Shown here one piece after another: positions 1 to 64,000 of a stretch of 64,000 bases of DNA (within the stretch, counting starts at the first letter, position 1; the number at the start of each line of letters is the position of its first letter). Source of the stretch: Candidatus Spyradenecus sp. (GTDB taxonomy: Bacteria > Verrucomicrobiota > Verrucomicrobiia > Opitutales > UBA953). The position numbers and the translations under genes are program-made. The stretch is taken from the NCBI GenBank assembly GCA_045535075.1, contig JAZSKX010000015.1, positions 75,994-139,993 on the forward strand. Reading direction: 5' to 3'. Under the pieces are notes generated by a model that saw nothing but the letters and a program-made list of their open reading frames with translations, ran no database searches and was not told the origin of the DNA.

Positions 1-1
1 G

Positions 2-241
2 GTTGCATGTTTTTTAATTGGGTTGTTTGAAGGGGAGCATATCGAGTCTTCTTCTGTTGAAGAAGTTGAATATAGTGCGTGCGAAGATTTTAACGCGTAT
101 TGGGACGACCAATACGGAGAATTTTCAATGGGGGATTACTCGTACACGGCAAGTGAGATCTTGTACAGTGTAGACCCTCAAGCTTACAAAAGCGAATACA
201 GTTCATATCTAAATGAGGGTGAAGAGAACCTGGCTTATTGA
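2..241 (+). CDS. 5'-truncated ORF with a very acidic, Tyr-rich C-terminal region, function unknown
   Basis: The frame of ORF 23..241 stays open to the window edge (no stop from nt 2). 18 D/E versus 1 K in 72 aa. Low GC. Confidence 0.55.
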   Translation, partial: VACFLIGLFEGEHIESSSVEEVEYSACEDFNAYWDDQYGEFSMGDYSYTASEILYSVDPQAYKSEYSSYLNEGEENLAY

Positions 242-253
242 TCGTTCCTATCT

Positions 254-1150
254 ATGAATGACTTGACGACAAAGAGACTTGCGGTAATAAAGCAATTATA
301 CCTCCAGGGGGTAAATCAATCTTATGAAGTAGAGCCGATAAACGGATTCTCTATATTGTCATTTCACGACAGTGTCGAAATGTTTATGAAGCTTTGTGCA
401 GAACAAAAAGGCATCCGAATAGATAGGCATACTAATTTTTCAGATTACTTTTCTAAGATTCCGGATTTGAAAGGAGGTTCCCCTATGGTTTCTTTGAACA
501 GTAGGCGTGTCAGCTTGAAGCACAGTGGGCTACTCCCGTCGAAATTAGATATTGAAATATCGCGAAGAAATACCATGGATTTTTTCGAAGAAAATACACC
601 AATTTTCTTTGGCAAAAGATTTGGTGAGATTTCTTTGATATCACTAATAAAGTATCCGTCGGTCTGTGAATATTTGGAAGACTCACAGGTCGCAATTAAT
701 GAAAATAAGTATGAGGAGGCGATCAAAATATCACAAGTTGCATTTAAGGAACTCCTGCATTGTCATCACGAAGAGAATTCCAAAGACTTTCTAAATCCGT
801 TTTCTGAGGTAAAAAGTTTTACGTTTCATAAAAGCTTTTTTATAAAGCCGGAGATAGGCAAGAGGTTTGACAAATTTGTGGACGATGTATCCCTTTCTAT
901 TCCCAGATTAGAAGAAGCCGTAAAGATAATTGGGTTTGGCATAGATTATAGACAGTATTGTAAATTCAGATTATTTACACCGATAATCTGTGTTGAATAT
1001 GTCAATGATGAGAGACAATACTCTGTTGGTGCGAGTGATGGTCGGTTGATTTTCAATCTGCAAAATGCAAGATTTTGTTTTGATTTCGTGGTATTATCGG
1101 CCCTGAAGCTCCAAGAGTTTTGTGTGGACCTCAAAAATACCATAAAATGA
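254..1150 (+). CDS. Hypothetical protein with a putative HEPN-like N-terminal domain, in a type I R-M locus
   Basis: 298-aa ORF with 'SILSFHDSVEMF' and an RxxxxH motif (RVSLKH). AT-rich. Ends 7 nt before hsdR. Confidence 0.6.
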   Translation: MNDLTTKRLAVIKQLYLQGVNQSYEVEPINGFSILSFHDSVEMFMKLCAEQKGIRIDRHTNFSDYFSKIPDLKGGSPMVSLNSRRVSLKHSGLLPSKLDIEISRRNTMDFFEENTPIFFGKRFGEISLISLIKYPSVCEYLEDSQVAINENKYEEAIKISQVAFKELLHCHHEENSKDFLNPFSEVKSFTFHKSFFIKPEIGKRFDKFVDDVSLSIPRLEEAVKIIGFGIDYRQYCKFRLFTPIICVEYVNDERQYSVGASDGRLIFNLQNARFCFDFVVLSALKLQEFCVDLKNTIK

Positions 1151-1157
1151 TTTTCCT

Positions 1158-4100
1158 ATGCTTTCGCTCACTGAATCCAAGATAGAAACCTTTGCGATCG
1201 AGTTGTTGGGATGGCTCGGGTATCGCTATTTTTACGGGCCGGAGATTGCGCCGGACGGGGAAAAGCCGATGCGTGCGGCGTTCGGCGAAGTCGTCTTGGA
1301 AGCGGTGTTGCGTGAGGCCGTTTACCGCATCAATCCGGGCGTGCCGCAGGCGGTGTGCGACGAGGCGGTCAGCCGGGTGCTCCGCATCGCGTCGCCGGAT
1401 TTGTTGGCGAACAACGAGCAGTTTCACCGTATGCTGACGGAGGGCGTTCCCGTGTCGGTGCATCGCGACGGTGCGGAGCGGGGCGAGTTGGTTTGGTTAG
1501 TAGATTTTGACAATCCGGAAAACAACGATTTTGCCGTCGTTAATCAATTTACGATTATCGAGAACGGGCACAACAAGCGCCCGGACGTTTTGCTTTTTGT
1601 GAACGGCTTGCCCTTGGTGGTGATTGAGCTGAAAAATGCCGCGGACGAGAATGCGACGGTGCAGAGCGCGTTCCGGCAGATTGAGACTTACAAGCAGATG
1701 ATTCCGTCGCTGTTTACCTACAATGCGTTGACGGTGATTTCGGACGGCTTGGATGCGCGCGCGGGAACGCTTTCGTCGGGATTTTCCCGCATGATGGCTT
1801 GGAAGAGTGCGGACGGGAAGGCGGAGGCATCGCACCTGATCGGACAGTTGGAAGTGCTGATTCGCGGGATGTTGAACAAGGCAACGCTCTTGGACCTTGT
1901 CCGCTCGTTTACGGTGTTTGAAAAAACCAAGACGGAAGACAAGGTAACGGGGCTGACGACGATTCGCACCGTGAAAAAAGTTGCCGCGTATCACCAGTAT
2001 TACGCCGTGAACAAGGCGGTGGAATCGACCGTGCGCGCAACGGGAATTAACTTGGACGATCGTTTTGTTTTGCGGGAAGATCCTGCGAAATACGGTTTAA
2101 AAGACGTGTCGGAACAGCCCCGGGGCGACCGCAAGGCGGGCGTTGTGTGGCACACGCAGGGCTCGGGCAAGTCTTTGTCGATGGTGTTTTATGTGGGCAA
2201 GGTTGTGCGCATACTGAGTAACCCGACGATTGTGGTCATCACGGACCGCAACGATTTGGACGACCAGTTGTTCGGGACGTTTGCGGATTGCCGCCAGTTG
2301 TTGCGGCAAACGCCGGTGCAGGCGGAAAATCGGGACGAGTTGAAACGCCTGTTGCGCGTGGCTTCCGGAGGTGTGATTTTTACGACGATTCAAAAATTCC
2401 AACCGGAGAGCGGGAACGTGTATGGGACGCTGACGGAGCGGAGCAATGTCATTGTAATCGCCGATGAGGCGCACCGCACGCAATACGGTTTCAAGGCAAA
2501 GACGGTCGATGTGCGCAACGAAGCGGACGAAGTGGTCGGCTCGGAAATTAAATACGGATTTGCGAAATATTTGAGAGACGCATTGCCCAATGCGACCTAC
2601 TTGGGCTTTACGGGAACGCCGATTGAGGCGACGGACGTGAATACGCCCGCCGTATTCGGAAATTATGTGGACGTTTACGATATTGCTCAGGCGGTGGAAG
2701 ACGGCGCGACGGTGCGCATTTTCTATGAAAGCCGATTGGCAAAGGTGGAACTGAGCGAGGCCGGACGCAACTTAATCGAAAGCCTTGATAGAGAGCTGAA
2801 AACGGAAAAGCTGGATGACGTACAGAAAGCAAAGGCGAAATGGACTCAACTTGAAGCGCTCATCGGAAGCGAATCCCGGATTCGCAACATCGCCAAAGAT
2901 ATTGTTTCCCACTTTGAACAGCGGCAGGAAGTATTTGAAGGAAAAGGAATGATTGTGGCGATGAGCCGTCGTATTGCTGTCGAGCTTTACGAGGCGATTA
3001 TCGCTCTGCGTCCGCAATGGCACAGCGAAGATTTGTCGAAAGGTGCGATTAAGGTGGTTATGACTTCCGCTTCTTCGGACGGCACAAGTATTTCGAAGCA
3101 CCACACTTCAAAAGAACAGCGGCGAACTTTGGCGGACAGAATGAAAGATCCGAAGGATGAGCTGAAATTAGTCATCGTTCGGGACATGTGGCTGACCGGA
3201 TTTGACGTTCCCTGTTTGCACACGCTTTATATTGATAAGCCAATGCAGGGGCACAACCTGATGCAGGCAATTGCCCGTGTGAATCGTGTTTACAAGGATA
3301 AACCGGGCGGGCTTGTCGTAGATTATCTGGGAATTGCGTCGGATTTGAAAAAGGCGCTTTCGTTCTATTCGGATTCGCAGGGAAAGGGAAATCCCGCAGA
3401 GCAGCAGGAGCAGGCGGTTGCTTTGATGGAGGAAAAAATGGAAGTAGTTCGGCAAATGCTGAACGGAGTGGATTATTCATCGTATTTTTCGGCGGACGTT
3501 GCCAAAAAACTGTCGCTAATTCTTCACGCCGAGGATTATGTACTCGGTTTGGACGACGGGAAAAAGCGTTTTGTAAGGGAGGTTTCGACGCTTTCAAAGG
3601 CGTTTGCCATCGCGATTCCGCACGACAAGGCGATGGAGGCGAAGGACGAGATTTCATTTTTTCAGGCGGTAAAAGCGCGCCTTTGCAAATTTGATATAAC
3701 TTCATCCGGTAAAACGCTTGAAGAAATTGAGACTACAATACGGCAAGTTGTCGATAAAGCTTTAGTTTCGGAGCAGGTCGTCGATTTATTTGACGCTACG
3801 GGAATTAAAAAGCCGGATATTTCCATCCTTTCTGAAGAGTTCCTCATGGAACTCAAAGGGATGCAACACAAGAATATTGCATTGGAGGTTTTGAAGAAGC
3901 TTCTGAACGATGAGATTAAGGCCCGGATGCGGCGAAATCTCGTGCAAGGAAAAACGTTGATGGAAATGCTCGAAAACTCTATCGCCCGGTATCACAACAA
4001 GGTGGTTACTGCCGTGGAAGTTATCGATGAACTGATCGCGTTGAGCAAACACATTGTCGGACAAGATAAAGGCGCGGAAGAACTCGGCTTATCCGGATAC

Positions 4101-4379
4101 GAATATGCGTTCTACTCTGCGGTCGCCGACAATCAGAGTGCCGTGGACTTAATGGGGCAGGATAAACTGCGCGAGTTGGCGGTAGCGTTGACGGAAACGA
4201 TTCGGAAAAATTCTTCGATTGATTGGGAAATAAAGGAAAATGTCCGCGCTAAAATGCGGGTCGCGGTCAAGCGGCTTTTACGGCGCTACGGCTACCCGCC
4301 GGACATGCAACTACTGGCAACCGAAACGGTCATCAAGCAGGCGGAAATGATTTCGGCGGAATTGATAAAATCCGCATAA
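1158..4379 (+). CDS. hsdR: Type I restriction endonuclease subunit R
   Basis: Nuclease motif RPD..NGLPLVVIELK; helicase motifs HTQGSGKS, DEAHR, GFTGTP, MWLTGFD, QAIARVNR; C-terminal RRYGYPPD. Confidence 0.97.
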   Translation: MLSLTESKIETFAIELLGWLGYRYFYGPEIAPDGEKPMRAAFGEVVLEAVLREAVYRINPGVPQAVCDEAVSRVLRIASPDLLANNEQFHRMLTEGVPVSVHRDGAERGELVWLVDFDNPENNDFAVVNQFTIIENGHNKRPDVLLFVNGLPLVVIELKNAADENATVQSAFRQIETYKQMIPSLFTYNALTVISDGLDARAGTLSSGFSRMMAWKSADGKAEASHLIGQLEVLIRGMLNKATLLDLVRSFTVFEKTKTEDKVTGLTTIRTVKKVAAYHQYYAVNKAVESTVRATGINLDDRFVLREDPAKYGLKDVSEQPRGDRKAGVVWHTQGSGKSLSMVFYVGKVVRILSNPTIVVITDRNDLDDQLFGTFADCRQLLRQTPVQAENRDELKRLLRVASGGVIFTTIQKFQPESGNVYGTLTERSNVIVIADEAHRTQYGFKAKTVDVRNEADEVVGSEIKYGFAKYLRDALPNATYLGFTGTPIEATDVNTPAVFGNYVDVYDIAQAVEDGATVRIFYESRLAKVELSEAGRNLIESLDRELKTEKLDDVQKAKAKWTQLEALIGSESRIRNIAKDIVSHFEQRQEVFEGKGMIVAMSRRIAVELYEAIIALRPQWHSEDLSKGAIKVVMTSASSDGTSISKHHTSKEQRRTLADRMKDPKDELKLVIVRDMWLTGFDVPCLHTLYIDKPMQGHNLMQAIARVNRVYKDKPGGLVVDYLGIASDLKKALSFYSDSQGKGNPAEQQEQAVALMEEKMEVVRQMLNGVDYSSYFSADVAKKLSLILHAEDYVLGLDDGKKRFVREVSTLSKAFAIAIPHDKAMEAKDEISFFQAVKARLCKFDITSSGKTLEEIETTIRQVVDKALVSEQVVDLFDATGIKKPDISILSEEFLMELKGMQHKNIALEVLKKLLNDEIKARMRRNLVQGKTLMEMLENSIARYHNKVVTAVEVIDELIALSKHIVGQDKGAEELGLSGYEYAFYSAVADNQSAVDLMGQDKLRELAVALTETIRKNSSIDWEIKENVRAKMRVAVKRLLRRYGYPPDMQLLATETVIKQAEMISAELIKSA

Positions 4380-4419
4380 TAGTGTTCCCGTGAGTTTTCT
4401 GCGGGAATTTGCGGAGGTT

Positions 4420-7248
4420 TTACAGAAACTTGGCGGTGGGGGTGGAGGCGCGGGAGCGAAGTTCCTCGGGCGTTCCCGTGAAGATGAGTTGACCGCCTGC
4501 GTTCCCGCCGCAGGGACCGAGCTCGACGATCCAATCCGCGCAGCGCACGACGTCGCTGTTGTGTTCGATAACGATGAGCGTGTGCCCGGCGTCGCGCAGT
4601 TTAAAAAGCAAATTCATGAGCAGGCGGATGTCGTCCCAATGCAGGCCCGTCGTCGGTTCGTCGAGCAGGTAAAGTGTGCGTTCCCGCTTGCGCTTGGAAA
4701 GCTCGAGCGCGAGTTTGAGGCGTTGCGCTTCGCCGCCGGAAAGGGTCGGCGCGGGTTGCCCGAGTTTCAGATAGCCCAGCCCGACTTCGTCGAGCGTTGT
4801 AAGTAAATTTCGGATACTCGGTTGAGCGCGGAAAAACGTGCACGCGTCGGCGACGGTCATATCGAGCACTTCCGCGATGTTCAGCCCTTTGAAAAGCACT
4901 TCGAGTGTTTCGCGGTTGTAGCGCGCGCCGCGGCAACTCGGACACTCAACCCAGGTTTCGCCGAGAAACTGCATGTCGAGCGCGATTTGCCCTTCGCCCT
5001 GGCATTTTTCGCAGCGTCCGCCGCGTTTGTTAAACGAAAATCTTCCCGCGTCGTAGCCGCGCATTTTGGCGAGCGGCGTGGCGGCGTAAAGTTTTCTCAA
5101 CAAGTCAAAAATCCCGGTAAACGTTGCCGGATTCGAGCGCGGCGAGCGCCCGATAGGCGCTTGGTCAATGCGAACGAAACCTTCAAAATTTTCCAATCCG
5201 TCTATTCCTGCGTGCTTGCCGGGAACGCATTTCGCACGATTGATTTTGCGCGCGGCGGCGTTGCCGAGAATGCCGTTGACGAGCGTGGATTTGCCCGAGC
5301 CGGAAACGCCGCAGACAACGGTCAGCGCGCCGCACGGGAACGCGACATCGATGTTTTTCAAATTGTTTTCCGCCGCGCCGCGCACGGTAAAAAATCGCTT
5401 CGCGGGAACGCGCGGAAAAACTTCGGTGAGCTCACGGGAACGCGCGTCCGATGAAGTATTCAGAAATTGAGCCGTGCGTGATTTCCCTTCGGCAAGGCAT
5501 TCGGGGAGCGTTCCCGAAAAGACGAGCGTGCCGCCTTGCGTTCCCGCTCCGGGACCGATTTCTACGACGTGATCCGCCGCCAAAATCGTGTCGCGGTCGT
5601 GTTCGACAACGAGAACGCTGTTCCCGCGTTTGCGCAAATCTTTCATCTGCGCAATCAGCCGCGCGTGGTCCGCCGGGTGCAAGCCGATGCTCGGTTCGTC
5701 CAAAATATAAGTTACGCCGACGAGGCCCAAGCCGAGTTGCGCGGCAAGGCGCACGCGCTGAACTTCGCCGCCGGAAAGCGTCGAGTAGGCGCGATTCAGC
5801 GTCAGGTAAGAAAGCCCGGTTGTATCCAAAAATCGGAGACGTTTTTCCAAGCCAGCGCGCGCGTCTTCCACGGGCGCAACTGCGGGAACGCTTTTCAGAT
5901 TTTTGACAAAATCAAGCGCGGCGGGAACGCTCATCGCGAAAAAATCGCCGACGGATTTTCCGCCGAGTTTCACGGCGAGTGCGCGCGGATTCAGGCGCAA
6001 TCCGCCGCACGCAGCGCAGGGCGCGGAATGCTGAAACGCGAGTAAACGCGTGCGCAGAAGCAGGCTCGATGTCGAGGTTGCCGTTTTTTTCAAGTCGGCG
6101 AGCACGCCTTCGAAGGGGCGCGGCGCGGGCTTGCGGCGACCGTTTTTCAACAGGAATTCTTTTTCTCCGCTCCCGAAAAGGATGAGCTTTTGCGTTCCCG
6201 CGTCGAGTTTTTCCCAAGGCTCTTTCAGTGAAAACGGCACTTGCTCGGCGAGCTGGCGCAGCCACGCGTTGCGCTGGGTAATCATTTTTTTCGAGCCGTA
6301 GCGCCAAGGCTTGATCGCGCCGTCTTTGAGCGATTTTTTCGGGTCGGGAACGATGAGTTCGGGTAAAAATTGCGGTGTTTCGCCGAGTCCGCCGCACGCG
6401 GGGCACGCGCCGTCGGGGTGGCTTTCGGAAAAATTTTTCGGCGAGAGTGCCTCGTAGGTTTTTCCGCAGATTGTGCAGGAAAAATCGAGGCGAAGGGGAA
6501 TTTCCTTTTCTTCTGCGGGAAGCAGGGCGAAGGCGCGGTTTTTGCCTTCGCGAAAGGCGAGTTCGAGCGAGTCGGCAAGGCGGGAACGCGCGTCGGCGGA
6601 AACGACGAGGCGGTCGACGATGAGATCGAGTGCGAGGACTCCTTTTTTTTCAAACTTGGGCAATTCGTCGTCGAGGTCGAAAATTTCGCCGTCGATGCGA
6701 ATGCGCTGGAAACCGCGCCGGCGGAGGTTTTCGAGCTCGTCGTCGAGTAGTTTTCGTTTAATTTGCGTGTAGGGAGCGCCAAGGATGAGTTTCGTTCCCG
6801 CGGGCAGGGCGCAGAGTTGTCCGAGGCAATCGTCGAGCGTGCGGCGCGTGATTTCGCCGCCGTCGTCCGGGCAAAATTGCGTTCCCGCGACGGACCAGAG
6901 CAGGCGGGCGTAGTCGGCGATTTCGGTGGCGGTGGCGACGGTGGCGCGCGGGTTGTTGTTGGCGGAGCTGCGTTGTTCGATGGCGATGACGGGCGAGAGT
7001 CCGTGGATGAAATCGACGTCCGGGCGCGGAATTTGCTCCAGATTCGCGCGCATTTTTGCCGAAAGGCTTTCCAAATATTGGCGTGCGCCCTCGGCGTAAA
7101 TTGTGTCGAACGCGAGCGAGGATTTCCCGGATCCGGAAACTCCGGTAATTACGACGAGCTTTCCGCGCGGGATCCGAAGCTCGATGTTCTTCAGATTGTG
7201 TTCCCGCGCGCCTTTGACGTGAATTGTTCCCGGGGAAATTTCGCTCAC
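4420..7248 (-). CDS. uvrA: Excinuclease ABC subunit A
   Basis: GAREHNLKN, two GVSGSGKS Walker A motifs, two LSGGE signatures, zinc fingers. Confidence 0.97.
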
Positions 7249-7254
7249 GGCGAT

Positions 7255-7452
7255 TTAGCGTTGGCGATTGATGGCGTCAATAAGCGCTTGATTGCGTTCC
7301 CGTGCTTTTTCGTCGGCGACAACGAGAATGGCATGAATCATTCCCGGCACCCAGCCGAGGAAGCACAGCAACAGATTGAGCAGAAATTGAAACGGCTTTC
7401 CGCAAAGCAGGACTGCCAGCGGCGGAAGCAAAATTGCAATCAGATACAGCAT
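7255..7452 (-). CDS. YqaE/Pmp3 family small membrane protein
   Basis: AILLPPLAV...GWVPGMIHA signature. Confidence 0.85.
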   Translation of the reverse strand: MLYLIAILLPPLAVLLCGKPFQFLLNLLLCFLGWVPGMIHAILVVADEKARERNQALIDAINRQR

Positions 7453-7532
7453 AATGATTCCAATTATCGCCTCCTGCGGGAACGTCGCAAAGTTAAAATA
7501 AAAAAAGTGTTTCAGTTGCGGGGACGGGACTT

Positions 7533-8630
7533 TTAGCTTTTTACGTAAACGGTTTGCGTCGGAAACGCAAATTCAAGTCCGGTTTCGTTGAATCGCCTCA
7601 GAATTGCGAGATTGAGATTGTGTTTAAAACGAAGAAATTCGGCGTAGTCCGACGATGCGAAATGATAAACGGCAGTGATGTTGAGTGAGGCGTCTTGGAA
7701 GCGACTGAAATAGACGCGCGGGGCGGTTGTTCCGTTTTGAACGCAGAGCGGGTCGTTAAGTAATTGACGAATAATTACAACGGCGTTTTCGATTTGCTCG
7801 GGTTGCGTCGAGTAAATCAGCCCGAGGTTGATTTCGTCACGGATTGTTTCCCGAGCCGTTACGGTTCGGATTATTCGATTGGCGAGATCGCCGTTGGGAA
7901 TGCTCAGTACCGAGCCGTCGCGGGATCGAATCCGCGTTGAGCGCACGCCGACTTCTTCGACCGTTCCCGCGAGTTCGGTTCCGATGTCAATCATGTCGCC
8001 GACTTGAAACGGGCGGTCGAGAATCAACATCAGCGAGCCGAAAAAGTTTTTGACGGTATCCTGCGATGCTAAGCCGACGGCGAGCCCGCCGATGCCGAGC
8101 ATCGCGATAATTTCGGCGGGTTGGGTGTCGGTTGCAATGCGGATAATGATCAGGATTCCGATCCCGAGGATGCCGATTTTCATTAGTGCGGCAAAGAGCG
8201 GAAGTAGCGTTGCCGCCGATTTACTGCTTGGAGAGGCGTATCGGCGAATCAACGCGAGCGGCAGGCGAACGAGGTTCCAAGTGAAAACGGCGAGCGAGCA
8301 GGAGACAAAAATCCAAAAGAGGCGCGACAGAGCTTTCGTGGCTTCGGGCGGAAGATTTGCCGTGTTTCCGGAATAAATCGCGAATGCGATGAAGCCGATT
8401 CCGGTAAAAAGGAAAATTCCGGTTCGCGCGAGTGCTTCGAGGATTGTTCCCGCGATTATTTTTCGCGTCGGGATTGCTGCCGTTCCCGTCGGCTTCAACA
8501 GTATTTTTGACGCAAATAAGAAAAATTTTCGTAGTGCCCCTCCGATTGCAATTCCGCATAAAACAAAGGCAACAAGTTGAATTGCCGAGATTGCATCGGG
8601 AATCAGAGCCTTAAAAACAACAGAAATCAT
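7533..8630 (-). CDS. MscS family mechanosensitive channel
   Basis: GLAVGLASQDTVKNFFGS, RPFQVGD, GVRSTRIRS, FAFPTQTV. Confidence 0.92.
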   Translation of the reverse strand: MISVVFKALIPDAISAIQLVAFVLCGIAIGGALRKFFLFASKILLKPTGTAAIPTRKIIAGTILEALARTGIFLFTGIGFIAFAIYSGNTANLPPEATKALSRLFWIFVSCSLAVFTWNLVRLPLALIRRYASPSSKSAATLLPLFAALMKIGILGIGILIIIRIATDTQPAEIIAMLGIGGLAVGLASQDTVKNFFGSLMLILDRPFQVGDMIDIGTELAGTVEEVGVRSTRIRSRDGSVLSIPNGDLANRIIRTVTARETIRDEINLGLIYSTQPEQIENAVVIIRQLLNDPLCVQNGTTAPRVYFSRFQDASLNITAVYHFASSDYAEFLRFKHNLNLAILRRFNETGLEFAFPTQTVYVKS

Positions 8631-8759
8631 ATTAAAGAATAAGCGTCGGAGTGTCTGGTATTTGACCGGGAATTTCGGATTTTCGTTCTCGTTTTTGCCG
8701 GATTCTTTTGTTTTGTGTTTGTGATAAATTCGGGAAAAATTAAGCCAATTTATTTTTAC

Positions 8760-9872
8760 ATGGACACGGAACTCTTCGATTACGACTTGCCGGAACGCTT
8801 AATCGCGCAAACGCCCGCCGCCCGGCGGGAAGATTCGCGTCTGCTTGTCGTAGAGCGGAAATCGGGAACGCTCAGGCACTGCATCTTTCGCGATTTGCCC
8901 GATTTGCTGCCTGCGGGAACGCGAATGTTTCGTAACAATGCCGCTGTCTTGCAGGCGCGGCTTCCCGGTGTCCGCGAAGGCTCCGGCGGCAAGGTCGAAT
9001 GCCTGCTGCTGCGCCCGGGCGAGATCCCGACGCGTTGGTGGTGCCTGCTCAAACCCGGGAAGAAAGCCGCTTCGGGAAGCTTCGGAATTGAAGGTGTCTA
9101 TCGTGCGCACGTTGTCGCAAAAGAAGATTGCGTTGACGGCGGCGGAGAGTACTTGGTCGAGTTCGAAATCCTTCTTCCGCAGGGCAATGTGCTTGATGTT
9201 GCCGCGCAAGTCGGCTCGCTCCCGCTCCCGCCTTATATTACGCGTTCGCGCCCGAAGGACGCGGATTTTTCCGAGCTGGATAAAGAGCGTTATCAGACCG
9301 TTTACGCGTTTCGGGAAAATCCCGTTGCCGCTGCTGCGCCGACAGCCGGATTGCATTTTTCCGACGCGTTGCTGGAACGCTTGCGTTCCCGTGATGTTCC
9401 GCAATTCGATTTGACGCTTCACATCGGACTGGGAACATTCCAGCCGATTAAATCCGCAACGATTGAAGCGCATCCGATGCACAAGGAATTTTACACGATT
9501 CCTGCGAAAACGCGGGAACAGCTTGAAATCATTTGCCCGGAAAAATCGCCTCGCCTTGCCGTCGGAACAACCAGCTTGCGTGCCATGGAAGACTTCGCGC
9601 GCCGCCGCGCCGCCGGAGATCCGCTTATTCCCGAGGCGGGAAGCGTTGCCGCAACCGCCGGGCTTTTTGTCTATCCTCCGCAAACGATTTCCGGCGCGGA
9701 TATTATGATCACGAATTTTCACCTGCCGAAATCGACGCTTATGTGTTTGATTTCGACATTTCTCGCTCCGGGTGAAATGCGCGGAATTCAATGGCTAAAG
9801 GAAATTTACGCCGAAGCCGTTTCCCGCGAATACCGATTTTACAGCTACGGCGATGCGATGCTGATTCTTTAG
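8760..9872 (+). CDS. queA: S-adenosylmethionine:tRNA ribosyltransferase-isomerase
   Basis: FDYDLP..IAQ, PLPPYI, AAPTAGLHF, TNFHLPKST, YRFYSYGDAM. Start moved to the ATG at 8760. Confidence 0.96.
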   Translation: MDTELFDYDLPERLIAQTPAARREDSRLLVVERKSGTLRHCIFRDLPDLLPAGTRMFRNNAAVLQARLPGVREGSGGKVECLLLRPGEIPTRWWCLLKPGKKAASGSFGIEGVYRAHVVAKEDCVDGGGEYLVEFEILLPQGNVLDVAAQVGSLPLPPYITRSRPKDADFSELDKERYQTVYAFRENPVAAAAPTAGLHFSDALLERLRSRDVPQFDLTLHIGLGTFQPIKSATIEAHPMHKEFYTIPAKTREQLEIICPEKSPRLAVGTTSLRAMEDFARRRAAGDPLIPEAGSVAATAGLFVYPPQTISGADIMITNFHLPKSTLMCLISTFLAPGEMRGIQWLKEIYAEAVSREYRFYSYGDAMLIL

Positions 9873-9941
9873 GTGATTGCAAATCCGAGGCTTGATGTTT
9901 GAGAGTTGAAATTTAAAACTTAGAAAAACCCCGTTAAAATT

Positions 9942-11324
9942 ATGAATAAACTTTCCGTTAAAAATGCTCTTTCCGCGAGCGTTCCCGCAGACGAAGTGCT
10001 TGTCCAAGGTTGGGTGCGTACGCGCCGCGATTCCAAGGCGTTTTCTTTTATCGAGCTCAACGACGGCTCGTGCCAAAAGAACCTGCAAATCATCGTCGAT
10101 GCAAATTGCCCCGGCTATGAGAATGTAAAGAATACGCTTACGGGAGCGGCGGTTTCCGTTGTCGGCGCGCTCGTCGCCTCGCAAGGGAAAGGACAAAGTT
10201 GGGAAGTTCACGCGAAAGATTTTCGCCTCGTCGGGACGGCGCCGGATTCGTTCCCGCTTCAGAAAAAAGGACACACGGTTGAATTTCTGCGCGATATTCC
10301 GCACTTGCGCGCCCGGACAAATCGCCTCGGCGCGATGTTCCGCGTGCGTTCCCGCCTTGCGTACGCCGTGCATAACTTTTTCCAGTCCCGCGGCTTCGCT
10401 TATGTTCACACGCCGATTATCACAACCAGCGATTGCGAAGGCGCCGGCGAACTTTTTCGCGTGACGACGCTCCCGCAGGACGCGCTTCCGAAAACGCCGG
10501 ACGGCAAAATTGATTACGCGCAGGATTTCTTCGCCCGCCAATCTTTCCTCACCGTCAGCGGACAGCTCGAAGCCGAAACGCTCGCCTGTGCCCTCGGCAA
10601 CGTTTATACGTTCGGGCCGACGTTTCGCGCGGAAAATTCGCACACATCGCGCCATGCCAGCGAGTTTTGGATGATTGAACCCGAAATGGCATTTTGCGAT
10701 ATTTTCGGCGATATCGATATGGCGGAGGCGTTTATTAAACATCTCATCGCCGATATTTTGGAAAATTGCCCGGATGAAATCGCGTTCTTCGACAAATTTG
10801 TCAGCAAAGGCTTGCGGGAACGCCTGCAGGCGGTTTTGGACAATCCGTTTGTGCGCGTTTCTTACACGGACGCGATTGAGATTCTTCAAAAATCCGGTGA
10901 AACGTTCGAGTTTCCGCCGGTTTGGGGCGAAGCGCTTCAGTCTGAACACGAGCGCTTCCTGACGGAAAAACACTTCCGCTCGCCGGTCGCCGTTTACAAT
11001 TATCCGCGCAAGGCAAAACCGTTTTACATGCGTCAAAATGACGACGGGAAAACCGTCGCGGCGGCGGATTTGCTCGTTCCCGGAATCGGCGAAATCGTCG
11101 GCGGGAGCCAGCGTGAAGAACGCTTGGAGCGCCTTTTGGAGGCGATGCGGGAACACGGCTTGAGCGAAGAGGATTACGGCTGGTATGTTGATTTGCGCCG
11201 CTTCGGCAGTGTGCCGCATTCCGGTTTCGGTTTGGGCTTCGAGCGTATGTTGATGTTTGTTACCGGCGAAGGGAATATCCGCGACGTCATTCCGTTCCCG
11301 CGTACGCCGGGAAATGCCCGCTAG
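9942..11324 (+). CDS. asnS: Asparagine--tRNA ligase
   Basis: [39 protein letters not shown]. Confidence 0.96.
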
Positions 11325-11349
11325 GAAATTTTGCTCCCGGATCGGCAGA

Positions 11350-11727
11350 TTACAATGCCGGTTCGGGGCGGGAAATGCGGACGGAAATGTCGCCGAACGG
11401 CGTCGGAATCGGAGCTTCCGGCTTGTGGATTTCAACGTCGATGCTTTTCAGAAGCGGAAATTCAGCCAAGAGAGTTCCCGCGATTTTTTCGGCGAGCGCT
11501 TCAATTAAATTAAAGCCGGGCTTGGCTGAAACGATTTCGACGACACGCGCGATGACGGCGGCGTAGTTGACGGTTTTTGCCAGCTCATCGCTTGTTCCCG
11601 CAGGTTTTAAATCGAGCGAAAGCGTGAGCGTGATGTAGAAATTTTGTCCGTTCTCTTTTTCTTCCGGCAAAACGCCGTGGTAGCCGAATGTATGTATTTT
11701 TTCGATACGGATTTTATCGCTTGGCAT
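11350..11727 (-). CDS. folB: Dihydroneopterin aldolase
   Basis: GYHGVLPEEK..GQ, TVNYA, FNLIEALAE, KPEAPI. Start at the ATG at 11727. Confidence 0.92.
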   Translation of the reverse strand: MPSDKIRIEKIHTFGYHGVLPEEKENGQNFYITLTLSLDLKPAGTSDELAKTVNYAAVIARVVEIVSAKPGFNLIEALAEKIAGTLLAEFPLLKSIDVEIHKPEAPIPTPFGDISVRISRPEPAL

Positions 11728-12757
11728 TTTGAATTTCCTCCAGCATGACGGCGACGTTTTCGATGCAGGCTTGCGGTTGAATGCCGTGTCCGAGATTAAA
11801 AATAAATCCGCTTTCTCCGTGCATTTCGTCAAGAATTTCCCGTGTGCGTTCCCGTACGATTTGCGGATTTTTCAAATTTAAGATGCACGGATCGAGATTG
11901 CCCTGAAGCGCGAGGCGCGTTCCCGCAGGAAGGTTTTTACGGATGCCGGAAAGCGAATGCGTCCAGTCGACGCCGAGGACGCTTGCGCCGGTTTTTGCGA
12001 CGGAGCCGGCAAGATGAGCCATGCCTTTTGCGAAAACGATAACGGGTACGTTTGCGGGAACGGCGGCGATGATTTTACGAATCCAGCGCAGTGAAAGTGC
12101 TTCGTATTCCCGTGCGGTACAAAGCGAAGCCCAGGAGTCAAAAAGCTGAACGGCGTCAACGCCCGCCGCAATTTGCATTTGTAAGTAAGCGATAATTGCG
12201 TCGGAAAGTTTTTCCATCAGCGCGTTAAAATCAGCGGGATGTTCGGCGGCAAGCTCTTTAATTTTTGAAAATTGTTTGGAAGAGCCGCCTTCCACCATAT
12301 AGGTCGCCAGTGTCCACGGCGTTCCCGCGAATCCGAGCAAGGCTCGCGTGCCGCCGAGGCGTTCCCGTACGATTTTTTGCGCGGCGGGAACGTAGGCGAG
12401 TTTTTCGTAAACTTCATCGGCGGTTCCGAGACGTCGGATTTGTTCGGCGGAATCGAGTGTAAATTCCATGGAAATGCCGCCGTTGCCGAAGCGGTAATTT
12501 TGCCCGAGGGCTTCGGGAATGACGAGGATATCGCTGAACGTGATTGCCGCATCCAGCGTTTCAAAGCGTTGCACGGGCTGGAGCGTTACCTCTGCCGCCA
12601 GTTCCGGCGTTTTTACCAAAGTGAGAAAATCGTAGCGTTCTTTGAGCGCGCGATATTCCGGCAAATAGCGTCCGGCTTGGCGCATAATCCAAACAGGCGG
12701 GCGATCCGTCGGTTCACAACGGGCGGCGGCGAGAAAACGTTCGCGGGAAGAAATCAT
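11714..12757 (-). CDS. hemE: Uroporphyrinogen decarboxylase
   Basis: PVWIMRQAGRYLPEY, FSDIL, QGNLDP, FNLGHG. Confidence 0.96.
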   Translation of the reverse strand: MISSRERFLAAARCEPTDRPPVWIMRQAGRYLPEYRALKERYDFLTLVKTPELAAEVTLQPVQRFETLDAAITFSDILVIPEALGQNYRFGNGGISMEFTLDSAEQIRRLGTADEVYEKLAYVPAAQKIVRERLGGTRALLGFAGTPWTLATYMVEGGSSKQFSKIKELAAEHPADFNALMEKLSDAIIAYLQMQIAAGVDAVQLFDSWASLCTAREYEALSLRWIRKIIAAVPANVPVIVFAKGMAHLAGSVAKTGASVLGVDWTHSLSGIRKNLPAGTRLALQGNLDPCILNLKNPQIVRERTREILDEMHGESGFIFNLGHGIQPQACIENVAVMLEEIQNAKR

Positions 12758-12763
12758 ATTTTT

Positions 12764-14434
12764 TTATTTGAGGAATCGTGAGGCGGCATCGATGCGTTCC
12801 CGCGCTGCTTTTGTTTGTGCGGCGTGTGCGCTTCCGAAACCGGCTTCGACGGTGAAGGTTTCGCTTAAAAACTTTTCCAGCTCGGCGACGGCATTTTTGA
12901 GTTCGGCGGGAGCGCCGGGTTCACGGGCGGCTTCGCGGAGGATGCGGATTTTTTCAAAATCTTCGATGCCGTCGCGTAGTGTTTCGAAGCGCAAAGTCGT
13001 GCGATTTCCCGGATAGACAAGGAAACAGTCGCCGGCGGGCCAATAGCGTTTCGGCCAGCGGCAATCCGCAAACGGATTGTCGACCCACGAGTTGTACGCC
13101 CAGCGCAGAAGACCGTCGAAGCGGTTTGCTGCCGTGTAGAGCAAAAGCCAGTGCGGTTCGGCGGCGGTCGAATGCGGGAACGTGTTCGGTTTTGCCGGAT
13201 TCGTGCAGACGTAGCAAGTCGTTTTGCGCTTGTCTTCTCGGCGGGAATTTGTGAGCTCGGTGAGCCCGTTCGAGTGCTGAAAAACAACCGAAATGTCGTG
13301 GACGAAATGCGCCATCTTGGTCGGGCGATCGACGGCTGAAACGATTTTGAGTTCCGGAGCGTATTTTTCGACGACTCCGCGTGCGGCGTTGACGAGATGA
13401 TCCGGGCGTTCGTCGAGCGCGATGCAGGTTTTTTCAAGCAAGCCGCGTTTTTTCAGGTGCGCGCGAAAGTTTGTCAAAAATGCTTTCCACGTGGCATCGT
13501 AATCGGGCGATTTCGGGTCGAGCGAAATTGTTTTTTCCGTTCCCGCGGCTTCGTCGAAGTAAGTTGTTTTAAGCGACCATGAAACCATTGTATAGCAGGA
13601 GATTTGCTCTTTGATTCCGATTTCTTTCGTCATGAAATCGACGTATTTGTCGAACGCCGTGTAGTCGAATTCCCATTTTCCGGATTTATTTTTGCGCCAT
13701 TTGACCATCGAACTCCAGTGGTCGCGCGTTTGGTGATCCCAAGGTTCTTCGATGATGGAGCAGGTAATGACTTTTTGCCCGGCGGCGGCGAGACGTTTCA
13801 TAATCGGCTTCATCGCCTCGAAGTGTTCCCGCGACCAAAGCTTTGTTCCCGTCCAACGGGCAATCGCCTCCGGATGTTGCCAAAGGTCGAGGTGAATTGT
13901 CCAATCCTGCGGCGGGGGAAGTTGCGCGGGAAGGACTTCGATTTCCGCTATTTTTTGAGATTTCCCGTTAATTTCGAGAAACAGGCGATATTTCCCGGGA
14001 GAAATTTGCGCTTGTGCGGTATCGACGGAAACGAGCAGGACGGCTTCGCCGGCGGGAATTTTAAAGCCCGTTCCCGCAGGCTCGACGATGTCGGCGACGG
14101 ATGTGCCGCCTTGACCGATTGTCGATCGGACATATTCCGCGACTGCAGGCGCTTGTATTCTTATGGAACGCCCGCCGGAGCGAGCTTTTTTTTCGCTCTT
14201 AATAAATGCTCCCAGCTTTGCGTTTTCGGGAAGCGTGGTTTTGATACGAAAAAGAAGAAGTTCGCCGCGCCATGCGACGCGTTTTTCGCCGAGAAAATTT
14301 TCGGAAGCTGCCGTGAGATCGCCCGCGGGAACGAAGGTCATTTCGTCGGCAACTTGGCTTTGTGTGTAGGCTCCGGCTACGGGAACGCCGAACAAGGCGA
14401 GTGCGGAGAAAGAGATGAATTTCCCTAAATTCAT
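12764..14434 (-). CDS. Secreted GH123-like / DUF4091 glycoside hydrolase (putative beta-N-acetylgalactosaminidase)
   Basis: Signal peptide; HLDLWQHP, IALDERP, LLRWAYNSW, GDCFLVYPG, EDFEK. Confidence 0.75.
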   Translation of the reverse strand: MNLGKFISFSALALFGVPVAGAYTQSQVADEMTFVPAGDLTAASENFLGEKRVAWRGELLLFRIKTTLPENAKLGAFIKSEKKARSGGRSIRIQAPAVAEYVRSTIGQGGTSVADIVEPAGTGFKIPAGEAVLLVSVDTAQAQISPGKYRLFLEINGKSQKIAEIEVLPAQLPPPQDWTIHLDLWQHPEAIARWTGTKLWSREHFEAMKPIMKRLAAAGQKVITCSIIEEPWDHQTRDHWSSMVKWRKNKSGKWEFDYTAFDKYVDFMTKEIGIKEQISCYTMVSWSLKTTYFDEAAGTEKTISLDPKSPDYDATWKAFLTNFRAHLKKRGLLEKTCIALDERPDHLVNAARGVVEKYAPELKIVSAVDRPTKMAHFVHDISVVFQHSNGLTELTNSRREDKRKTTCYVCTNPAKPNTFPHSTAAEPHWLLLYTAANRFDGLLRWAYNSWVDNPFADCRWPKRYWPAGDCFLVYPGNRTTLRFETLRDGIEDFEKIRILREAAREPGAPAELKNAVAELEKFLSETFTVEAGFGSAHAAQTKAARERIDAASRFLK

Positions 14435-14439
14435 TTTTT

Positions 14440-14946
14440 TTATTTTGCTTGTTTTTTAGAGGCGGGAAGAGTCTTTTGGCACGGAGCATTGGGATCTTCC
14501 GCATTGTTTTTACAAGTGCAATTCGGGCATTGTGCCGTGATTTGCAGGTGTTGAGAGATGAAAGTCAGGCCGTTTTTTTCGGCAACGGCGCGCCCGTACC
14601 AATCCATAAACGGCGCATCGAACTCGATAATTTTTTCGCAGTTGGTACAGACGATATGACCTTTAAACGTTCCCGCGTTGCGCGTACTTTCGTAGTACTT
14701 GAAGTCGCGCCCGACATTAAGTTCCGTTAGGATTCCGGAACGAATTAAATCCGGGAGCGCACGATAAACCGTGGCTCGGGAAATTTTAGAATATTTCCGG
14801 CGGGCGACGGTAAGCAAATCTTCTGCGGTAAAATGCCCGTCGTAATGATATGCGGCTTCCCAAATTGCCAAGCGAGGTTGGGTGTTTCTGAGCCCGACGG
14901 ACGCGAGCACTTCTCCGAAATTCAAGGTGGGCGGGGGATTTTTCAT
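14440..14946 (-). CDS. Fur-family transcriptional regulator
   Basis: GLRNTQPR, HFTAEDL, ISRATVYRAL, HIVCTNCEKIIEF, CxxC. Start at the ATG at 14946. Confidence 0.9.
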   Translation of the reverse strand: MKNPPPTLNFGEVLASVGLRNTQPRLAIWEAAYHYDGHFTAEDLLTVARRKYSKISRATVYRALPDLIRSGILTELNVGRDFKYYESTRNAGTFKGHIVCTNCEKIIEFDAPFMDWYGRAVAEKNGLTFISQHLQITAQCPNCTCKNNAEDPNAPCQKTLPASKKQAK

Positions 14947-15056
14947 GCTAAAATTTGAGACAGTTTTGCGAATAAAGGCAAGCGCGTTCCCGTAGGGCGA
15001 GATTGCGCTTGCAAGCTTGGCGGCGGATAAAGGAGAATTGCGCATAGGCGCTAACG

Positions 15057-16481
15057 ATGAACAAAAAACTTTCTGAACTTTGCTGTGCCGGAATGCTGAT
15101 TGCGGGAGCCGGGATTTTTTCCGGGTGTGCATCTTATTCCGAAAAATCTGCAGACATGCGCTCGGCGTGGATTCAGGGGAATTTTGCTCATGCCGAAAAA
15201 ATTACGGCGGAAGAGGCGGAATCTGCCTCGGAGGAAGATCGCCTTCTTTGGCAACTTGAGCATGCTTCGGTTTTGCGCGGAATGCAGAAGAATGCGGAAG
15301 CGCAACATGCACTTGAGGCAGCGGCGAAAACCTTGGAAGCGTGGGACGAAAAGGCGGAAATTCTGCTCTCTAAAGAAGCGGCGGCAACGCTTTCAAATTT
15401 GTCGGCGCTTCCGTATCGCGGGCGCGGGCTCGATCGTATCATGCTTCACACCTACCGGAGCCTGAATTTTTTGGAAGCGGGAAAAATCGATGCCGCGCGA
15501 GTTGCCCTCAATGCCGCGTTTCAGGCTCAAAGCGAAGCGGTCGAGCGCAATGCAAAAAGCATCGAAGCCGCTCAGACGACCGCGACTGAAAACGATGTCG
15601 ATTTGGCGGATTTGAAAAAGAACCAAAGCGTCGCGAATGCGATTGAAATCGGGAAAAGCGGACTCTCCGGATTCTCCGCTTACGCCGATTATGTTAATCC
15701 GTTTACGACTTGGCTCCACGGAATTTATTTTCTCCATGCGGGAACGGATGCGTCCGACCGCGAGCGTGCACGCAAATCGCTGGTGCGCGTCGCGCAGATG
15801 GAACCCGAAAATACCTTTGTTTACGAAGACATTAAGCTCGCAGAAAAGGCTGTTCCCGAAGACGACGCAATAACGTATGTTATTTTTGAATACGGAGTCG
15901 CTCCGACCTTATCGTTTGTCCGCGCCGACCTTTTCCTGGCGATTCCCACCGGAACCGGAAGCTCGACAATCGCGCCCGTTTGTATCGCATTGCCGAAACT
16001 TTCTCGGGAACACTCCGCGGGGCTTCCCGTGATGCGTGCAAACGACGTTCCCGCGCAGACCGTTTGCGATATGAATCGAGCCGTTAAAACGGATTTCGAA
16101 AACGCTTATCCGGTGGTGCTTGCACGAACGCTGACGACGGCATTTCTGAAGACGGCGGCGAGCGTCATCGCCAACACTGCCGCGCAGGAATACGCTCTCA
16201 GAGACGGGAGCGCCGCCGCGTCGTTGATTGCGCTCGGGACGATGATCGGAACAAGTGTCGCAACTTACGCGACAACGGATGCGGATTTGCGTACTTGGCA
16301 AACGCTCCCGGAATATTTTTCCGTTGCCCGGATTCCGACGCCGAAATCACGCTGTGTTACGGTAGAAATTGCCGGACATCGCACGACAACGAAGTTGCTT
16401 CCGGGAAAGGTGAACGTCGTTGTCGTCAAATCGGTCGGTTTTGCATTGGAACCGAGGGTGAATCAATTTATCCTCAAGTAA
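15057..16481 (+). CDS. COG3014-family lipoprotein
   Basis: Lipobox FSGC; ADLRTWQTLP motif; upstream of YcfL-like and LpoB-like genes. Confidence 0.75.
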   Translation: MNKKLSELCCAGMLIAGAGIFSGCASYSEKSADMRSAWIQGNFAHAEKITAEEAESASEEDRLLWQLEHASVLRGMQKNAEAQHALEAAAKTLEAWDEKAEILLSKEAAATLSNLSALPYRGRGLDRIMLHTYRSLNFLEAGKIDAARVALNAAFQAQSEAVERNAKSIEAAQTTATENDVDLADLKKNQSVANAIEIGKSGLSGFSAYADYVNPFTTWLHGIYFLHAGTDASDRERARKSLVRVAQMEPENTFVYEDIKLAEKAVPEDDAITYVIFEYGVAPTLSFVRADLFLAIPTGTGSSTIAPVCIALPKLSREHSAGLPVMRANDVPAQTVCDMNRAVKTDFENAYPVVLARTLTTAFLKTAASVIANTAAQEYALRDGSAAASLIALGTMIGTSVATYATTDADLRTWQTLPEYFSVARIPTPKSRCVTVEIAGHRTTTKLLPGKVNVVVVKSVGFALEPRVNQFILK

Positions 16482-16489
16482 TGATTTCT

Positions 16490-16921
16490 ATGAAACGTTT
16501 TGCTTCAAAAATTCTGTTTGCGGGAACGGCTTTATTGCTCGCCGTTTGCTTTGCCGGATGCGCGGCGTCCGTGAATACGCTTGAAAATGCCGATGCGGGA
16601 TCGGGGAAACGACTTTTGAACGACCGGCGTATCGTTACCGATTCGGGGACTCTCGATATGGCAACGCCGCTTGAGGTGCGCACGGGAACGACGCCCGACG
16701 GCACCGTAATGCGCATTCAGCTTGAGCTGATGAACCGCACGGACGAAATCGGTCGCGTGTTTTATCTCGTCGAATGGTTTGACGAACAGGGCATGAAAAT
16801 CGAAGTTCCCTCCGCGTGGAAGCAACTTAATATTCAGCCGGCAAAAATCGAATCCGTTACCGCCGTTGCTCCGAATGCCGCCGCAAAAGATTTTCGCATT
16901 TCATTAAAACGCAGTGAATAA
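16490..16921 (+). CDS. YcfL (DUF1425) family lipoprotein
   Basis: Lipobox FAGC; YLVEWFDEQG; AVAPNAAAKDFRI. Confidence 0.8.
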   Translation: MKRFASKILFAGTALLLAVCFAGCAASVNTLENADAGSGKRLLNDRRIVTDSGTLDMATPLEVRTGTTPDGTVMRIQLELMNRTDEIGRVFYLVEWFDEQGMKIEVPSAWKQLNIQPAKIESVTAVAPNAAAKDFRISLKRSE

Positions 16922-16946
16922 AAACAACAAACGTAAGGAAAAAATA

Positions 16947-17525
16947 ATGACGCTTAAAAAATCCTTTTTCATGACGGTTCTTGCCGCGGGAACGCTGGTG
17001 TTCGGCGCGTGCGCTTCGCAAAAAGCTCGCTACATCGATTCCACGGGAACGGAAACCGTTGTCTCGTTGAACCGGGTCGATATTCAGGATTTTCAATCTG
17101 CAACGGACGCGCTTGTCGCCGATATGTTGACTTGGGACGCGTTTGCGGGAACGAAAAAACCGGTTGTGGCGCTTAGCCGCGTTGTCAACGATACGACGAA
17201 TAATTTTGATACGGCTTTGCTGACGAATCAGGTTCAGGAAGCCATTCTGAAATCCCGCAAAGCGATTATTTCGATGTCGATGAGCGTTGATCGCAAAGAC
17301 GACGTGGTACGCCAGGACGTTGCTTCGCTCGGCGGAACGGAAACGGTTGTTCCGGATTTGACGCTTATCGGAAAAATTTCCGAAGTCGCCGCGCGCGCGG
17401 ATTCGACGAAACAGGTTTCGTATGTTTTTGCGATGCGACTCGTGGAAACCAAGACCGGAAACGTCGTGTGGATGAATTCGAAGACCATTACGAAGCAGGG
17501 CGAGAAAAATTCGGTCGGCTGGTAG
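16947..17525 (+). CDS. lpoB: LpoB-like (penicillin-binding protein activator) lipoprotein
   Basis: Lipobox FGAC; NDTTNNFDT; MRLVETKTGNVVW; conserved context. Confidence 0.7.
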   Translation: MTLKKSFFMTVLAAGTLVFGACASQKARYIDSTGTETVVSLNRVDIQDFQSATDALVADMLTWDAFAGTKKPVVALSRVVNDTTNNFDTALLTNQVQEAILKSRKAIISMSMSVDRKDDVVRQDVASLGGTETVVPDLTLIGKISEVAARADSTKQVSYVFAMRLVETKTGNVVWMNSKTITKQGEKNSVGW

Positions 17526-17528
17526 TCG

Positions 17529-19292
17529 ATGACGGGAACAAATTTTTTTGAACGACAGGACAATGCGCGCCGGGCGACGCGTTGGCTTGTCGTTTGGTTT
17601 GCGCTTGCAGTGTTGGGGACGGCGGCGGCGGTTTACGCGGCTGTGATGTTTGCGTTGATTCGCGCGGATGTCGTTTCTCAAGCATCGTACTGGAATGCGG
17701 AGATTTTTGCTTATGCGTTCGGCGGGACGCTCCTGCTTGTCGGCGGTGCGAGCTTTTTCAAAAGCCTCGAATACGGGAGCGCGAGCGGAGAACTGATTGC
17801 GCGGGAACTCGGCGGTGCTGCGGTTAATCCGAATGCGGACGAACCGTCGCGCCGTCAACTCGTGAACGTCGTTCAGGAAATGTCCATCGCCTCGGGCGTT
17901 CCGATGCCGAAGATTTTTATTCTCGAACACGAGCGGAGCATCAATGCGTTTGCGGCGGGAACGCGGATTGAAAATGCGGCGATCGCCGTTTCGCGCGGTG
18001 CGCTCGATAAACTTTCCCGTGACGAGTTGCAGGCGGTTGTCGGGCATGAGTTCTCTCATATTCTTAACGGCGACATGCGTTTGAACGTCAAGCTCGTCAG
18101 TTGGATTTTCGGCTTGGTTGTTTTATCGCTTGTCGGGCGTATTCTGATGCGAAGTGCCGTGTTTTCGGGAAGTTCGCGTTCCCGAAAAAATGACGGCGCG
18201 CAGGTTTTGGTTTTCTTCGGCTTGGTGATTATGATTATCGGCTTTGTCAGCCAATTTTTTGCAAGCATTATTCAAGCTGCTATTTCGCGCCATCGCGAGC
18301 GCTTGGCGGACGCTTCGGCGACTCAATTTACGCGCAATCCGATCGCACTTGCCAATGCGCTTTCCCGCATCGGCGGCGATTCGAGCCTGCTGAATTCTCC
18401 TCATGCGGGCGAATATTCGCATTTCTTTTTTGCCTCCGGCGTGCATTCGCTTTTTGACACGCATCCGCCGTTGGAAGAGCGTATCCGCGCGCTCAATCCC
18501 GCTTGGGACGGAAAATTTTTGCGTTCCGCCAATCCGCCGAGCTGGACTGCTGAGGAAACGGAAGCTCTCACGAGAAAATGGGCGCTTGCCGACTTGGCCA
18601 AAGATGTTAAGGGCGCTCGGGCGCTTGTTTTTCTGTTGATGATGACGCATTCCCGCGACGACGATCGCGCGCAGGCGGAGTTGCTTTTAAAGACGGAACG
18701 GAAAGACGTTTTTGCAATGTTGGAAGCGAATTGGGATGCCGTTTTGGCGCTCCCGCCGGAAAAACGGCTTTCTCTCGTGATTCTTGCCGCGCCGCAATTG
18801 CGCGAATATCCGCAGAAAGAACGTAAGGCGATTTGCATGACGCTGAGGCGCTTGGCGGAAATTGACGGCGAAATTGCGCTTTTTGAGTTTTTGATTATTC
18901 GCATCGTCGAAGGTCTTTTGCTTTGGGAAGAACATTCGAGCGTTTCCGAGTCCCAACGTTTTGCCGCCGCCGAAATTGCCTTTTCCGTCGTTATGCGGGA
19001 AAATCGCTTTTCCGCTACCGAGGCTTCGCGGAAAATGCAGGCAATTCTTGATGTGCAGGATTTCTTCCCGAAAAGCCTTCGCCTCGTTCCCGCAACACAA
19101 CTCTGCGTTCCCGAGTTGGACAAGGCATTTGATATTTTGCGGGCAACGCCGATTATTTTCCGCGAAAACCTGATTAAGGTTTGCGATGCCGTGGCGCTTG
19201 CCGACGGGAACGTTTCCGCTCAGGAAACCGATTTGATTAACGCGATTGCGCTTGCGCTCGCTTGCCCGATTTATAAACGCATTCGACTCTAA
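17529..19292 (+). CDS. M48 (HtpX-like) zinc metalloprotease with a C-terminal extension
   Basis: HEFSH zinc motif, INAFAAG, ERLADAS, THPPLEERI. Confidence 0.9.
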   Translation: MTGTNFFERQDNARRATRWLVVWFALAVLGTAAAVYAAVMFALIRADVVSQASYWNAEIFAYAFGGTLLLVGGASFFKSLEYGSASGELIARELGGAAVNPNADEPSRRQLVNVVQEMSIASGVPMPKIFILEHERSINAFAAGTRIENAAIAVSRGALDKLSRDELQAVVGHEFSHILNGDMRLNVKLVSWIFGLVVLSLVGRILMRSAVFSGSSRSRKNDGAQVLVFFGLVIMIIGFVSQFFASIIQAAISRHRERLADASATQFTRNPIALANALSRIGGDSSLLNSPHAGEYSHFFFASGVHSLFDTHPPLEERIRALNPAWDGKFLRSANPPSWTAEETEALTRKWALADLAKDVKGARALVFLLMMTHSRDDDRAQAELLLKTERKDVFAMLEANWDAVLALPPEKRLSLVILAAPQLREYPQKERKAICMTLRRLAEIDGEIALFEFLIIRIVEGLLLWEEHSSVSESQRFAAAEIAFSVVMRENRFSATEASRKMQAILDVQDFFPKSLRLVPATQLCVPELDKAFDILRATPIIFRENLIKVCDAVALADGNVSAQETDLINAIALALACPIYKRIRL

Positions 19293-19298
19293 TTCTTT

Positions 19299-19982
19299 AT
19301 GCTCCCGGATTTATCGAAAATTCAAACCGTTTTCTTTGATTTGGACGGTACGCTGATTGATAATTTCAGCGCCATTCACAAATGCTATGCCGATATTGCG
19401 CGGGAAATGGGGCTGATCCCGAAAAGCTACGAGCAGTTGCGCGCCACCGTCGGCGGATCAATTACGCTCACGTTGTCCCGACTCATCGGCGACGACCTCG
19501 CCGAAGAAGGCGTGCGGCGTTTCCGGGCGCATTTTCCCGAAGTAATGTTCGACGACGTTTTCGTTTTGGACGGGGTTGAATGGATTTTGAAAAAGCTACG
19601 GGAACGCGGTATCAAAACCGCCGTTTTTACCAACAAAGAACATTCGGCAACGCTCGCGCTTTTGGAGTATTTGAACTTGTCGGCGCTTGTTGACGGCGTT
19701 TTCGGAACGAATCTTCCCGACATGCCTTGGCGAAAACCGAACCGCGAGTATTCCGAGTATGTTTTGAAAAAAATGGGCGTTCCTGCAGAAAACGCGATGC
19801 TTATCGGCGATTCGCCGTTCGATGTCGGAGCCGCGCGAATTGTCGGTATGCCCGTTGCTTGCGTAACGACGGGAACACACATGCCGGAAGCGCTTATCGA
19901 ATGCCTCGGGACGCAGGAACTTGTTTTCCCGAACATGTTTGCTTTGGGACGGGATTTGTTTAATTTTAGTCCGCAAAATTAA
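19299..19982 (+). CDS. HAD-family hydrolase (phosphoglycolate phosphatase-like)
   Basis: FDLDGTL, TNK, KP, IGDSPFDV. Confidence 0.88.
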   Translation: MLPDLSKIQTVFFDLDGTLIDNFSAIHKCYADIAREMGLIPKSYEQLRATVGGSITLTLSRLIGDDLAEEGVRRFRAHFPEVMFDDVFVLDGVEWILKKLRERGIKTAVFTNKEHSATLALLEYLNLSALVDGVFGTNLPDMPWRKPNREYSEYVLKKMGVPAENAMLIGDSPFDVGAARIVGMPVACVTTGTHMPEALIECLGTQELVFPNMFALGRDLFNFSPQN

Positions 19983-19998
19983 ACACTATTTGTTTGCT

Positions 19999-21579
19999 AT
20001 GAAAAAAATATTGCCCCTGTTTTTGAGTTTTGCCGGAATTTTTGCGGGAACGGCTTTGCCGCTTGGCGCCGCCGGGTGGAAGCCTGTTTCCGACCCCGGA
20101 AAAATCGTTCCCGTCGCTGGAGAATATGCGATTTTGATTTCAAAGAAAACGGCACGAAATGCTTCGTGGAAACAGGTTGCCGAGATGCTTAAAAAGCGCT
20201 ACGCGGGAACGCTGATTTTCTGGGAAAAAGACATTGCCGAAGTCGAAGCCGAACTGAAAAAAAAGAAGCCGCGCTACATTGCCGTTGTCGCGCAACCCGA
20301 AGAACTGGATCGGGTCGTTGTCGCGAAATTACATCGAATGACGCGTCGCATCGAGCCGGATTTCTACGGCGATGCCATTTTCGGGATTATCACGGCGCGC
20401 ACGCCTGCCGCAGCCAAGCGCCTTGCCGAAGAACAGAAAGCGCCGTTGTTAATTGAGCGCGGTGTGAGCACGACGAATTGCGACTTGGAGCGTTTTAAGC
20501 ATCAGTTCTTCGTTACGGATTGGGGACGGGACGAGTATATCGAAACCCGGAACGGCGTATCGGGAGAAAAAAAGAAGCTCCCGCGAGGGGAAGAAATCGT
20601 TGAGCTTTTTGCCGAAAAATTCGCGGAAATTAACCCGCAGTATTTGCTTTCGGCGTCGCATGCAACGGAATTCAATCTTGAAATGCCGTTCGGGCGCGGC
20701 TTAATCGCTCCCGCCGGCGGAAAGTTTTATTGTTTCAAAAACGCGGATATGCCGGCGTTCAGGCGCATGCTCGGAAAACCGGAGCAAGTCGCCGATTACG
20801 CAAAAAAATCCGAACTGACCGTTCTTCGGGCGACCGACGATCCGAAAATTTGGATTGCCGCCGGGAACTGTCTCTTCGGGGATGTTTTGCGCAGCCCGGA
20901 TTCCGTTGCCGCGACCCTGCTTTCCGATTACGGCGTTCGCCAACTCGTCGGCTACACCGTGCCGACGTGGTATGGTGTCGGCTGGGATGTCCACGGGAAC
21001 TTTTTCAACGGGCATCAGGATGTTAGCGTCGGGCAGGCGTGGTTCTTTACGAACCAGCGTTCGTTGGAGAAATTGCCGCCGGCATTGCGTTCTGCGGAAT
21101 ATCCGCTGACGGCCGAAGATATGAACGGCATGGATTTTAATGCGCTCCAGCGCTGCGTCGTTGAAAATAAAATTCCGCTGACGCGCGATGACGTCGGGCG
21201 ATTCCACGACCGCGATGTTATCGCGTTTTACGGCGATCCTCTGTTTCGCGCCGGCTTTGATCAAAACGCGAAAAATTGTCAGCCTTGGGAATATACGCTT
21301 CGAGCGCGTGGGAAGGAGCGGCGTGTCGTTGTCGCGGGAACGCAGGGAAAAACGCGCAAATCCGAGTTCCGTTTTTGGTTCCCGGAACAGCGTGATACGG
21401 CCAAGGATATTAAGATTTTCCGTAAGAAAATGAAGTCCGCCGCCGGAGGAGAATCGATTTCGAGCGGAGAAGCTCTCGCTCCGGAGATGTTTACTTCGAC
21501 GAAAAACTTCGTGATGCTTTCCGATTCGCTTGAGTTGGCTCCCGACGAGCGTTTGGTCATTACATATCGCGTCCGCTGA
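19999..21579 (+). CDS. Secreted protein, possible clan CD (gingipain/C25-like) cysteine peptidase
   Basis: Signal peptide MKKILPLF; SASHATE, AAGNCL and FYGDP motifs. Confidence 0.55.
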   Translation: MKKILPLFLSFAGIFAGTALPLGAAGWKPVSDPGKIVPVAGEYAILISKKTARNASWKQVAEMLKKRYAGTLIFWEKDIAEVEAELKKKKPRYIAVVAQPEELDRVVVAKLHRMTRRIEPDFYGDAIFGIITARTPAAAKRLAEEQKAPLLIERGVSTTNCDLERFKHQFFVTDWGRDEYIETRNGVSGEKKKLPRGEEIVELFAEKFAEINPQYLLSASHATEFNLEMPFGRGLIAPAGGKFYCFKNADMPAFRRMLGKPEQVADYAKKSELTVLRATDDPKIWIAAGNCLFGDVLRSPDSVAATLLSDYGVRQLVGYTVPTWYGVGWDVHGNFFNGHQDVSVGQAWFFTNQRSLEKLPPALRSAEYPLTAEDMNGMDFNALQRCVVENKIPLTRDDVGRFHDRDVIAFYGDPLFRAGFDQNAKNCQPWEYTLRARGKERRVVVAGTQGKTRKSEFRFWFPEQRDTAKDIKIFRKKMKSAAGGESISSGEALAPEMFTSTKNFVMLSDSLELAPDERLVITYRVR

Positions 21580-21602
21580 CAACGCTATTGCTCGGGAACG
21601 CT

Positions 21603-21642
21603 AAAAATGCGCGGGAGGATTGGCTCTTCCGCGCATTTTTTT
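21603..21642. terminator. Bidirectional intrinsic terminator
   Basis: AAAAATGCGCGGGAG...CTCTTCCGCGCATTTTT between convergent genes. Confidence 0.7.
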
Positions 21643-21654
21643 GTTTCTCTGAAT

Positions 21655-22548
21655 TTAGACGACGGGATTGACGCTTCGGATAAAAGCGCTCTCGCCCCAA
21701 GCGGAGCGGATGCTTTGCGATATTGACGCTAAATCGCTTTCGGGAGCGATTTCTGCAAAGCACGCGCTCCCGCTCCCGCTCATGTGCGGATTGAGCCCGT
21801 GGCGTTCCCGCAAAATTTCAAAGAGCGCGGGAAGGGCGAGGTGCTTGCGGAAAACGGCTCGCTCCATATTGTTGAAAAACGGGAGCGGTTCGGCTTGCGG
21901 GGCGGAAAGCCACGTCGCGAGGCGGGATTCGGCTTCGTCTTCGGAAATATAATCGTGAGGCGCATTCCGCCTCATGGCGCGGTAGGCTTCGAGCGTGGAA
22001 ACTCCGAATGCCGGCTTGAAGAGCAGAAATCGCCGGCGGCTTAGCGCTTCGATTGCGGGAACCGGTAAAATTTCAACGCGCTCGCCGCGTCCGCGCATGA
22101 CGACCGGGCGGTTTGCAAGGAAAAGCGGGACATCGGAGCCGAGCTTTGCGGCAATCGAGTTCAGCGTTTCTGCGTCGAGCGGATTTCGGCAAATTGTATT
22201 TAAAATTTTCAGAGCTGTCGCCGCATCCGAGCTCCCGCCGCCGAGCCCGGCTCCGTGGGGCGTATTTTTTTGAAGCTCCCAGGCAATCGGCGGGCACGCG
22301 GGAACGCGCTCCCGGAAAAGCGTTGTTGCCCGACAAACAAGATTGGTCGAATCTGTCGGGACGCCGGGAGTGTTGCAGGAGAGCGAATCGCTTGTTGCAA
22401 TCGTCGCCGTAAGCGTATCGCCGAGCGAAATCGGAGCAACCAGCGAGATAAGCGAATGAAAGCCGTCCGGGCGCGTTCCCGTGATTGCCAAAAACAGATT
22501 GATTTTCGCGGGAGCGAAGTCGGTAAATGTGTTATTTTCGATAATCAA
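21655..22548 (-). CDS. ispE: 4-diphosphocytidyl-2-C-methyl-D-erythritol kinase
   Basis: APAKINLFL, GAGLGGGSSDAA, LGSDVP, MSGSGS. Confidence 0.95.
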   Translation of the reverse strand: MIIENNTFTDFAPAKINLFLAITGTRPDGFHSLISLVAPISLGDTLTATIATSDSLSCNTPGVPTDSTNLVCRATTLFRERVPACPPIAWELQKNTPHGAGLGGGSSDAATALKILNTICRNPLDAETLNSIAAKLGSDVPLFLANRPVVMRGRGERVEILPVPAIEALSRRRFLLFKPAFGVSTLEAYRAMRRNAPHDYISEDEAESRLATWLSAPQAEPLPFFNNMERAVFRKHLALPALFEILRERHGLNPHMSGSGSACFAEIAPESDLASISQSIRSAWGESAFIRSVNPVV

Positions 22549-22694
22549 AGCGCATGAAATTACCGCTCAAACACGGGGGCGGGGCAAGTTTTTTCTGTTT
22601 TATATTGCGGGAACTCAAAAAAAGAGAAAAAGACTGTTGACATCCGGAGGGTGGAATCGCTTGAATAGTCGTTCAACAATTTTTTCAGAAAGCC

Positions 22695-22820
22695 ATGAAA
22701 GTTTCATCTTCACTTAAAAATCTTAAGGTGCGTCATCCGAACTGCCAGGTCGTTCGCCGCAAAGGTCGCATCTACGTTATCAATAAAACCCACCCGCGCT
22801 ACAAAGCGCGCCAGGGATAA
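22695..22820 (+). CDS. rpmJ: 50S ribosomal protein L36, type B (not in the ORF track)
   Basis: Hand translation: [41 protein letters not shown]. Confidence 0.95.
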
Positions 22821-22857
22821 TTCTCGCGTCTTAATCTTAGCTTAGGAAGTTTTTACC

Positions 22858-23109
22858 GTGAAAAAAGATATTCATCCTTCGATCAACAACGTCTGCTTCC
22901 GTGACGTTTCCTCCGGTCGCCAATTCTTGACCAAATCCACGCTTTCCTCCAAGGAAAAGATCACGGTTGACGGCGAAGAATACTATGTTATTCCGCGTGA
23001 CGTGACGGCGGATTCCCACCCGGCTTACACCGGCGAAAAACGCTTCGTTGACACGGCGGGTCGCGTCGAAAAATTCCAAAACAAGTTCTCCCGTCGCCGC
23101 GCGCGCTAG
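22858..23109 (+). CDS. rpmE: 50S ribosomal protein L31, type B
   Basis: MKKDIHP, SHPAYTG, DTAGRVEKF; no CxxC pairs. Confidence 0.95.
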   Translation: MKKDIHPSINNVCFRDVSSGRQFLTKSTLSSKEKITVDGEEYYVIPRDVTADSHPAYTGEKRFVDTAGRVEKFQNKFSRRRAR

Positions 23110-23129
23110 TTCGGGATTTTCCTTTCCGG

Positions 23130-23164
23130 GCGCATCTCCTTTTCAAGAGGGAGATGCGCTTTTT
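23130..23164 (+). terminator. Intrinsic terminator after rpmE
   Basis: GCGCATCTCC...GGAGATGCGC followed by a T run. Confidence 0.75.
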
Positions 23165-23231
23165 GTTTAGTTAATTGCCGTTTGTCTTTTTCGCCCGGAA
23201 GGCTTATCTTTTCGTAAACAAAGACAATTTT

Positions 23232-24986
23232 ATGGACGAAGTTCAAAACGTTAATCGCGAGAAGAGATTGCGGCGGATTACGCTTTGGCTCAACGGGCTG
23301 ATGCTCTTTTGCACGCTGTTTAGCGTCGTTTCGATTGTTGTCGCTTTGGGCTGGCAGTTGGATGAATTTCAACTTGCGGTTTTGCGCAATCTGTCTTTCG
23401 CGGGAACGGGAATTTTCTTCGCAGAAGAGATTGCCAGGGTATTTTGCCTTCATAAAACGCTAATCAAATACCTGAGAAGCTGTTCGGCGGAATTGCTTTT
23501 TACGCTGGCAATTCCCGTCGCGTTTGTTTTCGGCGGAGAATACTTCTTCAAACCGGATTCCGCGAAAGGATTTATCTGCCTGATTCACTTACTCGTAATT
23601 GCGGTTGCGGGCGTGCGCGCACTTCGTTTTCGCGGGAAAATCGAGGCGGTAAAACGTTTGTCGCCGGGACGTGTTTTTATACTCAGCTTCGCCTTGCTTA
23701 TTTTGTGCGGAACGCTGATGTTGCTGACGCCACGCGCGACTGTGTCCGGAATCAGTTTTACGGACGCTCTGTTTTTTGCAACAAGCGCGGTTTGTGTTAC
23801 GGGGCTCGTTCCCGTGGCGGATCTTCCCGCAACGCTGACCGAATTCGGGCAGTACATCCTGCTTGTGCTCGCGCAACTGGGCGGCTTGGGCGTGATGTCC
23901 ATCACCTACTTCTTCGCCTATTTCTTCGCCGGAGGGCTTTCGATTCGTAATCGCTTCGCGTTTCAGGATTTATTTAACGAAGACAATCTTACCCAAATCG
24001 GACTTGTCCTCGGCGTGCTTGTCGGGTTTACCTTTTCCGTAGAAGCTCTCGGCGCGATTTGGATTTATTTCGCTTACGCAGCAGAAAATGTGGCCGATCC
24101 CGTGTTTTTTTCCGTGTTTCACGCTGTAATGGCGTTTTGTAATGCGGGATTTTCGACCTTGCCGGAAGGCCTGGCGAGCGGGCTCGTTCCCGATCAAACG
24201 GACTTTATTTTCGCCGTGATTGCCCTTTCGATCGTCGGAGGAATCGGATTTCCGGTATTCAAAAATTTTTGGTTGGTCGCTCTTAGTTATGTGCGACGCC
24301 ATTTGTGGCGGCATCGCGGATTTATTCCTGCAAGGCTCTCAACTCATTCAAAAATTGTTTTGACTACGAGCGGATTCGTGTTGGTCGCGGGAACGGTTTT
24401 GCTTTTGCTTACCGCGATGAATTCCGATCAGGTGGATTTCATGCGGGCCTTTTTCCTCGCCGCGACAACACGAACAGCCGGGTTCGACATCGGAAATACC
24501 GCCTTACTCCCGACGGGAACGCTCCTCGTCATGATGGTTCTAATGTTCATCGGCGGTGCTCCGTTTTCTACCGCCGGCGGAATTAAGGTAACAACTTTCG
24601 CCGTTGCCGTGTTGTCGATTCGCCAATTCCTTTCGGGAAAACGGGATCTGGAAATTTTCGGACGGCGGTTGAACGGCGATATCGCGCATCAGGCGCTTGC
24701 GCTTGTTTTATTGACCGGATTGTTCTTCGCGTTTGTCGCAATCGCCCTTTGCACTCTGCATCCGGAAATAGACGGAGAATTTTTGATGTTTGAAGCGATT
24801 TCTGCGGTCGCGACGGTCGGAATTTCCTGCAACGTAACCCCTCTGCTCGGGGATGCCGCCAAATGCGTTCTTATCGCGGCGATGTTTATCGGACGTATCG
24901 GAATCCTACTTTTCCTGGCCTCGTTTATCCAGCGTCGGGAAAACTCCGGAGCACGCCTCCCCGAAGATTCCATTGCACTTTCATAA
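23232..24986 (+). CDS. TrkH/KtrB-family potassium uptake membrane protein
   Basis: SAVCVTGL, AFCNAGFS, TRTAGF, TAGGIKVTT, MFIGRIG. Confidence 0.92.
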   Translation: MDEVQNVNREKRLRRITLWLNGLMLFCTLFSVVSIVVALGWQLDEFQLAVLRNLSFAGTGIFFAEEIARVFCLHKTLIKYLRSCSAELLFTLAIPVAFVFGGEYFFKPDSAKGFICLIHLLVIAVAGVRALRFRGKIEAVKRLSPGRVFILSFALLILCGTLMLLTPRATVSGISFTDALFFATSAVCVTGLVPVADLPATLTEFGQYILLVLAQLGGLGVMSITYFFAYFFAGGLSIRNRFAFQDLFNEDNLTQIGLVLGVLVGFTFSVEALGAIWIYFAYAAENVADPVFFSVFHAVMAFCNAGFSTLPEGLASGLVPDQTDFIFAVIALSIVGGIGFPVFKNFWLVALSYVRRHLWRHRGFIPARLSTHSKIVLTTSGFVLVAGTVLLLLTAMNSDQVDFMRAFFLAATTRTAGFDIGNTALLPTGTLLVMMVLMFIGGAPFSTAGGIKVTTFAVAVLSIRQFLSGKRDLEIFGRRLNGDIAHQALALVLLTGLFFAFVAIALCTLHPEIDGEFLMFEAISAVATVGISCNVTPLLGDAAKCVLIAAMFIGRIGILLFLASFIQRRENSGARLPEDSIALS

Positions 24987-24996
24987 TTTGTATTTT

Positions 24997-25026
24997 GCGT
25001 TCCCGCGGCGAAAGTCGCGGGAACGC
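24997..25026 (+). terminator. Hairpin formed by an inverted pair of the RCGGGAACG motif
   Basis: GCGTTCCCGCGGC-GAAA-GTCGCGGGAACGC, 10 nt after the stop; no strong T tail. Confidence 0.55.
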
Positions 25027-25592
25027 CGTTGACTTACGCGGCAAACAATCTGAATCAATATACGGAAATTTGCTCGGCGGAGTTGATTCACCAGACGGAA
25101 ACGCCGTCGGCTCAGCCTTCAGCTTTCGTATGATGCTGACGGGAACGCGACTGTGGCGTTTTGGTGCGAACCTTTCAAAAATATGAAAAATTTATCGGAA
25201 GGGAGAATTCTTTCCGCTGTTGTTGACGTATATTCCCAGGAGAAATAGTCGCTTTCTTGTGCGAGACATTGCGTCCGGAAACCTCGTAAAAACCGGTGAT
25301 TATCCCTATGGTTCATATCACAAGGTTTTTATGAATGTTTTGATGCGTTGGTCGTAAAAATTATTGCGGGACGGTCTTTTTTCTGTCCATGGGAATTCTA
25401 CATCCGAAGCGAAAAGTGGATTAAGAAGAGACGTTTCTCTGAACTCAACCGAGCGGTCGATCTGTATTGTAGTAATCCTGATATCCGATTTCTTACTCCC
25501 ATGATTTGTGCTTTTTTTACCGCTTCTTTGCTAAATTTCAATTTGCGCGGGAACGCGGGAAGGCGTTTAATCAATCCTTAAAATTTTTTGTT

Positions 25593-28580
25593 ATGACATC
25601 CTCCGAAATTCGTCAGTCGTTTCTTGATTTCTTTAAATCGAAAGAGCACCAGATCGTGCCCTCGTCGAGCCTCATGCCGGACTCGCCGAACCTGCTTTTC
25701 ACGAATGCGGGAATGAACCAATTCGTGCCGATTTTCCTCGGGCAAATTCCTTGTCCGTATCCGACGCATCGCGCCGCAGACACGCAAAAATGCATTCGCG
25801 CCGGAGGCAAGCATAACGACCTCGAAGACGTCGGCATGGACACGTATCACCACACGTTTTTCGAAATGCTCGGAAACTGGTCTTACGGCAACTATTTCAA
25901 AAAAGAAGCCATTGCGTGGGCTTGGGAACTGATCACGGAGGTTTGGAAATTCCCGAAAGAACGCCTCTACGCGACCGTTTATTGCCCGGACAAATCCAAG
26001 GGCGATCCCGCCGAGTTTGACCAAGAAGCCTACGATGCGTGGGAAAAACTCTTCGTCGCCGCTGGGCTTGACCCGAAAGTCCATATCGTCAACGGCAACA
26101 AAAAAGACAATTTCTGGATGATGGGCGACACGGGTCCCTGCGGTCCGTGCTCGGAACTCCACATCGACCTTACGCCGAAGGGCGACACGGCGGGAACGCT
26201 CGTTAACGCCGGCTCGCCGCTTTGCATCGAAATCTGGAACCTCGTGTTCATGGAATTTAACGCGAATCCGGACGGCTCGTTTTCGCCGCTTCCCGCCAAG
26301 AACGTCGATACCGGAATGGGCTTTGAGCGCGCTGCGAGCATTATTCAATGCACGAAAAATTTCACTGATTTCACCGGCATCATTTCCAATTACGAAACGG
26401 ACATTTTTGCGCCGATTTTCCGCGAAATCGAAAAACTTTCCGGCAAAAAATACACATCCACGCTTCCCGCCGCGGGAACGCAGGGCGCAACCGAACAGGA
26501 AAAAATCGACATTGCCTTCCGCGTCATCGCTGACCACATTCGCACGCTTTCTTTTGCCATTGCCGACGGCATCGCTCCCGGCAACAGCGACCGCAACTAC
26601 GTTCTGCGCCGCATTTTGCGCCGCGCCGTCCGCTACGGGCGCACGCTCGGCTTCAAGGAACCGTTTTTCTACAAACTCGTCGACGTGCTCGCGGAAACGA
26701 TGGGCGATGTCTTCCCGGAAATCCGTTCCCGCCGCGAGTTCGTGCGCGACACGATTCGCGTCGAAGAAGAAGCGTTTAACAAAACGCTCGATGCCGGGCT
26801 GACGATTTTTGAAGAAATTATTGCGCTGAAAAATTCCGCCAAGGAATTGCGTATCGGAATCGCGGATACAATGAGCCTTTCCGAAGAAGCGCTCAAAGGC
26901 GGGAACGCAACACTCGCGAAAATCGCCGATCACATGGCTCTTAATATCGCGAAATTCGTTCTCGGCTTCGGCAAACCCGTCAACACTGAGCTTGCGCGCC
27001 GCATTTTCACGCGCTCCGATGTTAAAGCTCTTTACACGAGCGCGCACGCCGTGCTCAACGCGCCGGAAGATAAAGACGCGCTCGCGAATTTCCGGGGCAC
27101 GCTCGCAAACTTCCTCGCCGTCAGCACCGAGCTGAACGATGTTTTCAACGGAGAAGCGGCATTCCTGCTTTACGATACTTACGGATTTCCGCTCGACCTC
27201 ACCGACCTCATGGCGCGGGAACGCGGCTACACGGTGGACGAAAACGCGTTCAACACGCTTATGACCGAGCAGCGGGAACGCGCTCGCGCCGCGCAGAAAA
27301 AGCAGATCGTTACGCTTTCCGAAATCGAAACGAAGGACGCAACGGAATTTCTCGGCTACGAAACGCTTTCTGCCGAAGCGACGATTCTCGAAGTCGTTGA
27401 CAACAAAGGCAAAATCGCCGTCATTCTCGACCGCACGCCGTGCTACGCGGAAATGGGCGGGCAAGTCGGCGACACGGGAACACTTTCCGCGCGCGGCAAG
27501 GCTTGGAAAATCGTCAACACGCAAAAGAGCGGGAACGTGTTTCTGCATTTCGTCGAAGGCGCGGAACCGCCGCCCGTCGGCGCAAAAGCCGCCGTCGTTG
27601 TCGATGAAACACGCCGCCGCGCTATTGAGCGCAACCATACGGCGACACACCTTTTGCACTTTGCGCTTCACAGTGTTGTCGGCAAAGACGTGGCGCAAAA
27701 AGGTTCTTTCGTTTCCGACGAAAAACTGACCTTCGACTTTAATTCCGCCGCGCTCACGCCTGCGCAAGTTTCCGCCGTTGAAAAGAAAGTGAACGAACTC
27801 GTGCTCGCCAACAGCGGGATTTCCTGGACGGAAATTGCGCACGAACAGGCGAAGGAAAATGAAAATATTATCCAGTTCTTCGGCGATAAATACGGCGACG
27901 TTGTCCGCGTAATTCAGGTTGGCGGGAACGCGCACGCGCTCGACGGCTATTCGATGGAACTTTGCGGCGGCACGCACGCGCGCGCCACGGGCGAACTCGG
28001 GCTTTTCCGCATCGTCAGCGAAAGTGCGATTGCCGCCGGTGTGCGCCGAATTGAAGCTTGCACGGGAATGTCCGCTTACGCACACGGAGTCGAAGAAACG
28101 CAGTTGCTGAAAAAACTTTCCGAAAAAACGAAAACGCCGATTGCGGATTTGCAGAAGAAATTCGAAGCGCTCATGGAAGAAAAATCCGCGCTTGAAAAGC
28201 AACTCGCGGCGGTGCGCCAAAAGGAACTCGCGCAACTCGCAAACAAGCTTGTTGCCGAGGCGAAAGATACGGGAACGGCGAAGCAGGTCGCGGCGGTCGT
28301 TCCCGCAACTTCGCCGAACGATTTGCGCGAAATCGCTTCGCAGCTCGTGAAACAGCTCGGCGACAACGGCGTCGTCATTCTCGGTGCGGCACTCGCTCCG
28401 GATAAAGTTTCCGTCGTCGCCGCCTGCGCTCCCGCCGCCGTCAAATCCGGCGTTGCGGCGGGCAAAATCGTTTCCGCGCTCTGCGGCAAGCTCGGCGGCA
28501 AAGGCGGCGGAAAGCCGGACTTTGCGATGGGCGGCGGGAAAGACGCTTCCGCGCTTCCCGGCGTTTTCGCCGAGCTTTAA
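25593..28580 (+). CDS. alaS: Alanine--tRNA ligase (with an internal insertion)
   Basis: LLFTNAGM, HHTFFEMLGN, DTGMGFER, YDTYGFP, editing motifs HTATH and ELCGGTH, GKGGGK. Start at the ATG at 25593. Confidence 0.97.
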   Translation: MTSSEIRQSFLDFFKSKEHQIVPSSSLMPDSPNLLFTNAGMNQFVPIFLGQIPCPYPTHRAADTQKCIRAGGKHNDLEDVGMDTYHHTFFEMLGNWSYGNYFKKEAIAWAWELITEVWKFPKERLYATVYCPDKSKGDPAEFDQEAYDAWEKLFVAAGLDPKVHIVNGNKKDNFWMMGDTGPCGPCSELHIDLTPKGDTAGTLVNAGSPLCIEIWNLVFMEFNANPDGSFSPLPAKNVDTGMGFERAASIIQCTKNFTDFTGIISNYETDIFAPIFREIEKLSGKKYTSTLPAAGTQGATEQEKIDIAFRVIADHIRTLSFAIADGIAPGNSDRNYVLRRILRRAVRYGRTLGFKEPFFYKLVDVLAETMGDVFPEIRSRREFVRDTIRVEEEAFNKTLDAGLTIFEEIIALKNSAKELRIGIADTMSLSEEALKGGNATLAKIADHMALNIAKFVLGFGKPVNTELARRIFTRSDVKALYTSAHAVLNAPEDKDALANFRGTLANFLAVSTELNDVFNGEAAFLLYDTYGFPLDLTDLMARERGYTVDENAFNTLMTEQRERARAAQKKQIVTLSEIETKDATEFLGYETLSAEATILEVVDNKGKIAVILDRTPCYAEMGGQVGDTGTLSARGKAWKIVNTQKSGNVFLHFVEGAEPPPVGAKAAVVVDETRRRAIERNHTATHLLHFALHSVVGKDVAQKGSFVSDEKLTFDFNSAALTPAQVSAVEKKVNELVLANSGISWTEIAHEQAKENENIIQFFGDKYGDVVRVIQVGGNAHALDGYSMELCGGTHARATGELGLFRIVSESAIAAGVRRIEACTGMSAYAHGVEETQLLKKLSEKTKTPIADLQKKFEALMEEKSALEKQLAAVRQKELAQLANKLVAEAKDTGTAKQVAAVVPATSPNDLREIASQLVKQLGDNGVVILGAALAPDKVSVVAACAPAAVKSGVAAGKIVSALCGKLGGKGGGKPDFAMGGGKDASALPGVFAEL

Positions 28581-28675
28581 AGGAATTCCTACAAGTAGAG
28601 TTTTCGGGAGAGTAAAGAAGTCGTCGGTACCCGGTAATTGGGAATCGACGGCTTCTTTGCTTTCTTAAAAAGAAG

Positions 28676-28703
28676 CGTTCCCGCGGATCTCTCCACGGGA
28701 ACG
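28676..28703 (-). terminator. Motif-pair hairpin between convergent alaS and ilvD
   Basis: CGTTCCCGCGGA-TCTC-TCCACGGGAACG; CTTCTTTTT follows on the minus strand. Confidence 0.65.
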
Positions 28704-28706
28704 TAG

Positions 28707-28736
28707 TATCTAACACTAACTCTATCTAACACTAAC
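28707..28736. repeat. Tandem duplication of the 14-mer TATCTAACACTAAC
   Basis: Copies at 28707-28720 and 28723-28736. Confidence 0.8.
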
Positions 28737-28875
28737 ACATAAACAAATTTTTAAAACGTTCGTCTGAGCTTCTAAAAGTTTCAAACTAAGCGTTGTTTAA
28801 TTTCCTACTAATATAGTAGGAGAGTTGTAATTATGTCAAATAGTTTTTCGGTGTTTTTTATTTTTTTTTGAAATT

Positions 28876-30702
28876 TTATTCGACAATGCGGACGCCGCCT
28901 TTATCGGCAGAGGCGACCATTTTCGCGTAAGCGCGCAAGGCTTTGGAAATCTTGCGGTTGCGCGTTTTCGGAGTCCACGCTGCGTTCCCGCGGGATTCTT
29001 CTTCCCTGCGGCGAGCGGCGAGCTCTTCGTCGGAAACGCAAACGCGAATCGTGCGCGCGGGAATGTCGATTTCAATCAAATCGTTGTCGCGAATCAGTGC
29101 GACGTTCCCGCCCGCCGCCGCTTCCGGCGAAATGTGTCCGATGGAAAGCCCCGACGTGCCGCCGGAGAAACGTCCGTCCGTAATCAGTGCGCAGAGTTCG
29201 CCGAGGTGTTTCGATTTGATGTAAGACGTCGGGTAAAGCATTTCCTGCATGCCCGGGCCGCCGCGCGGACCTTCGTGCGTGATGACGACGACATCGCCCG
29301 GCCCAACCTTGCCGCCGAGAATGCCTTCGCACGCGTCGTCCTGCGATTCAAACACGCGCGCGGTGCCTTTGAATTTGAAAACCTTTTCGGAAACGCCCGC
29401 CGTTTTGACGATGCAACCGTCCTGCGCGATATTGCCGAAGAGCACGGCGAGCCCGCCGTCACGCACGTACGCGTGTTCGACATCGCGAATGCAACCGTTT
29501 GTGCGGTCTGTATCCAAATTTTCATAACGCGTTTCCTGCGAAGCCATTTCGATGTTGCGCGTTCCCGCGGGCGCGGCGTGAGCGCGTTCGAGCGCCTCGG
29601 AGGAGACGGTCGGCGAATCGATGTCGTTTTGTGCGATGGCTTCGGTAAGCGTCAGCCCGTCGGCGCGGTAAACGTTCCCGTCGATGAGTCCTTCGGCGGC
29701 GAGGCGTCCGATAATCGTCAGGATTCCGCCGGCGCGGTTCACGTCTTCGATGTGATATTTTTTTGTATTCGGCGCAACTTTACAAAGCACGGGAACGCGG
29801 CGGGAAAGGAAGTCGATGTCCTTCATCGTGAAATCCACGCCGGCTTCCTGCGCGATGGCGAGCAGGTGCAAGACCGTGTTGGTCGAGCCGCCCATGGCGA
29901 TATCGAGCGTCATCGCGTTCAGGAACGCGGCGCGCGTGGCGATTTGGCGCGGGAGCACGGTGGCGTCGCCTTTTTCGTAATACGCGTAAGCCATTTCGAC
30001 GATGCGCTTGGCGGCTTTTTCAAAAAGTTTCATGCGCTCTTTGTGCGTTGAAAGCACGGTACCGTTGCCGGGAAGCGCCATGCCGAGCACTTCGTTGAGG
30101 CAATTCATAGAATTTGCCGTAAACATGCCGGAGCAGGAGCCGCAAGTCGGGCACGCGAGGCGTTCGAGCTCGGCGAGTTTTTCGTCGGAATATGATTCGT
30201 CCGCGCCCTTGACCATGACGTCGATCAGGTCGTATTTTTCGCCTTCGAAATCGCCGGCTTCCATCGGTCCGCCGGAAACGAAAATCGCGGGAATATTCAG
30301 GCGCATTGCCGCCATGAGCATGCCGGGCGTAACTTTGTCGCAGTTGGAAATGCAAACGATAGCGTCCACGCGGTGCGCGTTGCACATGTATTCGACGGAG
30401 TCGGCGATGAGGTCGCGCGACGGGAGCGAGTAAAGCATGCCGTCGTGCCCCATGGCGATGCCGTCGTCGATGGCGATGGTGTTAAATTCTGCGGCGAAGC
30501 AACCTTGCGCTTCGATGAGCGCTTTCATCTGTTGCCCGATTTTGTGCAAATGCGTGTGTCCGGGAACGAACTGCGTGAATGAATTGACGATACCGATAAT
30601 CGGCTTGCCGAGTTGTTCTTCTTTCATGCCGTTGGCGCGCCAAAGTGCGCGCGCGCCCGCCATGCGGCGACCTTCCGTGCTGAGTGAACTGCGAAATTTC
30701 AT
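28876..30702 (-). CDS. ilvD: Dihydroxy-acid dehydratase
   Basis: [40 protein letters not shown]. Confidence 0.97.
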
Positions 30703-30786
30703 AGTGAGGCGAAATTCTACGCGCGTTCCCGCGGGAACGCAAAGCGTTTGTTTTTGAATTTTTGGGGAGTCGGGGGAAGGGAATTT

Positions 30787-31410
30787 TTATTCCCAGATGA
30801 ATTGGTGTTCCCGTGAGAGCCAGGATTCGAGGCGGTGGACGTAGTGCGCGATATCCCGGGAATCGACGCAAAGTTGCTCTAGAGGCGTTTTTAAAACGGC
30901 GGCGATGCCTTCGCGGTCTTCAAAGCAGGAGTTTTCAAACCAATCTTCCCGAACGGGATAGCCGTTGTCGCGGGCGAGCGTCCAAAGCGCCTTGAGATAG
31001 GTTGCGTCCGGATTGGGTTTTTCTCCGAATGCGCGGAATACATTTTCGCTTAATCGGTAAATTCCGGCGTGCGAATCCGGCGGGAACGTATTTTTTGCCA
31101 GAAGCGACGCAAATTTGCTGGCGCAGACCAAAGCGCTGTAATTTCCGGAAATTCCGACGTTTCGGCGGACAAGGCGATATTCTTTCGCAAACCGCAACGT
31201 CGAATCCGTTCCCGCCTTCGGTTTATCCAAAAGGATTTCCGCTTCGTCGAAAAGATCCGGGACACAGGTGGTTTTGTTCTTGCCTGCAATGCGCACCAAA
31301 CAAGGCTGCGCGCCGTATTCTCGAGTGAGAATGACGACGCGCCAGAATTTTTCTCCTTGAACAATCCTATCGAGGATGAATCCGGAAAATAATTTTGCCT
31401 TTTCGGGCAT
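30787..31410 (-). CDS. recO: DNA repair protein RecO-like
   Basis: N-terminal OB-fold-like pattern (GFILDR..GE...VILTREYG) plus a helical domain; short and divergent. Confidence 0.6.
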   Translation of the reverse strand: MPEKAKLFSGFILDRIVQGEKFWRVVILTREYGAQPCLVRIAGKNKTTCVPDLFDEAEILLDKPKAGTDSTLRFAKEYRLVRRNVGISGNYSALVCASKFASLLAKNTFPPDSHAGIYRLSENVFRAFGEKPNPDATYLKALWTLARDNGYPVREDWFENSCFEDREGIAAVLKTPLEQLCVDSRDIAHYVHRLESWLSREHQFIWE

Positions 31411-32969
31411 TATTTTGCCTTGCGAACTTCGTCCGCCGGAATGCTGAGGAAGAAGAGCGTTTGCGAGTCCGGAGAACCTTCGTAGAGAACGCCGATGCGC
31501 TGATTTTTATCATCGGCAAACGCAAGTGTCGAGTACCCGGCACAACGGCGTTCGTCGTAAAGCAATCCGTCCGACCACGTTTTTCCGCCGTCTTTCGAGT
31601 ATTTCAGCGTCATGTTATTGCGTACACCGGAATTCGGGTTTGAGAAGAAAAGATTTTTCCCGTCAGCGGTGAGTAACGCCGCTTGGCACAAGTTGCCGGG
31701 TTGGCGAAGCTTTTCTCCGTCGAATTTTTTCCAGGTTTCGCCCATGTCCTTCGTGGTGGCAACGATGCGTTCTCCCGGGGAGCCTTGGCGAACGTTCAGC
31801 ATAATCGAGCCGTCTTTGAGCTGGACGCAGGTCGACTCGGATCCGCCCCACGGCATTGCCTTCGAGGACGTCCAGGTTTTTCCGCCGTCTTTGGAATAAA
31901 CAAGCACGCCTTTAACGCCTTTGCCTTTGTGCCCCCAAATTTGCGACGGGAAAATCAACGTTCCGTCTTTCGTGCAGATTCCGGCTCCCGGACCTTGGAA
32001 GACTAATCCCCAATCCTGAGTATCGGAATCCTGAAGGCGCTTGATTTCGGAAGTGATGTTTATCGGTTTGCTCCAGCTTTTCCCGTCGTTGTCGGAAGAA
32101 ATAAGCACCATTTGTCCGCAATTTTGCGGCGAGTCCGTTCCCGTGGAGCTTGTCCAGATCGGGTGTCCGCTTTGCGGCGCCCAAAGTGCGGAAATCCAAA
32201 TTTTCCCGGTTTTATCGTCAACGAGGATTCCCGGATCGCCGATACCTTTTTTCACTTCCATGTTTTTCGAGGAAAGAACGGATTCCACGGGCGACCACGT
32301 TTTTCCGCCGTCGGTCGATCGGCTGACGCCGACATCAATGTTTGCGGGAAGGTCGCCGGCGTGATTGTAGCGAATGTCGAAAGTTGCAATCAGTGTTCCC
32401 GTCTTCGGATTTCGCGCAATTGCGGGAATGCGGTAGTTTTTGGATTTCAAGTCACCGGCTTTCGCAACCGCGTAGCCGATGCGTTGTTCGGTTTTGGCGC
32501 CTTTGATGGCTTGCTTGCGCGCGTTGACCGTGGCACCTGTTGCCGCAAGGACAATTTTGCCTTCGATGTCCGCATTTTTCTTCATCGTGACGCTGACCCA
32601 AATATCATTGGCGCCGTGTTCGAGTTTCTTGCGCCCGACTACCGTAACTTTCGGAGCTCCCGTGACTTTCGCCGAGCCGAATTTTTCGCCGACCTTGCCG
32701 ACGGAGTTCCCGCCGAAATAGACATCGATACTCGCGATGTCGGAAATTTTTGTCGTTCCCGTGAGATTAAATTCAATGCCGGTGAGCGTTTCGCCGTCTG
32801 CCTGCATTTTAAGATTCATGACGGGATTGTAATCCATGCGTACCATGACGGGCCAGACGTTGGTGGCGGCGGTTGTGTCAACGGCGGCAAGCGCGTTTGC
32901 GGCTCCTGCGAGGCAAAGTGCGGCAAGCGCAATTTTAGCTAGGACGGATGAGATTCGGGTAAGCTTCAT
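31410..32969 (-). CDS. Exo-alpha-sialidase (GH33), secreted
   Basis: Signal peptide; YRIP motif; several Asp-boxes (STDGGKTW, SDNDGKSW, SKDGGKTW); GYST. Confidence 0.92.
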   Translation of the reverse strand: MKLTRISSVLAKIALAALCLAGAANALAAVDTTAATNVWPVMVRMDYNPVMNLKMQADGETLTGIEFNLTGTTKISDIASIDVYFGGNSVGKVGEKFGSAKVTGAPKVTVVGRKKLEHGANDIWVSVTMKKNADIEGKIVLAATGATVNARKQAIKGAKTEQRIGYAVAKAGDLKSKNYRIPAIARNPKTGTLIATFDIRYNHAGDLPANIDVGVSRSTDGGKTWSPVESVLSSKNMEVKKGIGDPGILVDDKTGKIWISALWAPQSGHPIWTSSTGTDSPQNCGQMVLISSDNDGKSWSKPINITSEIKRLQDSDTQDWGLVFQGPGAGICTKDGTLIFPSQIWGHKGKGVKGVLVYSKDGGKTWTSSKAMPWGGSESTCVQLKDGSIMLNVRQGSPGERIVATTKDMGETWKKFDGEKLRQPGNLCQAALLTADGKNLFFSNPNSGVRNNMTLKYSKDGGKTWSDGLLYDERRCAGYSTLAFADDKNQRIGVLYEGSPDSQTLFFLSIPADEVRKAK

Positions 32970-33015
32970 AGTAGTCTTAATCTGCCTTAAAACGTGTTTC
33001 GGGGAAAGTAAAATT

Positions 33016-33639
33016 TTATTCGAATCCCCGTTCCCGTACGGCACGGCGGAGTGTGTCAAGATCGACGGAAATATTGTTTTGCGGGAGCATATTATTTTTT
33101 TCAAACCAAGACCGATTCATTTCGAGACAAAATCGAATGTCGTCGGATTTTGAATACGTAGAAGTCGTGCTGTTCGCACGCATTGTGTAAACTTCAAGGA
33201 GTTTCCCGGTGGCATCAAAATAGCCGATGTCCAAATCAATCGGAACGTTTTTCATCCAGAAGGCGCGCTGTTCCGATGTATGATAAATGAAAAACATACC
33301 CTCGTCCTCATCGAGCTTGCGGCAACCCATCAAGCCGCGCATGCGTTCGATTTCCGTTAGTGCGAGGCGTGCGTGAATTATTTTTCCGTTGTTAAATGTA
33401 ATCGGGAAACGCGTTTGTGCGGACGGATGTTCTTCCGGCTTCGCAACGGCAGGAACGATATACCGGCGGAAAATCGGTTCTTTCCCGAGGTGAAAGCGGA
33501 CGAAATTTATGATTTCAATCGGCGGGAATGCTCGGATTACCACGAAGATCCCCAGAGCACAAAGAAACACGCCGCCGAAGATTTTCCAGCGGAGTTTTAC
33601 GGTGTCCTTGAGCGGGCGGCGGCGTTCGCGCTTAGGCAT
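33016..33639 (-). CDS. DUF192 family protein
   Basis: GLM...EGMFF, FWMKN..IDLDIGYFD, LEMN; N-terminal membrane anchor. Confidence 0.85.
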   Translation of the reverse strand: MPKRERRRPLKDTVKLRWKIFGGVFLCALGIFVVIRAFPPIEIINFVRFHLGKEPIFRRYIVPAVAKPEEHPSAQTRFPITFNNGKIIHARLALTEIERMRGLMGCRKLDEDEGMFFIYHTSEQRAFWMKNVPIDLDIGYFDATGKLLEVYTMRANSTTSTYSKSDDIRFCLEMNRSWFEKNNMLPQNNISVDLDTLRRAVRERGFE

Positions 33640-34291
33640 TGGCTTCGCAGGCGGCGATGACGCGTTGCGTGTGGCGCCGCAGGGCAGAGTCCGGATCGAT
33701 TTTTGCCTGGCGGCATGCGGCAATGATTTCAAAAAGCTTTTCGCCTGCGGCTTCTTCGGTGAGTGTTCCCGCGAGAGCATCAATTTTGCGGCGATCGGCG
33801 GTTTCTCCCGGATTGAGATTTTTCTTTTCGACGGCTTTCCACGTGTCGCGCGCGCGCAAGATGTTGTTTAACGTTGCGGGAAGGTCTTTGAAGAATGCCG
33901 ACGTTTGTTTTTTCGTGCTATTGCTTTTTTCTCCGGCTTTAATTTCGTCCCATTTTTTGAGGACGGCATCGGAATTCTCAAGCTTCATTTCTCCGAAAAC
34001 ATGCGGGTGGCGGGAAATCATTTTTTCGTTGACGACACGGGCGACATCCTCGAAGGAAAAATCGCCGTTTTCCCGCGCAATTTCCGCGTGCATGACAACT
34101 TGAAGAAGCAAGTCGCCGAGCTCTTCGCACATATGTGCTTTCTCGTCTAAATCGACCGTCTCAATGAATTCGGCGACCTCTTCGACGAGGCAATCACAGA
34201 GTGAACGGTGCGTTTGTTCCCGATCCCAAGGGCAACCGCCCGGAGCGCGCAGGCGCGTGATGGTTTCGAGTAAATTATCAATGGAAGCCAT
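33632..34291 (-). CDS. mazG: MazG-family nucleotide pyrophosphohydrolase
   Basis: LRAPGGCPWDREQTH, EELGDLLLQ, RHPHVFG. Confidence 0.92.
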   Translation of the reverse strand: MASIDNLLETITRLRAPGGCPWDREQTHRSLCDCLVEEVAEFIETVDLDEKAHMCEELGDLLLQVVMHAEIARENGDFSFEDVARVVNEKMISRHPHVFGEMKLENSDAVLKKWDEIKAGEKSNSTKKQTSAFFKDLPATLNNILRARDTWKAVEKKNLNPGETADRRKIDALAGTLTEEAAGEKLFEIIAACRQAKIDPDSALRRHTQRVIAACEANA

Positions 34292-34462
34292 AATACGCTA
34301 AGGCTAAGCGTTCCCGCAGAAACCTGCAAATCGGAATTCGACGATTCGGAAAACGGACCTTGTAAATAAAATTCCCGGCCTTGCCAAAGCCGTTGACACC
34401 GAAGATGGCTCATTTCTGCCAAAACCTGAGTTTTGCGTCGTGGGTGCTTAAAGAACGTTGGG

Positions 34463-34636
34463 TTTTACCTTCGAGAGCCACGGAATACACGGAAAGCACG
34501 GAAATTTTGACCGCAAAAAATTACAAAATCTCTCTCAGTTTTCCGGATAAGAAAATTCAAGCGCAGAAAGAATAAACATTTCTCATCTGCGTTTATCCGC
34601 ACAATCTACACACGTTTTTTGCGTTCCGAGGTAAAA
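34463..34636. repeat. Intergenic element with a CACGGAAnn nonamer repeated three times and TTTTACCT/AGGTAAAA inverted ends
   Basis: CACGGAATA CACGGAAAG CACGGAAAT at 34479-34505. Confidence 0.55.
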
Positions 34637-34767
34637 ATATTTTTTTGTTGCCGACGTTTTTCGAAAGCGTCGTTCCCGTGTTTGTTTTGAATTAGACTTT
34701 GTCGGATAAAGGCGCTTTTCCCGGCGAATGAATTGTGTTAAGTTGCGTGCTGTTTTATCTCAAGGCT

Positions 34768-36477
34768 ATGGATTTACTTCGGAAGTTCCCGCGGCGTTTT
34801 TTGGTTCCCGCACTGATTTTAATTTCGACGATACTTTATGTTTTGTCGATGCCGGGTCCGGATTGTTCGGCTTGTGCGTGGTTTTTTGCCGTACCGCTTT
34901 TGGTTTGGGGAATGCAACGGCCGTCGTGGAAAACCTGGCTTTGGGCGACGTGGATTTTCTGCTACGGATCCGGCGTCATCAACCTGATTTGGCTGAGGCA
35001 TTTGTATCCGCCGCTGGGCTGGATCGCGGTTTTTTCGTTGCCGCTGGTTTACACGGCGTTCATGTGGGTTTGGTTCGTCGCGGCGCGTTCGGTGCTTCCG
35101 CTTTGCACGGGCGAGCGTTCGCTTTTTTACCGGCTTGCGAATTTTTTCGGTCTGACGGGACTTTGGATCGTTCTTGAGTGGATGCTGACTTGGTTTCTTA
35201 CGGGATTCCCGTGGATGCCGCTCGGTGCGACGCAATGGGATTTTCCGGCGATGCTTTCGCTTTGCCGCTTTGCGGGAACGCCTGTTGTCAGCGCGATGCT
35301 TATCTTTTTCAATCTCGGATTGGCGCGCTATATCCGCCGCCAGTTTGTCGAAGTGCGCGGAATGATGGGAATTCCGTCGCCGCTCGCGTTTTTACGTTCG
35401 ATTTGTCCGGAATTTTATCTCGCGCTCGTTCCCGTATTTGCGTCGGTTATTTTCTTTGTGTATGCATGTATTAATTACGATGAGAATGCGGAAAAGAAAT
35501 TTTCTTTTGTTGCCGTGCAAACGGATTTTGACCCGAATGCCAAGTGGAACGCCCGACTTGTCGCAGAAAATATTTATGTTTTAAAAACGCTGACAGAGGC
35601 GGCTCCTCGGCTTACGCGGGAGACGCCTTGCGTAACGTTCCCGCAGGCGGAAGCTCTCGTAAAACAGGCGGCAAATGCTTCGCCGGGAGACTTGCCGGAT
35701 TTCGTGCTTTGGCCGGAAGCGGCGATGCCGATTTACCATATTCAAAAAAATGACAAATTCGGGTTCGCGCGCTTCCTGGAAAATCTTTCCCGAGAAATAA
35801 AGATTCCGCTTGTGCTTGGCGGGATTGCTCCGGCGGAGCCACCGGAAAAATCGGGTTCGTATTATAATTCCGTGCATGTCGTTGATCCGCGATTCGGTTT
35901 GGCGGAAAGTTTTGTTGCGAAACGTCATTTGGTGCCGTTCGGGGAATACGTGCCGTTGGCGGACGTGCTTCCGCTCCGAAAAGTCGTTCCCGTCGAACAC
36001 GATTGCCTGCCCGGGAAAAATTTCGAAGCGCTCAAAGTTCGTTCCCGCAAAAACCGGGTTTTGCGACTCGGCGTTCTTGTTTGCTATGAAGACGTTTTTC
36101 CGGAGCTCGGACGGGCGTGTGTCAACGCGGGGGCGGATGCGCTTGCGGTTGTTACCAATGATGCGTGGTACGGGCGTGAGGCGGGCGCGTATCAGCACAT
36201 GGCGCATTCGGTGATGCAGGCGGTCTCGCTCGGCGTTCCCGTGGTGCGTTGCGGGAACGCCGGCTGGAGCGGCGTAATTTCACCGATCGGGCAAATTCAG
36301 GCGATGAAAAATGCTTCGGGAAGTATTTATTTCCGCGGAGCCGAGCGCTTTGACGTTTACGGGACAAAAGATTATGCGCCGACATATTATGCGCGCCACG
36401 GCGATTGGCTCGTTCCCGTCGGTGCGGCATTCTTTGCTCTTGCCGCAATTTTGCGCGTCCGAAAACGTTATCGTTAA
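34768..36477 (+). CDS. lnt: Apolipoprotein N-acyltransferase
   Basis: TGFPW, WPE, KRHLVPFGEYVP, VCYED, TNDAWY, NAGWS. Confidence 0.95.
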   Translation: MDLLRKFPRRFLVPALILISTILYVLSMPGPDCSACAWFFAVPLLVWGMQRPSWKTWLWATWIFCYGSGVINLIWLRHLYPPLGWIAVFSLPLVYTAFMWVWFVAARSVLPLCTGERSLFYRLANFFGLTGLWIVLEWMLTWFLTGFPWMPLGATQWDFPAMLSLCRFAGTPVVSAMLIFFNLGLARYIRRQFVEVRGMMGIPSPLAFLRSICPEFYLALVPVFASVIFFVYACINYDENAEKKFSFVAVQTDFDPNAKWNARLVAENIYVLKTLTEAAPRLTRETPCVTFPQAEALVKQAANASPGDLPDFVLWPEAAMPIYHIQKNDKFGFARFLENLSREIKIPLVLGGIAPAEPPEKSGSYYNSVHVVDPRFGLAESFVAKRHLVPFGEYVPLADVLPLRKVVPVEHDCLPGKNFEALKVRSRKNRVLRLGVLVCYEDVFPELGRACVNAGADALAVVTNDAWYGREAGAYQHMAHSVMQAVSLGVPVVRCGNAGWSGVISPIGQIQAMKNASGSIYFRGAERFDVYGTKDYAPTYYARHGDWLVPVGAAFFALAAILRVRKRYR

Positions 36478-36543
36478 ATTCGCTTTAATTTTTATTTTTA
36501 AACTCTTAAGCTTTTCGAAACTGTTCTTTGTCAGCCCAAATCC

Positions 36544-36764
36544 TTCCGTTCGGCGCGAGGGAATGCCGTGAAAATCGGCAACAGACGCGCTGCGGTAACG
36601 AATGACTTTTTTCCGCGAGCTGCCGCAAACGGGCGGGCAGTCTCGAAAAGCCAGTGAAAATCTTGCGACAAGCCTTCGGGATGTCGGAATTTTTGCGAAG
36701 GCGGAAAGAGGGCGAATCGCTTGTCGGTTCATAGTTCGAAGTCCGAATATCTTGCTGAGCGGAA
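36544..36764 (+). promoter_or_regulatory. Cobalamin riboswitch
   Basis: AGGGAATGCCGTGAAAATCGGCAACAG..GCTGCGGTAA, AAGCCAGTG, GCGAAGGC and a B12-box-like AAGTCCGAATATCTTGC. Closing helix TTCCGTTCGGC/GCTGAGCGGAA. Directly upstream of a TonB-dependent receptor. Confidence 0.85.
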
Positions 36765-36870
36765 TTAACGGGCGTGGCGTCCACAGAGCGCTTCGCCTCT
36801 TCACGCGTATAAAATGAAGTCAAAAAAAATCTCAACGGCGGCGGGAACGCTTGTTTCCTTCCGTCTTTCA

Positions 36871-38814
36871 ATGAACTTTCTCCGCGCTTGCGGAGCCTTA
36901 ATTCCGGCGGTCGCTTGCTTAGTCGCAAGTCCGATCGCTCGTGCGGAAGACGTTCCCGCGTCGCCGCCTCCGAATCAAACCACGGAAAAAGTCACGCAGT
37001 TACCGCCGGTCGTTGTTGTGGCTTCCCGCACAGAACTTGAACTGAGCAAAGTCGCACCGTCGGTTTCCGTTGTCTCCGGTGAAGTGCTGGCGAGCGAGCA
37101 GATTTATACGGTCGCGGAAGCGCTTGCGACGCAGCCGGGAGTCGTCGTTACGGGTGGAACGATGACGGGAACGCCGACCTCGATTTTTATGCGCGGTACG
37201 AATTCTCAGGACACCGTTCTCATGCTTGACGGACGTCGCATGAACGGCGGAATTTACGGACAATACGGGATCGGGACGCTGACGACCGATAACTTGGCGG
37301 ATATTCAGATTCTTCGCGGGAGCGCGTCGACGCTTTACGGCTCGGCGGCAATCGGAGGAGCGATTGACTTGCGTACGAAGAGCGGACTTGATACGGATGC
37401 GCCGACGGGAAGCCTTCGCGTCGAAGGAGGAAGTTGGGGAACGCGTTCTTTCGGACTCGAATTTGCGGGAAATTCCGATTACGAAGGCGCAGATTTGCCA
37501 AGCGGAATCGGCTTTAGCGCCGGTTTTTCTTATACGGCTTCCGACGGATATAATTGGAATAACGACTACGAACAAAGCACGTTCCTCCCGCGTTTGGATT
37601 GGAGAGTGAATGACAAATTGGCGTTTGATTTCGTCGCCCGTATTTTCCAACGGGATTACGCTTGTCCGAATTCGGAGGCTTCAAAATCCTATACGGATCG
37701 TCAGAAGGATTCCGGCTGGCTGGTTTCTCCGGAAGTTATTTTGACGCCTTTTGAAACTCTTACGGGGAAAATCCTGTATTCATATTCCGAATACAAATCA
37801 ACGGGCTATGTCGGCGGTCTTGTTGACAACGAAAACAAGTCTCAGCAGATTTCAACGCAGTGGGATTGGCAGGCGATTGAAAATCTCGAAATTTCGTTCG
37901 GCTACGATTTTTTGCAGGATGATGCTTACGGGCGCGGTGAACCGGCTTGGGGCGGCGTTCCCGCGAGCCTGCTTCAATACAGCAACTCCGTTTGGACAAA
38001 TGCGCGTTGGGAAATTGTGAAAGATTTTTGGGTTTCCGGCGGCGTTCGTTATACGGATACGAATAAATACGGGGACAAAACGACTTACGAGCTCGCAGCA
38101 CAATACCGTTTTGATTCCACGGGAACGAGTGTTTTCGCGAAAATTTCTACGGGATTCCGAACCCCGAGTTATATGGACTTGTCTCCGAATTGGAGCAATA
38201 TGCCGTCGGATTCTCTCGAAGCCGAAAAGTCCGTTTCCTATGAAATCGGAGCGAAACAGGAACTCTTTGACGCTCAACTCAATCTCGGGGTTTCGCTTTT
38301 TCTCATCGACACGAAAGATAAATTTGTCGTCGATTACAGTGTTTATCCTGCCGTCGTCCGCAATGTTGACAAAGCGCGTTCCGAAGGTATTGAGCTTACG
38401 GCGGAATGGACCCCGGATTCCGTTGCCGGTTTGCGTGTCTACGGGAACGCAACGATTCAAGAGGCTCGGGACCGTAAAACCGACGTACGCTTGAAGCTTA
38501 TTCCGCAGTTTACGGGAACGCTCGGCGCGGAATACGTTTTTGCCGAAGATTTTACTGTCGGCGTATCCGGAACGTTTGTTAAAGGGCGCGAAGGCAGCTT
38601 GCCGGTTTATCCGTATTCGACGGCGGACATGGGCGATTATTTCGTTGCGCGTATTTACGGGAACTGGGTGGCGTTGCGCTACGGGGACGGACGTGAAAAA
38701 TGTTCCGTTTTCGCCCGTATCGAAAATGCGCTCGACCGTGAATACGACGATTACAACATCGGCTATGAAGCCCCCGGAATCGGCGCCTTCGTCGGAGCCA
38801 AGCTTTCGTTTTAA
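36871..38814 (+). CDS. btuB: TonB-dependent receptor, BtuB-like (cobalamin); start could be 36814
   Basis: VVVVASR TonB box, plug MRGTNS..DGRR, RGSASTLYGS.AIGG, terminal F; follows the riboswitch. Confidence 0.85.
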   Translation: MNFLRACGALIPAVACLVASPIARAEDVPASPPPNQTTEKVTQLPPVVVVASRTELELSKVAPSVSVVSGEVLASEQIYTVAEALATQPGVVVTGGTMTGTPTSIFMRGTNSQDTVLMLDGRRMNGGIYGQYGIGTLTTDNLADIQILRGSASTLYGSAAIGGAIDLRTKSGLDTDAPTGSLRVEGGSWGTRSFGLEFAGNSDYEGADLPSGIGFSAGFSYTASDGYNWNNDYEQSTFLPRLDWRVNDKLAFDFVARIFQRDYACPNSEASKSYTDRQKDSGWLVSPEVILTPFETLTGKILYSYSEYKSTGYVGGLVDNENKSQQISTQWDWQAIENLEISFGYDFLQDDAYGRGEPAWGGVPASLLQYSNSVWTNARWEIVKDFWVSGGVRYTDTNKYGDKTTYELAAQYRFDSTGTSVFAKISTGFRTPSYMDLSPNWSNMPSDSLEAEKSVSYEIGAKQELFDAQLNLGVSLFLIDTKDKFVVDYSVYPAVVRNVDKARSEGIELTAEWTPDSVAGLRVYGNATIQEARDRKTDVRLKLIPQFTGTLGAEYVFAEDFTVGVSGTFVKGREGSLPVYPYSTADMGDYFVARIYGNWVALRYGDGREKCSVFARIENALDREYDDYNIGYEAPGIGAFVGAKLSF

Positions 38815-38828
38815 TCCGGATAAATAAG

Positions 38829-38866
38829 GAACCCGTTCCCGCAAAACGCGGGAACGGGTTCTTTTA
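38829..38866 (+). terminator. Motif-pair terminator between convergent btuB and sod
   Basis: GAACCCGTTCCCGC-AAAAC-GCGGGAACGGGTTC-TTTT. Confidence 0.85.
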
Positions 38867-38882
38867 TGTTTTTTTTTATTAA

Positions 38883-39542
38883 CTACGCTTTGCAGACACC
38901 TTCACAATTCCAGTCGTTGAAAAGCTTTTCGGCACGATCCCAATCAATGATTTCCCAGAAAGCATTGACGAAATCGGCGCGCACGTTGCGGTAACGCAGG
39001 TAGTAGCTGTGCTCCCAGAGGTCGAGCGCGAGAAGCGGTTTCCCGTGGGCGTAGCCGACGAGGTTTTCCGGCATGAAAGGCGAATCCTGATTCGGCGTTG
39101 TTGCAATGGCGAGCGAGCCGTCGTCTTTCAAGACAAGCCAAGTCCAGCCCGAGCCGAAAAGCCCGTTTGCCGCCGCCGTAAATGCTTCGCGAAATGCCTG
39201 GAAAGACCCGAATTGCTTTTCAATCGCTGCTGCGAGCTTGCCGACAGCGACATTGTTCGCACGCGGAGAGCGGAGCGATTTCCAGAAGAACGCGTGATTA
39301 ACGTGCCCGCCGCCGAAATTGCGAACAGCATTAAAAATTGCCTGCGGAACATTGTCGAGTTCCCGCAGAAGCATTCCCGGGCAGGGCGGCGCCGTGAATT
39401 CCGGATGCTTCTCAAGCGCGGCATTCAAATTTTTCGTGTAAGTCGCGTGGTGTTTCCCGTAGTGAATCGAGAGCGTTTCTGCATCCATGACGGGTTCGAG
39501 TGCATTTACTTCGTAAGGAAGCGGTGTTTGTGTGTATGACAT
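38883..39542 (-). CDS. Fe/Mn superoxide dismutase
   Basis: HYGKHH, NFGGGHVNH, FGSGW, NQD, DLWEHSYY. Confidence 0.96.
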   Translation of the reverse strand: MSYTQTPLPYEVNALEPVMDAETLSIHYGKHHATYTKNLNAALEKHPEFTAPPCPGMLLRELDNVPQAIFNAVRNFGGGHVNHAFFWKSLRSPRANNVAVGKLAAAIEKQFGSFQAFREAFTAAANGLFGSGWTWLVLKDDGSLAIATTPNQDSPFMPENLVGYAHGKPLLALDLWEHSYYLRYRNVRADFVNAFWEIIDWDRAEKLFNDWNCEGVCKA

Positions 39543-39614
39543 ATTTTATTCTTTCTAGTTTAGGATTAATTAAAAAGCGTTATGAATTATCGGAATTGTC
39601 TGTTTTTATAACAA

Positions 39615-39633
39615 TATTGTAATAATTACAATA
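39615..39633. promoter_or_regulatory. Perfect 9-1-9 inverted repeat, PerR/Fur-box-like operator upstream of sod
   Basis: TATTGTAAT-A-ATTACAATA; the core TTGTAATnATTACAA differs from the Bacillus Per box TTATAATnATTATAA at two symmetric positions. Confidence 0.7.
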
Positions 39634-39698
39634 AAAATTTAAAGGGGCGCGCCAAAGAAACGGGAAAACGCAATAGAGTTCCCGTTTTTTTGAAAAAA

Positions 39699-40664
39699 TT
39701 AAATTTTCTCGACGCTCAGATTTGCCATTTCGCTTGCGGCAACGGCGGCGAGCGGCGTGGAGAGATAACGTTCCGTAGCGCTCGCGGCAATTGTGACGAT
39801 GCGCTTTCCCGCGAATTCCGGGCGTTGTGCGATTTGAAGCGCTACCCAAACATTGGCTCCGGTAGAAATTCCGCAGGGCAAACCTTCTTCGCGTGCGATC
39901 GCGCGCGCCGTTTCGAGAGCGTCTTCGGTTTTCACGGGAACGATTTCGTCGATAAGCGCGCGATTGAGATTTTGAGGAACAAAGCCGGCTCCGATTCCTT
40001 GGATTCCGTGCGCGCCGGGAGTTTGTCCCGAGAGAACTGCGCTTTCCGCCGGCTCAACGGCGATACCGAAAATATCGGGGCGTTTTTCTTTGAGAAATTT
40101 CATCGTTCCCGAGAATGTGCCTCCGGTGCCGACGCCTGCGATAAACACATCCATTTGGCCGTCGAGAGCATTGTAAATTTCCGGTCCCGTTCCCGCGTAG
40201 TGGGCGGCAGGATTTGCGGGATTTTCAAATTGCCGCGGTCCGAAAGCATTCGGGAGTTCCCGTAATTGTTTTTCAGCATAATCAATCGCGCCTTTCATTC
40301 CGAGATTTTTAGGCGTGATGACAACTTCCGCTCCGAGCATCCGCAACAGCGTACGGCGTTCAAGAGACATGGATTCCGGCATGACGAGCATGCAACGATA
40401 GCCTTTGGCGGCGGCGACGGCGGCGAGCGCAATGCCGGTATTACCGCTTGTCGGCTCAATGATAACAGAGCCGGGACGAAGCTGCCCTGACGATTCTGCG
40501 GCTTCAATCATCGCCTTGGCAACGCGGTCTTTAACAGAAAAAAGCGGATTGCGAAATTCACATTTGAGAAAAATTTCCGCCGGGCAATTTCGCGTGAGGC
40601 GATTGAGGCGAACAAGCGGCGTGTTTCCGATGGTTTGAATAAAAGAAGATTGCGCTTTTTTCAT
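39699..40664 (-). CDS. cysK: Cysteine synthase A
   Basis: IGNTPLV, SVKDR, EPTSGNTG, GVGTGGT, IQGIGAG, ERYLST. Start at the ATG at 40664. Confidence 0.95.
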   Translation of the reverse strand: MKKAQSSFIQTIGNTPLVRLNRLTRNCPAEIFLKCEFRNPLFSVKDRVAKAMIEAAESSGQLRPGSVIIEPTSGNTGIALAAVAAAKGYRCMLVMPESMSLERRTLLRMLGAEVVITPKNLGMKGAIDYAEKQLRELPNAFGPRQFENPANPAAHYAGTGPEIYNALDGQMDVFIAGVGTGGTFSGTMKFLKEKRPDIFGIAVEPAESAVLSGQTPGAHGIQGIGAGFVPQNLNRALIDEIVPVKTEDALETARAIAREEGLPCGISTGANVWVALQIAQRPEFAGKRIVTIAASATERYLSTPLAAVAASEMANLSVEKI

Positions 40665-40794
40665 AATCAGAAACGCAAGCGTATAAGACGCTTCAGATTT
40701 TTCCAAATGATTTTTCCGGGAAGCGGATTTTGTCGAGTCGGAATAACGTCTTTTTTGTCGCCCCCACCGACGTTCCCGCATAAATTTTTGAAAT

Positions 40795-41889
40795 ATGGCT
40801 AAGAAAACGACGAAAAAAGAAACGGAAAAAACCTTCGAAATTCCCGCCTTCCTGCGGGAACTCCTCGAAGCTAAAGCTCCCACCGGACATGAATTCGAAG
40901 CGCAGGCGGTTTGCGATAAATACATGAAAACCGTCGCCGACGAGTATCGCAAAGACGTGCTCGGCAATCGCATCGCGACGCTCAATCCGAAGGCAAAAAC
41001 CTCCGTCATGTTTGCCGGGCACATCGACGAACTCGGGCTTCAGATTTCCTACGTCGACGACAAAGGTTTCCTCTACTTCAACCTGCTCGGCGGGCACGAC
41101 CTGATTATTCCGAGCGGCCGCCGTGTTTTGATTTTAACGAAAAACGGCATCGTACTCGGCGTTACCGGAAAGCGCGCCGTTCACCTGATGAGCCCGTCCG
41201 AACGCACGAAAGTGCCCGAGGTTCACGAAATGTGGATCGATATCGGAGCGAGTTCCCGCGAAGACGCGCTCAAACGCGTTGCCATCGGCGATCCCGCCGT
41301 TTACGACGAAACCGTCGAGATTCTGAACGGTTCCGTCGCCGTTGCCCGCGCTTTTGACGACCGTGCCGGTTGTTACATCGCGATGGAAGCCGCTCGCCGC
41401 TTGGCGAAAGAAAAGAAACTCGCCGTGCGTGTTGACGCCGTCGCAACAACGCAGGAAGAAATCGGCACGCGCGGCGCGCAAACCGCCGCCCAAGGGCTGA
41501 ATCCGACCGTCGGGATTGCCATCGACGTTACGCACTCGACCGACCATCCGGACGCCGACAACCGTAAATTCGGACGCATCACGCTTTCCGGCGGTCCCGT
41601 GATTTGCCGCGGTCCGAACATCAATCCGATTGTGTTCGACAAGCTCGTTGCCGCCGCCGAAAAACTCGGCATTCCGTATCAGCTCGAAGCGGAATCGCGC
41701 CCGACGGGAACGGATGCACGCGTCATTCAAATGGCAAACGGAGGCGTTGCCGCCGGCTTGATTTCCGTGCCGTTGCGCTATATGCACACGCCGGGCGAAG
41801 TCGTCGATATCGCCGTCGTCGAACAATGCGTGCAACTCCTCGTTGAGTTCACGAAATCCGTTTCCGCCGGCGAATCTTTTGCTTGGTAA
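40795..41889 (+). CDS. M42-family aminopeptidase
   Basis: GHIDE, AFDDR, QEEIG.RGA, DVTH, RYMHTP. Confidence 0.93.
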   Translation: MAKKTTKKETEKTFEIPAFLRELLEAKAPTGHEFEAQAVCDKYMKTVADEYRKDVLGNRIATLNPKAKTSVMFAGHIDELGLQISYVDDKGFLYFNLLGGHDLIIPSGRRVLILTKNGIVLGVTGKRAVHLMSPSERTKVPEVHEMWIDIGASSREDALKRVAIGDPAVYDETVEILNGSVAVARAFDDRAGCYIAMEAARRLAKEKKLAVRVDAVATTQEEIGTRGAQTAAQGLNPTVGIAIDVTHSTDHPDADNRKFGRITLSGGPVICRGPNINPIVFDKLVAAAEKLGIPYQLEAESRPTGTDARVIQMANGGVAAGLISVPLRYMHTPGEVVDIAVVEQCVQLLVEFTKSVSAGESFAW

Positions 41890-41906
41890 ACGAAATTCGT
41901 TTTTTA

Positions 41907-41948
41907 GAAAAATCTCTCGCGAGGCGCGTGCTTCGCGAGAGATTTTTT
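41907..41948. terminator. Intrinsic terminator hairpin after the M42 gene
   Basis: AAAAATCTCTCGCGA...TCGCGAGAGATTTTT. Confidence 0.7.
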
Positions 41949-41955
41949 TGAAATA

Positions 41956-41995
41956 AAAAAACGTTCCCGTGAATTATTCCACGGGAACGTTTTTT
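41956..41995. terminator. Bidirectional motif-pair terminator at the end of glgP
   Basis: AAAAAACGTTCCCGTG-AATTATTC-CACGGGAACGTTTTTT. Confidence 0.85.
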
Positions 41996-42008
41996 AATCG
42001 GAAGGCTC

Positions 42009-44576
42009 TTATTCTTTAATGGAGATAGCCCATTCGACGTTGTTTTGTTCAACGGTGAGCGGGTTGAGCTTCCAGATGTCGTTGGCGTATTCCGAGATCG
42101 TGCGGTCGGAAGAGAACTTGCCGACGCGAGCCGTGTTGAGAATCGCCATTTTCGCCCATTTCGCCTTGTCTTGGAAGGCTTTGCCGACGCGTTCCTGGCA
42201 TTCGACATAGGAACGGTAGTCCGCGAGGACGAGGAACGGGTCGCCGCCTTCGAGAAGGCTACGAACGACCGGCGAAAGCGAGCCGGGCTGATTCGGCGTG
42301 AAGTAGTCGCCCGTGAGCCAGCCGAGAATCGCTTTGAGTTCTTCGTCGCGATTGTAGTAATCCCACGGATTGTAGCCGCGCTGACGGAGTTCTTTCACTT
42401 CTTCGACGGTCAGACCGAAGATGAAGATATTGTCATCGCCGACTTCTTCGCCGATTTCGACGTTCGCGCCGTCGAGCGTGCCGATTGTGAGCGCACCGTT
42501 GAGCGCGAGCTTCATGTTACCCGTTCCCGAGGCTTCTTTGCCGGCGGTGGAAATCTGCTCCGAAAGATCCGCTGCGGGAATGATTTTTTCCGCGAGAGAA
42601 ACGCGATAGTCCGGAAGGAATGCCACCTTGATTTTACCGTTCACGCGCGGGTCGTTGTTGATTTTTTCGCCGACCGCATTGATGGCGTGAATGATGTGTT
42701 TCGCCATGTCGTAGCCCGGAGCTGCTTTCGCACCGAAAACGAAGACGCGCGGCGTCATTTCGAACTTCGGATCGTTGAGCAGACGATAGTAAAGCGTCAG
42801 GATGTGAAGCAGGTTCAGGTGCTGACGTTTGTATTCGTGCAGGCGCTTGATTTGGACGTCGAAGAGCGCATCCGGGGAAACTTCGATATTGCAGAGTTTC
42901 TTGATGATGCGTGCGAGTTCAACTTTGTTTTCGCGCTTGATATCCATATAACGTTGCTGGAATGCAACGTCGTCGGCGTATTTTTCGAGACCGCGGAGCA
43001 GGTCGAGATCCTTCGGCCAATCTCCGGAGATTTTTTCGTTAATCAACGCGGAAAGCCCTTTGTTGCAGGAGAGCAGCCAACGGCGCGGCGTGATGCCGTT
43101 CGTCTTGTTGTTGAAGCGTTCCGGATACATTTCGTAGAAGTCGCGGAAAAGCGTTTGTTTGAGCAATTCCGTGTGGAGCGCGGCAACGCCGTTTGTCGAG
43201 TGGCTCGTGATAACGGCAAGGTAAGCCATGCGAACCTGCTTGACCGAACCTTCTTCGATAATGGAGAGCTGGCGTTTTTTGAATTCGTCGCCCGGCCATT
43301 TCTTGTCGACTTCGAGGAGGAAGCGGCGGTTGATTTCGTAGATAATCTGCAGGTGGCGCGGAAGAACTTTTTCGAACAGCGGAACGCTCCACTTTTCGAG
43401 TGCTTCCGGAAGCAGGGTGTGGTTCGTGTAGGCAAAAACTTTTGTAACCGTGTCCCAAGCTTTATCCCAAGAGAAACCTTCAACGTCCATGAGAAGGCGC
43501 ATCAGTTCCGGAATCGCAATTGTCGGGTGCGTGTCGTTGAGCTGAATTGCCGCTTTTTCGACGAGCGTGTCGAGCGTGCCGTTTTCTTTCTTGTGGCGGC
43601 GGATGATGTCTTGAAGCGAGCAGGAAACAAAGAAAATCTGCTGAACGAGACGAAGTTGACGACCGACAGCCGTTTTGTCGTTCGGGTAAAGCACTTTCGA
43701 AACGGTTTCGCTGTTGGCTTTTTCGCGAATTGCTTCGATGTAGCCGCCTTCGTTGAACTTGTGGAAATCGAATTCACGCGTGGCTTTGGCTTCCCAAAGA
43801 CGGAGGAAGTTAATCGTTTTTGCCTTGTAGCCGACAATCGGAATGTCCCACGGAACGCCGATAATCGGAGTCGTGTTTACCCAACGCGGTTTGAGGTGCC
43901 CGTTTTCGTCATAAGAAAGTTCGACGTTCCCGTAAAGCGGAACTTCGACGCGACGTGTTGCGCGGCGGACGTGCCACGGATTGCCGGAGAAAAGCCAGTT
44001 GTCGGCGTTTTCAACCTGATAGCCGTTCGAGAACGTTTGGCGGAACAGACCGAATTCGTAATGAATCCCGTAGCCGATCGCCGGAAGGTCGAGCGTCGCA
44101 AGCGAGTCAAGGAAGCAAGCCGCAAGGCGGCCGAGACCGCCGTTCCCGAGGCCCATGTCCTTTTCTTCTTCGAGGACGGCTTCCGGGTCGACGCCGAGTT
44201 CTTTGAGCGCAGCCTGAGCCGTTTCAAGCAGTCCGGCACTGGAAAGATTGTTGCGAAGCAGGCGCCCCATCAAATATTCGACGGAGAGATAGTAGCAACG
44301 GCGCGTTTTTTCATTAACGTGAACCGATTGCGTATTGATAAAACGGTGGTGGATCAAGTCGCGGACGGCACAGCTCGTCGCGAAAAGCCAGTCGTGCGTT
44401 GTCGCTGTATTCTTATTGCAGGCGAGTGTGCAACGCAGGTGGTAGAGAATCCATTGCTTGAAGGAATCGACTTCCGATTGCGTCGGCGTAGGAATAACTT
44501 CCGTTTGAACGGGAGCGTCGGCGGCTTCGATTTTTAATTTGGAAACCGCTTTTTTGGTTTTAGTTGCTTTTGCCAT
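42009..44576 (-). CDS. glgP: Glycogen/alpha-glucan phosphorylase
   Basis: [36 protein letters not shown]. Start at the ATG at 44576. Confidence 0.97.
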
Positions 44577-44728
44577 TATGTGTTTTGTTTTCTGTGTAAA
44601 AATTAAAAGGTAGACGCTATCAAAATCCGCTATCGATGAAAAGAGAAATCGCATTTAAGCGTTCCCGCGCTGTCTCGACTTCGGGGAGGAAATCAAGCTC
44701 GAATATCACGAAAGAGTCCTAAAATAAA

Positions 44729-44759
44729 AACGTTCCCGCAGCTTTCCTGCGGGAACGTT
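44729..44759 (-). terminator. Motif-pair terminator after rplT
   Basis: AACGTTCCCGCAG-CTTTC-CTGCGGGAACGTT preceded by an A run (T tail on the minus strand). Confidence 0.8.
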
Positions 44760-44786
44760 CCCTTTTTGAAATTCGGTTAATTTAAC

Positions 44787-45143
44787 TTATGCGATAGCGG
44801 CCTTTGCTTTTTCGACAATTGCGGCGAACGCAGCGGCGTCGTGGATGGCGAGTTCGCTGAGGTTCTTACGGTCGATGATGATTTCCGCTTTTTTCAAACC
44901 GGCAACCAAGCGGCTGTAGGTGATGCCGAGAGGACGGCAAGCCGCGTTGATGCGGACGATCCAAAGTTGGCGGAAGTCCTGCTTTTTGTGGCGGCGGTGA
45001 ACATACGCATATTTCTGTGCGCGATTGACCGCATCGTTAGCGTGCGTATAAGCACGGGATTTCAACCCGAAGTAGCCTTTCGCTTTCTTCAAAACGCGTT
45101 TGCGGCGCGCGCGGGTTGCGGGAGAATTTGTTACACGTGACAT
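44787..45143 (-). CDS. rplT: 50S ribosomal protein L20
   Basis: AKGYFG, FRQLWIVRINAA, DRKNLSELA. Confidence 0.97.
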   Translation of the reverse strand: MSRVTNSPATRARRKRVLKKAKGYFGLKSRAYTHANDAVNRAQKYAYVHRRHKKQDFRQLWIVRINAACRPLGITYSRLVAGLKKAEIIIDRKNLSELAIHDAAAFAAIVEKAKAAIA

Positions 45144-45238
45144 GTTTTTACTTCTACTTTTTTAAGACCGCCGGGTCGTCGTTTGTTTCACCCGGCAAGT
45201 GCAGTTATTGTCTGGGTTCTTAATTTCCTTAATAGAGA

Positions 45239-45430
45239 TTAAGCAAACGGCATTGCAGACTTAAACGTCTTTTCGAAGCCTTCATCGACTCGCTTGTCTG
45301 CTCCGGAGCGACGACGTGCTTTCGTGCTCTTGTTGCGGAGAAGGTGGCGAGTGTTAGGCGAACGACGCATTAGTTTGCCGCTGCCGGTCACTTTGAACCG
45401 TTTTGCGATGGATTTCTTAGTTTTTTGCAT
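45239..45430 (-). CDS. rpmI: 50S ribosomal protein L35
   Basis: [17 protein letters not shown]; upstream of rplT. Confidence 0.95.
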
Positions 45431-45580
45431 AAGAAGAATACCATGAAAACGATTTTGTTCGTGATTGTAAAGCGGTTTTTCGTGAATTCCGAAAGGCTGT
45501 TGTTTTATTGCGGAAAATAAAATTTCGATTTTGCGTTCCCGCGGGAACGAAGATTAAACTGGCGGGAAAAATTTATTCCG

Positions 45581-46774
45581 ATGGACGCTGCAGAACAAAT
45601 CGCACTTCTGAAACAACGCACCGAAGTTTTTCTCGGTGAAGAACAACTTATCGAACGCATCAAAGCGGGGAAAAAACTCCGCGTCAAACTCGGCGTCGAT
45701 CCCACGCGCCCCGACCTCACCTTCGGGCACATGGTCGTTTTCAACAAACTGCGCCAGTTTCAGGATATGGGGCACCAGGCCGTGCTCGTCATCGGCGATT
45801 TCACGACGCGCATCGGCGACCCGTCCGGCCGCAGCACCACGCGCCCAGTTTTGACCGAAGAAGAAATCGAGGAAAACGCCAAAACCTACCTCGAACAGGC
45901 GTTTAAAATTCTCGATCCCGAAAAAACCGAAGTCCGCCGCAACAGCGAATGGTTCGGCAAATGGTCGATGATCGACACGCTCCAGCTCGCCCGCCAAATG
46001 ACGGTGGCGCGCATGCTCGAACGCGACGATTTCGCCAAACGCTACGCCTCGAAAACGCCGATTTCCATCATCGAATTTCTTTATCCGCTCTTGCAGGGAC
46101 GCGATTCCGTCGAGCTTCAAAGCGATGTCGAAATCGGCGGCACCGACCAGCTTTTTAACAATCTCGTCGGTCGCCAGCTCCAAAAAGAAGCGGGAATGCC
46201 CGAGCAAGCCGTGCTCACGATGCCGCTCCTCGTCGGCTTGGACGGCGAACGCAAAATGTCCAAAAGCTACGGCAACTACATCGCGCTGAACGATTCCGCG
46301 AAAGATATGTTCGGCAAAATCATGAGCGTTCCCGACGCCACGATGTGGATTTACTACGAACTTCTTTTGGAAAAAACGCCCTCGGAAATCGCCGCCATGA
46401 AAAACGAGCATCCGATGGAAATGAAAAAACAACTCGCCGCCGCGCTCACCGCCAAATTCTACGGCGAAGAAGCCGGGCGCTACGAACGCGAACAGTTCGA
46501 AAACGTTTTCTCCAAAAAACAGGTGCGCGCCGATATTCCGGAATTTGCTTGGGACAAACTCGTTCCCGCGGGAACGCCCGACGCAAGCATCATCGATTTG
46601 CTCGCCGCAACGAAAATTTTCCCGAGCAAAAAGGAAATCCGCCGCCTCATCGAAGGCGGAGCCGTTAAAGTAAACGACGAAAAACTCTCCGACGTGAACG
46701 CGCGCCTCGCACGCGAAACCGCCGCGGGAACGGTTATTCAAGCCGGTAAACGCAATTTCGTGAAAATCGTTTAG
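45581..46774 (+). CDS. tyrS: Tyrosine--tRNA ligase
   Basis: GVDPT, TFGH (HIGH-like), GGTDQ, KMSKS, S4 domain ending QAGKR. Confidence 0.97.
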   Translation: MDAAEQIALLKQRTEVFLGEEQLIERIKAGKKLRVKLGVDPTRPDLTFGHMVVFNKLRQFQDMGHQAVLVIGDFTTRIGDPSGRSTTRPVLTEEEIEENAKTYLEQAFKILDPEKTEVRRNSEWFGKWSMIDTLQLARQMTVARMLERDDFAKRYASKTPISIIEFLYPLLQGRDSVELQSDVEIGGTDQLFNNLVGRQLQKEAGMPEQAVLTMPLLVGLDGERKMSKSYGNYIALNDSAKDMFGKIMSVPDATMWIYYELLLEKTPSEIAAMKNEHPMEMKKQLAAALTAKFYGEEAGRYEREQFENVFSKKQVRADIPEFAWDKLVPAGTPDASIIDLLAATKIFPSKKEIRRLIEGGAVKVNDEKLSDVNARLARETAAGTVIQAGKRNFVKIV

Positions 46775-46784
46775 CAAAACGACA

Positions 46785-47423
46785 ATGGAGTCGTTTAAGA
46801 AAATTTCCGTCGAAACTTGGGAACGGCGGGAACTGTTTCGATTTTATCAAAAATTTTCGAGCCCGAATTACAATGTCTCCGTGTCGTTGGATGCGTCGAC
46901 GCTTTATCGCTTCGCGCGGGAACAGGGACATTCGTTTTTTCTGCTGACTTGCTATGCGATTGCGCGGGCACTTAATGCCGTTCCCGAAATGCGCCGGCGT
47001 TTTGTCGATGAGAACACGGTTGCCGAATACGAAATAATCCATCCTTCGTGTCCGCTGGCACGGGAAGGGAGCGACCTTTTTGTTCAGGTGCTGCTCCCGT
47101 ACAAATCGAGCTTTTCCGCATTTCGGGAAACGGCTCAGCCGATTATTGATGCCGTACGAATCGGAAAAATCACAGAAAGCGATTTCAACGAAACCCCGAA
47201 TCTTTTTTGCGCTTCTTGCGTGCCGTGGTTCGAATCCTTGGGCGTGGCTTCCGCCGAGTATTCCCGCAATCAGGCGGAACAAATTATTACTTGGTTTAAA
47301 ATGAGCGAGGCGGGAAAAATGACGGTTTCCGGACGCTTCAATCACACTTTCACCGACGGCATTCATCTGGGCCGCTTTTTCAACGGAATTCAGGAAAATT
47401 TCCTAAATCCGGAAAAGCTCTAG
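46785..47423 (+). CDS. CatA-like O-acetyltransferase (chloramphenicol acetyltransferase family)
   Basis: W.RRE.F.FY, SCVPW, NHTFTDGIHLGRF (HxxxDG catalytic motif). Confidence 0.85.
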   Translation: MESFKKISVETWERRELFRFYQKFSSPNYNVSVSLDASTLYRFAREQGHSFFLLTCYAIARALNAVPEMRRRFVDENTVAEYEIIHPSCPLAREGSDLFVQVLLPYKSSFSAFRETAQPIIDAVRIGKITESDFNETPNLFCASCVPWFESLGVASAEYSRNQAEQIITWFKMSEAGKMTVSGRFNHTFTDGIHLGRFFNGIQENFLNPEKL

Positions 47424-47439
47424 GCGCGGGAAGAAAATA

Positions 47440-47829
47440 TCAGTGTTTCTTCGGCGGCTTACGGCCCTGATCCGGATTTTTCGGCGGAGGTTTTTTCTTC
47501 GGTTTTCTTTTTTTCTTTTTGTGCTTTTTCCTGGGCGGATCGTCATCGTCGAAGAAATCATCGTCGTCTTTTTCGTCGGCTACTTCTTTTGGCGGCGGAT
47601 AAACGACGGGATGCGGCGGCCCGTGGCGGGAATTCGGATCTCCCGGTTTTCCGTCCGGAGCCGGGCGTCGGCTTCTGTCGGGAATCCAACCGACGCGATT
47701 CATGCGATAAAGCGGATGGTAGGGATCGTCGTAGCAGGTGGCAGGTGTCGGTTCTGCACAGCCGAACAGCAGAAATACACTCAATGCGCAAATCTGCCGA
47801 ATCCCGAAGATTGTAGGAATTCCGTTCAT
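47440..47829 (-). CDS. Small lipoprotein with a Pro-rich, Asp-block and Lys-block tail
   Basis: Lipobox-like LFGC; DDDDFFDDDD followed by KKHKKKKRKPKKK. Confidence 0.6.
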   Translation of the reverse strand: MNGIPTIFGIRQICALSVFLLFGCAEPTPATCYDDPYHPLYRMNRVGWIPDRSRRPAPDGKPGDPNSRHGPPHPVVYPPPKEVADEKDDDDFFDDDDPPRKKHKKKKRKPKKKPPPKNPDQGRKPPKKH

Positions 47830-47970
47830 CGTTTCCCCGATAGAGTTTCGGGAATAGTGTAAATGTTGAGGCAATCGTGCAATGAAATAAGGAACCGCCG
47901 CAAATTCTTGCCTTTACGTACAAATCCGTAACCGCAAGGACGATGAGATTGTCGTTCCCGCAAAAAAAAC

Positions 47971-47997
47971 GTTCCCGCGAGAAAATCTCACGGGAAC
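47971..47997 (-). terminator. Motif-pair hairpin downstream of dapB
   Basis: GTTCCCGCGAGA-AAA-TCTCACGGGAAC with an A run just 5' of it. Confidence 0.7.
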
Positions 47998-48020
47998 ACA
48001 CGTCTCAAGCGTACAAAAAA

Positions 48021-48109
48021 GAACCGCGAATCAACACGGATTTACACGAATCGTTTTTTTTCTTCTTTCGAAGGAAATAATCCGTGTTTTCTCGCGTCTT
48101 CCGTGGTTC
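48021..48109. repeat. Imperfect inverted element built from CACGGA/TCCGTG-type units
   Basis: GAACCGCGAATCAACACGGATTTACACGAAT ... ATCCGTGTTTTCTCGCGTCTTCCGTGGTTC. Confidence 0.55.
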
Positions 48110-48128
48110 CTTATTTTTTATTTTTTGC

Positions 48129-48857
48129 TTATTCCAAACCGAGAACGGCGTCCATCCCGTAAATTGCCGGCGTCTTGCCGACAACCCAGTTCGCTGCATG
48201 TACTGCGCCGTTTGCAAAAATCGCACGCGACTCCGCCTTGTGCGTGAGTTCGACGCGCTCGCCTTCTCCGGCGAAAATCACCGTATGATCGCCGACGACG
48301 CTTCCGCCGCGCAACGCGTGCACGCCGATTTCGTCGCGGGAACGCTCACCGACCAAGCCCGAGCGCCCGTGGCGTTCGACGGATTTATTCAAGCCGCGTG
48401 CGGCTTCGACGACGGCGAGCAGCTTTTCCGCCGTTCCCGAAGGCGCATCTTTTTTGTGACGGTGGTGCATTTCGACAACTTCAATTTCGAAGGACTCATC
48501 GAGTAATTTCGCAGCTTTGCCGACGAGCCAATTCAGCACGTTTACGCCGACGGAATAATTTCCCGCCCAGACAATCGGAATTTTTTTTGCCGCAGCTTCG
48601 ATGCGGGAACGTTCTTCCGCCGTGTGCCCGGTCGTGCCGATGACGAGCGGTTTTCCCGCTTCCGCGCAGGCTTCCGCGAGCGCCGGCGTTACTTCGTGAA
48701 AAGAAAAGTCAATCGCGACGTTGCAGGCGGCGACGGCTTCCGGCGTGAACGTTTCGCCTACATCGCATTTGGCGATAACTTCCGTTCCCGCCGCTTGTGC
48801 TGCTGCGAGAATTGCCTGTCCCATGCGTCCTTTGTAGCCGTTTAATAAAATTTTCAT
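48129..48857 (-). CDS. dapB: 4-hydroxy-tetrahydrodipicolinate reductase
   Basis: GYKGRMG, IGTTG, EMHHRHKKDAPSGTA. Confidence 0.96.
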   Translation of the reverse strand: MKILLNGYKGRMGQAILAAAQAAGTEVIAKCDVGETFTPEAVAACNVAIDFSFHEVTPALAEACAEAGKPLVIGTTGHTAEERSRIEAAAKKIPIVWAGNYSVGVNVLNWLVGKAAKLLDESFEIEVVEMHHRHKKDAPSGTAEKLLAVVEAARGLNKSVERHGRSGLVGERSRDEIGVHALRGGSVVGDHTVIFAGEGERVELTHKAESRAIFANGAVHAANWVVGKTPAIYGMDAVLGLE

Positions 48858-48913
48858 ATGTATTTTTTAATCACGAATTTGTTTGAAAGAAAACAGAAAT
48901 TTGCCGCATCGGT

Positions 48914-49846
48914 TTAGCTCGCGCTTTTCGGAAGAAAATAGCCGCGTTGTTTGTCGGAAATCGGCATTCCGAGCGTTTGCATCATAACAAGAAAGTCTTC
49001 CCAGACCATGCGTTTGGATTTTACGGTCCCGTTGCGAAGCAGGTACGAAGGGTGGTAAGTCGGAATCACGGGAACGCCGTGAAACTCGAATTGCTTCCCG
49101 CGAATCGCGCCCATTTTGCGGTCCGGATCGTTTCCGAGCAAACCGTTAACCGCTGTCAACCCGAGCGCAACGATGACTTTCGGTTTAATGATTTCGATTT
49201 GGGCGATGACGTAGGGCAGGCAGTACGCCATTTCTTCCGGCGTCGGCGGGCGATTGCCGACGAGCGTCGGCATTTCCGGACGCCATTTCATGATGTTGCC
49301 GATGTAAACGTCCTTGCGGGAAAGTCCGGTCGCGGCGATGATCTTGTCGAGTAATTGGCCTGCCGGTCCGACAAACGGAATTCCTTGCGTTTCTTCTTCC
49401 GCGCCCGGCGCTTCGCCGCAGAAAAACACGGGAGAATCCGGATTCCCGTCGCCGAAAACAAGCTGTTTCCCCGCGTGTAAATGTTTTTTACATACGGAAT
49501 CTGCCTGCATTTGCGCGGCAACGGAGGCGAGTTTTTCCGCTTTCGTTCCCGCGTCGGGAATTTTGACAATCGGCGGTTTCGGGAACGCCGGTGTTTTCGG
49601 TGTCGTTTTTTTCTCGACGGGAACGCTCGCTGAGGGAAACACACCGCGCGAGGGCGATGTTGCGCGCGGCGCTTTTCGCGTTTCCGGCGGCGGACTTGCG
49701 GGCGCTTCGGAAACTGCGGGAACGCCCGCTGACTTTACGGCATTACGCAGTTGCGCGAGCGATACGTCGTCTGCGACAACGCGCTCCAGACCTTCTTCTT
49801 TCAAGGCTTGAAGCGTGTCGAGCAGGATTTCGAGCGCGTCGCGCAT
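48914..49846 (-). CDS. Uracil-DNA glycosylase, family 4
   Basis: GEAPGAEE, PFVGPAGQLL, NRPP, TYHPSYLL. Confidence 0.92.
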   Translation of the reverse strand: MRDALEILLDTLQALKEEGLERVVADDVSLAQLRNAVKSAGVPAVSEAPASPPPETRKAPRATSPSRGVFPSASVPVEKKTTPKTPAFPKPPIVKIPDAGTKAEKLASVAAQMQADSVCKKHLHAGKQLVFGDGNPDSPVFFCGEAPGAEEETQGIPFVGPAGQLLDKIIAATGLSRKDVYIGNIMKWRPEMPTLVGNRPPTPEEMAYCLPYVIAQIEIIKPKVIVALGLTAVNGLLGNDPDRKMGAIRGKQFEFHGVPVIPTYHPSYLLRNGTVKSKRMVWEDFLVMMQTLGMPISDKQRGYFLPKSAS

Positions 49847-49867
49847 GGCGATTTTCGCTTGCGGAAA

Positions 49868-50296
49868 TTATTCCATCCCCGGGACGAATGCGAGCGTTTC
49901 GCCGTCCTGAAGATTGAGTGTGCGGTAGTAGCACGAGCGGCGCGGCAAGCCGTTTTGTCCCTTGGTGTGGCAAGCGCCTTTACCTGCCGGGCGGACAAGG
50001 TAGAGCAGGGAATTTTGTTCGCAATTGATGCGGACTTCGACGAGTTTCAGAAAATCGCCGGATGTTTTCCCTTTAATCCAAAGTTCATTGCGGGAAGTGC
50101 TCCAAAACGTCGCCATGCCTTCCTTTAGCGCCGTTTCGAGCGCAAGTTTGTTCGCGTAAGCAACAATCAGCACTTCCTTTGTGTCGGCATCTTGTGCGAC
50201 CACGGGAACGACATCGGATTCGCATTGCGCCATGGCTTTGCGCAGTTTCGTGAAGTCAAAATCCAGCTTCAAACCTTCTTCAATTTCTTTACTCAT
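49868..50296 (-). CDS. hisI: Phosphoribosyl-AMP cyclohydrolase
   Basis: FWSTSR.ELW.KG.TSG, NCEQNSLL, ACHT..SCYY. Start at the ATG at 50296. Confidence 0.9.
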   Translation of the reverse strand: MSKEIEEGLKLDFDFTKLRKAMAQCESDVVPVVAQDADTKEVLIVAYANKLALETALKEGMATFWSTSRNELWIKGKTSGDFLKLVEVRINCEQNSLLYLVRPAGKGACHTKGQNGLPRRSCYYRTLNLQDGETLAFVPGME

Positions 50297-50451
50297 AGTG
50301 GCGCAAGATTCTGCCTCTCCGGCGGGAATTTGGCAAAAGAATTTGTGAACTCTCGATCTTTCGCGTTCCGGATTTCGCGATTTTTTTCGTTCCCGCGTGA
50401 TTTTTGAAATTTTTTCGCGAATGTAGAGTAAATGCACTCTCTAAAACACCG

Positions 50452-50696
50452 CTACACGGCAGATTTTTTATCTGCGTTTTTCGCCACGGGAACGCCCGGA
50501 GGCGCTTTGCGTGCGCGCGGTTTGAAGTCGTACGGGAGCTCGATTTTTCCTCCGCTTTGCTTGGCATCTTCCAAGAGCGATTTAATCGCCATGCGCACGA
50601 TATCCGCCGCATTCAAATGCCAGCGCTCCGCCAACGCTTCCAGCGTTTTGCGGTCTTCGGGATCAAGGCGAATCCCATGGAAGGTTTAATGTTCAT
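50452..50696 (-). pseudogene. Ribbon-helix-helix (CopG-like) DNA-binding protein with an apparent 1-nt frameshift
   Basis: GIRLDPEDRKTLEALAERWHLNAADIVRMAIKSLLE has no in-frame ATG upstream. Adding one G to the GGG at 50674-50676 joins it to MNIKPSM. Confidence 0.6.
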
Positions 50697-50761
50697 TGCA
50701 CCCGCAACGATGCGCTCCCGTAGCCATTCCCGCAAACAGAAGGGCGGGAACGCAATTGCTG

Positions 50762-51220
50762 ATGAACCTTGTGTGCTATGACAAAGGCGTCGTGCGTCTT
50801 TTTAGTCTGCAGAGCGATCCGAGAAAGGCGGCATCGTTTATCGGAACTTCGGAGCGGCAGGAGCAACTTACCGTGGAAAAAGCGATGAACCAGATTGAGG
50901 AGCCGCTTCATAAGCGAATTCAGGCGGCGGTGAATGATATGGTTAACAATGGACGATCCGTCCGTTTGGTTTTCCGCGGGATCAAAACTAAGGAGCAGGC
51001 GGAAATGCTTCAGGCATTGTGTGATGAAATAGCTGAAGTTCCGAATGCATCCGTTGCCACTTACTCAATCAACGAGCAAGTTCAAACCGCGACGATCCGA
51101 TTCAATCTGAAGGGGAATTCCGCAGATTTTCTAAGTGAATTGAAAGAGCGTTGTCCGGATCTCCCGCCAACGATTTCGGTAAAACAGAATAAGATTATTT
51201 TTGAATCTAAAGACATTTAA
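50762..51220 (+). CDS. Hypothetical protein, probably the 5'-truncated C-terminal part of a larger exported protein (DUF6175-like, from memory)
   Basis: No signal peptide; starts abruptly at the island junction; co-oriented with the next two genes. Confidence 0.45.
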   Translation: MNLVCYDKGVVRLFSLQSDPRKAASFIGTSERQEQLTVEKAMNQIEEPLHKRIQAAVNDMVNNGRSVRLVFRGIKTKEQAEMLQALCDEIAEVPNASVATYSINEQVQTATIRFNLKGNSADFLSELKERCPDLPPTISVKQNKIIFESKDI

Positions 51221-51243
51221 GCAACATAAATAAAGGATTAAAT

Positions 51244-52614
51244 ATGGATACATACAAAAAATTAAAGACATTGGCTTGCGTTTTTTCTTTAGCATTGGCC
51301 CCGTTTTGCGTTTATGCTCAAGAGGAGCCGATGATGAACGTCTCTGAAGAGTTGGCGGCGGAATCCGAGGTTTCTTCTGAGCAAACGGTAGATGCTTTAA
51401 TTAAGCGGTTCCTTGACGATCGTGGTTGGACGACGGAGAAGGAAAACGTCAAGAGCAACGGATCTAAATTCTATGTTTCGGTCGGCATCGGAACCATTTC
51501 GGCTCCTATTGATCATAAAAGCTATAATAGTTCGCGAGTACGTGCATTTGACAAAGCGATGCTTGATGCGAAAGCTCAGATGGCGGAAAGCCTTGAGCAA
51601 ACGATTGCAGCTTCCGTTTCTAATAGCTACGAAGAGCAATCCGGGGGCATAGCCAAAAGCCCGAATCAGGAAATATCTGATGCCGAAAAAAATGCTCCGC
51701 CGTCCGGGATTCTCGACAAGGCAAGTTTGTGGGTTTCCAAAAAATTGGATAATGCGCTTAAGGAAGAAGGCTACGATATTGATGCCGAAAACGAGAAATC
51801 GCAGGAAGAGTGTGAACGGATTGCGGCGCGAGCTAAAGAGCTGCTCAGTACGGATACGTTTAAAAAAAGCGTAAGTTCACTCGCAACTGTTTCTATTTCC
51901 GGGTTGCAGGCATTCTACACTGTTGAAGCGCAAAAGGGCAATAAAGGTGAAATCGGAGTCGTTGCGATTTGGAGTCCTGCATTGGCAGAAATGGCGAGTT
52001 CTTTTGTAGCCGGGACTCCGATGAAAACGGCAAAAGCTAAAAAACCGATTAAGGAGCAGATTCCGAAGTCGACTAAGGAGTTGCTTTCTACGTTCGGTGT
52101 CCAGCAAAAGATTGATGAGCACGGGGAATATGTGCTTGTTTCTTTCGGGCAGTCCGCCGCAAATTCGTCAAATCGTCGTGCGGAGCGTGCTGCCTACGAG
52201 AAGGCGCGATTGAATGCTCAAGCTCAGATTCGCCAGTTTGCGGGCGAAAATGTTGCGACTTCCAGAGCTCGTGAGGAGGCGGAACAGAGTTTGGAGTTTG
52301 ATGGCGGTATCGATTATTCCGACGAAGAAAGTTACAAAAGCTTCCAGCAAAGCGTTGCCAAAAGCATGAAGTGCAACGGGATTCGGGAGATTCGCAATTG
52401 GACGGCGATTCATCCGATTAGCGGTAAACCCGTTTTTGGCGTAATTTGCACGTGGAGTCCTTCGCAAGCAGATTCTGCAAAGCAAATGAAAAAAGCGATC
52501 GAGACGGGCATGAAGCCGACAAAGTCCGGAGGAAAAGCTTCAAAGAAATCCGAGTCGACAGGAGTGTCTGAATTCTCGGGAGCGGGAGCCGCCGGAGACG
52601 AAGATGCGTTTTAA
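51244..52614 (+). CDS. Secreted protein, DUF6844-like (from memory)
   Basis: Signal peptide; SRVRAFDKA..DAK, GVVAIWSP, STFGVQQ..DE.G..VLVSFGQ. Confidence 0.6.
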   Translation: MDTYKKLKTLACVFSLALAPFCVYAQEEPMMNVSEELAAESEVSSEQTVDALIKRFLDDRGWTTEKENVKSNGSKFYVSVGIGTISAPIDHKSYNSSRVRAFDKAMLDAKAQMAESLEQTIAASVSNSYEEQSGGIAKSPNQEISDAEKNAPPSGILDKASLWVSKKLDNALKEEGYDIDAENEKSQEECERIAARAKELLSTDTFKKSVSSLATVSISGLQAFYTVEAQKGNKGEIGVVAIWSPALAEMASSFVAGTPMKTAKAKKPIKEQIPKSTKELLSTFGVQQKIDEHGEYVLVSFGQSAANSSNRRAERAAYEKARLNAQAQIRQFAGENVATSRAREEAEQSLEFDGGIDYSDEESYKSFQQSVAKSMKCNGIREIRNWTAIHPISGKPVFGVICTWSPSQADSAKQMKKAIETGMKPTKSGGKASKKSESTGVSEFSGAGAAGDEDAF

Positions 52615-53632
52615 TTCCGTGTGGATCGTATGGTCGGCGTTTGTGTTGGCGATTGGCAATGCAAGCGCCGAACAAGTGCATGCCGTTTTTGAGTCCAATA
52701 AAGAGGACATTTTGGAAAACGGGATTCGGGAAGCGGAGGGTTTTCGTTTCGGCGTCGGAGTAGGAGCTCCGCTTACGGACAACCAGTCTTCTCTGAGAGC
52801 GGCCCAGGGAAAGTCTGAATTGCTTGCTACGGGAGATTTGATTCGTTCGGTTGCACTTTCTGACCTTGAGTGGCCTGCGTCTATCTCTGAAAAGTCTCGC
52901 CAAGCACTATCCGAGTATTATCGCTTTTCTGTGAGTGCGACGCTTTCCTGTACCACGAAAGTGTATCAAGTCCGAGAAGGGAGAAATTGGACAACCGTCG
53001 TTGCCGTTCCCGCAAAGCAAACAGAGAAAATCGGTAAGGTTGCATTTCCGGAATTACGGGAACAGCTTTTGCGACCGAAATATGTGTTTTCGGAGCAGGC
53101 TCCGGATGAAGCAATTGTGGAATTGATATGTAGCCGACAGGAATTTCCTCCGATTGACAGAGCGCCTTGGGAGTCGAACCTTGGTGCGGCAAAATTTGAA
53201 AATTTTTATTTACGGAAATTGCCGTTGTTTGCCGGACGATGCATTGTGGCATACGATTCGGGCGACTCGAAAAAAGACTACGAAAAAGGAATGAGGGCTT
53301 ACGGGAAGGGATTATTGCCGGAAGCCTATGACTTTTTTGTTTCTGCTGCCGAAAAATCGTGGACATTTGATGTGCTCAATATGGCGGGAAATGTTGCACG
53401 GCGAATCGGGAAAAATGATGAGGCAGTGGCGTTTCTTTTGTATGCGGCACAGCTTGATCCGGAAAAACCGTTCCCGTGGGTACATTTGGCATTTGTCGCA
53501 CAACAAAAAGGGAATAGCGAGCTTTGTGAATCCTGTTGCAAGGAAGCGGAGGCGCGAAATCCGGACAAGTGGACTTTTGAGCAAATTGCAATTCTTCGAA
53601 AGAGAATTGGGGATAAGACTTCGGAGAAATAA
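52604..53632 (+). CDS. Secreted protein with C-terminal TPR-like repeats
   Basis: Signal peptide; TPR-like helices (AGNVARRIGKNDEAVAFL..AAQLDP); overlaps the upstream gene. Confidence 0.65.
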   Translation: MRFNSVWIVWSAFVLAIGNASAEQVHAVFESNKEDILENGIREAEGFRFGVGVGAPLTDNQSSLRAAQGKSELLATGDLIRSVALSDLEWPASISEKSRQALSEYYRFSVSATLSCTTKVYQVREGRNWTTVVAVPAKQTEKIGKVAFPELREQLLRPKYVFSEQAPDEAIVELICSRQEFPPIDRAPWESNLGAAKFENFYLRKLPLFAGRCIVAYDSGDSKKDYEKGMRAYGKGLLPEAYDFFVSAAEKSWTFDVLNMAGNVARRIGKNDEAVAFLLYAAQLDPEKPFPWVHLAFVAQQKGNSELCESCCKEAEARNPDKWTFEQIAILRKRIGDKTSEK

Positions 53633-53965
53633 TTTTAGGGAGAGGCTACTGATTCAAAACGCGAGCTTAAAAGGCGTATTTAATTTTGCTTTCTGATTTA
53701 TTGTAGCAAAATCTTTTGACAATTTGAACTGCGGAGCTACAAAGCTCTCTAAAAAAACGTTTTTGAGGGAATCAATGAGAGTTGAGGACTGAGAGCTTAG
53801 AGGAAAATGCGTTCCCGCAATCGGAAAAAGGATTTCGAAAACCTTTTTCGTGAAGCGAGCTGCAAATATCTATCATCTCTCGGTTCTCCTCGCCCAGCAG
53901 GAACTCCATTAGAGTTCCCTTAAGTTATAAACATTTTAAAAATTCTCTCTTTGCGGAGACTTTAT

Positions 53966-54424
53966 TCAGAAAAAAAGTCCGTTGCGGCGCGCGGCAAGAT
54001 CTGCGAGACGGAAGACGGCGGCGGCGAAAAAAGCGAGCAGGGCGACGAGGAGGCTTCCCACGACGACGGCTACGTTTTCCTGAGGGCTTGGAAGAATCGG
54101 TGAGGTGCAGGCTGCGACGGCAAAAACCGTTGCGTTGAGCGCGGTGAGGACTCCGGAGGTTCCGCTGAAAAGCGCCAAAAATCCGTAAATGCTCGAGCGC
54201 GCGGGAACGGATTGCTGAGTGGAGCTTGCAATCGGTTGTGATTTTGCTTCTGCGGGATTTTGTTGCTCGACGGCGTTCCCGTCGGCTCCGGGCGCGCTTA
54301 GAATTTCGTCTAAATCGGGGACGGCGATAATTGCATTGCAACGGCAACGGAAGCGCCTGCCGATATATTCGTTTCCGGCGTTGTATTTCTCATGGCACTG
54401 AGGGCATTGAATTTTTATGCTCAT
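53966..54424 (-). CDS. Zinc-ribbon membrane protein
   Basis: CPQC...CRC at the N-terminus and two hydrophobic helices. Confidence 0.65.
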   Translation of the reverse strand: MSIKIQCPQCHEKYNAGNEYIGRRFRCRCNAIIAVPDLDEILSAPGADGNAVEQQNPAEAKSQPIASSTQQSVPARSSIYGFLALFSGTSGVLTALNATVFAVAACTSPILPSPQENVAVVVGSLLVALLAFFAAAVFRLADLAARRNGLFF

Positions 54425-54562
54425 CCTAACAATTGGAGAAATTCTTTTCGCGTCTTGCCGTTCCCGCAAGTTTTTTTATTCGGCAAAATTTGCGCGTTGC
54501 ATTTTGGCGGGAACGCGAGGAAAATTTCGGGACTTACAAACAACGAACCTCCTTAATACAAC

Positions 54563-55594
54563 ATGAAAGCGCTCGTAAAAAAAGAAGCAAAACCCGGCCT
54601 CTGGCTGATGGACGTTCCCGAACCCGTTTGCGGTCCGGATGATGTTTTGATTCGTATCAAAAAAACCGCCATCTGCGGAACCGATGTGCATATTTACAAG
54701 TGGGACGAGTGGTCGCAGAAGACCATTCCCGTGCCGATGACGGTCGGACACGAATACGTCGGACACATCGAAAAAGTCGGCGAAAACATCCGCCACCTCA
54801 AGGTCGGACAACGCGTTTCCGGCGAAGGACACATCGTTTGCGGCTACTGCCGTAACTGCCGCGCCGGGCGCCGCCATCTTTGCCCGAACACGCAAGGCGT
54901 CGGCGTCAACCGCGCGGGAGCGTTCGCCGAATTGCTCGCGATTCCCGCCAAAAACGTCGTGCCGCTCGCCGATGATATTCCGGACGACATCGCCGCAATC
55001 CTTGACCCGCTCGGGAACGCCGCGCACACCGCACTTTCCTTCAACCTCGTCGGCGAAGACGTGCTCATTACCGGCGCGGGACCGATCGGCATCATGGCAA
55101 TCGCCCTCGCCAAAGCCGCGGGAGCGCGCTACGTCGTCATTACCGACGTCAACGACACGCGCCTTGCGCTCGCACGCAAAATGGGCCCGACGCTCGCCGT
55201 CAACACGATGCAAACTTCGCTCAAGGACGTGATGGCTCAACTCGGCATGACGGAAGGCTTCGACGTCGGTTGCGAAATGTCCGGCAATATTCACGCGCTC
55301 AACGGCATGCTCGAAGTCATGTCCTGCGGCGGCCGCATCGCTCAGCTCGGCATTCCTCCCGGGAACGCGGCGATCGACATGAGCAAATTCATCTTCAAAG
55401 GCTTGACGATGAAAGGTATCTACGGTCGCGAAATGTTCGAAACTTGGTACAAAATGATGGCGCTGATTCAGGCGGGCATGGACGTTTCGCCGATTATCAC
55501 GCACCATCTCCGCTACGATGAATTTGAAAAAGGCTTCGAAGCCATGCTCAACGGCACGGCGGGTAAAGTCATTCTCGATTGGTCGAATATTTAA
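54563..55594 (+). CDS. tdh: L-threonine 3-dehydrogenase
   Basis: [41 protein letters not shown]. Confidence 0.96.
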
Positions 55595-55676
55595 CGGAAG
55601 AATGGAGAAGCGGAGGAAATCTCTCGGCAACGCCATTTCCTGAACCGGCTTCTCCGGTCTCTGAGCTTCGGCTAAT

Positions 55677-55716
55677 AAAACCGTTCCCGTGGTTAATTTC
55701 GCGGGAACGGTTTTTT
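55677..55716 (+). terminator. Motif-pair terminator after tdh
   Basis: AAAACCGTTCCCGTG-GTTAATTT-CGCGGGAACGGTTTTTT. Confidence 0.85.
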
Positions 55717-55930
55717 ATATGCGAGTTTTTCTTCGTGGCGCGCGGCGTTTCGCATTGTTCTCCGGGGCATTATTCGTTTCGCGCGGGATTCTGTTCGAGC
55801 TTCCGTTGGGCGCCATTTCTAAGCACTTCAGCTTTCTCGGCTTTTGAGCTTCTGGATTCGGCTTCCGGTTCTTGAGATTTTTTTGTTCCAAGGGCGGGAG
55901 CGGCTGTGTCATGATTGGCGTTTTAAAAGT

Positions 55931-57841
55931 ATGCTTGAGCAGTTTTTTTCTCTTTTGGATTCGGCGCGCGGGATCGCCGTCATTGTTCTTTTTTTCGGCG
56001 GTTCAATTTTTGTTCATGAGCTGGGGCATTTCCTCGCGGCAAAATGGCGCGGCTTGCGTGTTGAGCGTTTTTCAATCGGCTTCGGACCGAAAGTCTTCGG
56101 TTGGACGGGAAAGGATGGCGTTGACTACCGCATCTCGCTTTTGCCTTTGGGCGGTTATGTTGCGATTCCGGAGCTTGCGGATATGGAGCTTATCGAGGGA
56201 AAATCCTCGCAAAATTCGGAGGCGGACGGCGTTCCCGCGAAGAAAATTTCTTATACGGATAAGGTGATTGTCTTTGCCGCGGGAGCATTTTTTAACATTT
56301 TGTTTGCGTTCGTATTGGCGTGTGTTTTGTGGCTTATCAAAAGCCCGACGCACGAAGGCTATGATTCGTCCGTGATCGGTTATGTCGCAAAGGAAATTGA
56401 GCCGGAAGCCGGCGTTCTTGTTCCCGGACCGGCTTGGGAAGCGGGATTGCGCGCGGGAGACCGGATTCTTGCGATTGACGGAGAGGCGACCGAAAGTTTC
56501 GATGAAATTACTCAAGCAATTGCGCTCGGCACGCAACGCAGTGAAGACGGACGTCCGATGGCGAATCTGACGATTGCCCGCGGGAACGCTGTTTTGGAAA
56601 AACAGGTTTTCCCGTGCCTAGTCTCGCACAATCCGCGTAGTGGGGATTTTATTCGTATGATCGGCATTGCGCCGACGGATTCGCTGGTGGTGGCTCCGAT
56701 GGAAAATTCCCCGGCGGCGGAGGCCGGCGTGCGCTACGGCGACCGATGGACGGAAATTGCCGTCGGAGATTCGGGGGCTTGGAAGCCGCTTTACTCCTTT
56801 GCGGAATTTCGCGAAATTATTGACGAAAGCGTTAGAGGAAACGATGCCGTTCCCGTGCGTGTCCGCTATGTGCGCGGCGACGGGAAGCCGGAAGTCTTGA
56901 GCATGCTTCCGAAGCTGCTTCCGGTAAAAAACGAATCGGCGTTTATTCGTTTTTCGGAAGGCGGGAAAGAGCGCGTTTTGCGCCTTATCGCGGCGCCGGA
57001 AGATTTGTCGAATACAGCCTTGCGGGCGAAGCGCAATACGTTGCGCGTGCTTGAAGGCGTTCCTGTCGATTCGGCTTATGCGGATATTTTCAGAGCGGGA
57101 ACGCTCATCGACGGTATTGCCGAAGCGGGCGAGGGAATTGTCGCGCCGAAAACGCCGGATGAACTGAAAAAAGCGTTTCCGGAGGAAACCCCGCGCGAAG
57201 TTTCGATTTTTGTTACGACTCCTGACGGAGAAGGCGGGAACACGCGTTTCTCGGGTGCGGTACTAGGGCTCAATCCGGAGCTCATACAGCCGTTTCTCGG
57301 CGTGGTGCTTGTTCAGGAAGAGCGCTTGGTGCGCAAGTCGCCATGGGCGCAGTTCGACGACGCGATCGGGATTACGTTTAAATCGATCGGCGGCTTGCTG
57401 AACCCGAATTCGGACATCGGAATCTCGCATCTGAACGGCGTTTTTTCTATCGGAGATACTTATTACGCGATTTCGTCAAATTTGCGCAGCGTGCTTGTCC
57501 TGACGGTCCTGATTAACATCAATCTCGCGATTCTGAATCTGCTTCCCGTTCCCGTGCTCGACGGCGGGCATATTCTGATTGCGACGATTCAGCGCCTGCG
57601 CCGCCGCCCGATTCCGTTGCAGATTATCAACGGCGTTCAGCTCGTTTTCATTTGTCTGCTGTTTCTGTTTATGGGCTTTGTCCTGTTTAAAGACTTTGTG
57701 CGTTTTCGCGGGAATCGAGACATCGAGGCAAGCCGGCAAATTGCGCGCTTTCAATATACGCCGGAATTTCTTGCGCTGACGGATTCAAAATTGCTGATTG
57801 CGGGAACGCAGGAGAAATCCGCGTCTGGGGAAGAAAAGTAA
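55931..57841 (+). CDS. rseP: RIP metalloprotease RseP (M50, with PDZ domains)
   Basis: HELGH, FSIGFGP, LPLGGYV, NLLPVPVLDGGH. Confidence 0.93.
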   Translation: MLEQFFSLLDSARGIAVIVLFFGGSIFVHELGHFLAAKWRGLRVERFSIGFGPKVFGWTGKDGVDYRISLLPLGGYVAIPELADMELIEGKSSQNSEADGVPAKKISYTDKVIVFAAGAFFNILFAFVLACVLWLIKSPTHEGYDSSVIGYVAKEIEPEAGVLVPGPAWEAGLRAGDRILAIDGEATESFDEITQAIALGTQRSEDGRPMANLTIARGNAVLEKQVFPCLVSHNPRSGDFIRMIGIAPTDSLVVAPMENSPAAEAGVRYGDRWTEIAVGDSGAWKPLYSFAEFREIIDESVRGNDAVPVRVRYVRGDGKPEVLSMLPKLLPVKNESAFIRFSEGGKERVLRLIAAPEDLSNTALRAKRNTLRVLEGVPVDSAYADIFRAGTLIDGIAEAGEGIVAPKTPDELKKAFPEETPREVSIFVTTPDGEGGNTRFSGAVLGLNPELIQPFLGVVLVQEERLVRKSPWAQFDDAIGITFKSIGGLLNPNSDIGISHLNGVFSIGDTYYAISSNLRSVLVLTVLININLAILNLLPVPVLDGGHILIATIQRLRRRPIPLQIINGVQLVFICLLFLFMGFVLFKDFVRFRGNRDIEASRQIARFQYTPEFLALTDSKLLIAGTQEKSASGEEK

Positions 57842-57857
57842 TTTTTGTAATTACATT

Positions 57858-59195
57858 ATGGCTGAAATTATTCTGATTATTGTTGGAATTCTTGTTGTTG
57901 TTGCCTTAGTTATCGCAAACGGATTTTTCGTTGCGGCGGAATTCGCGCTTGTGAAAGTGCGCCCGACGCAGCTGCATCCGCTGGAAAAAGACGGCGGTAT
58001 TCGCGTGAAGGCGGCGCTCCGGGCGACCAAACATCTCGACGGCGTTTTGTCTGCAACTCAGCTCGGAATTACACTCGCATCGCTTGCGCTTGGATGGGTA
58101 GGAGAACCGATTGTCGCTCACAAAATCGTAGAGCCGCTTTTGGGGCATTTCGGGATTACGGACGCGGGAACGATCACGACGGTTTCCTTTGCCGTTGCTT
58201 TCGCCATTATCACGTTTCTCCATATCGTTTTCGGAGAACTCGCACCGAAGTCGCTTGCAATTCAATACCCGATGGCGACTTCGCTCAATGTCGCCGTCCC
58301 GCTGATTATTTTTCATAAAATCTTCTTTCCCTTTATTTGGGCGCTCAACGGTACGGCGAATTTCTTTTTGCGGCGCGTGGGAATTCATCCCGCCGGAGAG
58401 GGCTCTCACGCCATTTCCAAAGACGAAATGGAATACGTGCTTTCGCATTCCCGCCCGGCTTCCGACGATGTTTTGATTGACCGCATTTTAATTCGTTCGC
58501 TACGCCTGCGCGATACGCGCGTCAACGAAGTGATGATCCCGCGCGACGAAATCAATGCTCTTTGGAGCAAGGTCGCGGGAACGGAAAATCTGCGAACGGC
58601 GCAACGAACCGGGCACTCGCGCTATCCGGTTTTTGACGGCGACTTGGACAAACCTGTCGGTATTTTGCTGACGCGCGAATGGCTTTGGCAAATCCAGTTG
58701 CTCGGCGAAGATACGCCGATCGAGCCGCTGTTGCGGGACGTGATGATTTTCCCGCCGGACATGGCGCTTGCCGATGCTTTGGAGCGCTTCCGCCAATCGC
58801 AAAATCACATTGCTCTTGTCGTCAACGCAGAAGGACGCACGCTGGGACTCGTCAGTTTTGAAGACGTACTCGAAGAAATCGTCGGCGACATTCGTGACGA
58901 ATTCGATACCGATAAGAAGGAAATTTTTGAACAAACGGAAGATTCCATTATCGTCGCGGGAACGCTCAATATGCACGAACTTGAGGCGGAAACCGGTTGG
59001 AATTTCGAATGGGACGGAAACAGCTATGAAACCGTCGCGAGCTGGGTTCGCTCGCTTTGTCCCGGGCGCCCGCCGAAGCGCGGCGAAACCTTGCGCTACG
59101 AAGACGTGGAAGTCATTCCGCTCGAAACGCCAGCAGGCTCGCTCAAGCGTATTTTGCTTCGTCGCGTTTGGGAGGGAAGCAAAGAAGAAATTTAA
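57858..59195 (+). CDS. HlyC/CorC (CNNM-CBS) family transporter
   Basis: NGFFVAAEFALV, QLGITLASL, GELAPK, HSRYPV, EDVLEEIVG. Confidence 0.93.
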   Translation: MAEIILIIVGILVVVALVIANGFFVAAEFALVKVRPTQLHPLEKDGGIRVKAALRATKHLDGVLSATQLGITLASLALGWVGEPIVAHKIVEPLLGHFGITDAGTITTVSFAVAFAIITFLHIVFGELAPKSLAIQYPMATSLNVAVPLIIFHKIFFPFIWALNGTANFFLRRVGIHPAGEGSHAISKDEMEYVLSHSRPASDDVLIDRILIRSLRLRDTRVNEVMIPRDEINALWSKVAGTENLRTAQRTGHSRYPVFDGDLDKPVGILLTREWLWQIQLLGEDTPIEPLLRDVMIFPPDMALADALERFRQSQNHIALVVNAEGRTLGLVSFEDVLEEIVGDIRDEFDTDKKEIFEQTEDSIIVAGTLNMHELEAETGWNFEWDGNSYETVASWVRSLCPGRPPKRGETLRYEDVEVIPLETPAGSLKRILLRRVWEGSKEEI

Positions 59196-59261
59196 AAACG
59201 CGATTTTTTGCAAGAATGGTTTAATTTAACAGTTAGCGAGTTTTTCGCCTTGTGTAAAACT

Positions 59262-59459
59262 AAGGGCACGATTGAGGAAATCTCAGTCATGCCCTTTCGT
59301 TCTTTTCAAGTTTTGTGCGTCGAAAACACAAACAAAAGCGGCGACCGAAAGTCGAGAAACTTCAGTTCGTCCTGGTGATTCTTCAAATCATCGAGGCGAT
59401 TCTGAAGCTCCTCACCCGGTGGGTGACCGCCCGGGTCTTGAAAAGAGCGTTAAGGGTAT
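59262..59459 (+). other. Structured element encoding a basic-amphipathic short peptide (type I toxin-like), in frame with miaB
   Basis: 5' hairpin at 59262-59296; 59289-59310 is complementary to 59437-59459; GTG start at 59315. Confidence 0.5.
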
Positions 59460-59587
59460 TTCCTACTTTTGTTCGCCGAAGTCAATCTGAACCCGGCATC
59501 GGAATTGCGACGGCGACGCGTAACATGACTTGCAACGGAAATTCTTTATCGCACTCCGGCAATCTTTTCGAGAAAATCACGCGTTTT

Positions 59588-60967
59588 ATGAATCGGGTTT
59601 ATATTAAGACTTACGGTTGCCAGATGAACGAGCGCGACAGCGAGGCAGTTGTGGAAATGTTGCGCGGGCGCGGTTATTCCATCGTCGATAACGAGTTCGA
59701 CGCCGACATCATTTTACTGAACACCTGTAGTGTGCGCGACCAAGCCGAGCAAAAAGCCATCGGCAAGGCGTATCGCCTGCTCCCGAGCCGGAAAAAACGC
59801 GCCAAAGACGCAGACAAAGGCATTCCCGCGGACGGAAAAAAACGCATCGTCGGGATCATGGGTTGCATGGCGCAAAATCGCGGGCGCGCCTTGCTCGACC
59901 AGCTTCCCGATTTGGATTTGATTGTCGGAACGCAAAAATTTCACCGCGTTCCCGAGCATTTGGACAAACTGCTTGCGACAATGCGCGGGCTCGGTCCGAA
60001 GCCGTCGTCCATCGTCGATTTAGACGAAGAAGCCGGCTCGCAAAACACGATTTCGCAGCACACGCCGGGACGCAAAATTTCCGCCTTCGTTTCGATTATG
60101 CAGGGCTGCGACATGCGTTGCGCGTATTGCATCGTACCGAAAACTCGCGGACACGAGCGCGCGCGTCCGATTGACGACATCGTCGCGGAAGTCGAAGAAC
60201 TTGTCGCTGCGGGAACGCGCGAAGTGATGCTTCTCGGGCAAATTGTGAATCGCTACGGCATTCGCGAGTTCCCGACGATTAACGGCAAGTCTCCGTTTGT
60301 TCAGTTGCTCGAACGGTTGCATGCGATTGAGGGCTTGGAGCGCATTCGTTTCACGTCGCCGCATCCGGTCGGCTTCCGTGAAGATTTGGTCGACGCGTAT
60401 CGCCGTTTGCCGAAGCTTTGCAGTTATATTCATCTTCCCGCGCAGAGCGGTTCGGACAAAATTTTGAAAGCGATGCGCCGTCCGTATTCGCGGGAACGCT
60501 TTATTGAGCTTGTGAATGCGTTGCGCGCAGCTCGTCCGGGCATTTATCTTTCGACGGATGTCATCGTCGGCTTCCCCGGCGAAACGGAAGAGGATTTTGA
60601 GCTTACGCGTTCGCTTTTCGAGGAAGTCAAATTCGACATGGCGTTTATTTTCCGCTACAGCGTGCGCGCGGGAACGCCGGCGGAGGCGCTCGGCGACCCG
60701 ATTTCCGAGGAAATCAAAGACGCGCGCAACAAGGAGCTCCTCGCCGTTTTGGAAAAACATTCGCTCGCGCGCAACGAATCGCTCGTCGGAACGATTCAGG
60801 ACGTTTTGGTCGAAGCACCCGCCAAACGCGGCGAAAATATTTTCCAAGGGCGCAACGACGGCGACCGCAAAGTCGTTTTCAAGGGCGACGAATCGTTGCT
60901 CGGAAAAATCGTCCGCGTGCGCATTGATTCCGCGACCGTCACCACGCTCACGGGAACGTTGGTTTAA
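59588..60967 (+). CDS. miaB: tRNA-2-methylthio-N6-dimethylallyladenosine synthase
   Basis: TYGCQMNERDS, NTCSVR, CDMRCAYC radical-SAM motif, TRAM domain. Start at the ATG at 59588. Confidence 0.96.
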   Translation: MNRVYIKTYGCQMNERDSEAVVEMLRGRGYSIVDNEFDADIILLNTCSVRDQAEQKAIGKAYRLLPSRKKRAKDADKGIPADGKKRIVGIMGCMAQNRGRALLDQLPDLDLIVGTQKFHRVPEHLDKLLATMRGLGPKPSSIVDLDEEAGSQNTISQHTPGRKISAFVSIMQGCDMRCAYCIVPKTRGHERARPIDDIVAEVEELVAAGTREVMLLGQIVNRYGIREFPTINGKSPFVQLLERLHAIEGLERIRFTSPHPVGFREDLVDAYRRLPKLCSYIHLPAQSGSDKILKAMRRPYSRERFIELVNALRAARPGIYLSTDVIVGFPGETEEDFELTRSLFEEVKFDMAFIFRYSVRAGTPAEALGDPISEEIKDARNKELLAVLEKHSLARNESLVGTIQDVLVEAPAKRGENIFQGRNDGDRKVVFKGDESLLGKIVRVRIDSATVTTLTGTLV

Positions 60968-61105
60968 TCGCCTTCAAAAAACAGCGTACAATCCTCAAGT
61001 TCTATCATCTCAATGAAAAACATTCCTTCCGATTTTATGGCGGTAGTGAAGAAGCAAAAGAATATCTGAGGACTATCGGAGGATTGTAATTTTTTTATTA
61101 AATGC

Positions 61106-61143
61106 AAAAAGCGTTCCCGCGAAATTTCACGGGAACGCTTTTT
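61106..61143. terminator. Bidirectional motif-pair terminator (miaB/lpxD)
   Basis: AAAAAGCGTTCCCGC-GAAATTTC-ACGGGAACGCTTTTT. Confidence 0.85.
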
Positions 61144-61156
61144 TGATCGAAACGAA

Positions 61157-62197
61157 TTATTTTCCGGCGAGTTGTTTTTCGATGGCTTTGATTTTGGAGT
61201 GCATTTCCGGAATGCGCATTTTCAAGACCATGAGTTTTTTCGCCAAGCCGATCGGGATTGCCGGAGAATCGAGCATCGTTGCGCCCGGTTCGACATCGCC
61301 GAGAACGCCGGCTTGCGCGCCGATCGTTGCCTTGTCGCCGATTTTGATATGCCCGGCGAGACCGACTTGCCCGGCAAGCGTAACGTAGTCGCCGACCGTC
61401 GTCGAACCCGCCATGCCGACCTGCCCGCAGAGGAAGCAGTATTTGCCGATAACGCAGTTGTGCCCGATTTGAACCAAATTGTCGATTTTCGTTCCCTTGC
61501 CGACGCGCGTTGAAGAAAAGCGCGCGCGGTCAATACACGTTCCCGCGCCGATTTCGACGTCATCTTCAATGACAACGTTCCCGATTTGCGGAATTTTTTC
61601 AATTTTCCCGTCCACGGGAATGAAGCCGAAGCCGTCTGCGCCGACAACGGCGTTGGGCAAAATGTGAACGCGTGCGCCGATTTGCGAGTAAGCGCAGATA
61701 CGCACGCCGCTTTCGATGTGGGAATTTTCGCCGACGGAAACGGCGGTGCCGAGCGTTACGTGCGAATCGAGCACCGCGCCGTCGCCGACGCTTGCTTTTT
61801 CTCCGATGACGCAGAACGGACCGATGTGGACGTTTTTGCCGATTTTTGCGGATTCGGCAATAACGGCGGTCGGATGCGTTCCCGCCGGCGGTTTCGGCCA
61901 GAGTGCCGCTTCAATTTGCCCGCAAATCAGCGCGAGCGTGTAAGACGGTTTTTCGACAAAAATATACGCCTGATTTTCCTTCGGCGAGCTTCCCGTGTAA
62001 TTCGCGGGAACGAGAATTGCGGACGCGTTGCAGGTTGCGACTTGAGCGTGGTATTTGTCGTTCCCGAGAAACGCAAGGTCGCCGGCAACGGCGGAATCGA
62101 GCGAGCCGATGTTGGAAAGCGGGGTTGTCGTGTTGCCTTCGACTTTAATCGGGTCGATGACGTTGCAAAGTTGTTCGAGGGTAAATGCGAGAGCCAT
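61157..62197 (-). CDS. lpxD: UDP-3-O-acyl-glucosamine N-acyltransferase
   Basis: Hexapeptide repeats, GADGFGF, KIPQIG, KIDNLVQIGHN. Confidence 0.96.
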   Translation of the reverse strand: MALAFTLEQLCNVIDPIKVEGNTTTPLSNIGSLDSAVAGDLAFLGNDKYHAQVATCNASAILVPANYTGSSPKENQAYIFVEKPSYTLALICGQIEAALWPKPPAGTHPTAVIAESAKIGKNVHIGPFCVIGEKASVGDGAVLDSHVTLGTAVSVGENSHIESGVRICAYSQIGARVHILPNAVVGADGFGFIPVDGKIEKIPQIGNVVIEDDVEIGAGTCIDRARFSSTRVGKGTKIDNLVQIGHNCVIGKYCFLCGQVGMAGSTTVGDYVTLAGQVGLAGHIKIGDKATIGAQAGVLGDVEPGATMLDSPAIPIGLAKKLMVLKMRIPEMHSKIKAIEKQLAGK

Positions 62198-62303
62198 AAA
62201 AAGTATTAGCGGAGGTGGATAAGCGATAGGGTTAATTAGTTTTCAAAAGAGCGTTCTTCGTCGAGCTTGCAGATGCAACTTCGATGAAGAACACCGATTG
62301 GAT

Positions 62304-63770
62304 TTAAAGTTTTTTGAATTTTTCGTAAGCGGCTTCCCATGCCGTACGATCGGCGGCGGGAACGTAGGTTTTTACATCAAACGAATTACGGACGACGCTT
62401 CGGATTTCATCGAGCCCGGAAAGTTCTCCTGCGGCGACAGCTTGAATCAGCACGTTCCCGCAGCTTGTACCTTCGACCGGACCGGCGACGACCGTGCGAC
62501 CTGTGGCATCGGCGATAAATTGCATGAAAAGCTTTGAGCGGGAGCCGCCGCCGACGACGTGGAGCGTATCGATCGGTTTTTCTGCGAGCGCGGAAATATC
62601 GTCAAGCGCTTTGCGGTAGGCGAGGGCGAGGCTTTCCAAAATACAACGCATTGTTTGTCCGACGTTCGCGGGAACGGGTTGTCCTGTTTCGGCGCAGAAG
62701 TCTGCGATTTTTTGCGGCATTTCGTTCGGTTTGAGAAAGCGTGCGTCGTCCGGATTGATGTGCGAGCGCAAAGCCGGCTCCATCGCGGCGAGCTTGTCGA
62801 GCTCGGGCGCGGGAGTGTCATTGCCGTTGGCTTTCCAGTAGCGCATGGATTCCTGTTGGATCCACATGCCGACGATGTTTTTCAAAAAGCGTGCTGTGTA
62901 GCCGTAGCCGACTTCGTTTGTGTAATTTGCCTTGCGAACCGTTTCGTTAATAAACGGAGTCGGCGATTCAATGCCGATGAGAGACCAAGTTCCGCAAGAA
63001 AGGAATGCCCAGCTTGTGGAGGCATCGGCGGGAATTGCGGCGACGGCGGCACCGGTGTCGTGTGAGCAGGATGCGACGACTTCCGTTTCCGGCGAAAGTC
63101 CGGTTTCTTCGGCAATCGCGGGAACGAGCTTACCTAGCGTTGTGCCGGAAGGAACGATTTTCGGAAAGATTTTTCGCGGAATGCCCAGTGTGTCGGCAAT
63201 TTCATATGACCACGTTTTTGTGCGCGGATTGTAAAGTTGCGTTGTACTGGCGAGCGAAATTTCAGCGGCGGGAACGCCGGAGAAAAGCCAGTTAAAGTAG
63301 TCTCCGATGTTAAGAAAACTTTCGGCTGCGGAGAGAATTTCCGGGCGGGAACGAGCATCTTCAAAGAGCTGATAGAGAGTGTTGATGCCGAGGAACATGA
63401 TGCCGGATTCCGCAAAGAGTTTTTCGTCCGGAATGATTTCGCGGACGCGTTCAATCGAGCCGTCGGTGCGGGAATCTCGGTATTGATAAGGCGCGGTCAA
63501 CATCGGCTCGGCGCCTTTGAGCAGAACGTAGTCAACGCCCCAGGAATCGGTTGAGATACTTTTGACGGGAATGCCGCGGTCAGCGACTTTTTTTAGCCCA
63601 GCCTTCAGCTCGTCGAAGAGACGGATGACGTCCCAACGCAAGGAGCCGTTGACGGGAACGGCCTTGTTGTAAAAACGGTGAATTTCTTCGAGCGTGATTT
63701 TCCCGTTTGCGAGAGTTCCGAGTATGACGCGACCGCTGTCGGCGCCCAAGTCGAGTGAGAGGTAGTTCAT
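62304..63770 (-). CDS. rhaB: Rhamnulokinase-family (FGGY) sugar kinase
   Basis: DLGADSGR, DSWGVDY, HDTGAAV, GTWSLIG, TNEVG, LKNIVGMW. Confidence 0.9.
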   Translation of the reverse strand: MNYLSLDLGADSGRVILGTLANGKITLEEIHRFYNKAVPVNGSLRWDVIRLFDELKAGLKKVADRGIPVKSISTDSWGVDYVLLKGAEPMLTAPYQYRDSRTDGSIERVREIIPDEKLFAESGIMFLGINTLYQLFEDARSRPEILSAAESFLNIGDYFNWLFSGVPAAEISLASTTQLYNPRTKTWSYEIADTLGIPRKIFPKIVPSGTTLGKLVPAIAEETGLSPETEVVASCSHDTGAAVAAIPADASTSWAFLSCGTWSLIGIESPTPFINETVRKANYTNEVGYGYTARFLKNIVGMWIQQESMRYWKANGNDTPAPELDKLAAMEPALRSHINPDDARFLKPNEMPQKIADFCAETGQPVPANVGQTMRCILESLALAYRKALDDISALAEKPIDTLHVVGGGSRSKLFMQFIADATGRTVVAGPVEGTSCGNVLIQAVAAGELSGLDEIRSVVRNSFDVKTYVPAADRTAWEAAYEKFKKL

Positions 63771-64000
63771 AAGCAAGATGTTTCCCAAAATTCAAACCGA
63801 TTTTTGAGAAAACGGCGAGCAATTAATCGAGGTTTATCTTTCGTTTAATGATTTGGTTGCTCGCGTTATTCATCATCGATTTGTATCTTTGTAGTTTATA
63901 TTGTAATTTATTTTTGTTTACGTTTTGTTTTTTGTGTGTCGGGGTGTTTTGTTGGGGCTTTTGGCGGTTTGGTTGTTTTTCTTGGGGGATTTATTTTTTT

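Follow-up and report, generated by a model that had tools for sequence, protein, structure and literature searches.

A hyper-abundant, genus-specific DNA word in a gut lineage of Verrucomicrobiota as a candidate uptake sequence

Why does one short, non-palindromic word recur every few hundred bases on both strands of a bacterial genome? The question arises from a 64,000-nucleotide stretch of Candidatus Spyradenecus sp. (the window), in which a first-pass annotation noticed CGGGAAC/GTTCCCG throughout and proposed a DNA uptake sequence system. The genome that holds the window (G000) comprises 1,949,087 bp (1.95 Mb). Its earlier placement as likely Opitutia fits the nearest named records, 'Opitutae bacterium BS6' (AlaRS 67% identity) and an annotation as 'Opitutales bacterium'.

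Abundance and form of the word

Recounting bore out the recurrence of the word. The window holds 238 matches on both strands, against a mean of 14.13 in 100 dinucleotide shuffles (sd 3.56, maximum 26), and 173 of them are extended to RCGGGAACG. The hand counts of 22 copies at 4384-7484 and 6 in hemE were exact. Other particulars needed correction: window GC is 52.4% rather than about 60%; the first copy starts at 1446 rather than 4384, although the type I HsdR island that forms the left edge of the dense region is indeed sparse; and a density of one per 150 bp holds only in uvrA, the genome average for the 7-mer being one per ~300 bp.

Across G000 we counted 6,528 copies of CGGGAAC and 5,159 of the 8-mer CGGGAACG (one per 378 bp), the latter ~67-fold above words of the same composition (median 77 for 300 sampled 8-mers). 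Genome totals for GCGGGAACG and ACGGGAACG are 3,244 and 1,266; among one-off variants, CGGGAGCG is common (857) and CGGGGACG rare (68). The logo reads y-R-C-G-G-G-A-A-C-G-c, with no information beyond -4 to +7. Copies of the 7-mer occupy all six frames (3,364-3,369 sense, 2,304-2,306 antisense) as well as intergenic DNA (860). Density is roughly uniform over native genes (median 3.1/kb in 1,159 genes of 600 bp or longer), and spacing is near-random (CV 1.09), with no evenness or periodicity found in G000.

The enrichment persisted when tested against two codon-aware nulls, each run in 10 replicates on 1,505 crude ORF calls in G000. Within-gene synonymous shuffling gave 569 sense and 380 antisense 7-mers, 6-fold below the observed counts, and permutation of codon order gave 202 and 174, 15-fold below; for the 9-mer the enrichment was ~11-fold and ~60-fold, respectively. 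Codon choice at the word depends on the adjacent codon: where the preceding codon ends in C, 47% of Gly-Asn pairs are written GGG-AAC (n=2,086), versus 7% elsewhere (n=703), and where a G follows, 82% of Val-Pro pairs are written GTT-CCC (n=1,698), versus 6% elsewhere (n=833). The word is a DNA-level feature, present whatever the strand or frame and outside genes as well.

These counts leave hardly any probability for a Chi- or KOPS-like polar motif, a REP/MITE repeat, or a by-product of codon usage or repetitive proteins. An abundant 8-mer in a recombining genome would suit a Chi-like role, but orientations are nearly balanced on contigs of uniform GC skew (562 plus and 699 minus copies on C5, with negative skew; 481 and 436 on C1, with positive skew). 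Because the strand check suggested in the first pass thus revealed no replichore bias, Chi and KOPS are excluded. A dispersed repeat was rejected on the absence of conserved flanks around the copies, and a codon-usage by-product on the two nulls. Some giant genes do carry the word in a single strand and a single frame, as a repetitive-protein by-product would; with ~250 copies, they account for only ~4% of the total.

Inverted copies are frequently paired. G000 contains 205 GTTCCCG...CGGGAAC pairs 7-24 bp apart, most often 19 bp (n=58). Of these, 139 lie between genes or at their edges; over separations of 11-40 bp, this orientation outnumbers the opposite one by 234 to 85. All seven window pairs that were folded gave -18.8 to -31.8 kcal/mol, and some 140 inverted pairs are predicted to form terminator hairpins. 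The 30 bp of the trkH-side hairpin recur identically immediately upstream of alaS in another species, G016, and the palindrome of two abutting copies (Table 1) is also present at 45535-45548 and 46562-46575, with 21 occurrences genome-wide. The sequence hallmarks of the Neisseriaceae DUS and Pasteurellaceae USS cited in the first pass are therefore present: a short, fixed, non-palindromic word, on both strands, inside ORFs and paired in terminators.

The word is depleted in the Mu-like prophages, C5-methylase islands and HsdR island of G000. Within the window, the HsdR island and the region at 50.7-53.0 kb together carry 0.9 copies/kb versus 3.9-4.6/kb in native DNA. Adjoining the latter region, runs X3 and X6 have 2,841 other letters in place of ~180 bp (50547/50728).

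Table 1 Features of the window that bear on the word
Feature	Position	Strand	Details
Scattered CGGGAAC/GTTCCCG copies (238)	1446..63659 (last start 63653)	both	In genes, in all frames, and between genes
Motif-poor island with type I restriction HsdR gene (1158-4379)	1..4400	+	Pfam HSDR_N, SWI2_SNF2, T1RH-like_C; 4 copies in gene
uvrA, 19 copies (6.7/kb)	4418..7238	-	Whole-gene tract: G016 97%, G010 96%, G007 94%; flanks unrelated
hemE, 6 copies, non-exchanged	11714..12757	-	3 copies found only in G000's lineage (alignment columns 372, 396, 702)
Hairpin from inverted pair, downstream of trkH	24997..25026		-28.4 kcal/mol
alaS (25510-28643) and ilvD (28877-30783)	25510..30783		Two whole-gene tracts, 98% identical to G016
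Inverted pair between alaS and ilvD, terminator-like hairpin	28675..28704		-20.7 kcal/mol
14-bp palindrome GTTCCCGCGGGAAC, two abutting word copies	30725..30738		Exact palindrome
Inverted pair, strongest terminator-like stem-loop of 24-44 kb	38826..38864		17 pairs, both strands scored, -31.8 kcal/mol
M42 peptidase gene tract	40825..41973	+	99% to G016; bridged by X6 record 22, X5 record 14
Bidirectional terminator-like hairpin, A-run / CGTTCCCG-loop-CGGGAACG / T-run	41956..41995		-24.4 kcal/mol
tyrS tract	45521..46767	+	99% to G016, 81% to G001; bridged by X6 record 23, X5 record 16
Motif-free stretch with DUF6844 protein gene (51244-52614, 0 copies)	50700..53000	+	Pfam, motif count
Tract in ORF 54476-55636 (no Pfam match)	54560..55594	-	98% to G016; bridged by X1 record 5, X3 record 13, X6 record 27
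miaB-like gene (59539-60967) and lpxD (61157-62198)	59539..62198		Tracts 98% identical to G016

Clade limits, site turnover and gene exchange

Enrichment of the word, at ~1 per 300-400 bases, was found in all 19 genomes of a single genus, whose habitat is the ruminant gut, and in none of 62 genomes from four sister genera or 12 from other families of the order. Counts of CGGGAACG here run from 5,159 to ~7,800 in 1.6-2.2 Mb. Fifteen of the 19 genomes represent high-density species; the other four species, probably two lineages, carry 4- to 10-fold fewer copies, with no visible difference in genome size. The motif dialects that the first pass suggested looking for were not found in related genomes.

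High-density species hold their sites ~3-fold above neutral expectation and gain new ones, as in hemE, where sites arose within G000's lineage (Table 1). In non-exchanged DNA of 60-80% identity, G000 and G016 share 209 of 468 and 209 of 441 sites (45-47%) versus 15.7% for generic 7-mers, and in their near-identical DNA 8 of 232 and 11 of 235 sites are disrupted versus ~10.4% expected. From G000 to G008, 7 of 10 sites in alaS are retained, compared with 0.16 for other 7-mers, whereas low-density G001 and G014 retain 1 of 10 each. Low-density G013 keeps sites at the neutral rate: retention from G000 to G013 is 627 of 2,698 (23%) versus 26% for generic words, and from G013 to G000 it is 627 of 807 (78%).

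Exchange between species was assessed in a 400-kb sample of G016 (~24% of that genome), in which 221.6 kb aligned to G000, 25% of it at least 95% identical, 65% at 65-80% identity and little between. Near-identical, gene-sized tracts are thus common to G000 and another high-density clade; eight whole-gene tracts lie in the window, with junctions bridged by independent contigs from assemblies of four studies. The alaS and ilvD genes, neighbours in G000, lie ~280 kb apart on one G016 contig. The nearest relative of G000 is low-density G013, and they have almost no near-identical DNA in common (640 bp at ≥95% identity in 856 kb); G013 and the G016 sample share 984 bp at ≥95% in 123 kb. Samples of 20 kb from G001 and G014 showed no more than 87% and 73% identity, respectively, to DNA of other lineages. 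Exchanged loci carry 4.10 versus 3.38 copies/kb, but the OLS tract coefficient is ~0 once GC is included, and in the window the motif densities of exchanged and other loci compare at p=0.28. The association of gene flow with density, seen in a single pair of high-density genomes and in samples of three low-density species, could reflect ecology, such as whether hosts are shared; a causal tie between word and gene flow is an inference.

Maintenance of this kind could also arise with unbiased uptake, through biased repair or gene conversion in which VSP-like mismatch processing or conversion would turn near-word heteroduplexes into the word and any route of DNA exchange would feed the drive. Sites held ~3-fold above neutral, the appearance of new ones and frequent homologous exchange, which supplies heteroduplex, all suit such a process, as does the failure of the tested competence genes to track density. 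Moreover, CGGGGACG, near background in G000, is the commonest G013 state where G000 has the motif (186 of the 1,047 one-off cases), as if converted in G000's lineage. We nevertheless regard it as improbable. No Vsr homologue or other candidate enzyme was found, MutS is uniform across the 19 genomes, and VSP-type processes are known to shift the abundance of words only slightly, far short of ~67-fold; biased uptake explains the terminator pairs and island depletion equally well.

Conservation at the DNA level across species, depletion in foreign DNA and roughly uniform density over native genes would likewise fit a binding-site array, with an abundant nucleoid-associated or self/non-self protein binding the word under weak selection per site at thousands of sites. 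We give this little credence: spacing is neither periodic nor even, two lineages let their sites decay with genome size not visibly different, and the gene-flow link is left unexplained. Nor is any described nucleoid protein known to rely on exact GC-rich 8-mers in their thousands.

Candidate uptake machinery and a resident methyltransferase

The competence genes sought after the first pass turned up in part. G000 encodes a type IV pilus set with two PilB/GspE ATPases, PilC/GspF, one secretin and PilT (435 bits versus a cut-off of 319), together with four pseudopilins that adjoin ruvX near recJ and recR; the pseudopilin operon is clearly collinear in a trio of genomes, in G014 and in G018, and is matched piecewise elsewhere. 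DprA and a ComEC-related gene are present in all 19 genomes, the ComEC-related protein scoring below the ComEC/Rec2 equivalog cut-off (74.7 versus 190 bits). PF12836 (the ComEA helix-hairpin-helix) matched only ORFs of ~770-900 aa, in 18 of 19 genomes, which we take to be Tex-type proteins, and therefore no canonical ComEA was seen in the 19 genomes. By sequence comparison, the pilins have no likeness to ComP beyond the N-terminal helix. Among the genes tested (ComEC, DprA, MutS, pseudopilins, PilT and secretin), none tracks motif density; MutS, too, occurs in all 19 genomes, and each of the four low-density species has PilT and a secretin. We found no description of uptake or transformation in this organism in the literature.

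The HIP1-like or methylation-driven alternative raised in the first pass stays alive through a resident MmeI-family type IIL enzyme in G000 (C2:15779-18766), although we consider it unlikely. The word would be the target of a resident DNA methyltransferase such as this one, and would owe its abundance to a chromosomal role of the methylated site or to service as a self-DNA mark in transformation or recombination. The protein is complete, with MmeI_N, helicase spacer, methyltransferase, target-recognition and C-terminal domains (E 1e-26 to 6e-89), and the family recognizes non-palindromic 6-8-bp words of which one strand is methylated. Its gene carries 9 motif copies (3.0/kb), a native-like density, and is therefore a long-term resident or derived from a congener. 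Some 11 protein clusters match the enzyme at 75-87% identity, and one of these bears the annotation 'Opitutales bacterium'; the gene was not found in the 1.18 Mb (~56%) of low-density G013 that was searched. HIP1 has itself been tied to two methylases (PMC13756078) and, in a preprint, to transformation efficiency (10.1101/2024.09.10.611283).

However, the MmeI-family gene adjoins a zero-motif gene of 39% GC in a rearranged region, exactly where a G013 contig ends, a setting more suggestive of a mobile island than of a core gene of the genus; the MmeI-family gene was also not seen in the G016 sample. Restriction sites are normally avoided, not enriched, which runs counter to an enriched word as the target of a methylase-nuclease. 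The information in the word spans ~10-11 bp, wider than a type IIL site, and the excess of CGGGAGCG over CGGGGACG in G000 is the opposite of the ...R-A-C pattern typical of such sites. Neither Vsr nor a PF01555 methylase was found, and both C5-methylases sit in motif-free islands.

Comparison with known words and a proposed drive

With the DUS, bound in Neisseriaceae by the minor pilin ComP, the word has in common its short, non-palindromic form on both strands, in and between genes, its inverted pairs as terminators, its clade specificity and core-gene exchange among word-sharing species. Its abundance is of the same order as that of the densest DUS, given by Frye 2013 (PMC3630211) as 5,918 kingDUS in the 2.4 Mb of Kingella oralis. 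The two are nonetheless unrelated: the word lacks the CTG core that Frye 2013 describes as conserved in all DUS dialects and is shorter, with an 8-mer core in ~10-11 informative positions versus 10-12. It also belongs to another phylum. The first-pass uptake reading is upheld in part, in its sequence hallmarks; a ComP-like pilin, dialects and ComEA were not found. As with the USS of Pasteurellaceae, most copies are coding, in several frames, and the word influences which codons are used and, to a mild degree, the protein itself: AlaRS matches the outgroups with an identity of 0.55 at codons within the motif and of 0.64 elsewhere. It differs from the USS in word and phylum and lacks AT-rich flanking segments; USS density is several-fold lower. 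Bakkali 2007 (PMC1939737) finds USS accumulation compatible with molecular drive, and accumulation here is likewise compatible.

HIP1 (GCGATCGC, cyanobacteria) is also a hyper-abundant octamer, found about once or more in each gene and showing DNA-level conservation, and recent work links it to horizontal gene transfer or transformation. Unlike the word described here, which is non-palindromic and randomly spaced with the MmeI-family enzyme as its only methylase lead, HIP1 is a palindrome with two methylases and reported quasi-periodicity. Within Verrucomicrobiota, the GCCTAACGA/TCGTTAGGC word of soil Chthoniobacterales is similarly non-palindromic and hyper-abundant (GCCTAACGA has 17, 13 and 12 copies per ~22 kb in loci L047, L018 and L031). 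Word, lineage (here a gut Opitutales-type genus) and habitat differ, and density here is ~3- to 4-fold higher.

Our tentative preference, held with somewhat less than even confidence, is for an uptake-sequence-like recombinational drive in which CGGGAACG (in full y-R-CGGGAAC-G-c) would be a genus-specific 'self-DNA word', apparently behaving much as the tags do by which Neisseria and Haemophilus take up 'self-DNA'. We infer that the biased step is uptake, or any other step of transformation. Sequence-biased drive would hold the word at extreme density, most likely through natural transformation by type IV pilus, ComEC and DprA that favours word-bearing DNA, followed by homologous replacement, by analogy with DUS and USS. 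Point mutations that create the word at permissive positions (silent sites, tolerant residues, intergenic DNA) would be over-transmitted because word-bearing fragments would be taken up more often, and mutationally lost copies would be restored by the same bias. Inverted pairs would be tolerated as terminator stems and so accumulate, and prophages and restriction-modification islands would be new arrivals that lack the word until amelioration.

Under such a drive, word-sharing species would draw on one gene pool at those loci whose conservation still permits recombination, and lineages that lose the bias would undergo neutral decay of their copies and exit from that pool. Beyond the GCCTAACGA/TCGTTAGGC case, this genus adds natural low-density lineages and measured gene flow.

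The word and its behaviour in DNA

Within the 64-kb window, the 7-mer CGGGAAC/GTTCCCG has 238 copies, against a mean of 14.1 (sd 3.6, maximum 26) in 100 dinucleotide-preserving shuffles, and its hyper-abundance is confirmed in both the window and the genome. The first-pass annotation had counted 22 copies at 4384-7484 and 6 in hemE by hand, and both counts were exact; its GC content of ~60% was wrong. In the assembly holding the window (G000; 1,949,087 bp, 18 contigs, ~52% GC), CGGGAAC was found 6,528 times, GCGGGAACG 3,244 times, ACGGGAACG 1,266 times and the 8-mer core CGGGAACG 5,159 times, or once per 378 bp and ~2.1% of the genome. A sample of 300 8-mers with this composition has a median count of 77, so the core is enriched ~67-fold. 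A maximal-order Markov expectation was discarded as a null because the sub-words themselves carry the enrichment, making it uninformative.

A logo from all 6,921 aligned GGGAAC sites reads y-R-C-G-G-G-A-A-C-G-c and showed no flank information beyond positions -4 to +7. This is therefore a bare word rather than part of a longer repeat, unlike REP or MITE elements, which have a longer conserved unit around their core. CGGGAACG differs from its own reverse complement, and strands were counted separately. Its single-mismatch variants number 26 to 857 copies each, with positions 1, 2 and 5 the strictest; scrambled or one-off forms include CGGGGACG and CGGGAGCG.

The word acts at the DNA level. With genes called crudely as greedy longest ORFs from 100 aa upwards (1,505 calls spanning 90% of the genome), we found 705, 1,675 and 984 copies in the three sense frames and 1,398, 461 and 445 in the three antisense frames, while 860 copies (13%) are intergenic, in ~10% of the DNA. 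Within genes, 3,369 sense and 2,306 antisense copies were observed; shuffling synonymous codons within each gene left 569 and 380, and permuting codon order left 202 and 174 (10 replicates each), so that the enrichment persists under a codon-aware null. Codon choice varies with the adjoining codon: Gly-Asn is written GGG-AAC in 47% of cases after a C-ending codon (n = 2,086) versus 7% otherwise (n = 703), and Val-Pro is written GTT-CCC in 82% of cases before a G-starting codon (n = 1,698) versus 6% otherwise (n = 833). The effect on protein sequence is only mild, with AlaRS identity to five outgroups at 0.55 for motif-overlapped codons versus 0.64 elsewhere. In a few giant genes, up to 4,791 aa long, the word is on the sense strand only, nearly always as xCG-GGA-ACx and with ~250 copies in total; the three in the table probably encode Gly-Thr-rich repetitive surface proteins.

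On contigs of uniform GC skew, the two orientations are nearly equal in number (C5: 562 plus, 699 minus, 45:55; C1: 481 and 436, 52:48). The strong replichore bias named earlier as a mark of Chi or KOPS, which are strongly co-oriented with replication, is thus absent, and a polar function of that type is excluded. Copies are spaced near-exponentially (mean 295 bp, CV 1.09), neither evenly nor periodically, and we regard an array of protein-binding sites as very improbable. HIP1, proposed earlier as an alternative model, shares hyper-abundance and DNA-level conservation with the word but is a palindromic octamer, whereas the word is non-palindromic and lacks periodicity.

Inverted pairs were proposed to act as terminators, a role that the data bear out. 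GTTCCCG...CGGGAAC pairs 7-24 bp apart number 205, 19 bp being the commonest distance (58 pairs), and 139 of them are intergenic or at gene edges, usually laid out as A-run / GC-GTTCCCG / loop / CGGGAAC-GC / T-run. At 11-40 bp, 234 pairs have this order versus 85 in the opposite order, which is not enriched; exact 14-bp palindromes from abutting copies occur 21 times genome-wide. Each of the seven window pairs chosen for folding gave a stable hairpin (-18.8 to -31.8 kcal/mol; z-scores from -3.6 to -7.9), and the word is present in all four of the strongest terminator-like stems of window 24-44 kb. Separately, the 30-bp motif-pair hairpin 3' of trkH is 100% identical to one directly upstream of alaS in G016, a member of another high-density clade. 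Similar loops (for example ...GTTCCCGtgaNNNatttcgCGGGAAC...) recur among such hairpins, which may form a small mobile family.

Distribution, maintenance and decay in the genus

CGGGAACG is enriched in all 18 other species of the genus. Fourteen carry 5,161-7,777 copies in 1.6-2.2 Mb, reaching ~1 per 220 bp in G003 (genome sizes rounded); the four low-density species hold ~1,350 copies each (G001, G002 and G013) or 552 (G014), and bear the same word with no substitute. Outside the genus, the core stood at the level of the reversed-word control in 62 genomes of four sister genera and in 12 from other families of the order, and the word was in none of 80 loci from named genome contigs, among which the genus itself is not represented. 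The nearest records with a name carry the label Opitutae or Opitutales, and at least 20 runs from nine studies contain the stretch, all sheep, goat, gut or fecal metagenomes.

Dialects, sought at the earlier suggestion, did not emerge in the low-density congeners or in the four sister genomes sampled for words of their own. One candidate, CGGGTACG in sister genus g14 (31 copies in 40 kb of G031), was rejected as a giant repetitive gene because its copies are confined to a single 20-kb piece and all share strand and frame. A different hyper-abundant word, GCCTAACGA, is enriched in three named Chthoniobacterales/Verrucomicrobiae contigs (17, 13 and 12 copies per ~22 kb in L047, L018 and L031). 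Further locally abundant words, counted with no null applied, come from other named Verrucomicrobiota contigs (L026 and L068; L076; L014). Per 22.7 kb, a Chthoniobacteraceae MAG has 38-45 copies of the HIP1-like GCGATCG/GATCGCC and an Opitutales chromosome has ~17-21 of CCGGAAAT-type words; TGGAACG/GCGTTCA reaches 17-19 per 21 kb. Because soil Verrucomicrobia carry a different word, the phenomenon may be widespread in the phylum.

Within the genus, sites recur at matching positions in many species. Across 14 species, uvrA has 30 distinct sites, many common to 8-14 species that are only ~80% identical; alaS has 28 across 19 species, several common to 14-18 of them, and none in five outgroups. 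Many shared sites fall at x-Gly-Asn positions, written ...C GGG AAC in high-density species and ...C GGC AAC in outgroups and low-density species. In DNA at 60-80% identity, 209 of 468 sites (45%) of G000 are retained in G016 and 209 of 441 (47%) in the reverse direction, versus 15.7% for generic 7-mers. G013, the closest relative of G000, retains 627 of 2,698 G000 sites (23%), and G000 retains 627 of 807 G013 sites (78%), generic 7-mers standing at 26% in both directions; these comparisons cover ~56% of the G013 genome. A one-off variant stands in G013 at 39% of the G000 sites. Near-identical DNA shows disruption of 8 of 232 and 11 of 235 sites versus ~10.4% expected, and hemE has three sites peculiar to G000 at which its relatives are 1-3 mismatches away. 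Together, the retention, disruption and hemE data indicate that high-density lineages maintain and create sites, and G013 fits neutral decay. As a rough estimate, the ancestor would have had ~1.6 sites/kb, where G000 has 3.15 and G013 has 0.94.

The four low-density species are probably two lineages. In a rooted alaS tree, G014 and the G001/G002/G013 trio are separate, and the outgroups join beside high-density G008 and G009; given the gene mosaic described below, a tree of one gene gives weak support for the number of losses being exactly two. The alaS loci of G002, G013, G003, G012, G008 and G009 contain in-frame stops within the AlaRS match, which probably lie upstream of the true start or, in G009, at breaks; in G000 the Pfam domain starts at ORF residue 34.

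Gene exchange and word-poor DNA

G000 is a fine-scale mosaic. In the window, eight entire genes reach 97-99% identity with G016 and 95-98% with G007, and the remaining window genes are 66-84% identical to these two and 70-89% to the G001 trio, itself collinear with G000 over 10 kb. Homology to G016, G007 and G010 ends within tens of bases of gene ends, with unrelated flanks. When a 400-kb sample of G016 was compared with G000, 221.6 kb aligned with a bimodal identity distribution: 25% of aligned bp at 95% identity or above (29 segments), 3% at 90-95%, 5% at 80-90% and 65% at 65-80%. Segments at 93% or above number 30 and span 0.4-6.6 kb. Contigs from four other studies bridge the window tract junctions at ~98-99% identity, so the mosaic is not a chimeric MAG; in run X3, ~40.6-50 kb is covered thinly or not at all, a gap given no weight here. 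Gene trees for G010 are discordant, at 91% identity to G011 in hemE and 95-97% to G016 in uvrA and alaS.

Low-density species look isolated. G013 aligned to G000 over 856 kb with a unimodal identity of 75-85% and 640 bp at 95% or above, and to the G016 sample with one 984-bp segment at or above 95% in 123 kb. In 20-kb samples compared outside their own lineage, G001 reached at most 87% identity and G014 at most 73%. We infer that frequent homologous exchange among word-bearing species, confined to loci at least ~85% alike between lineages, gradually homogenizes entire genes. Higher word density in exchanged loci was unsupported in the window (4.58 versus 3.88/kb, p = 0.28), and a difference in the genome sample (4.10 versus 3.38/kb, p = 0.017) vanished when GC was included.

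Locations of features in the window and in the source genome (G000)
Feature	Location	Detail
HsdR island	window 1-4400	
Eight near-identical tracts	window 4418-62198	uvrA, alaS, ilvD, M42 peptidase, tyrS, ORF 54.5-55.6 kb, miaB-like, lpxD
Bridging contigs, examples	X6 record 23 (42,497-50,405); X5 record 16; X3 record 13; X1 record 5	independent metagenome runs
Hairpin 3' of trkH	window 24997-25026	matches L134:4567-4596 of G016
Variable segment	window 50547-50728	
Mu-like prophage	C16:~183,000-220,000	word density far under genome average
Mu-like prophage	C8:~21,000-35,000	word density far under genome average
Giant gene, 4,791 aa	C5:125845-140217	all 69 copies sense strand, mostly one frame (xCG-GGA-ACx)
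Giant gene, 4,270 aa	C8:185333-198142	all 64 copies sense strand, mostly one frame (xCG-GGA-ACx)
Giant gene, 4,026 aa	C9:13798-25875	43 of 44 copies sense strand, mostly one frame (xCG-GGA-ACx)
Four pseudopilin genes	C1:259100-262400	
MmeI-like gene	C2:15779-18766	L162:250-3237
Small gene	C2:21606-22245	

The word also separates native from incoming sequence. Among 1,159 genes of 600 bp or more, its median density is 3.1/kb and 83 have no copy; the large word-sparse regions are foreign DNA. Two Mu-like prophages encode Gam, MuA/MuB-type transposition proteins, terminase, portal and protease, and one of them carries a C5 DNA methyltransferase; two C5-methyltransferase islands and the specificity and accessory genes of type I restriction-modification loci are likewise word-sparse. 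The HsdR island and the DUF6844 region together have 0.9/kb versus 3.9-4.6/kb in native DNA. In a contig of runs X3 and X6, ~180 bp of the variable segment are swapped for 2,841 other letters, an insertion/deletion polymorphism adjoining the motif-free DUF6844 gene. The word is a sensitive marker of native versus recently acquired DNA in MAGs of the genus.

Candidate machinery and the meaning of the word

The competence genes sought after the first-pass annotation were found in part. One G000 cluster encodes two PilB/GspE-type ATPases, a PilT-family ATPase above the curated cut-off, PilC/GspF and RecD2; one secretin is present, as are a ComEC-related gene and DprA, which, like MutS, occur in 19 of 19 genomes. 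ComEA was not detected in the 19 genomes, where PF12836 matched only ORFs of ~800 aa. Four prepilin-type genes (pseudopilins), with weak 'Verru_Chthon cassette' matches, adjoin ruvX within 10 kb of recJ and recR; by sequence comparison they align to solved pilins in the N-terminal helix only, and their matches include no ComP entry. None of ComEC, DprA, MutS, PilT, secretin or the pseudopilin operon separates high- from low-density species: the operon is detectable across the genus, and PilT is present in the four low-density species and G008. A second secretin and a fourth ATPase were considered as low-density-specific and rejected, as this secretin (frames of 774-878 aa) occurs in 7 of 19 species: G001, G002, G013 and G014 but also high-density G004, G012 and G018. 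The fourth, T2SSE-family ATPase is in the four low-density species and adjoins the pseudopilin operon in G014; the distribution of both follows phylogeny, not motif density.

A word tied to methylation, in the manner of HIP1 and its cognate orphan methyltransferases, is an unlikely explanation, for which one candidate is a predicted complete MmeI-family type IIL restriction-modification enzyme whose gene holds 9 motif copies, a native-like density. Both C5 methylases of G000 sit in islands, and neither a PF01555 methylase nor Vsr was found in that genome. No homologue of the MmeI-like gene turned up in the other DNA compared, including the 56% of G013 and the 24% of G016 covered; the G013 contig stops at the syntenic point. 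Some 11 protein clusters are 75-87% identical to the enzyme, and a metagenome scan returned only relatives at 61% identity or below from unrelated habitats. To its 3' side lies a 937-aa gene with zero copies and 39% GC in a rearranged region, and the small gene listed nearby on C2 is the only segment at or above 95% identity between G000 and G013. Biased repair or conversion, with MutS present throughout, seems improbable to us.

An uptake-sequence-like recombinational drive is the best explanation, one that we hold tentatively and at somewhat less than even confidence. The closest known systems are the DUS of Neisseriaceae and the USS of Pasteurellaceae, which the word resembles in every feature visible at the sequence level: like DUS, it is short, non-palindromic and hyper-abundant on both strands of coding and non-coding DNA, with inverted pairs serving as transcription terminators. 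DUS dialects have been described as sharing a conserved CTG core (PMC3630211). That core is absent from y-R-CGGGAAC-G-c, which has no sequence relation to DUS, and the dialects of related DUS clades had no counterpart in the genomes sampled; USS combines its core with phased AT-rich flanks, whereas the word has no flank information. Because word, core and flanks all differ, it belongs to neither system. The uptake-word reading proposed by the first-pass annotation is partly supported.

A broader proposal, which we consider possible but rather doubtful, is that the word is a 'mating tag' defining a multi-species gene pool in gut Opitutales, including the isolation of loss lineages. Species keeping the word would exchange every locus conserved enough to recombine, and housekeeping genes would stay 95-99% identical across lineages otherwise 65-80% identical; where the recognition step is lost, the word would decay neutrally and the lineage become genetically isolated. 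If so, this would be the third independently evolved uptake-sequence system and the first outside the Proteobacteria, at a density at or above the highest known. The two loss lineages could then identify the receptor, possibly one of the four pseudopilins beside ruvX; a receptor resembling 'Verru_Chthon cassette' pseudopilins would provide a link to the different Chthoniobacterales word.

To our knowledge, only two families, both proteobacterial, are known to take up DNA in a sequence-specific way, and the evolution of uptake words is debated between molecular drive and selection for 'safe sex'. A literature search found no report of the word or of uptake sequences in Verrucomicrobia, its letter matches being primers. 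The genus adds a new word from a different phylum, where it takes up 2-3.6% of the genome, with close relatives in which it is either maintained or neutrally decaying. A consequence can also be measured: the mosaic is sharply bimodal, and the examined high-density species has core genes nearly identical to those of another high-density clade. Natural loss lineages and a measured gene pool therefore make the mechanism directly testable: what recognizes the word, whether the gene pools of bacteria are bounded by such words, and at what rate the words arise and decay. If uptake is confirmed, the word would offer a means of manipulating an uncultured gut lineage genetically.

Follow-up and report, generated by a model that had tools for sequence, protein, structure and literature searches.

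Uptake words whose inverted pairs serve as terminator stems are described, in the portions of the literature drawn on here, for the Neisseriaceae and the Pasteurellaceae only. In Neisseriaceae, inverted pairs of the DUS GCCGTCTGAA are enriched between convergent genes, occur in one favoured order and carry a T-tail along the gene direction, and about 55% of high-confidence terminators include a DUS (PMC1852404). Such pairs were found in every DUS dialect (PMC3630211), RNA 3′ ends were associated with DUS-type motifs (PMC13714241), and the order of the pairs was attributed to the A/T flanks of the extended motif (PMC1852404). In Pasteurellaceae, paired copies of the USS AAGTGCGGT form terminator hairpins whose spacer peaks mirror the extended motif; USS are contained in 17–29% of terminators, have long extended flanks and show a weaker order bias (PMC1852404), and most inverted-repeat USS copies fall in predicted terminators (bioRxiv 10.1101/2025.10.24.684340). 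It was also pointed out that G-U versus C-A pairing makes the two strands of a terminator differ (PMC1852404).

In the 64-kb window, i.e. the whole stretch of DNA that was analysed here, the 8-mer CGGGAACG was found as 196 exact, dispersed copies between positions 1445 and 63660 (96 and 100 per strand). Genome-wide, 5,159 copies were counted in 1.95 Mb, in which both strands were about equally used (2,527 and 2,632) and 4,349 copies were located in coding DNA, and the longest word-free gaps corresponded to low-GC, phage-like and ribosomal-protein DNA. The word is non-palindromic, has the extended consensus YYRCGGGAACG(C), in which the extension beyond the core amounts to 3 nt, and is not identical to the DUS or the USS as given in PMC1852404. 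It was enriched in all 19 genomes of the genus (552–7,777 copies each), and none of the other 42 genomes searched, with at most 493 copies each, was enriched to this degree; within this set, the word is confined to one related group, the genus. It resembles the DUS in being an abundant non-palindromic word with pairs in convergent gaps, one order and a tail along the gene direction, but it is unrelated in sequence and belongs to another phylum (the nearest named TyrRS relatives of the host were Opitutales/Opitutae). Our preferred reading, to which we give a probability of roughly 0.55, is that terminator stems are made from this genome-saturating word, which would be kept up separately at the DNA level, likely by biased uptake.

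A sequence-only reading of the window had placed eight inverted pairs of the word, in the order CGTTCCCG…CGGGAACG, at gene ends. All eight were present at those gene ends and in that order (we give core coordinates, from which the earlier ones, referring to the extended stem, were offset by 0–6 nt), and the gene names trkH, ilvD, dapB, tdh and lpxD were borne out, with the trkH match under the curated cut-off. The same reading had held that mismatched arms form a G·U pair on the strand of an adjacent terminating gene; the sites it listed were correct (plus strand at 24998 and 55682, minus strand at 28676, 47970 and 61112), but a minus-strand G·U at 41962 was missing from its list.

The plus-strand pair at 24998–25025, located 12 nt after the trkH-like gene, has one plus-strand G·U and a GAAA loop, and its folding energy with flanks was −27.8 kcal/mol on the plus and −23.5 kcal/mol on the minus strand. 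Since no U-tract was found on either side of this hairpin, it is the weakest terminator among the eight, and we predict that it either terminates weakly or atypically or stabilises the 3′ end as a hairpin. The other plus-strand pair (55682–55709), 88 nt after tdh, has two G·U pairs and a U-tract on that strand. On the minus strand, the pair at 28676–28703 lies between the convergent alaS and ilvD genes with a U-tract and a U·G wobble on the ilvD strand, that at 44731–44757 lies 30 nt after rplT with a minus-strand U-tract, and that at 47970–47998 lies 131 nt after dapB with two U·G pairs and a U-tract, its right arm being CGGGAACA, a single-letter difference from the word. The pair at 38834–38856, whose stem reaches to about 38826–38864 and whose first inner pair is Watson-Crick, separates the genes for a TonB-dependent receptor and superoxide dismutase and is a predicted bidirectional terminator. 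Two-sided tracts were observed at 41962–41989, between the convergent M42 peptidase and glycogen phosphorylase genes, and at 61112–61137, between the convergent miaB and lpxD genes, where the pair sits 20 nt past the lpxD stop and has a U·G on the minus (lpxD) strand. The window also contains pairs away from gene ends at 12360 and 36234 (both in coding DNA), a pair of opposite order at 28270 and zero-spacer palindromes of the word at 30724, 45534 and 46561. One RNA contig of low depth ends 53 nt short of the tdh hairpin and is uninformative as to termination.

Pairs with spacers of 4–22 nt were then counted genome-wide, with 1,511 of the 1,588 called genes kept. Exact pairs in the order CGTTCCCG…CGGGAACG numbered 164 (58 convergent, 85 same-direction, 2 divergent and 19 coding), and those in the opposite order 27, of which 7 were intergenic; the intergenic order bias was thus 145 vs 7, where random placement gave 13–15 intergenic pairs per order with a maximum of 26. 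A pair was present in 54 of the 151 convergent gaps of at least 30 nt, in 82 of the 694 same-direction gaps and in 2 of the 196 divergent gaps, and every one of the 19 genomes of the genus showed a significant order bias. In same-direction gaps, pairs were located at a median of 26 nt past the stop codon (within 60 nt in 75 of 85), and a sense-side U-tract (at least 5 T in 9 nt) accompanied 80 of the 85, vs an antisense-side one in 38. Their mean folding energy was −17.5 kcal/mol on the sense strand vs −15.3 kcal/mol on the antisense strand, the lower value belonging to the sense strand in 62 and to the antisense strand in 19 of the 85. The proposal that many terminators are inverted pairs of the word with one polarity, enriched at 3′ ends, was therefore upheld at the scale of the genome. 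About half of the predicted terminators in the genus, whose members are uncultured gut bacteria, are hairpins of two facing word copies, and it is very likely, judging from these predictions, that the facing pairs act as intrinsic (Rho-independent) terminators. They share with ordinary intrinsic terminators the GC-rich stem, short loop, U-tract and position past the stop codon, but differ in that the stem is one fixed word, conserved beyond the needs of pairing.

Word hairpins formed the top of the lists in a general terminator scan, which at a loose setting gave no excess over shuffles (44 vs 42.5; 46 vs 40.4). Rfam families were not found at the word-pair hairpins; the Rfam search returned one cobalamin riboswitch, located away from them. 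Tail-like flanks were rejected as the source of the fixed order, as unpaired copies had a slight T excess only. On the side of the tail, no pronounced A/T flank was seen at unpaired copies, unlike in Neisseria, where such flanks are taken to explain the pair order. GGG was generally favoured in the 3′ arm, but too weakly (24:10) to account for the pair order.

Of the 148 intergenic pairs with spacers of 0–20 nt, 53 had a spacer of 12 nt, a sharp peak that would also suit DNA sites of a dimeric protein in a 20-bp register, and the 24998 site without a U-tract would suit an RNA stability or processing hairpin. That the pairs are such sites or hairpins instead of terminators is nevertheless very unlikely, since an 11-nt extended word with a loop would yield the 12-nt peak, spacers from 6 to 15 nt are all represented, and sense-side U-tracts, strand-specific G·U and exclusion from divergent gaps would be left unaccounted for. 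A spacer peak reflecting the extended word, like paired copies that form predicted terminator hairpins, is shared with the USS; the differences are the 3-nt extension, the 145:7 order bias and the share of about half of predicted terminators observed here.

Selection on the word pairs as RNA hairpins, which the sequence-only reading had suggested, is supported by strand-specific G·U, by lower folding energy and U-tracts on the sense side, by inner pairs 2 and 3, which covary, and by compensated hairpins in a lineage losing the word. The wobble strand followed gene direction, with G·U accepted on the transcribed strand in preference to C·A: at inner pair 1, G·U fell on the transcribed strand in 41 cases vs 7 on the other strand, and inner pairs 1–3 pooled gave 70:19. 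Stretches of seven other genomes gave 16:1 (inner pair 1) and 31:4. Unpaired word copies had no strand bias (28/128 vs 24/132, p 0.54), and neither the intergenic nor the third-codon ones showed a general strand asymmetry, so transcription-linked mutation in general was rejected as the source of the wobble bias. The two arms covaried at inner pair 2 (odds ratio 9.0) and inner pair 3 (odds ratio 4.6) but not at inner pair 1 (odds ratio 1.3, p 0.79). At the latter, 49 of 78 pairs had T on the 5′ side, compared with about 20% of unpaired copies, independently of the partner base. The commonest wobble site is thus a 5′-arm U excess without covariation, which alone is no proof of selection on pairing. 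In models of the inner pairs, 5′-arm extra U alone (AIC 598.7) fitted equally well as two forces (AIC 600.0), and a model in which each arm is driven independently and one blind to strand were rejected for poor fit (AIC 667 and 627, respectively, vs 599–602). Wobbles occurred in 36 of the 58 convergent pairs, each being a C·A mismatch in one of the two transcripts, and convergent sites were strand-neutral.

A more local mutational origin of the bias was also considered, namely C-to-T mutation of the exposed non-template strand within hairpins, together with copying of founder hairpins. The partner-independent T excess at inner pair 1 would be expected from it, as would the T-rich loops on the sense strand (200 T vs 112 A). 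Copying is indicated by inner sequences that are mutually more alike than column shuffles, by word hairpins that are copies of one another and by certain hairpins that occur together with a longer repeat or with the ends of PEP-CTERM-like genes; template switching can perfect palindromes without selection. We judge this origin very unlikely, because the unpaired copies are strand-symmetric, inner pairs 2 and 3 covary, and C-deamination cannot yield A>G wobbles, which are found among the one-sided core transitions (sense G·U 30 vs 13; within these A>G 8 vs T>C 2). The bias moreover remained after look-alike hairpins were collapsed (23:6 and 13:3), and unrelated terminators without the word were biased alike (33:9; 44:9 pooled, with a stricter filter). 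This last result marks the strand preference of G·U as something that terminators ordinarily show, and neither the wobble bias nor the order bias is unusual in itself.

In a close relative with fourfold lower word density (G013), hairpins were kept with the word altered, some being fully compensated: G013 had 33 exact pairs and 22 degenerate ones, 7 of the latter with full compensation, vs 134 exact and 30 degenerate pairs (7 with full compensation) in G000 (p 0.0017). Hairpins there outlast the word, indicating that RNA pairing and word upkeep are separate forces and that termination, whose function outlives the word, does not maintain it. Upkeep of the word at the DNA level, apart from pairing, thus appears highly probable. 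The top-ranking words in 258 kb of G013 included no changed dialect. Set apart from the 15 word-rich genomes of the genus are G001, G002, G013 and G014, and the decay affects two branches. As causes of word decay in G001, G013 and G014, loss of competence genes was rejected (ComEC, DprA, pilins and pilus ATPases were retained) and so was loss of the short pilin C5:99026, for which no loss was found.

In the preferred reading, RNA polymerase would transcribe the word pair, the RNA would fold into an 11–12 bp stem with a 4–6 nt loop, and the U-tract would then free the transcript. Two selections would overlap on the same letters, RNA pairing acting on arm complementarity and the word's own drive on the exact 8-nt core, so that wobbles would gather at the degenerate R position of the word beside the loop; once the drive had been relaxed, as may have happened in G013, the hairpin would be retained and the word would drift. 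The drive itself may be a putative competence receptor that prefers word-bearing DNA.

The pairs might also be terminators made of a word that is kept intracellularly, as a Chi-like signal, by HIP1-like methylation-linked repair or by a nucleoid protein, and Chi and HIP1 are likewise short words over-represented through genes. This alternative, possible in our view but doubtful, draws on three observations: ComEA was not found in G000; competence genes fail to track the presence or decay of the word, ComEC occurring throughout the genus (19 of 19 genomes), its word-losing lineages included, and also in a sister genus that lacks the word (3 of 3 genomes); and the word density of 2.6–4.5 per kb across the word-rich genomes exceeds that of DUS and USS. 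Other observations speak against it. Chi in enterobacteria is strongly polarised to replication, whereas here the G-rich strand carries only about 54% of copies (2,090 of 3,857, seven long contigs summed by hand). HIP1 of cyanobacteria is palindromic and linked to a methylase; the present word is no palindrome, and no genus-wide methylase was found in the two families searched, PF00145 (10 of 19 genomes) and PF01555 (16 of 19, absent in G000). Ends of exchanged tracts lay within 10 nt of a word in 4 of 58 and 4 of 65 cases where 5% was expected, which speaks against upkeep as a recombination signal, and the word was rejected as a recombination junction.

With regard to uptake, DprA, pilins and pilus ATPases were found in all five genomes examined, and six pilin-like genes were among the matches listed. 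Whole housekeeping genes of G000 and G016 were about 98% identical, vs a median protein identity of 77%; no recent exchange was seen between G000 and the word-rich G018 (0 of 125 orthologs). Word density was 2.9 per kb in the G016-exchanged genes vs 2.6 per kb, which was not significant (p 0.26). By analogy with DUS and USS, we lean towards a role of the word in sequence-biased uptake. The parallel drawn in the sequence-only reading, a dual use like that of DUS/USS pairs, presupposes this role. More tentatively, the word may belong to a third uptake-sequence system that evolved independently of the other two, is found in Verrucomicrobiota and lacks a recognisable ComEA, with the word in half of the terminators, gene swaps across species and some lineages switching off.

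A parallel case in another phylum, if this is one, would show that abundant self-tags are recruited into terminator stems each time they evolve. Relatives with full and with quarter word density make RNA-level and DNA-level selection separable on the same nucleotides, which bears on the open debate of whether uptake sequences accumulate by molecular drive or via other jobs. Were the uptake system real, species 23% apart in protein sequence could exchange whole housekeeping genes, and lineages losing the word would leave behind terminators that drift away from it through compensated changes.

All eight facing pairs of the word that the sequence-only reading had reported in the order CGTTCCCG…CGGGAACG were found in the window, at most 6 nt from where it had put them, and the strands it had named for their wobbles were recovered. 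They lie at 24998 (flanked by a trkH-like gene), 28676 (alaS/ilvD), 38834 (TonB receptor and superoxide dismutase genes), 41962 (M42 peptidase and glycogen phosphorylase genes), 44731 (rplT), 47970 (dapB), 55682 (tdh) and 61112 (miaB/lpxD). Their description as terminators held for the hairpin, which is present at all eight, and failed in one respect at 24998, where the hairpin has no U-tract. The feature seen in the window is real. There are 196 copies of the word in the window and 5,159 in the whole 1.95-Mb genome, divided evenly between the two strands. The nearest named relatives of the TyrRS of this genome are Opitutales/Opitutae (80% identity), and a feces-labelled sequencing run contains long stretches ~98–99% identical to the genome. 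Zero-spacer palindromes of the word were also observed at 30724, 45534 and 46561 (13 genome-wide, exceeding the counts at neighbouring spacers). The window further carries a cobalamin riboswitch (RF00174, 34.5 bits, 36516–36771, plus strand) ahead of a TonB-dependent receptor gene, and a CatA-like O-acetyltransferase gene (46785–47423, plus strand; score under curated cut-offs) immediately 3′ of tyrS.

Genes were called with a custom codon model (1,588 genes, 1,511 kept for pair counts), so that gene ends are approximate. Exact copies with a spacer of 4–22 nt formed 164 pairs in the reported order (85 same-direction, 58 convergent, 2 divergent and 19 coding), against 27 the other way round, of which 7 were intergenic. 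When the 799 intergenic copies were placed at random, 13–15 pairs per order arose (maximum 26). Both orders were equally represented in coding DNA (23 vs 19, spacers 0–20). The fixed polarity proposed from the window extends genome-wide and is significant in 19/19 genomes of the genus, and outside the genus pairs were present in just 2/42 genomes, one pair each. Location at 3′ ends likewise held, the 85 same-direction pairs lying a median of 26 nt past the stop codon, with a U-tract on the sense side in 80/85 and on the other side in 38/85. A strand-symmetric hairpin search over 1,026 gene ends, in which convergent gaps were counted once per direction, predicted 265 terminators, 133 of them with both word arms; only about 5% of all word copies sit in such pairs.

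The strand of the wobbles was evaluated in the 85 same-direction pairs, where gene context alone sets the transcribed strand. At inner pair 1, the stem base pair just inside the word core on the loop side, we counted U·G 41, C·A 7, C-G 22, U-A 8 and other 7 (p = 6e-7), a non-random relation to gene direction (41:7), as had been claimed. The bias toward the transcribed strand was 70:19 for inner pairs 1–3 summed and 33:7 in the 75 pairs at most 60 nt from a stop. Folding was better on the sense strand for 62/85 hairpins and on the antisense strand for 19/85, and convergent pairs were evenly split (27:28 of 58). Unpaired copies, used as a control, showed no strand asymmetry, whether they were intergenic or scored at the third position of codons. 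The bias remained after look-alike hairpins were merged (23:6 in 80 clusters, 13:3 in 47 clusters), and it recurred in fetched stretches of seven other genomes (16:1 at inner pair 1, 31:4 at inner pairs 1–3). Word-free terminators are equally biased (33:9), so the wobble bias marks terminators in general. Inner pair 1 by itself speaks against the simplest interpretation: C·A was not below the expectation from the unpaired background, U in the 5′ arm was enriched (49/78 vs ~20%), and no covariation was found (p = 0.79). The counts were fitted equally well by a model with a sixfold penalty on C·A, where a single good copy is enough for the drive of the word (AIC 600.0), and by plain U enrichment (AIC 598.7). 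Selection for pairing shows more cleanly at inner pairs 2 and 3, which covary (odds ratios 9.0 and 4.6; U-tract pairs pooled from eight genomes), and in the one-sided core transitions of the same set (sense G·U 30 vs 13, among them A>G 8 vs T>C 2). The earlier proposal that selection acts on these pairs as RNA hairpins is thus well supported by strand-specific wobble, folding, covariation and core transitions.

As for the single order, the favoured order of the Neisseria DNA uptake sequence (DUS) places A/T flanks in the tails, according to PMC1852404. Here, in contrast, the tail character of unpaired copies is slight; their loop-side extension is YYR, which accounts for the 12-nt spacer peak (3 + 6 + 3). 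Word-free terminators show a slight preference for GGG in the 3′ arm (24:10), and hairpins are at times copied from locus to locus; our guess is that the one order comes from a mix of this preference and such copying. Genes whose tails we take to be PEP-CTERM-like share their 3′ ends and the next terminator, so the hairpin was copied along with the gene end (contigs C5: 51142, 53172, 63879, 106128, 153722; C9: 33441, 57074; C8: 242524; C11: 107328; C1: 128718). Clusters of a ~170-nt repeat, presumably REP-like by its look, with alternating orientation, internal palindromes and the word inside, were observed at C1:128600–129450 and C8:242400–243650. In intergenic DNA of the related genomes G013 and G010 and of the genome under study (G000), terminators are often preceded by short, tandem-like stretches of the type AGATTAAAG / GCTTAAAG, which is among the top 10-mers of G013.

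Word density is ~0.66 per kb in three genomes (G001, G002, G013) vs 2.65 in G000. Because more distant genomes are word-rich, we infer a probable secondary decay in these three. A second word-poor branch is represented by G014 (0.29 per kb), and the remaining 15 genomes have 2.6–4.5 copies per kb. G013 is the closest sampled relative of G000 (median protein identity 88.5%), and in 1.0 Mb of its 2.1 Mb we found 33 exact and 22 degenerate U-tract pairs, 7 of the 22 altered in both arms yet fully complementary; G000 had 134 exact and 30 degenerate (7 such; p = 0.0017 vs G013), and word-rich G010 had 22 and 6 (1 such) in 0.4 Mb. Compensated arms can also arise by template switching. Downstream of orthologs of G000 exact-pair genes, G013 had 12 exact hairpins and 17 drifted ones, 7 sites of another kind and 20 without a hairpin (n = 56); in G010, which is more distant, the corresponding numbers were 8, 2, 0 and 11 (n = 21; exact vs drifted between the two, p = 0.065). 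About 10% of the copies left in the three decayed genomes lie in pairs, vs 1.4–5.3% in others. The hairpin outlives the word, so termination is very probably not what maintains the word, and the upkeep of the word is very probably due to a separate force acting on the sequence. G001, G013 and G014 have an additional pilus/T2SS ATPase and a larger number of pilin-like genes than G000 or G009.

DNA uptake is the force that we consider most probable (roughly 0.55–0.6). The word is distributed like DUS and the Pasteurellaceae uptake signal sequence (USS), and its longest gaps fall in low-GC, phage-like and ribosomal-protein DNA. ComEC was detected in every one of the 19 genomes of the genus, and 5/5 genomes had DprA, pilins and pilus ATPases. 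Against uptake, ComEA was not found in the whole G000 genome by PF12836 or TIGR00426, the best match lying within an 805-codon frame under the TIGR00426 cut-off, and ComEC also occurs in word-free genera and in decaying lineages. In favour of uptake, recent exchange with G000 (fourfold-site identity of at least 0.8) was found for 26/101 orthologs of word-rich G016 and 13/219 of G010, but for just 5/573 of the closer, decayed G013. Against uptake again, word-rich G018, G009 and G008 showed none (0/125, 0/16 and 0/28), so that shared habitat may explain the pattern, and the genes exchanged with G016 were not word-richer than others. Upkeep from within the cell is the less probable alternative: Chi-like polarity is weak (about 54%), tract ends neither shun nor prefer any site, which speaks against a recombination junction, and the two methylase families examined are both patchy across the genus.

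Judged from sequence comparison, the species of G016 and G000 seem to have exchanged genes recently and on a large scale. In G016 C11:1–200000, 29 tracts made up 19.5% of the sampled DNA (median identity 98.5%), mostly single housekeeping genes from start to stop at unlinked places; median protein identity is 77%, and fourfold-site identity was at least 0.9 in 24/101 orthologs and 0.6–0.9 in only 3. LpxD (window 61157–62197) is 99–100% identical in G016 and G007, with unrelated DNA past the stop. ilvD (window 28876–30702), with six word copies inside, has 98% DNA identity with G016, and its relatives outside the genus (~70% identity) were mostly Bacteroidota and Desulfobulbaceae among the matches listed.

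Compared with DUS and USS, as described in PMC1852404, PMC3630211, bioRxiv 10.1101/2025.10.24.684340 and PMC13714241, the pairs work alike in predicted terminators, whereas the sequence of the word belongs to neither family; by this likeness the word is a candidate uptake sequence, with the odds slightly in its favour. Among the papers listed by literature searches, which did not cover most subscription journals, none dealt with the word or with Verrucomicrobiota uptake sequences. Neither the wobble bias nor the order bias is out of the ordinary; what makes the case interesting is that the word is undescribed and belongs to a different phylum, and that its relatives allow two selective forces to be told apart.
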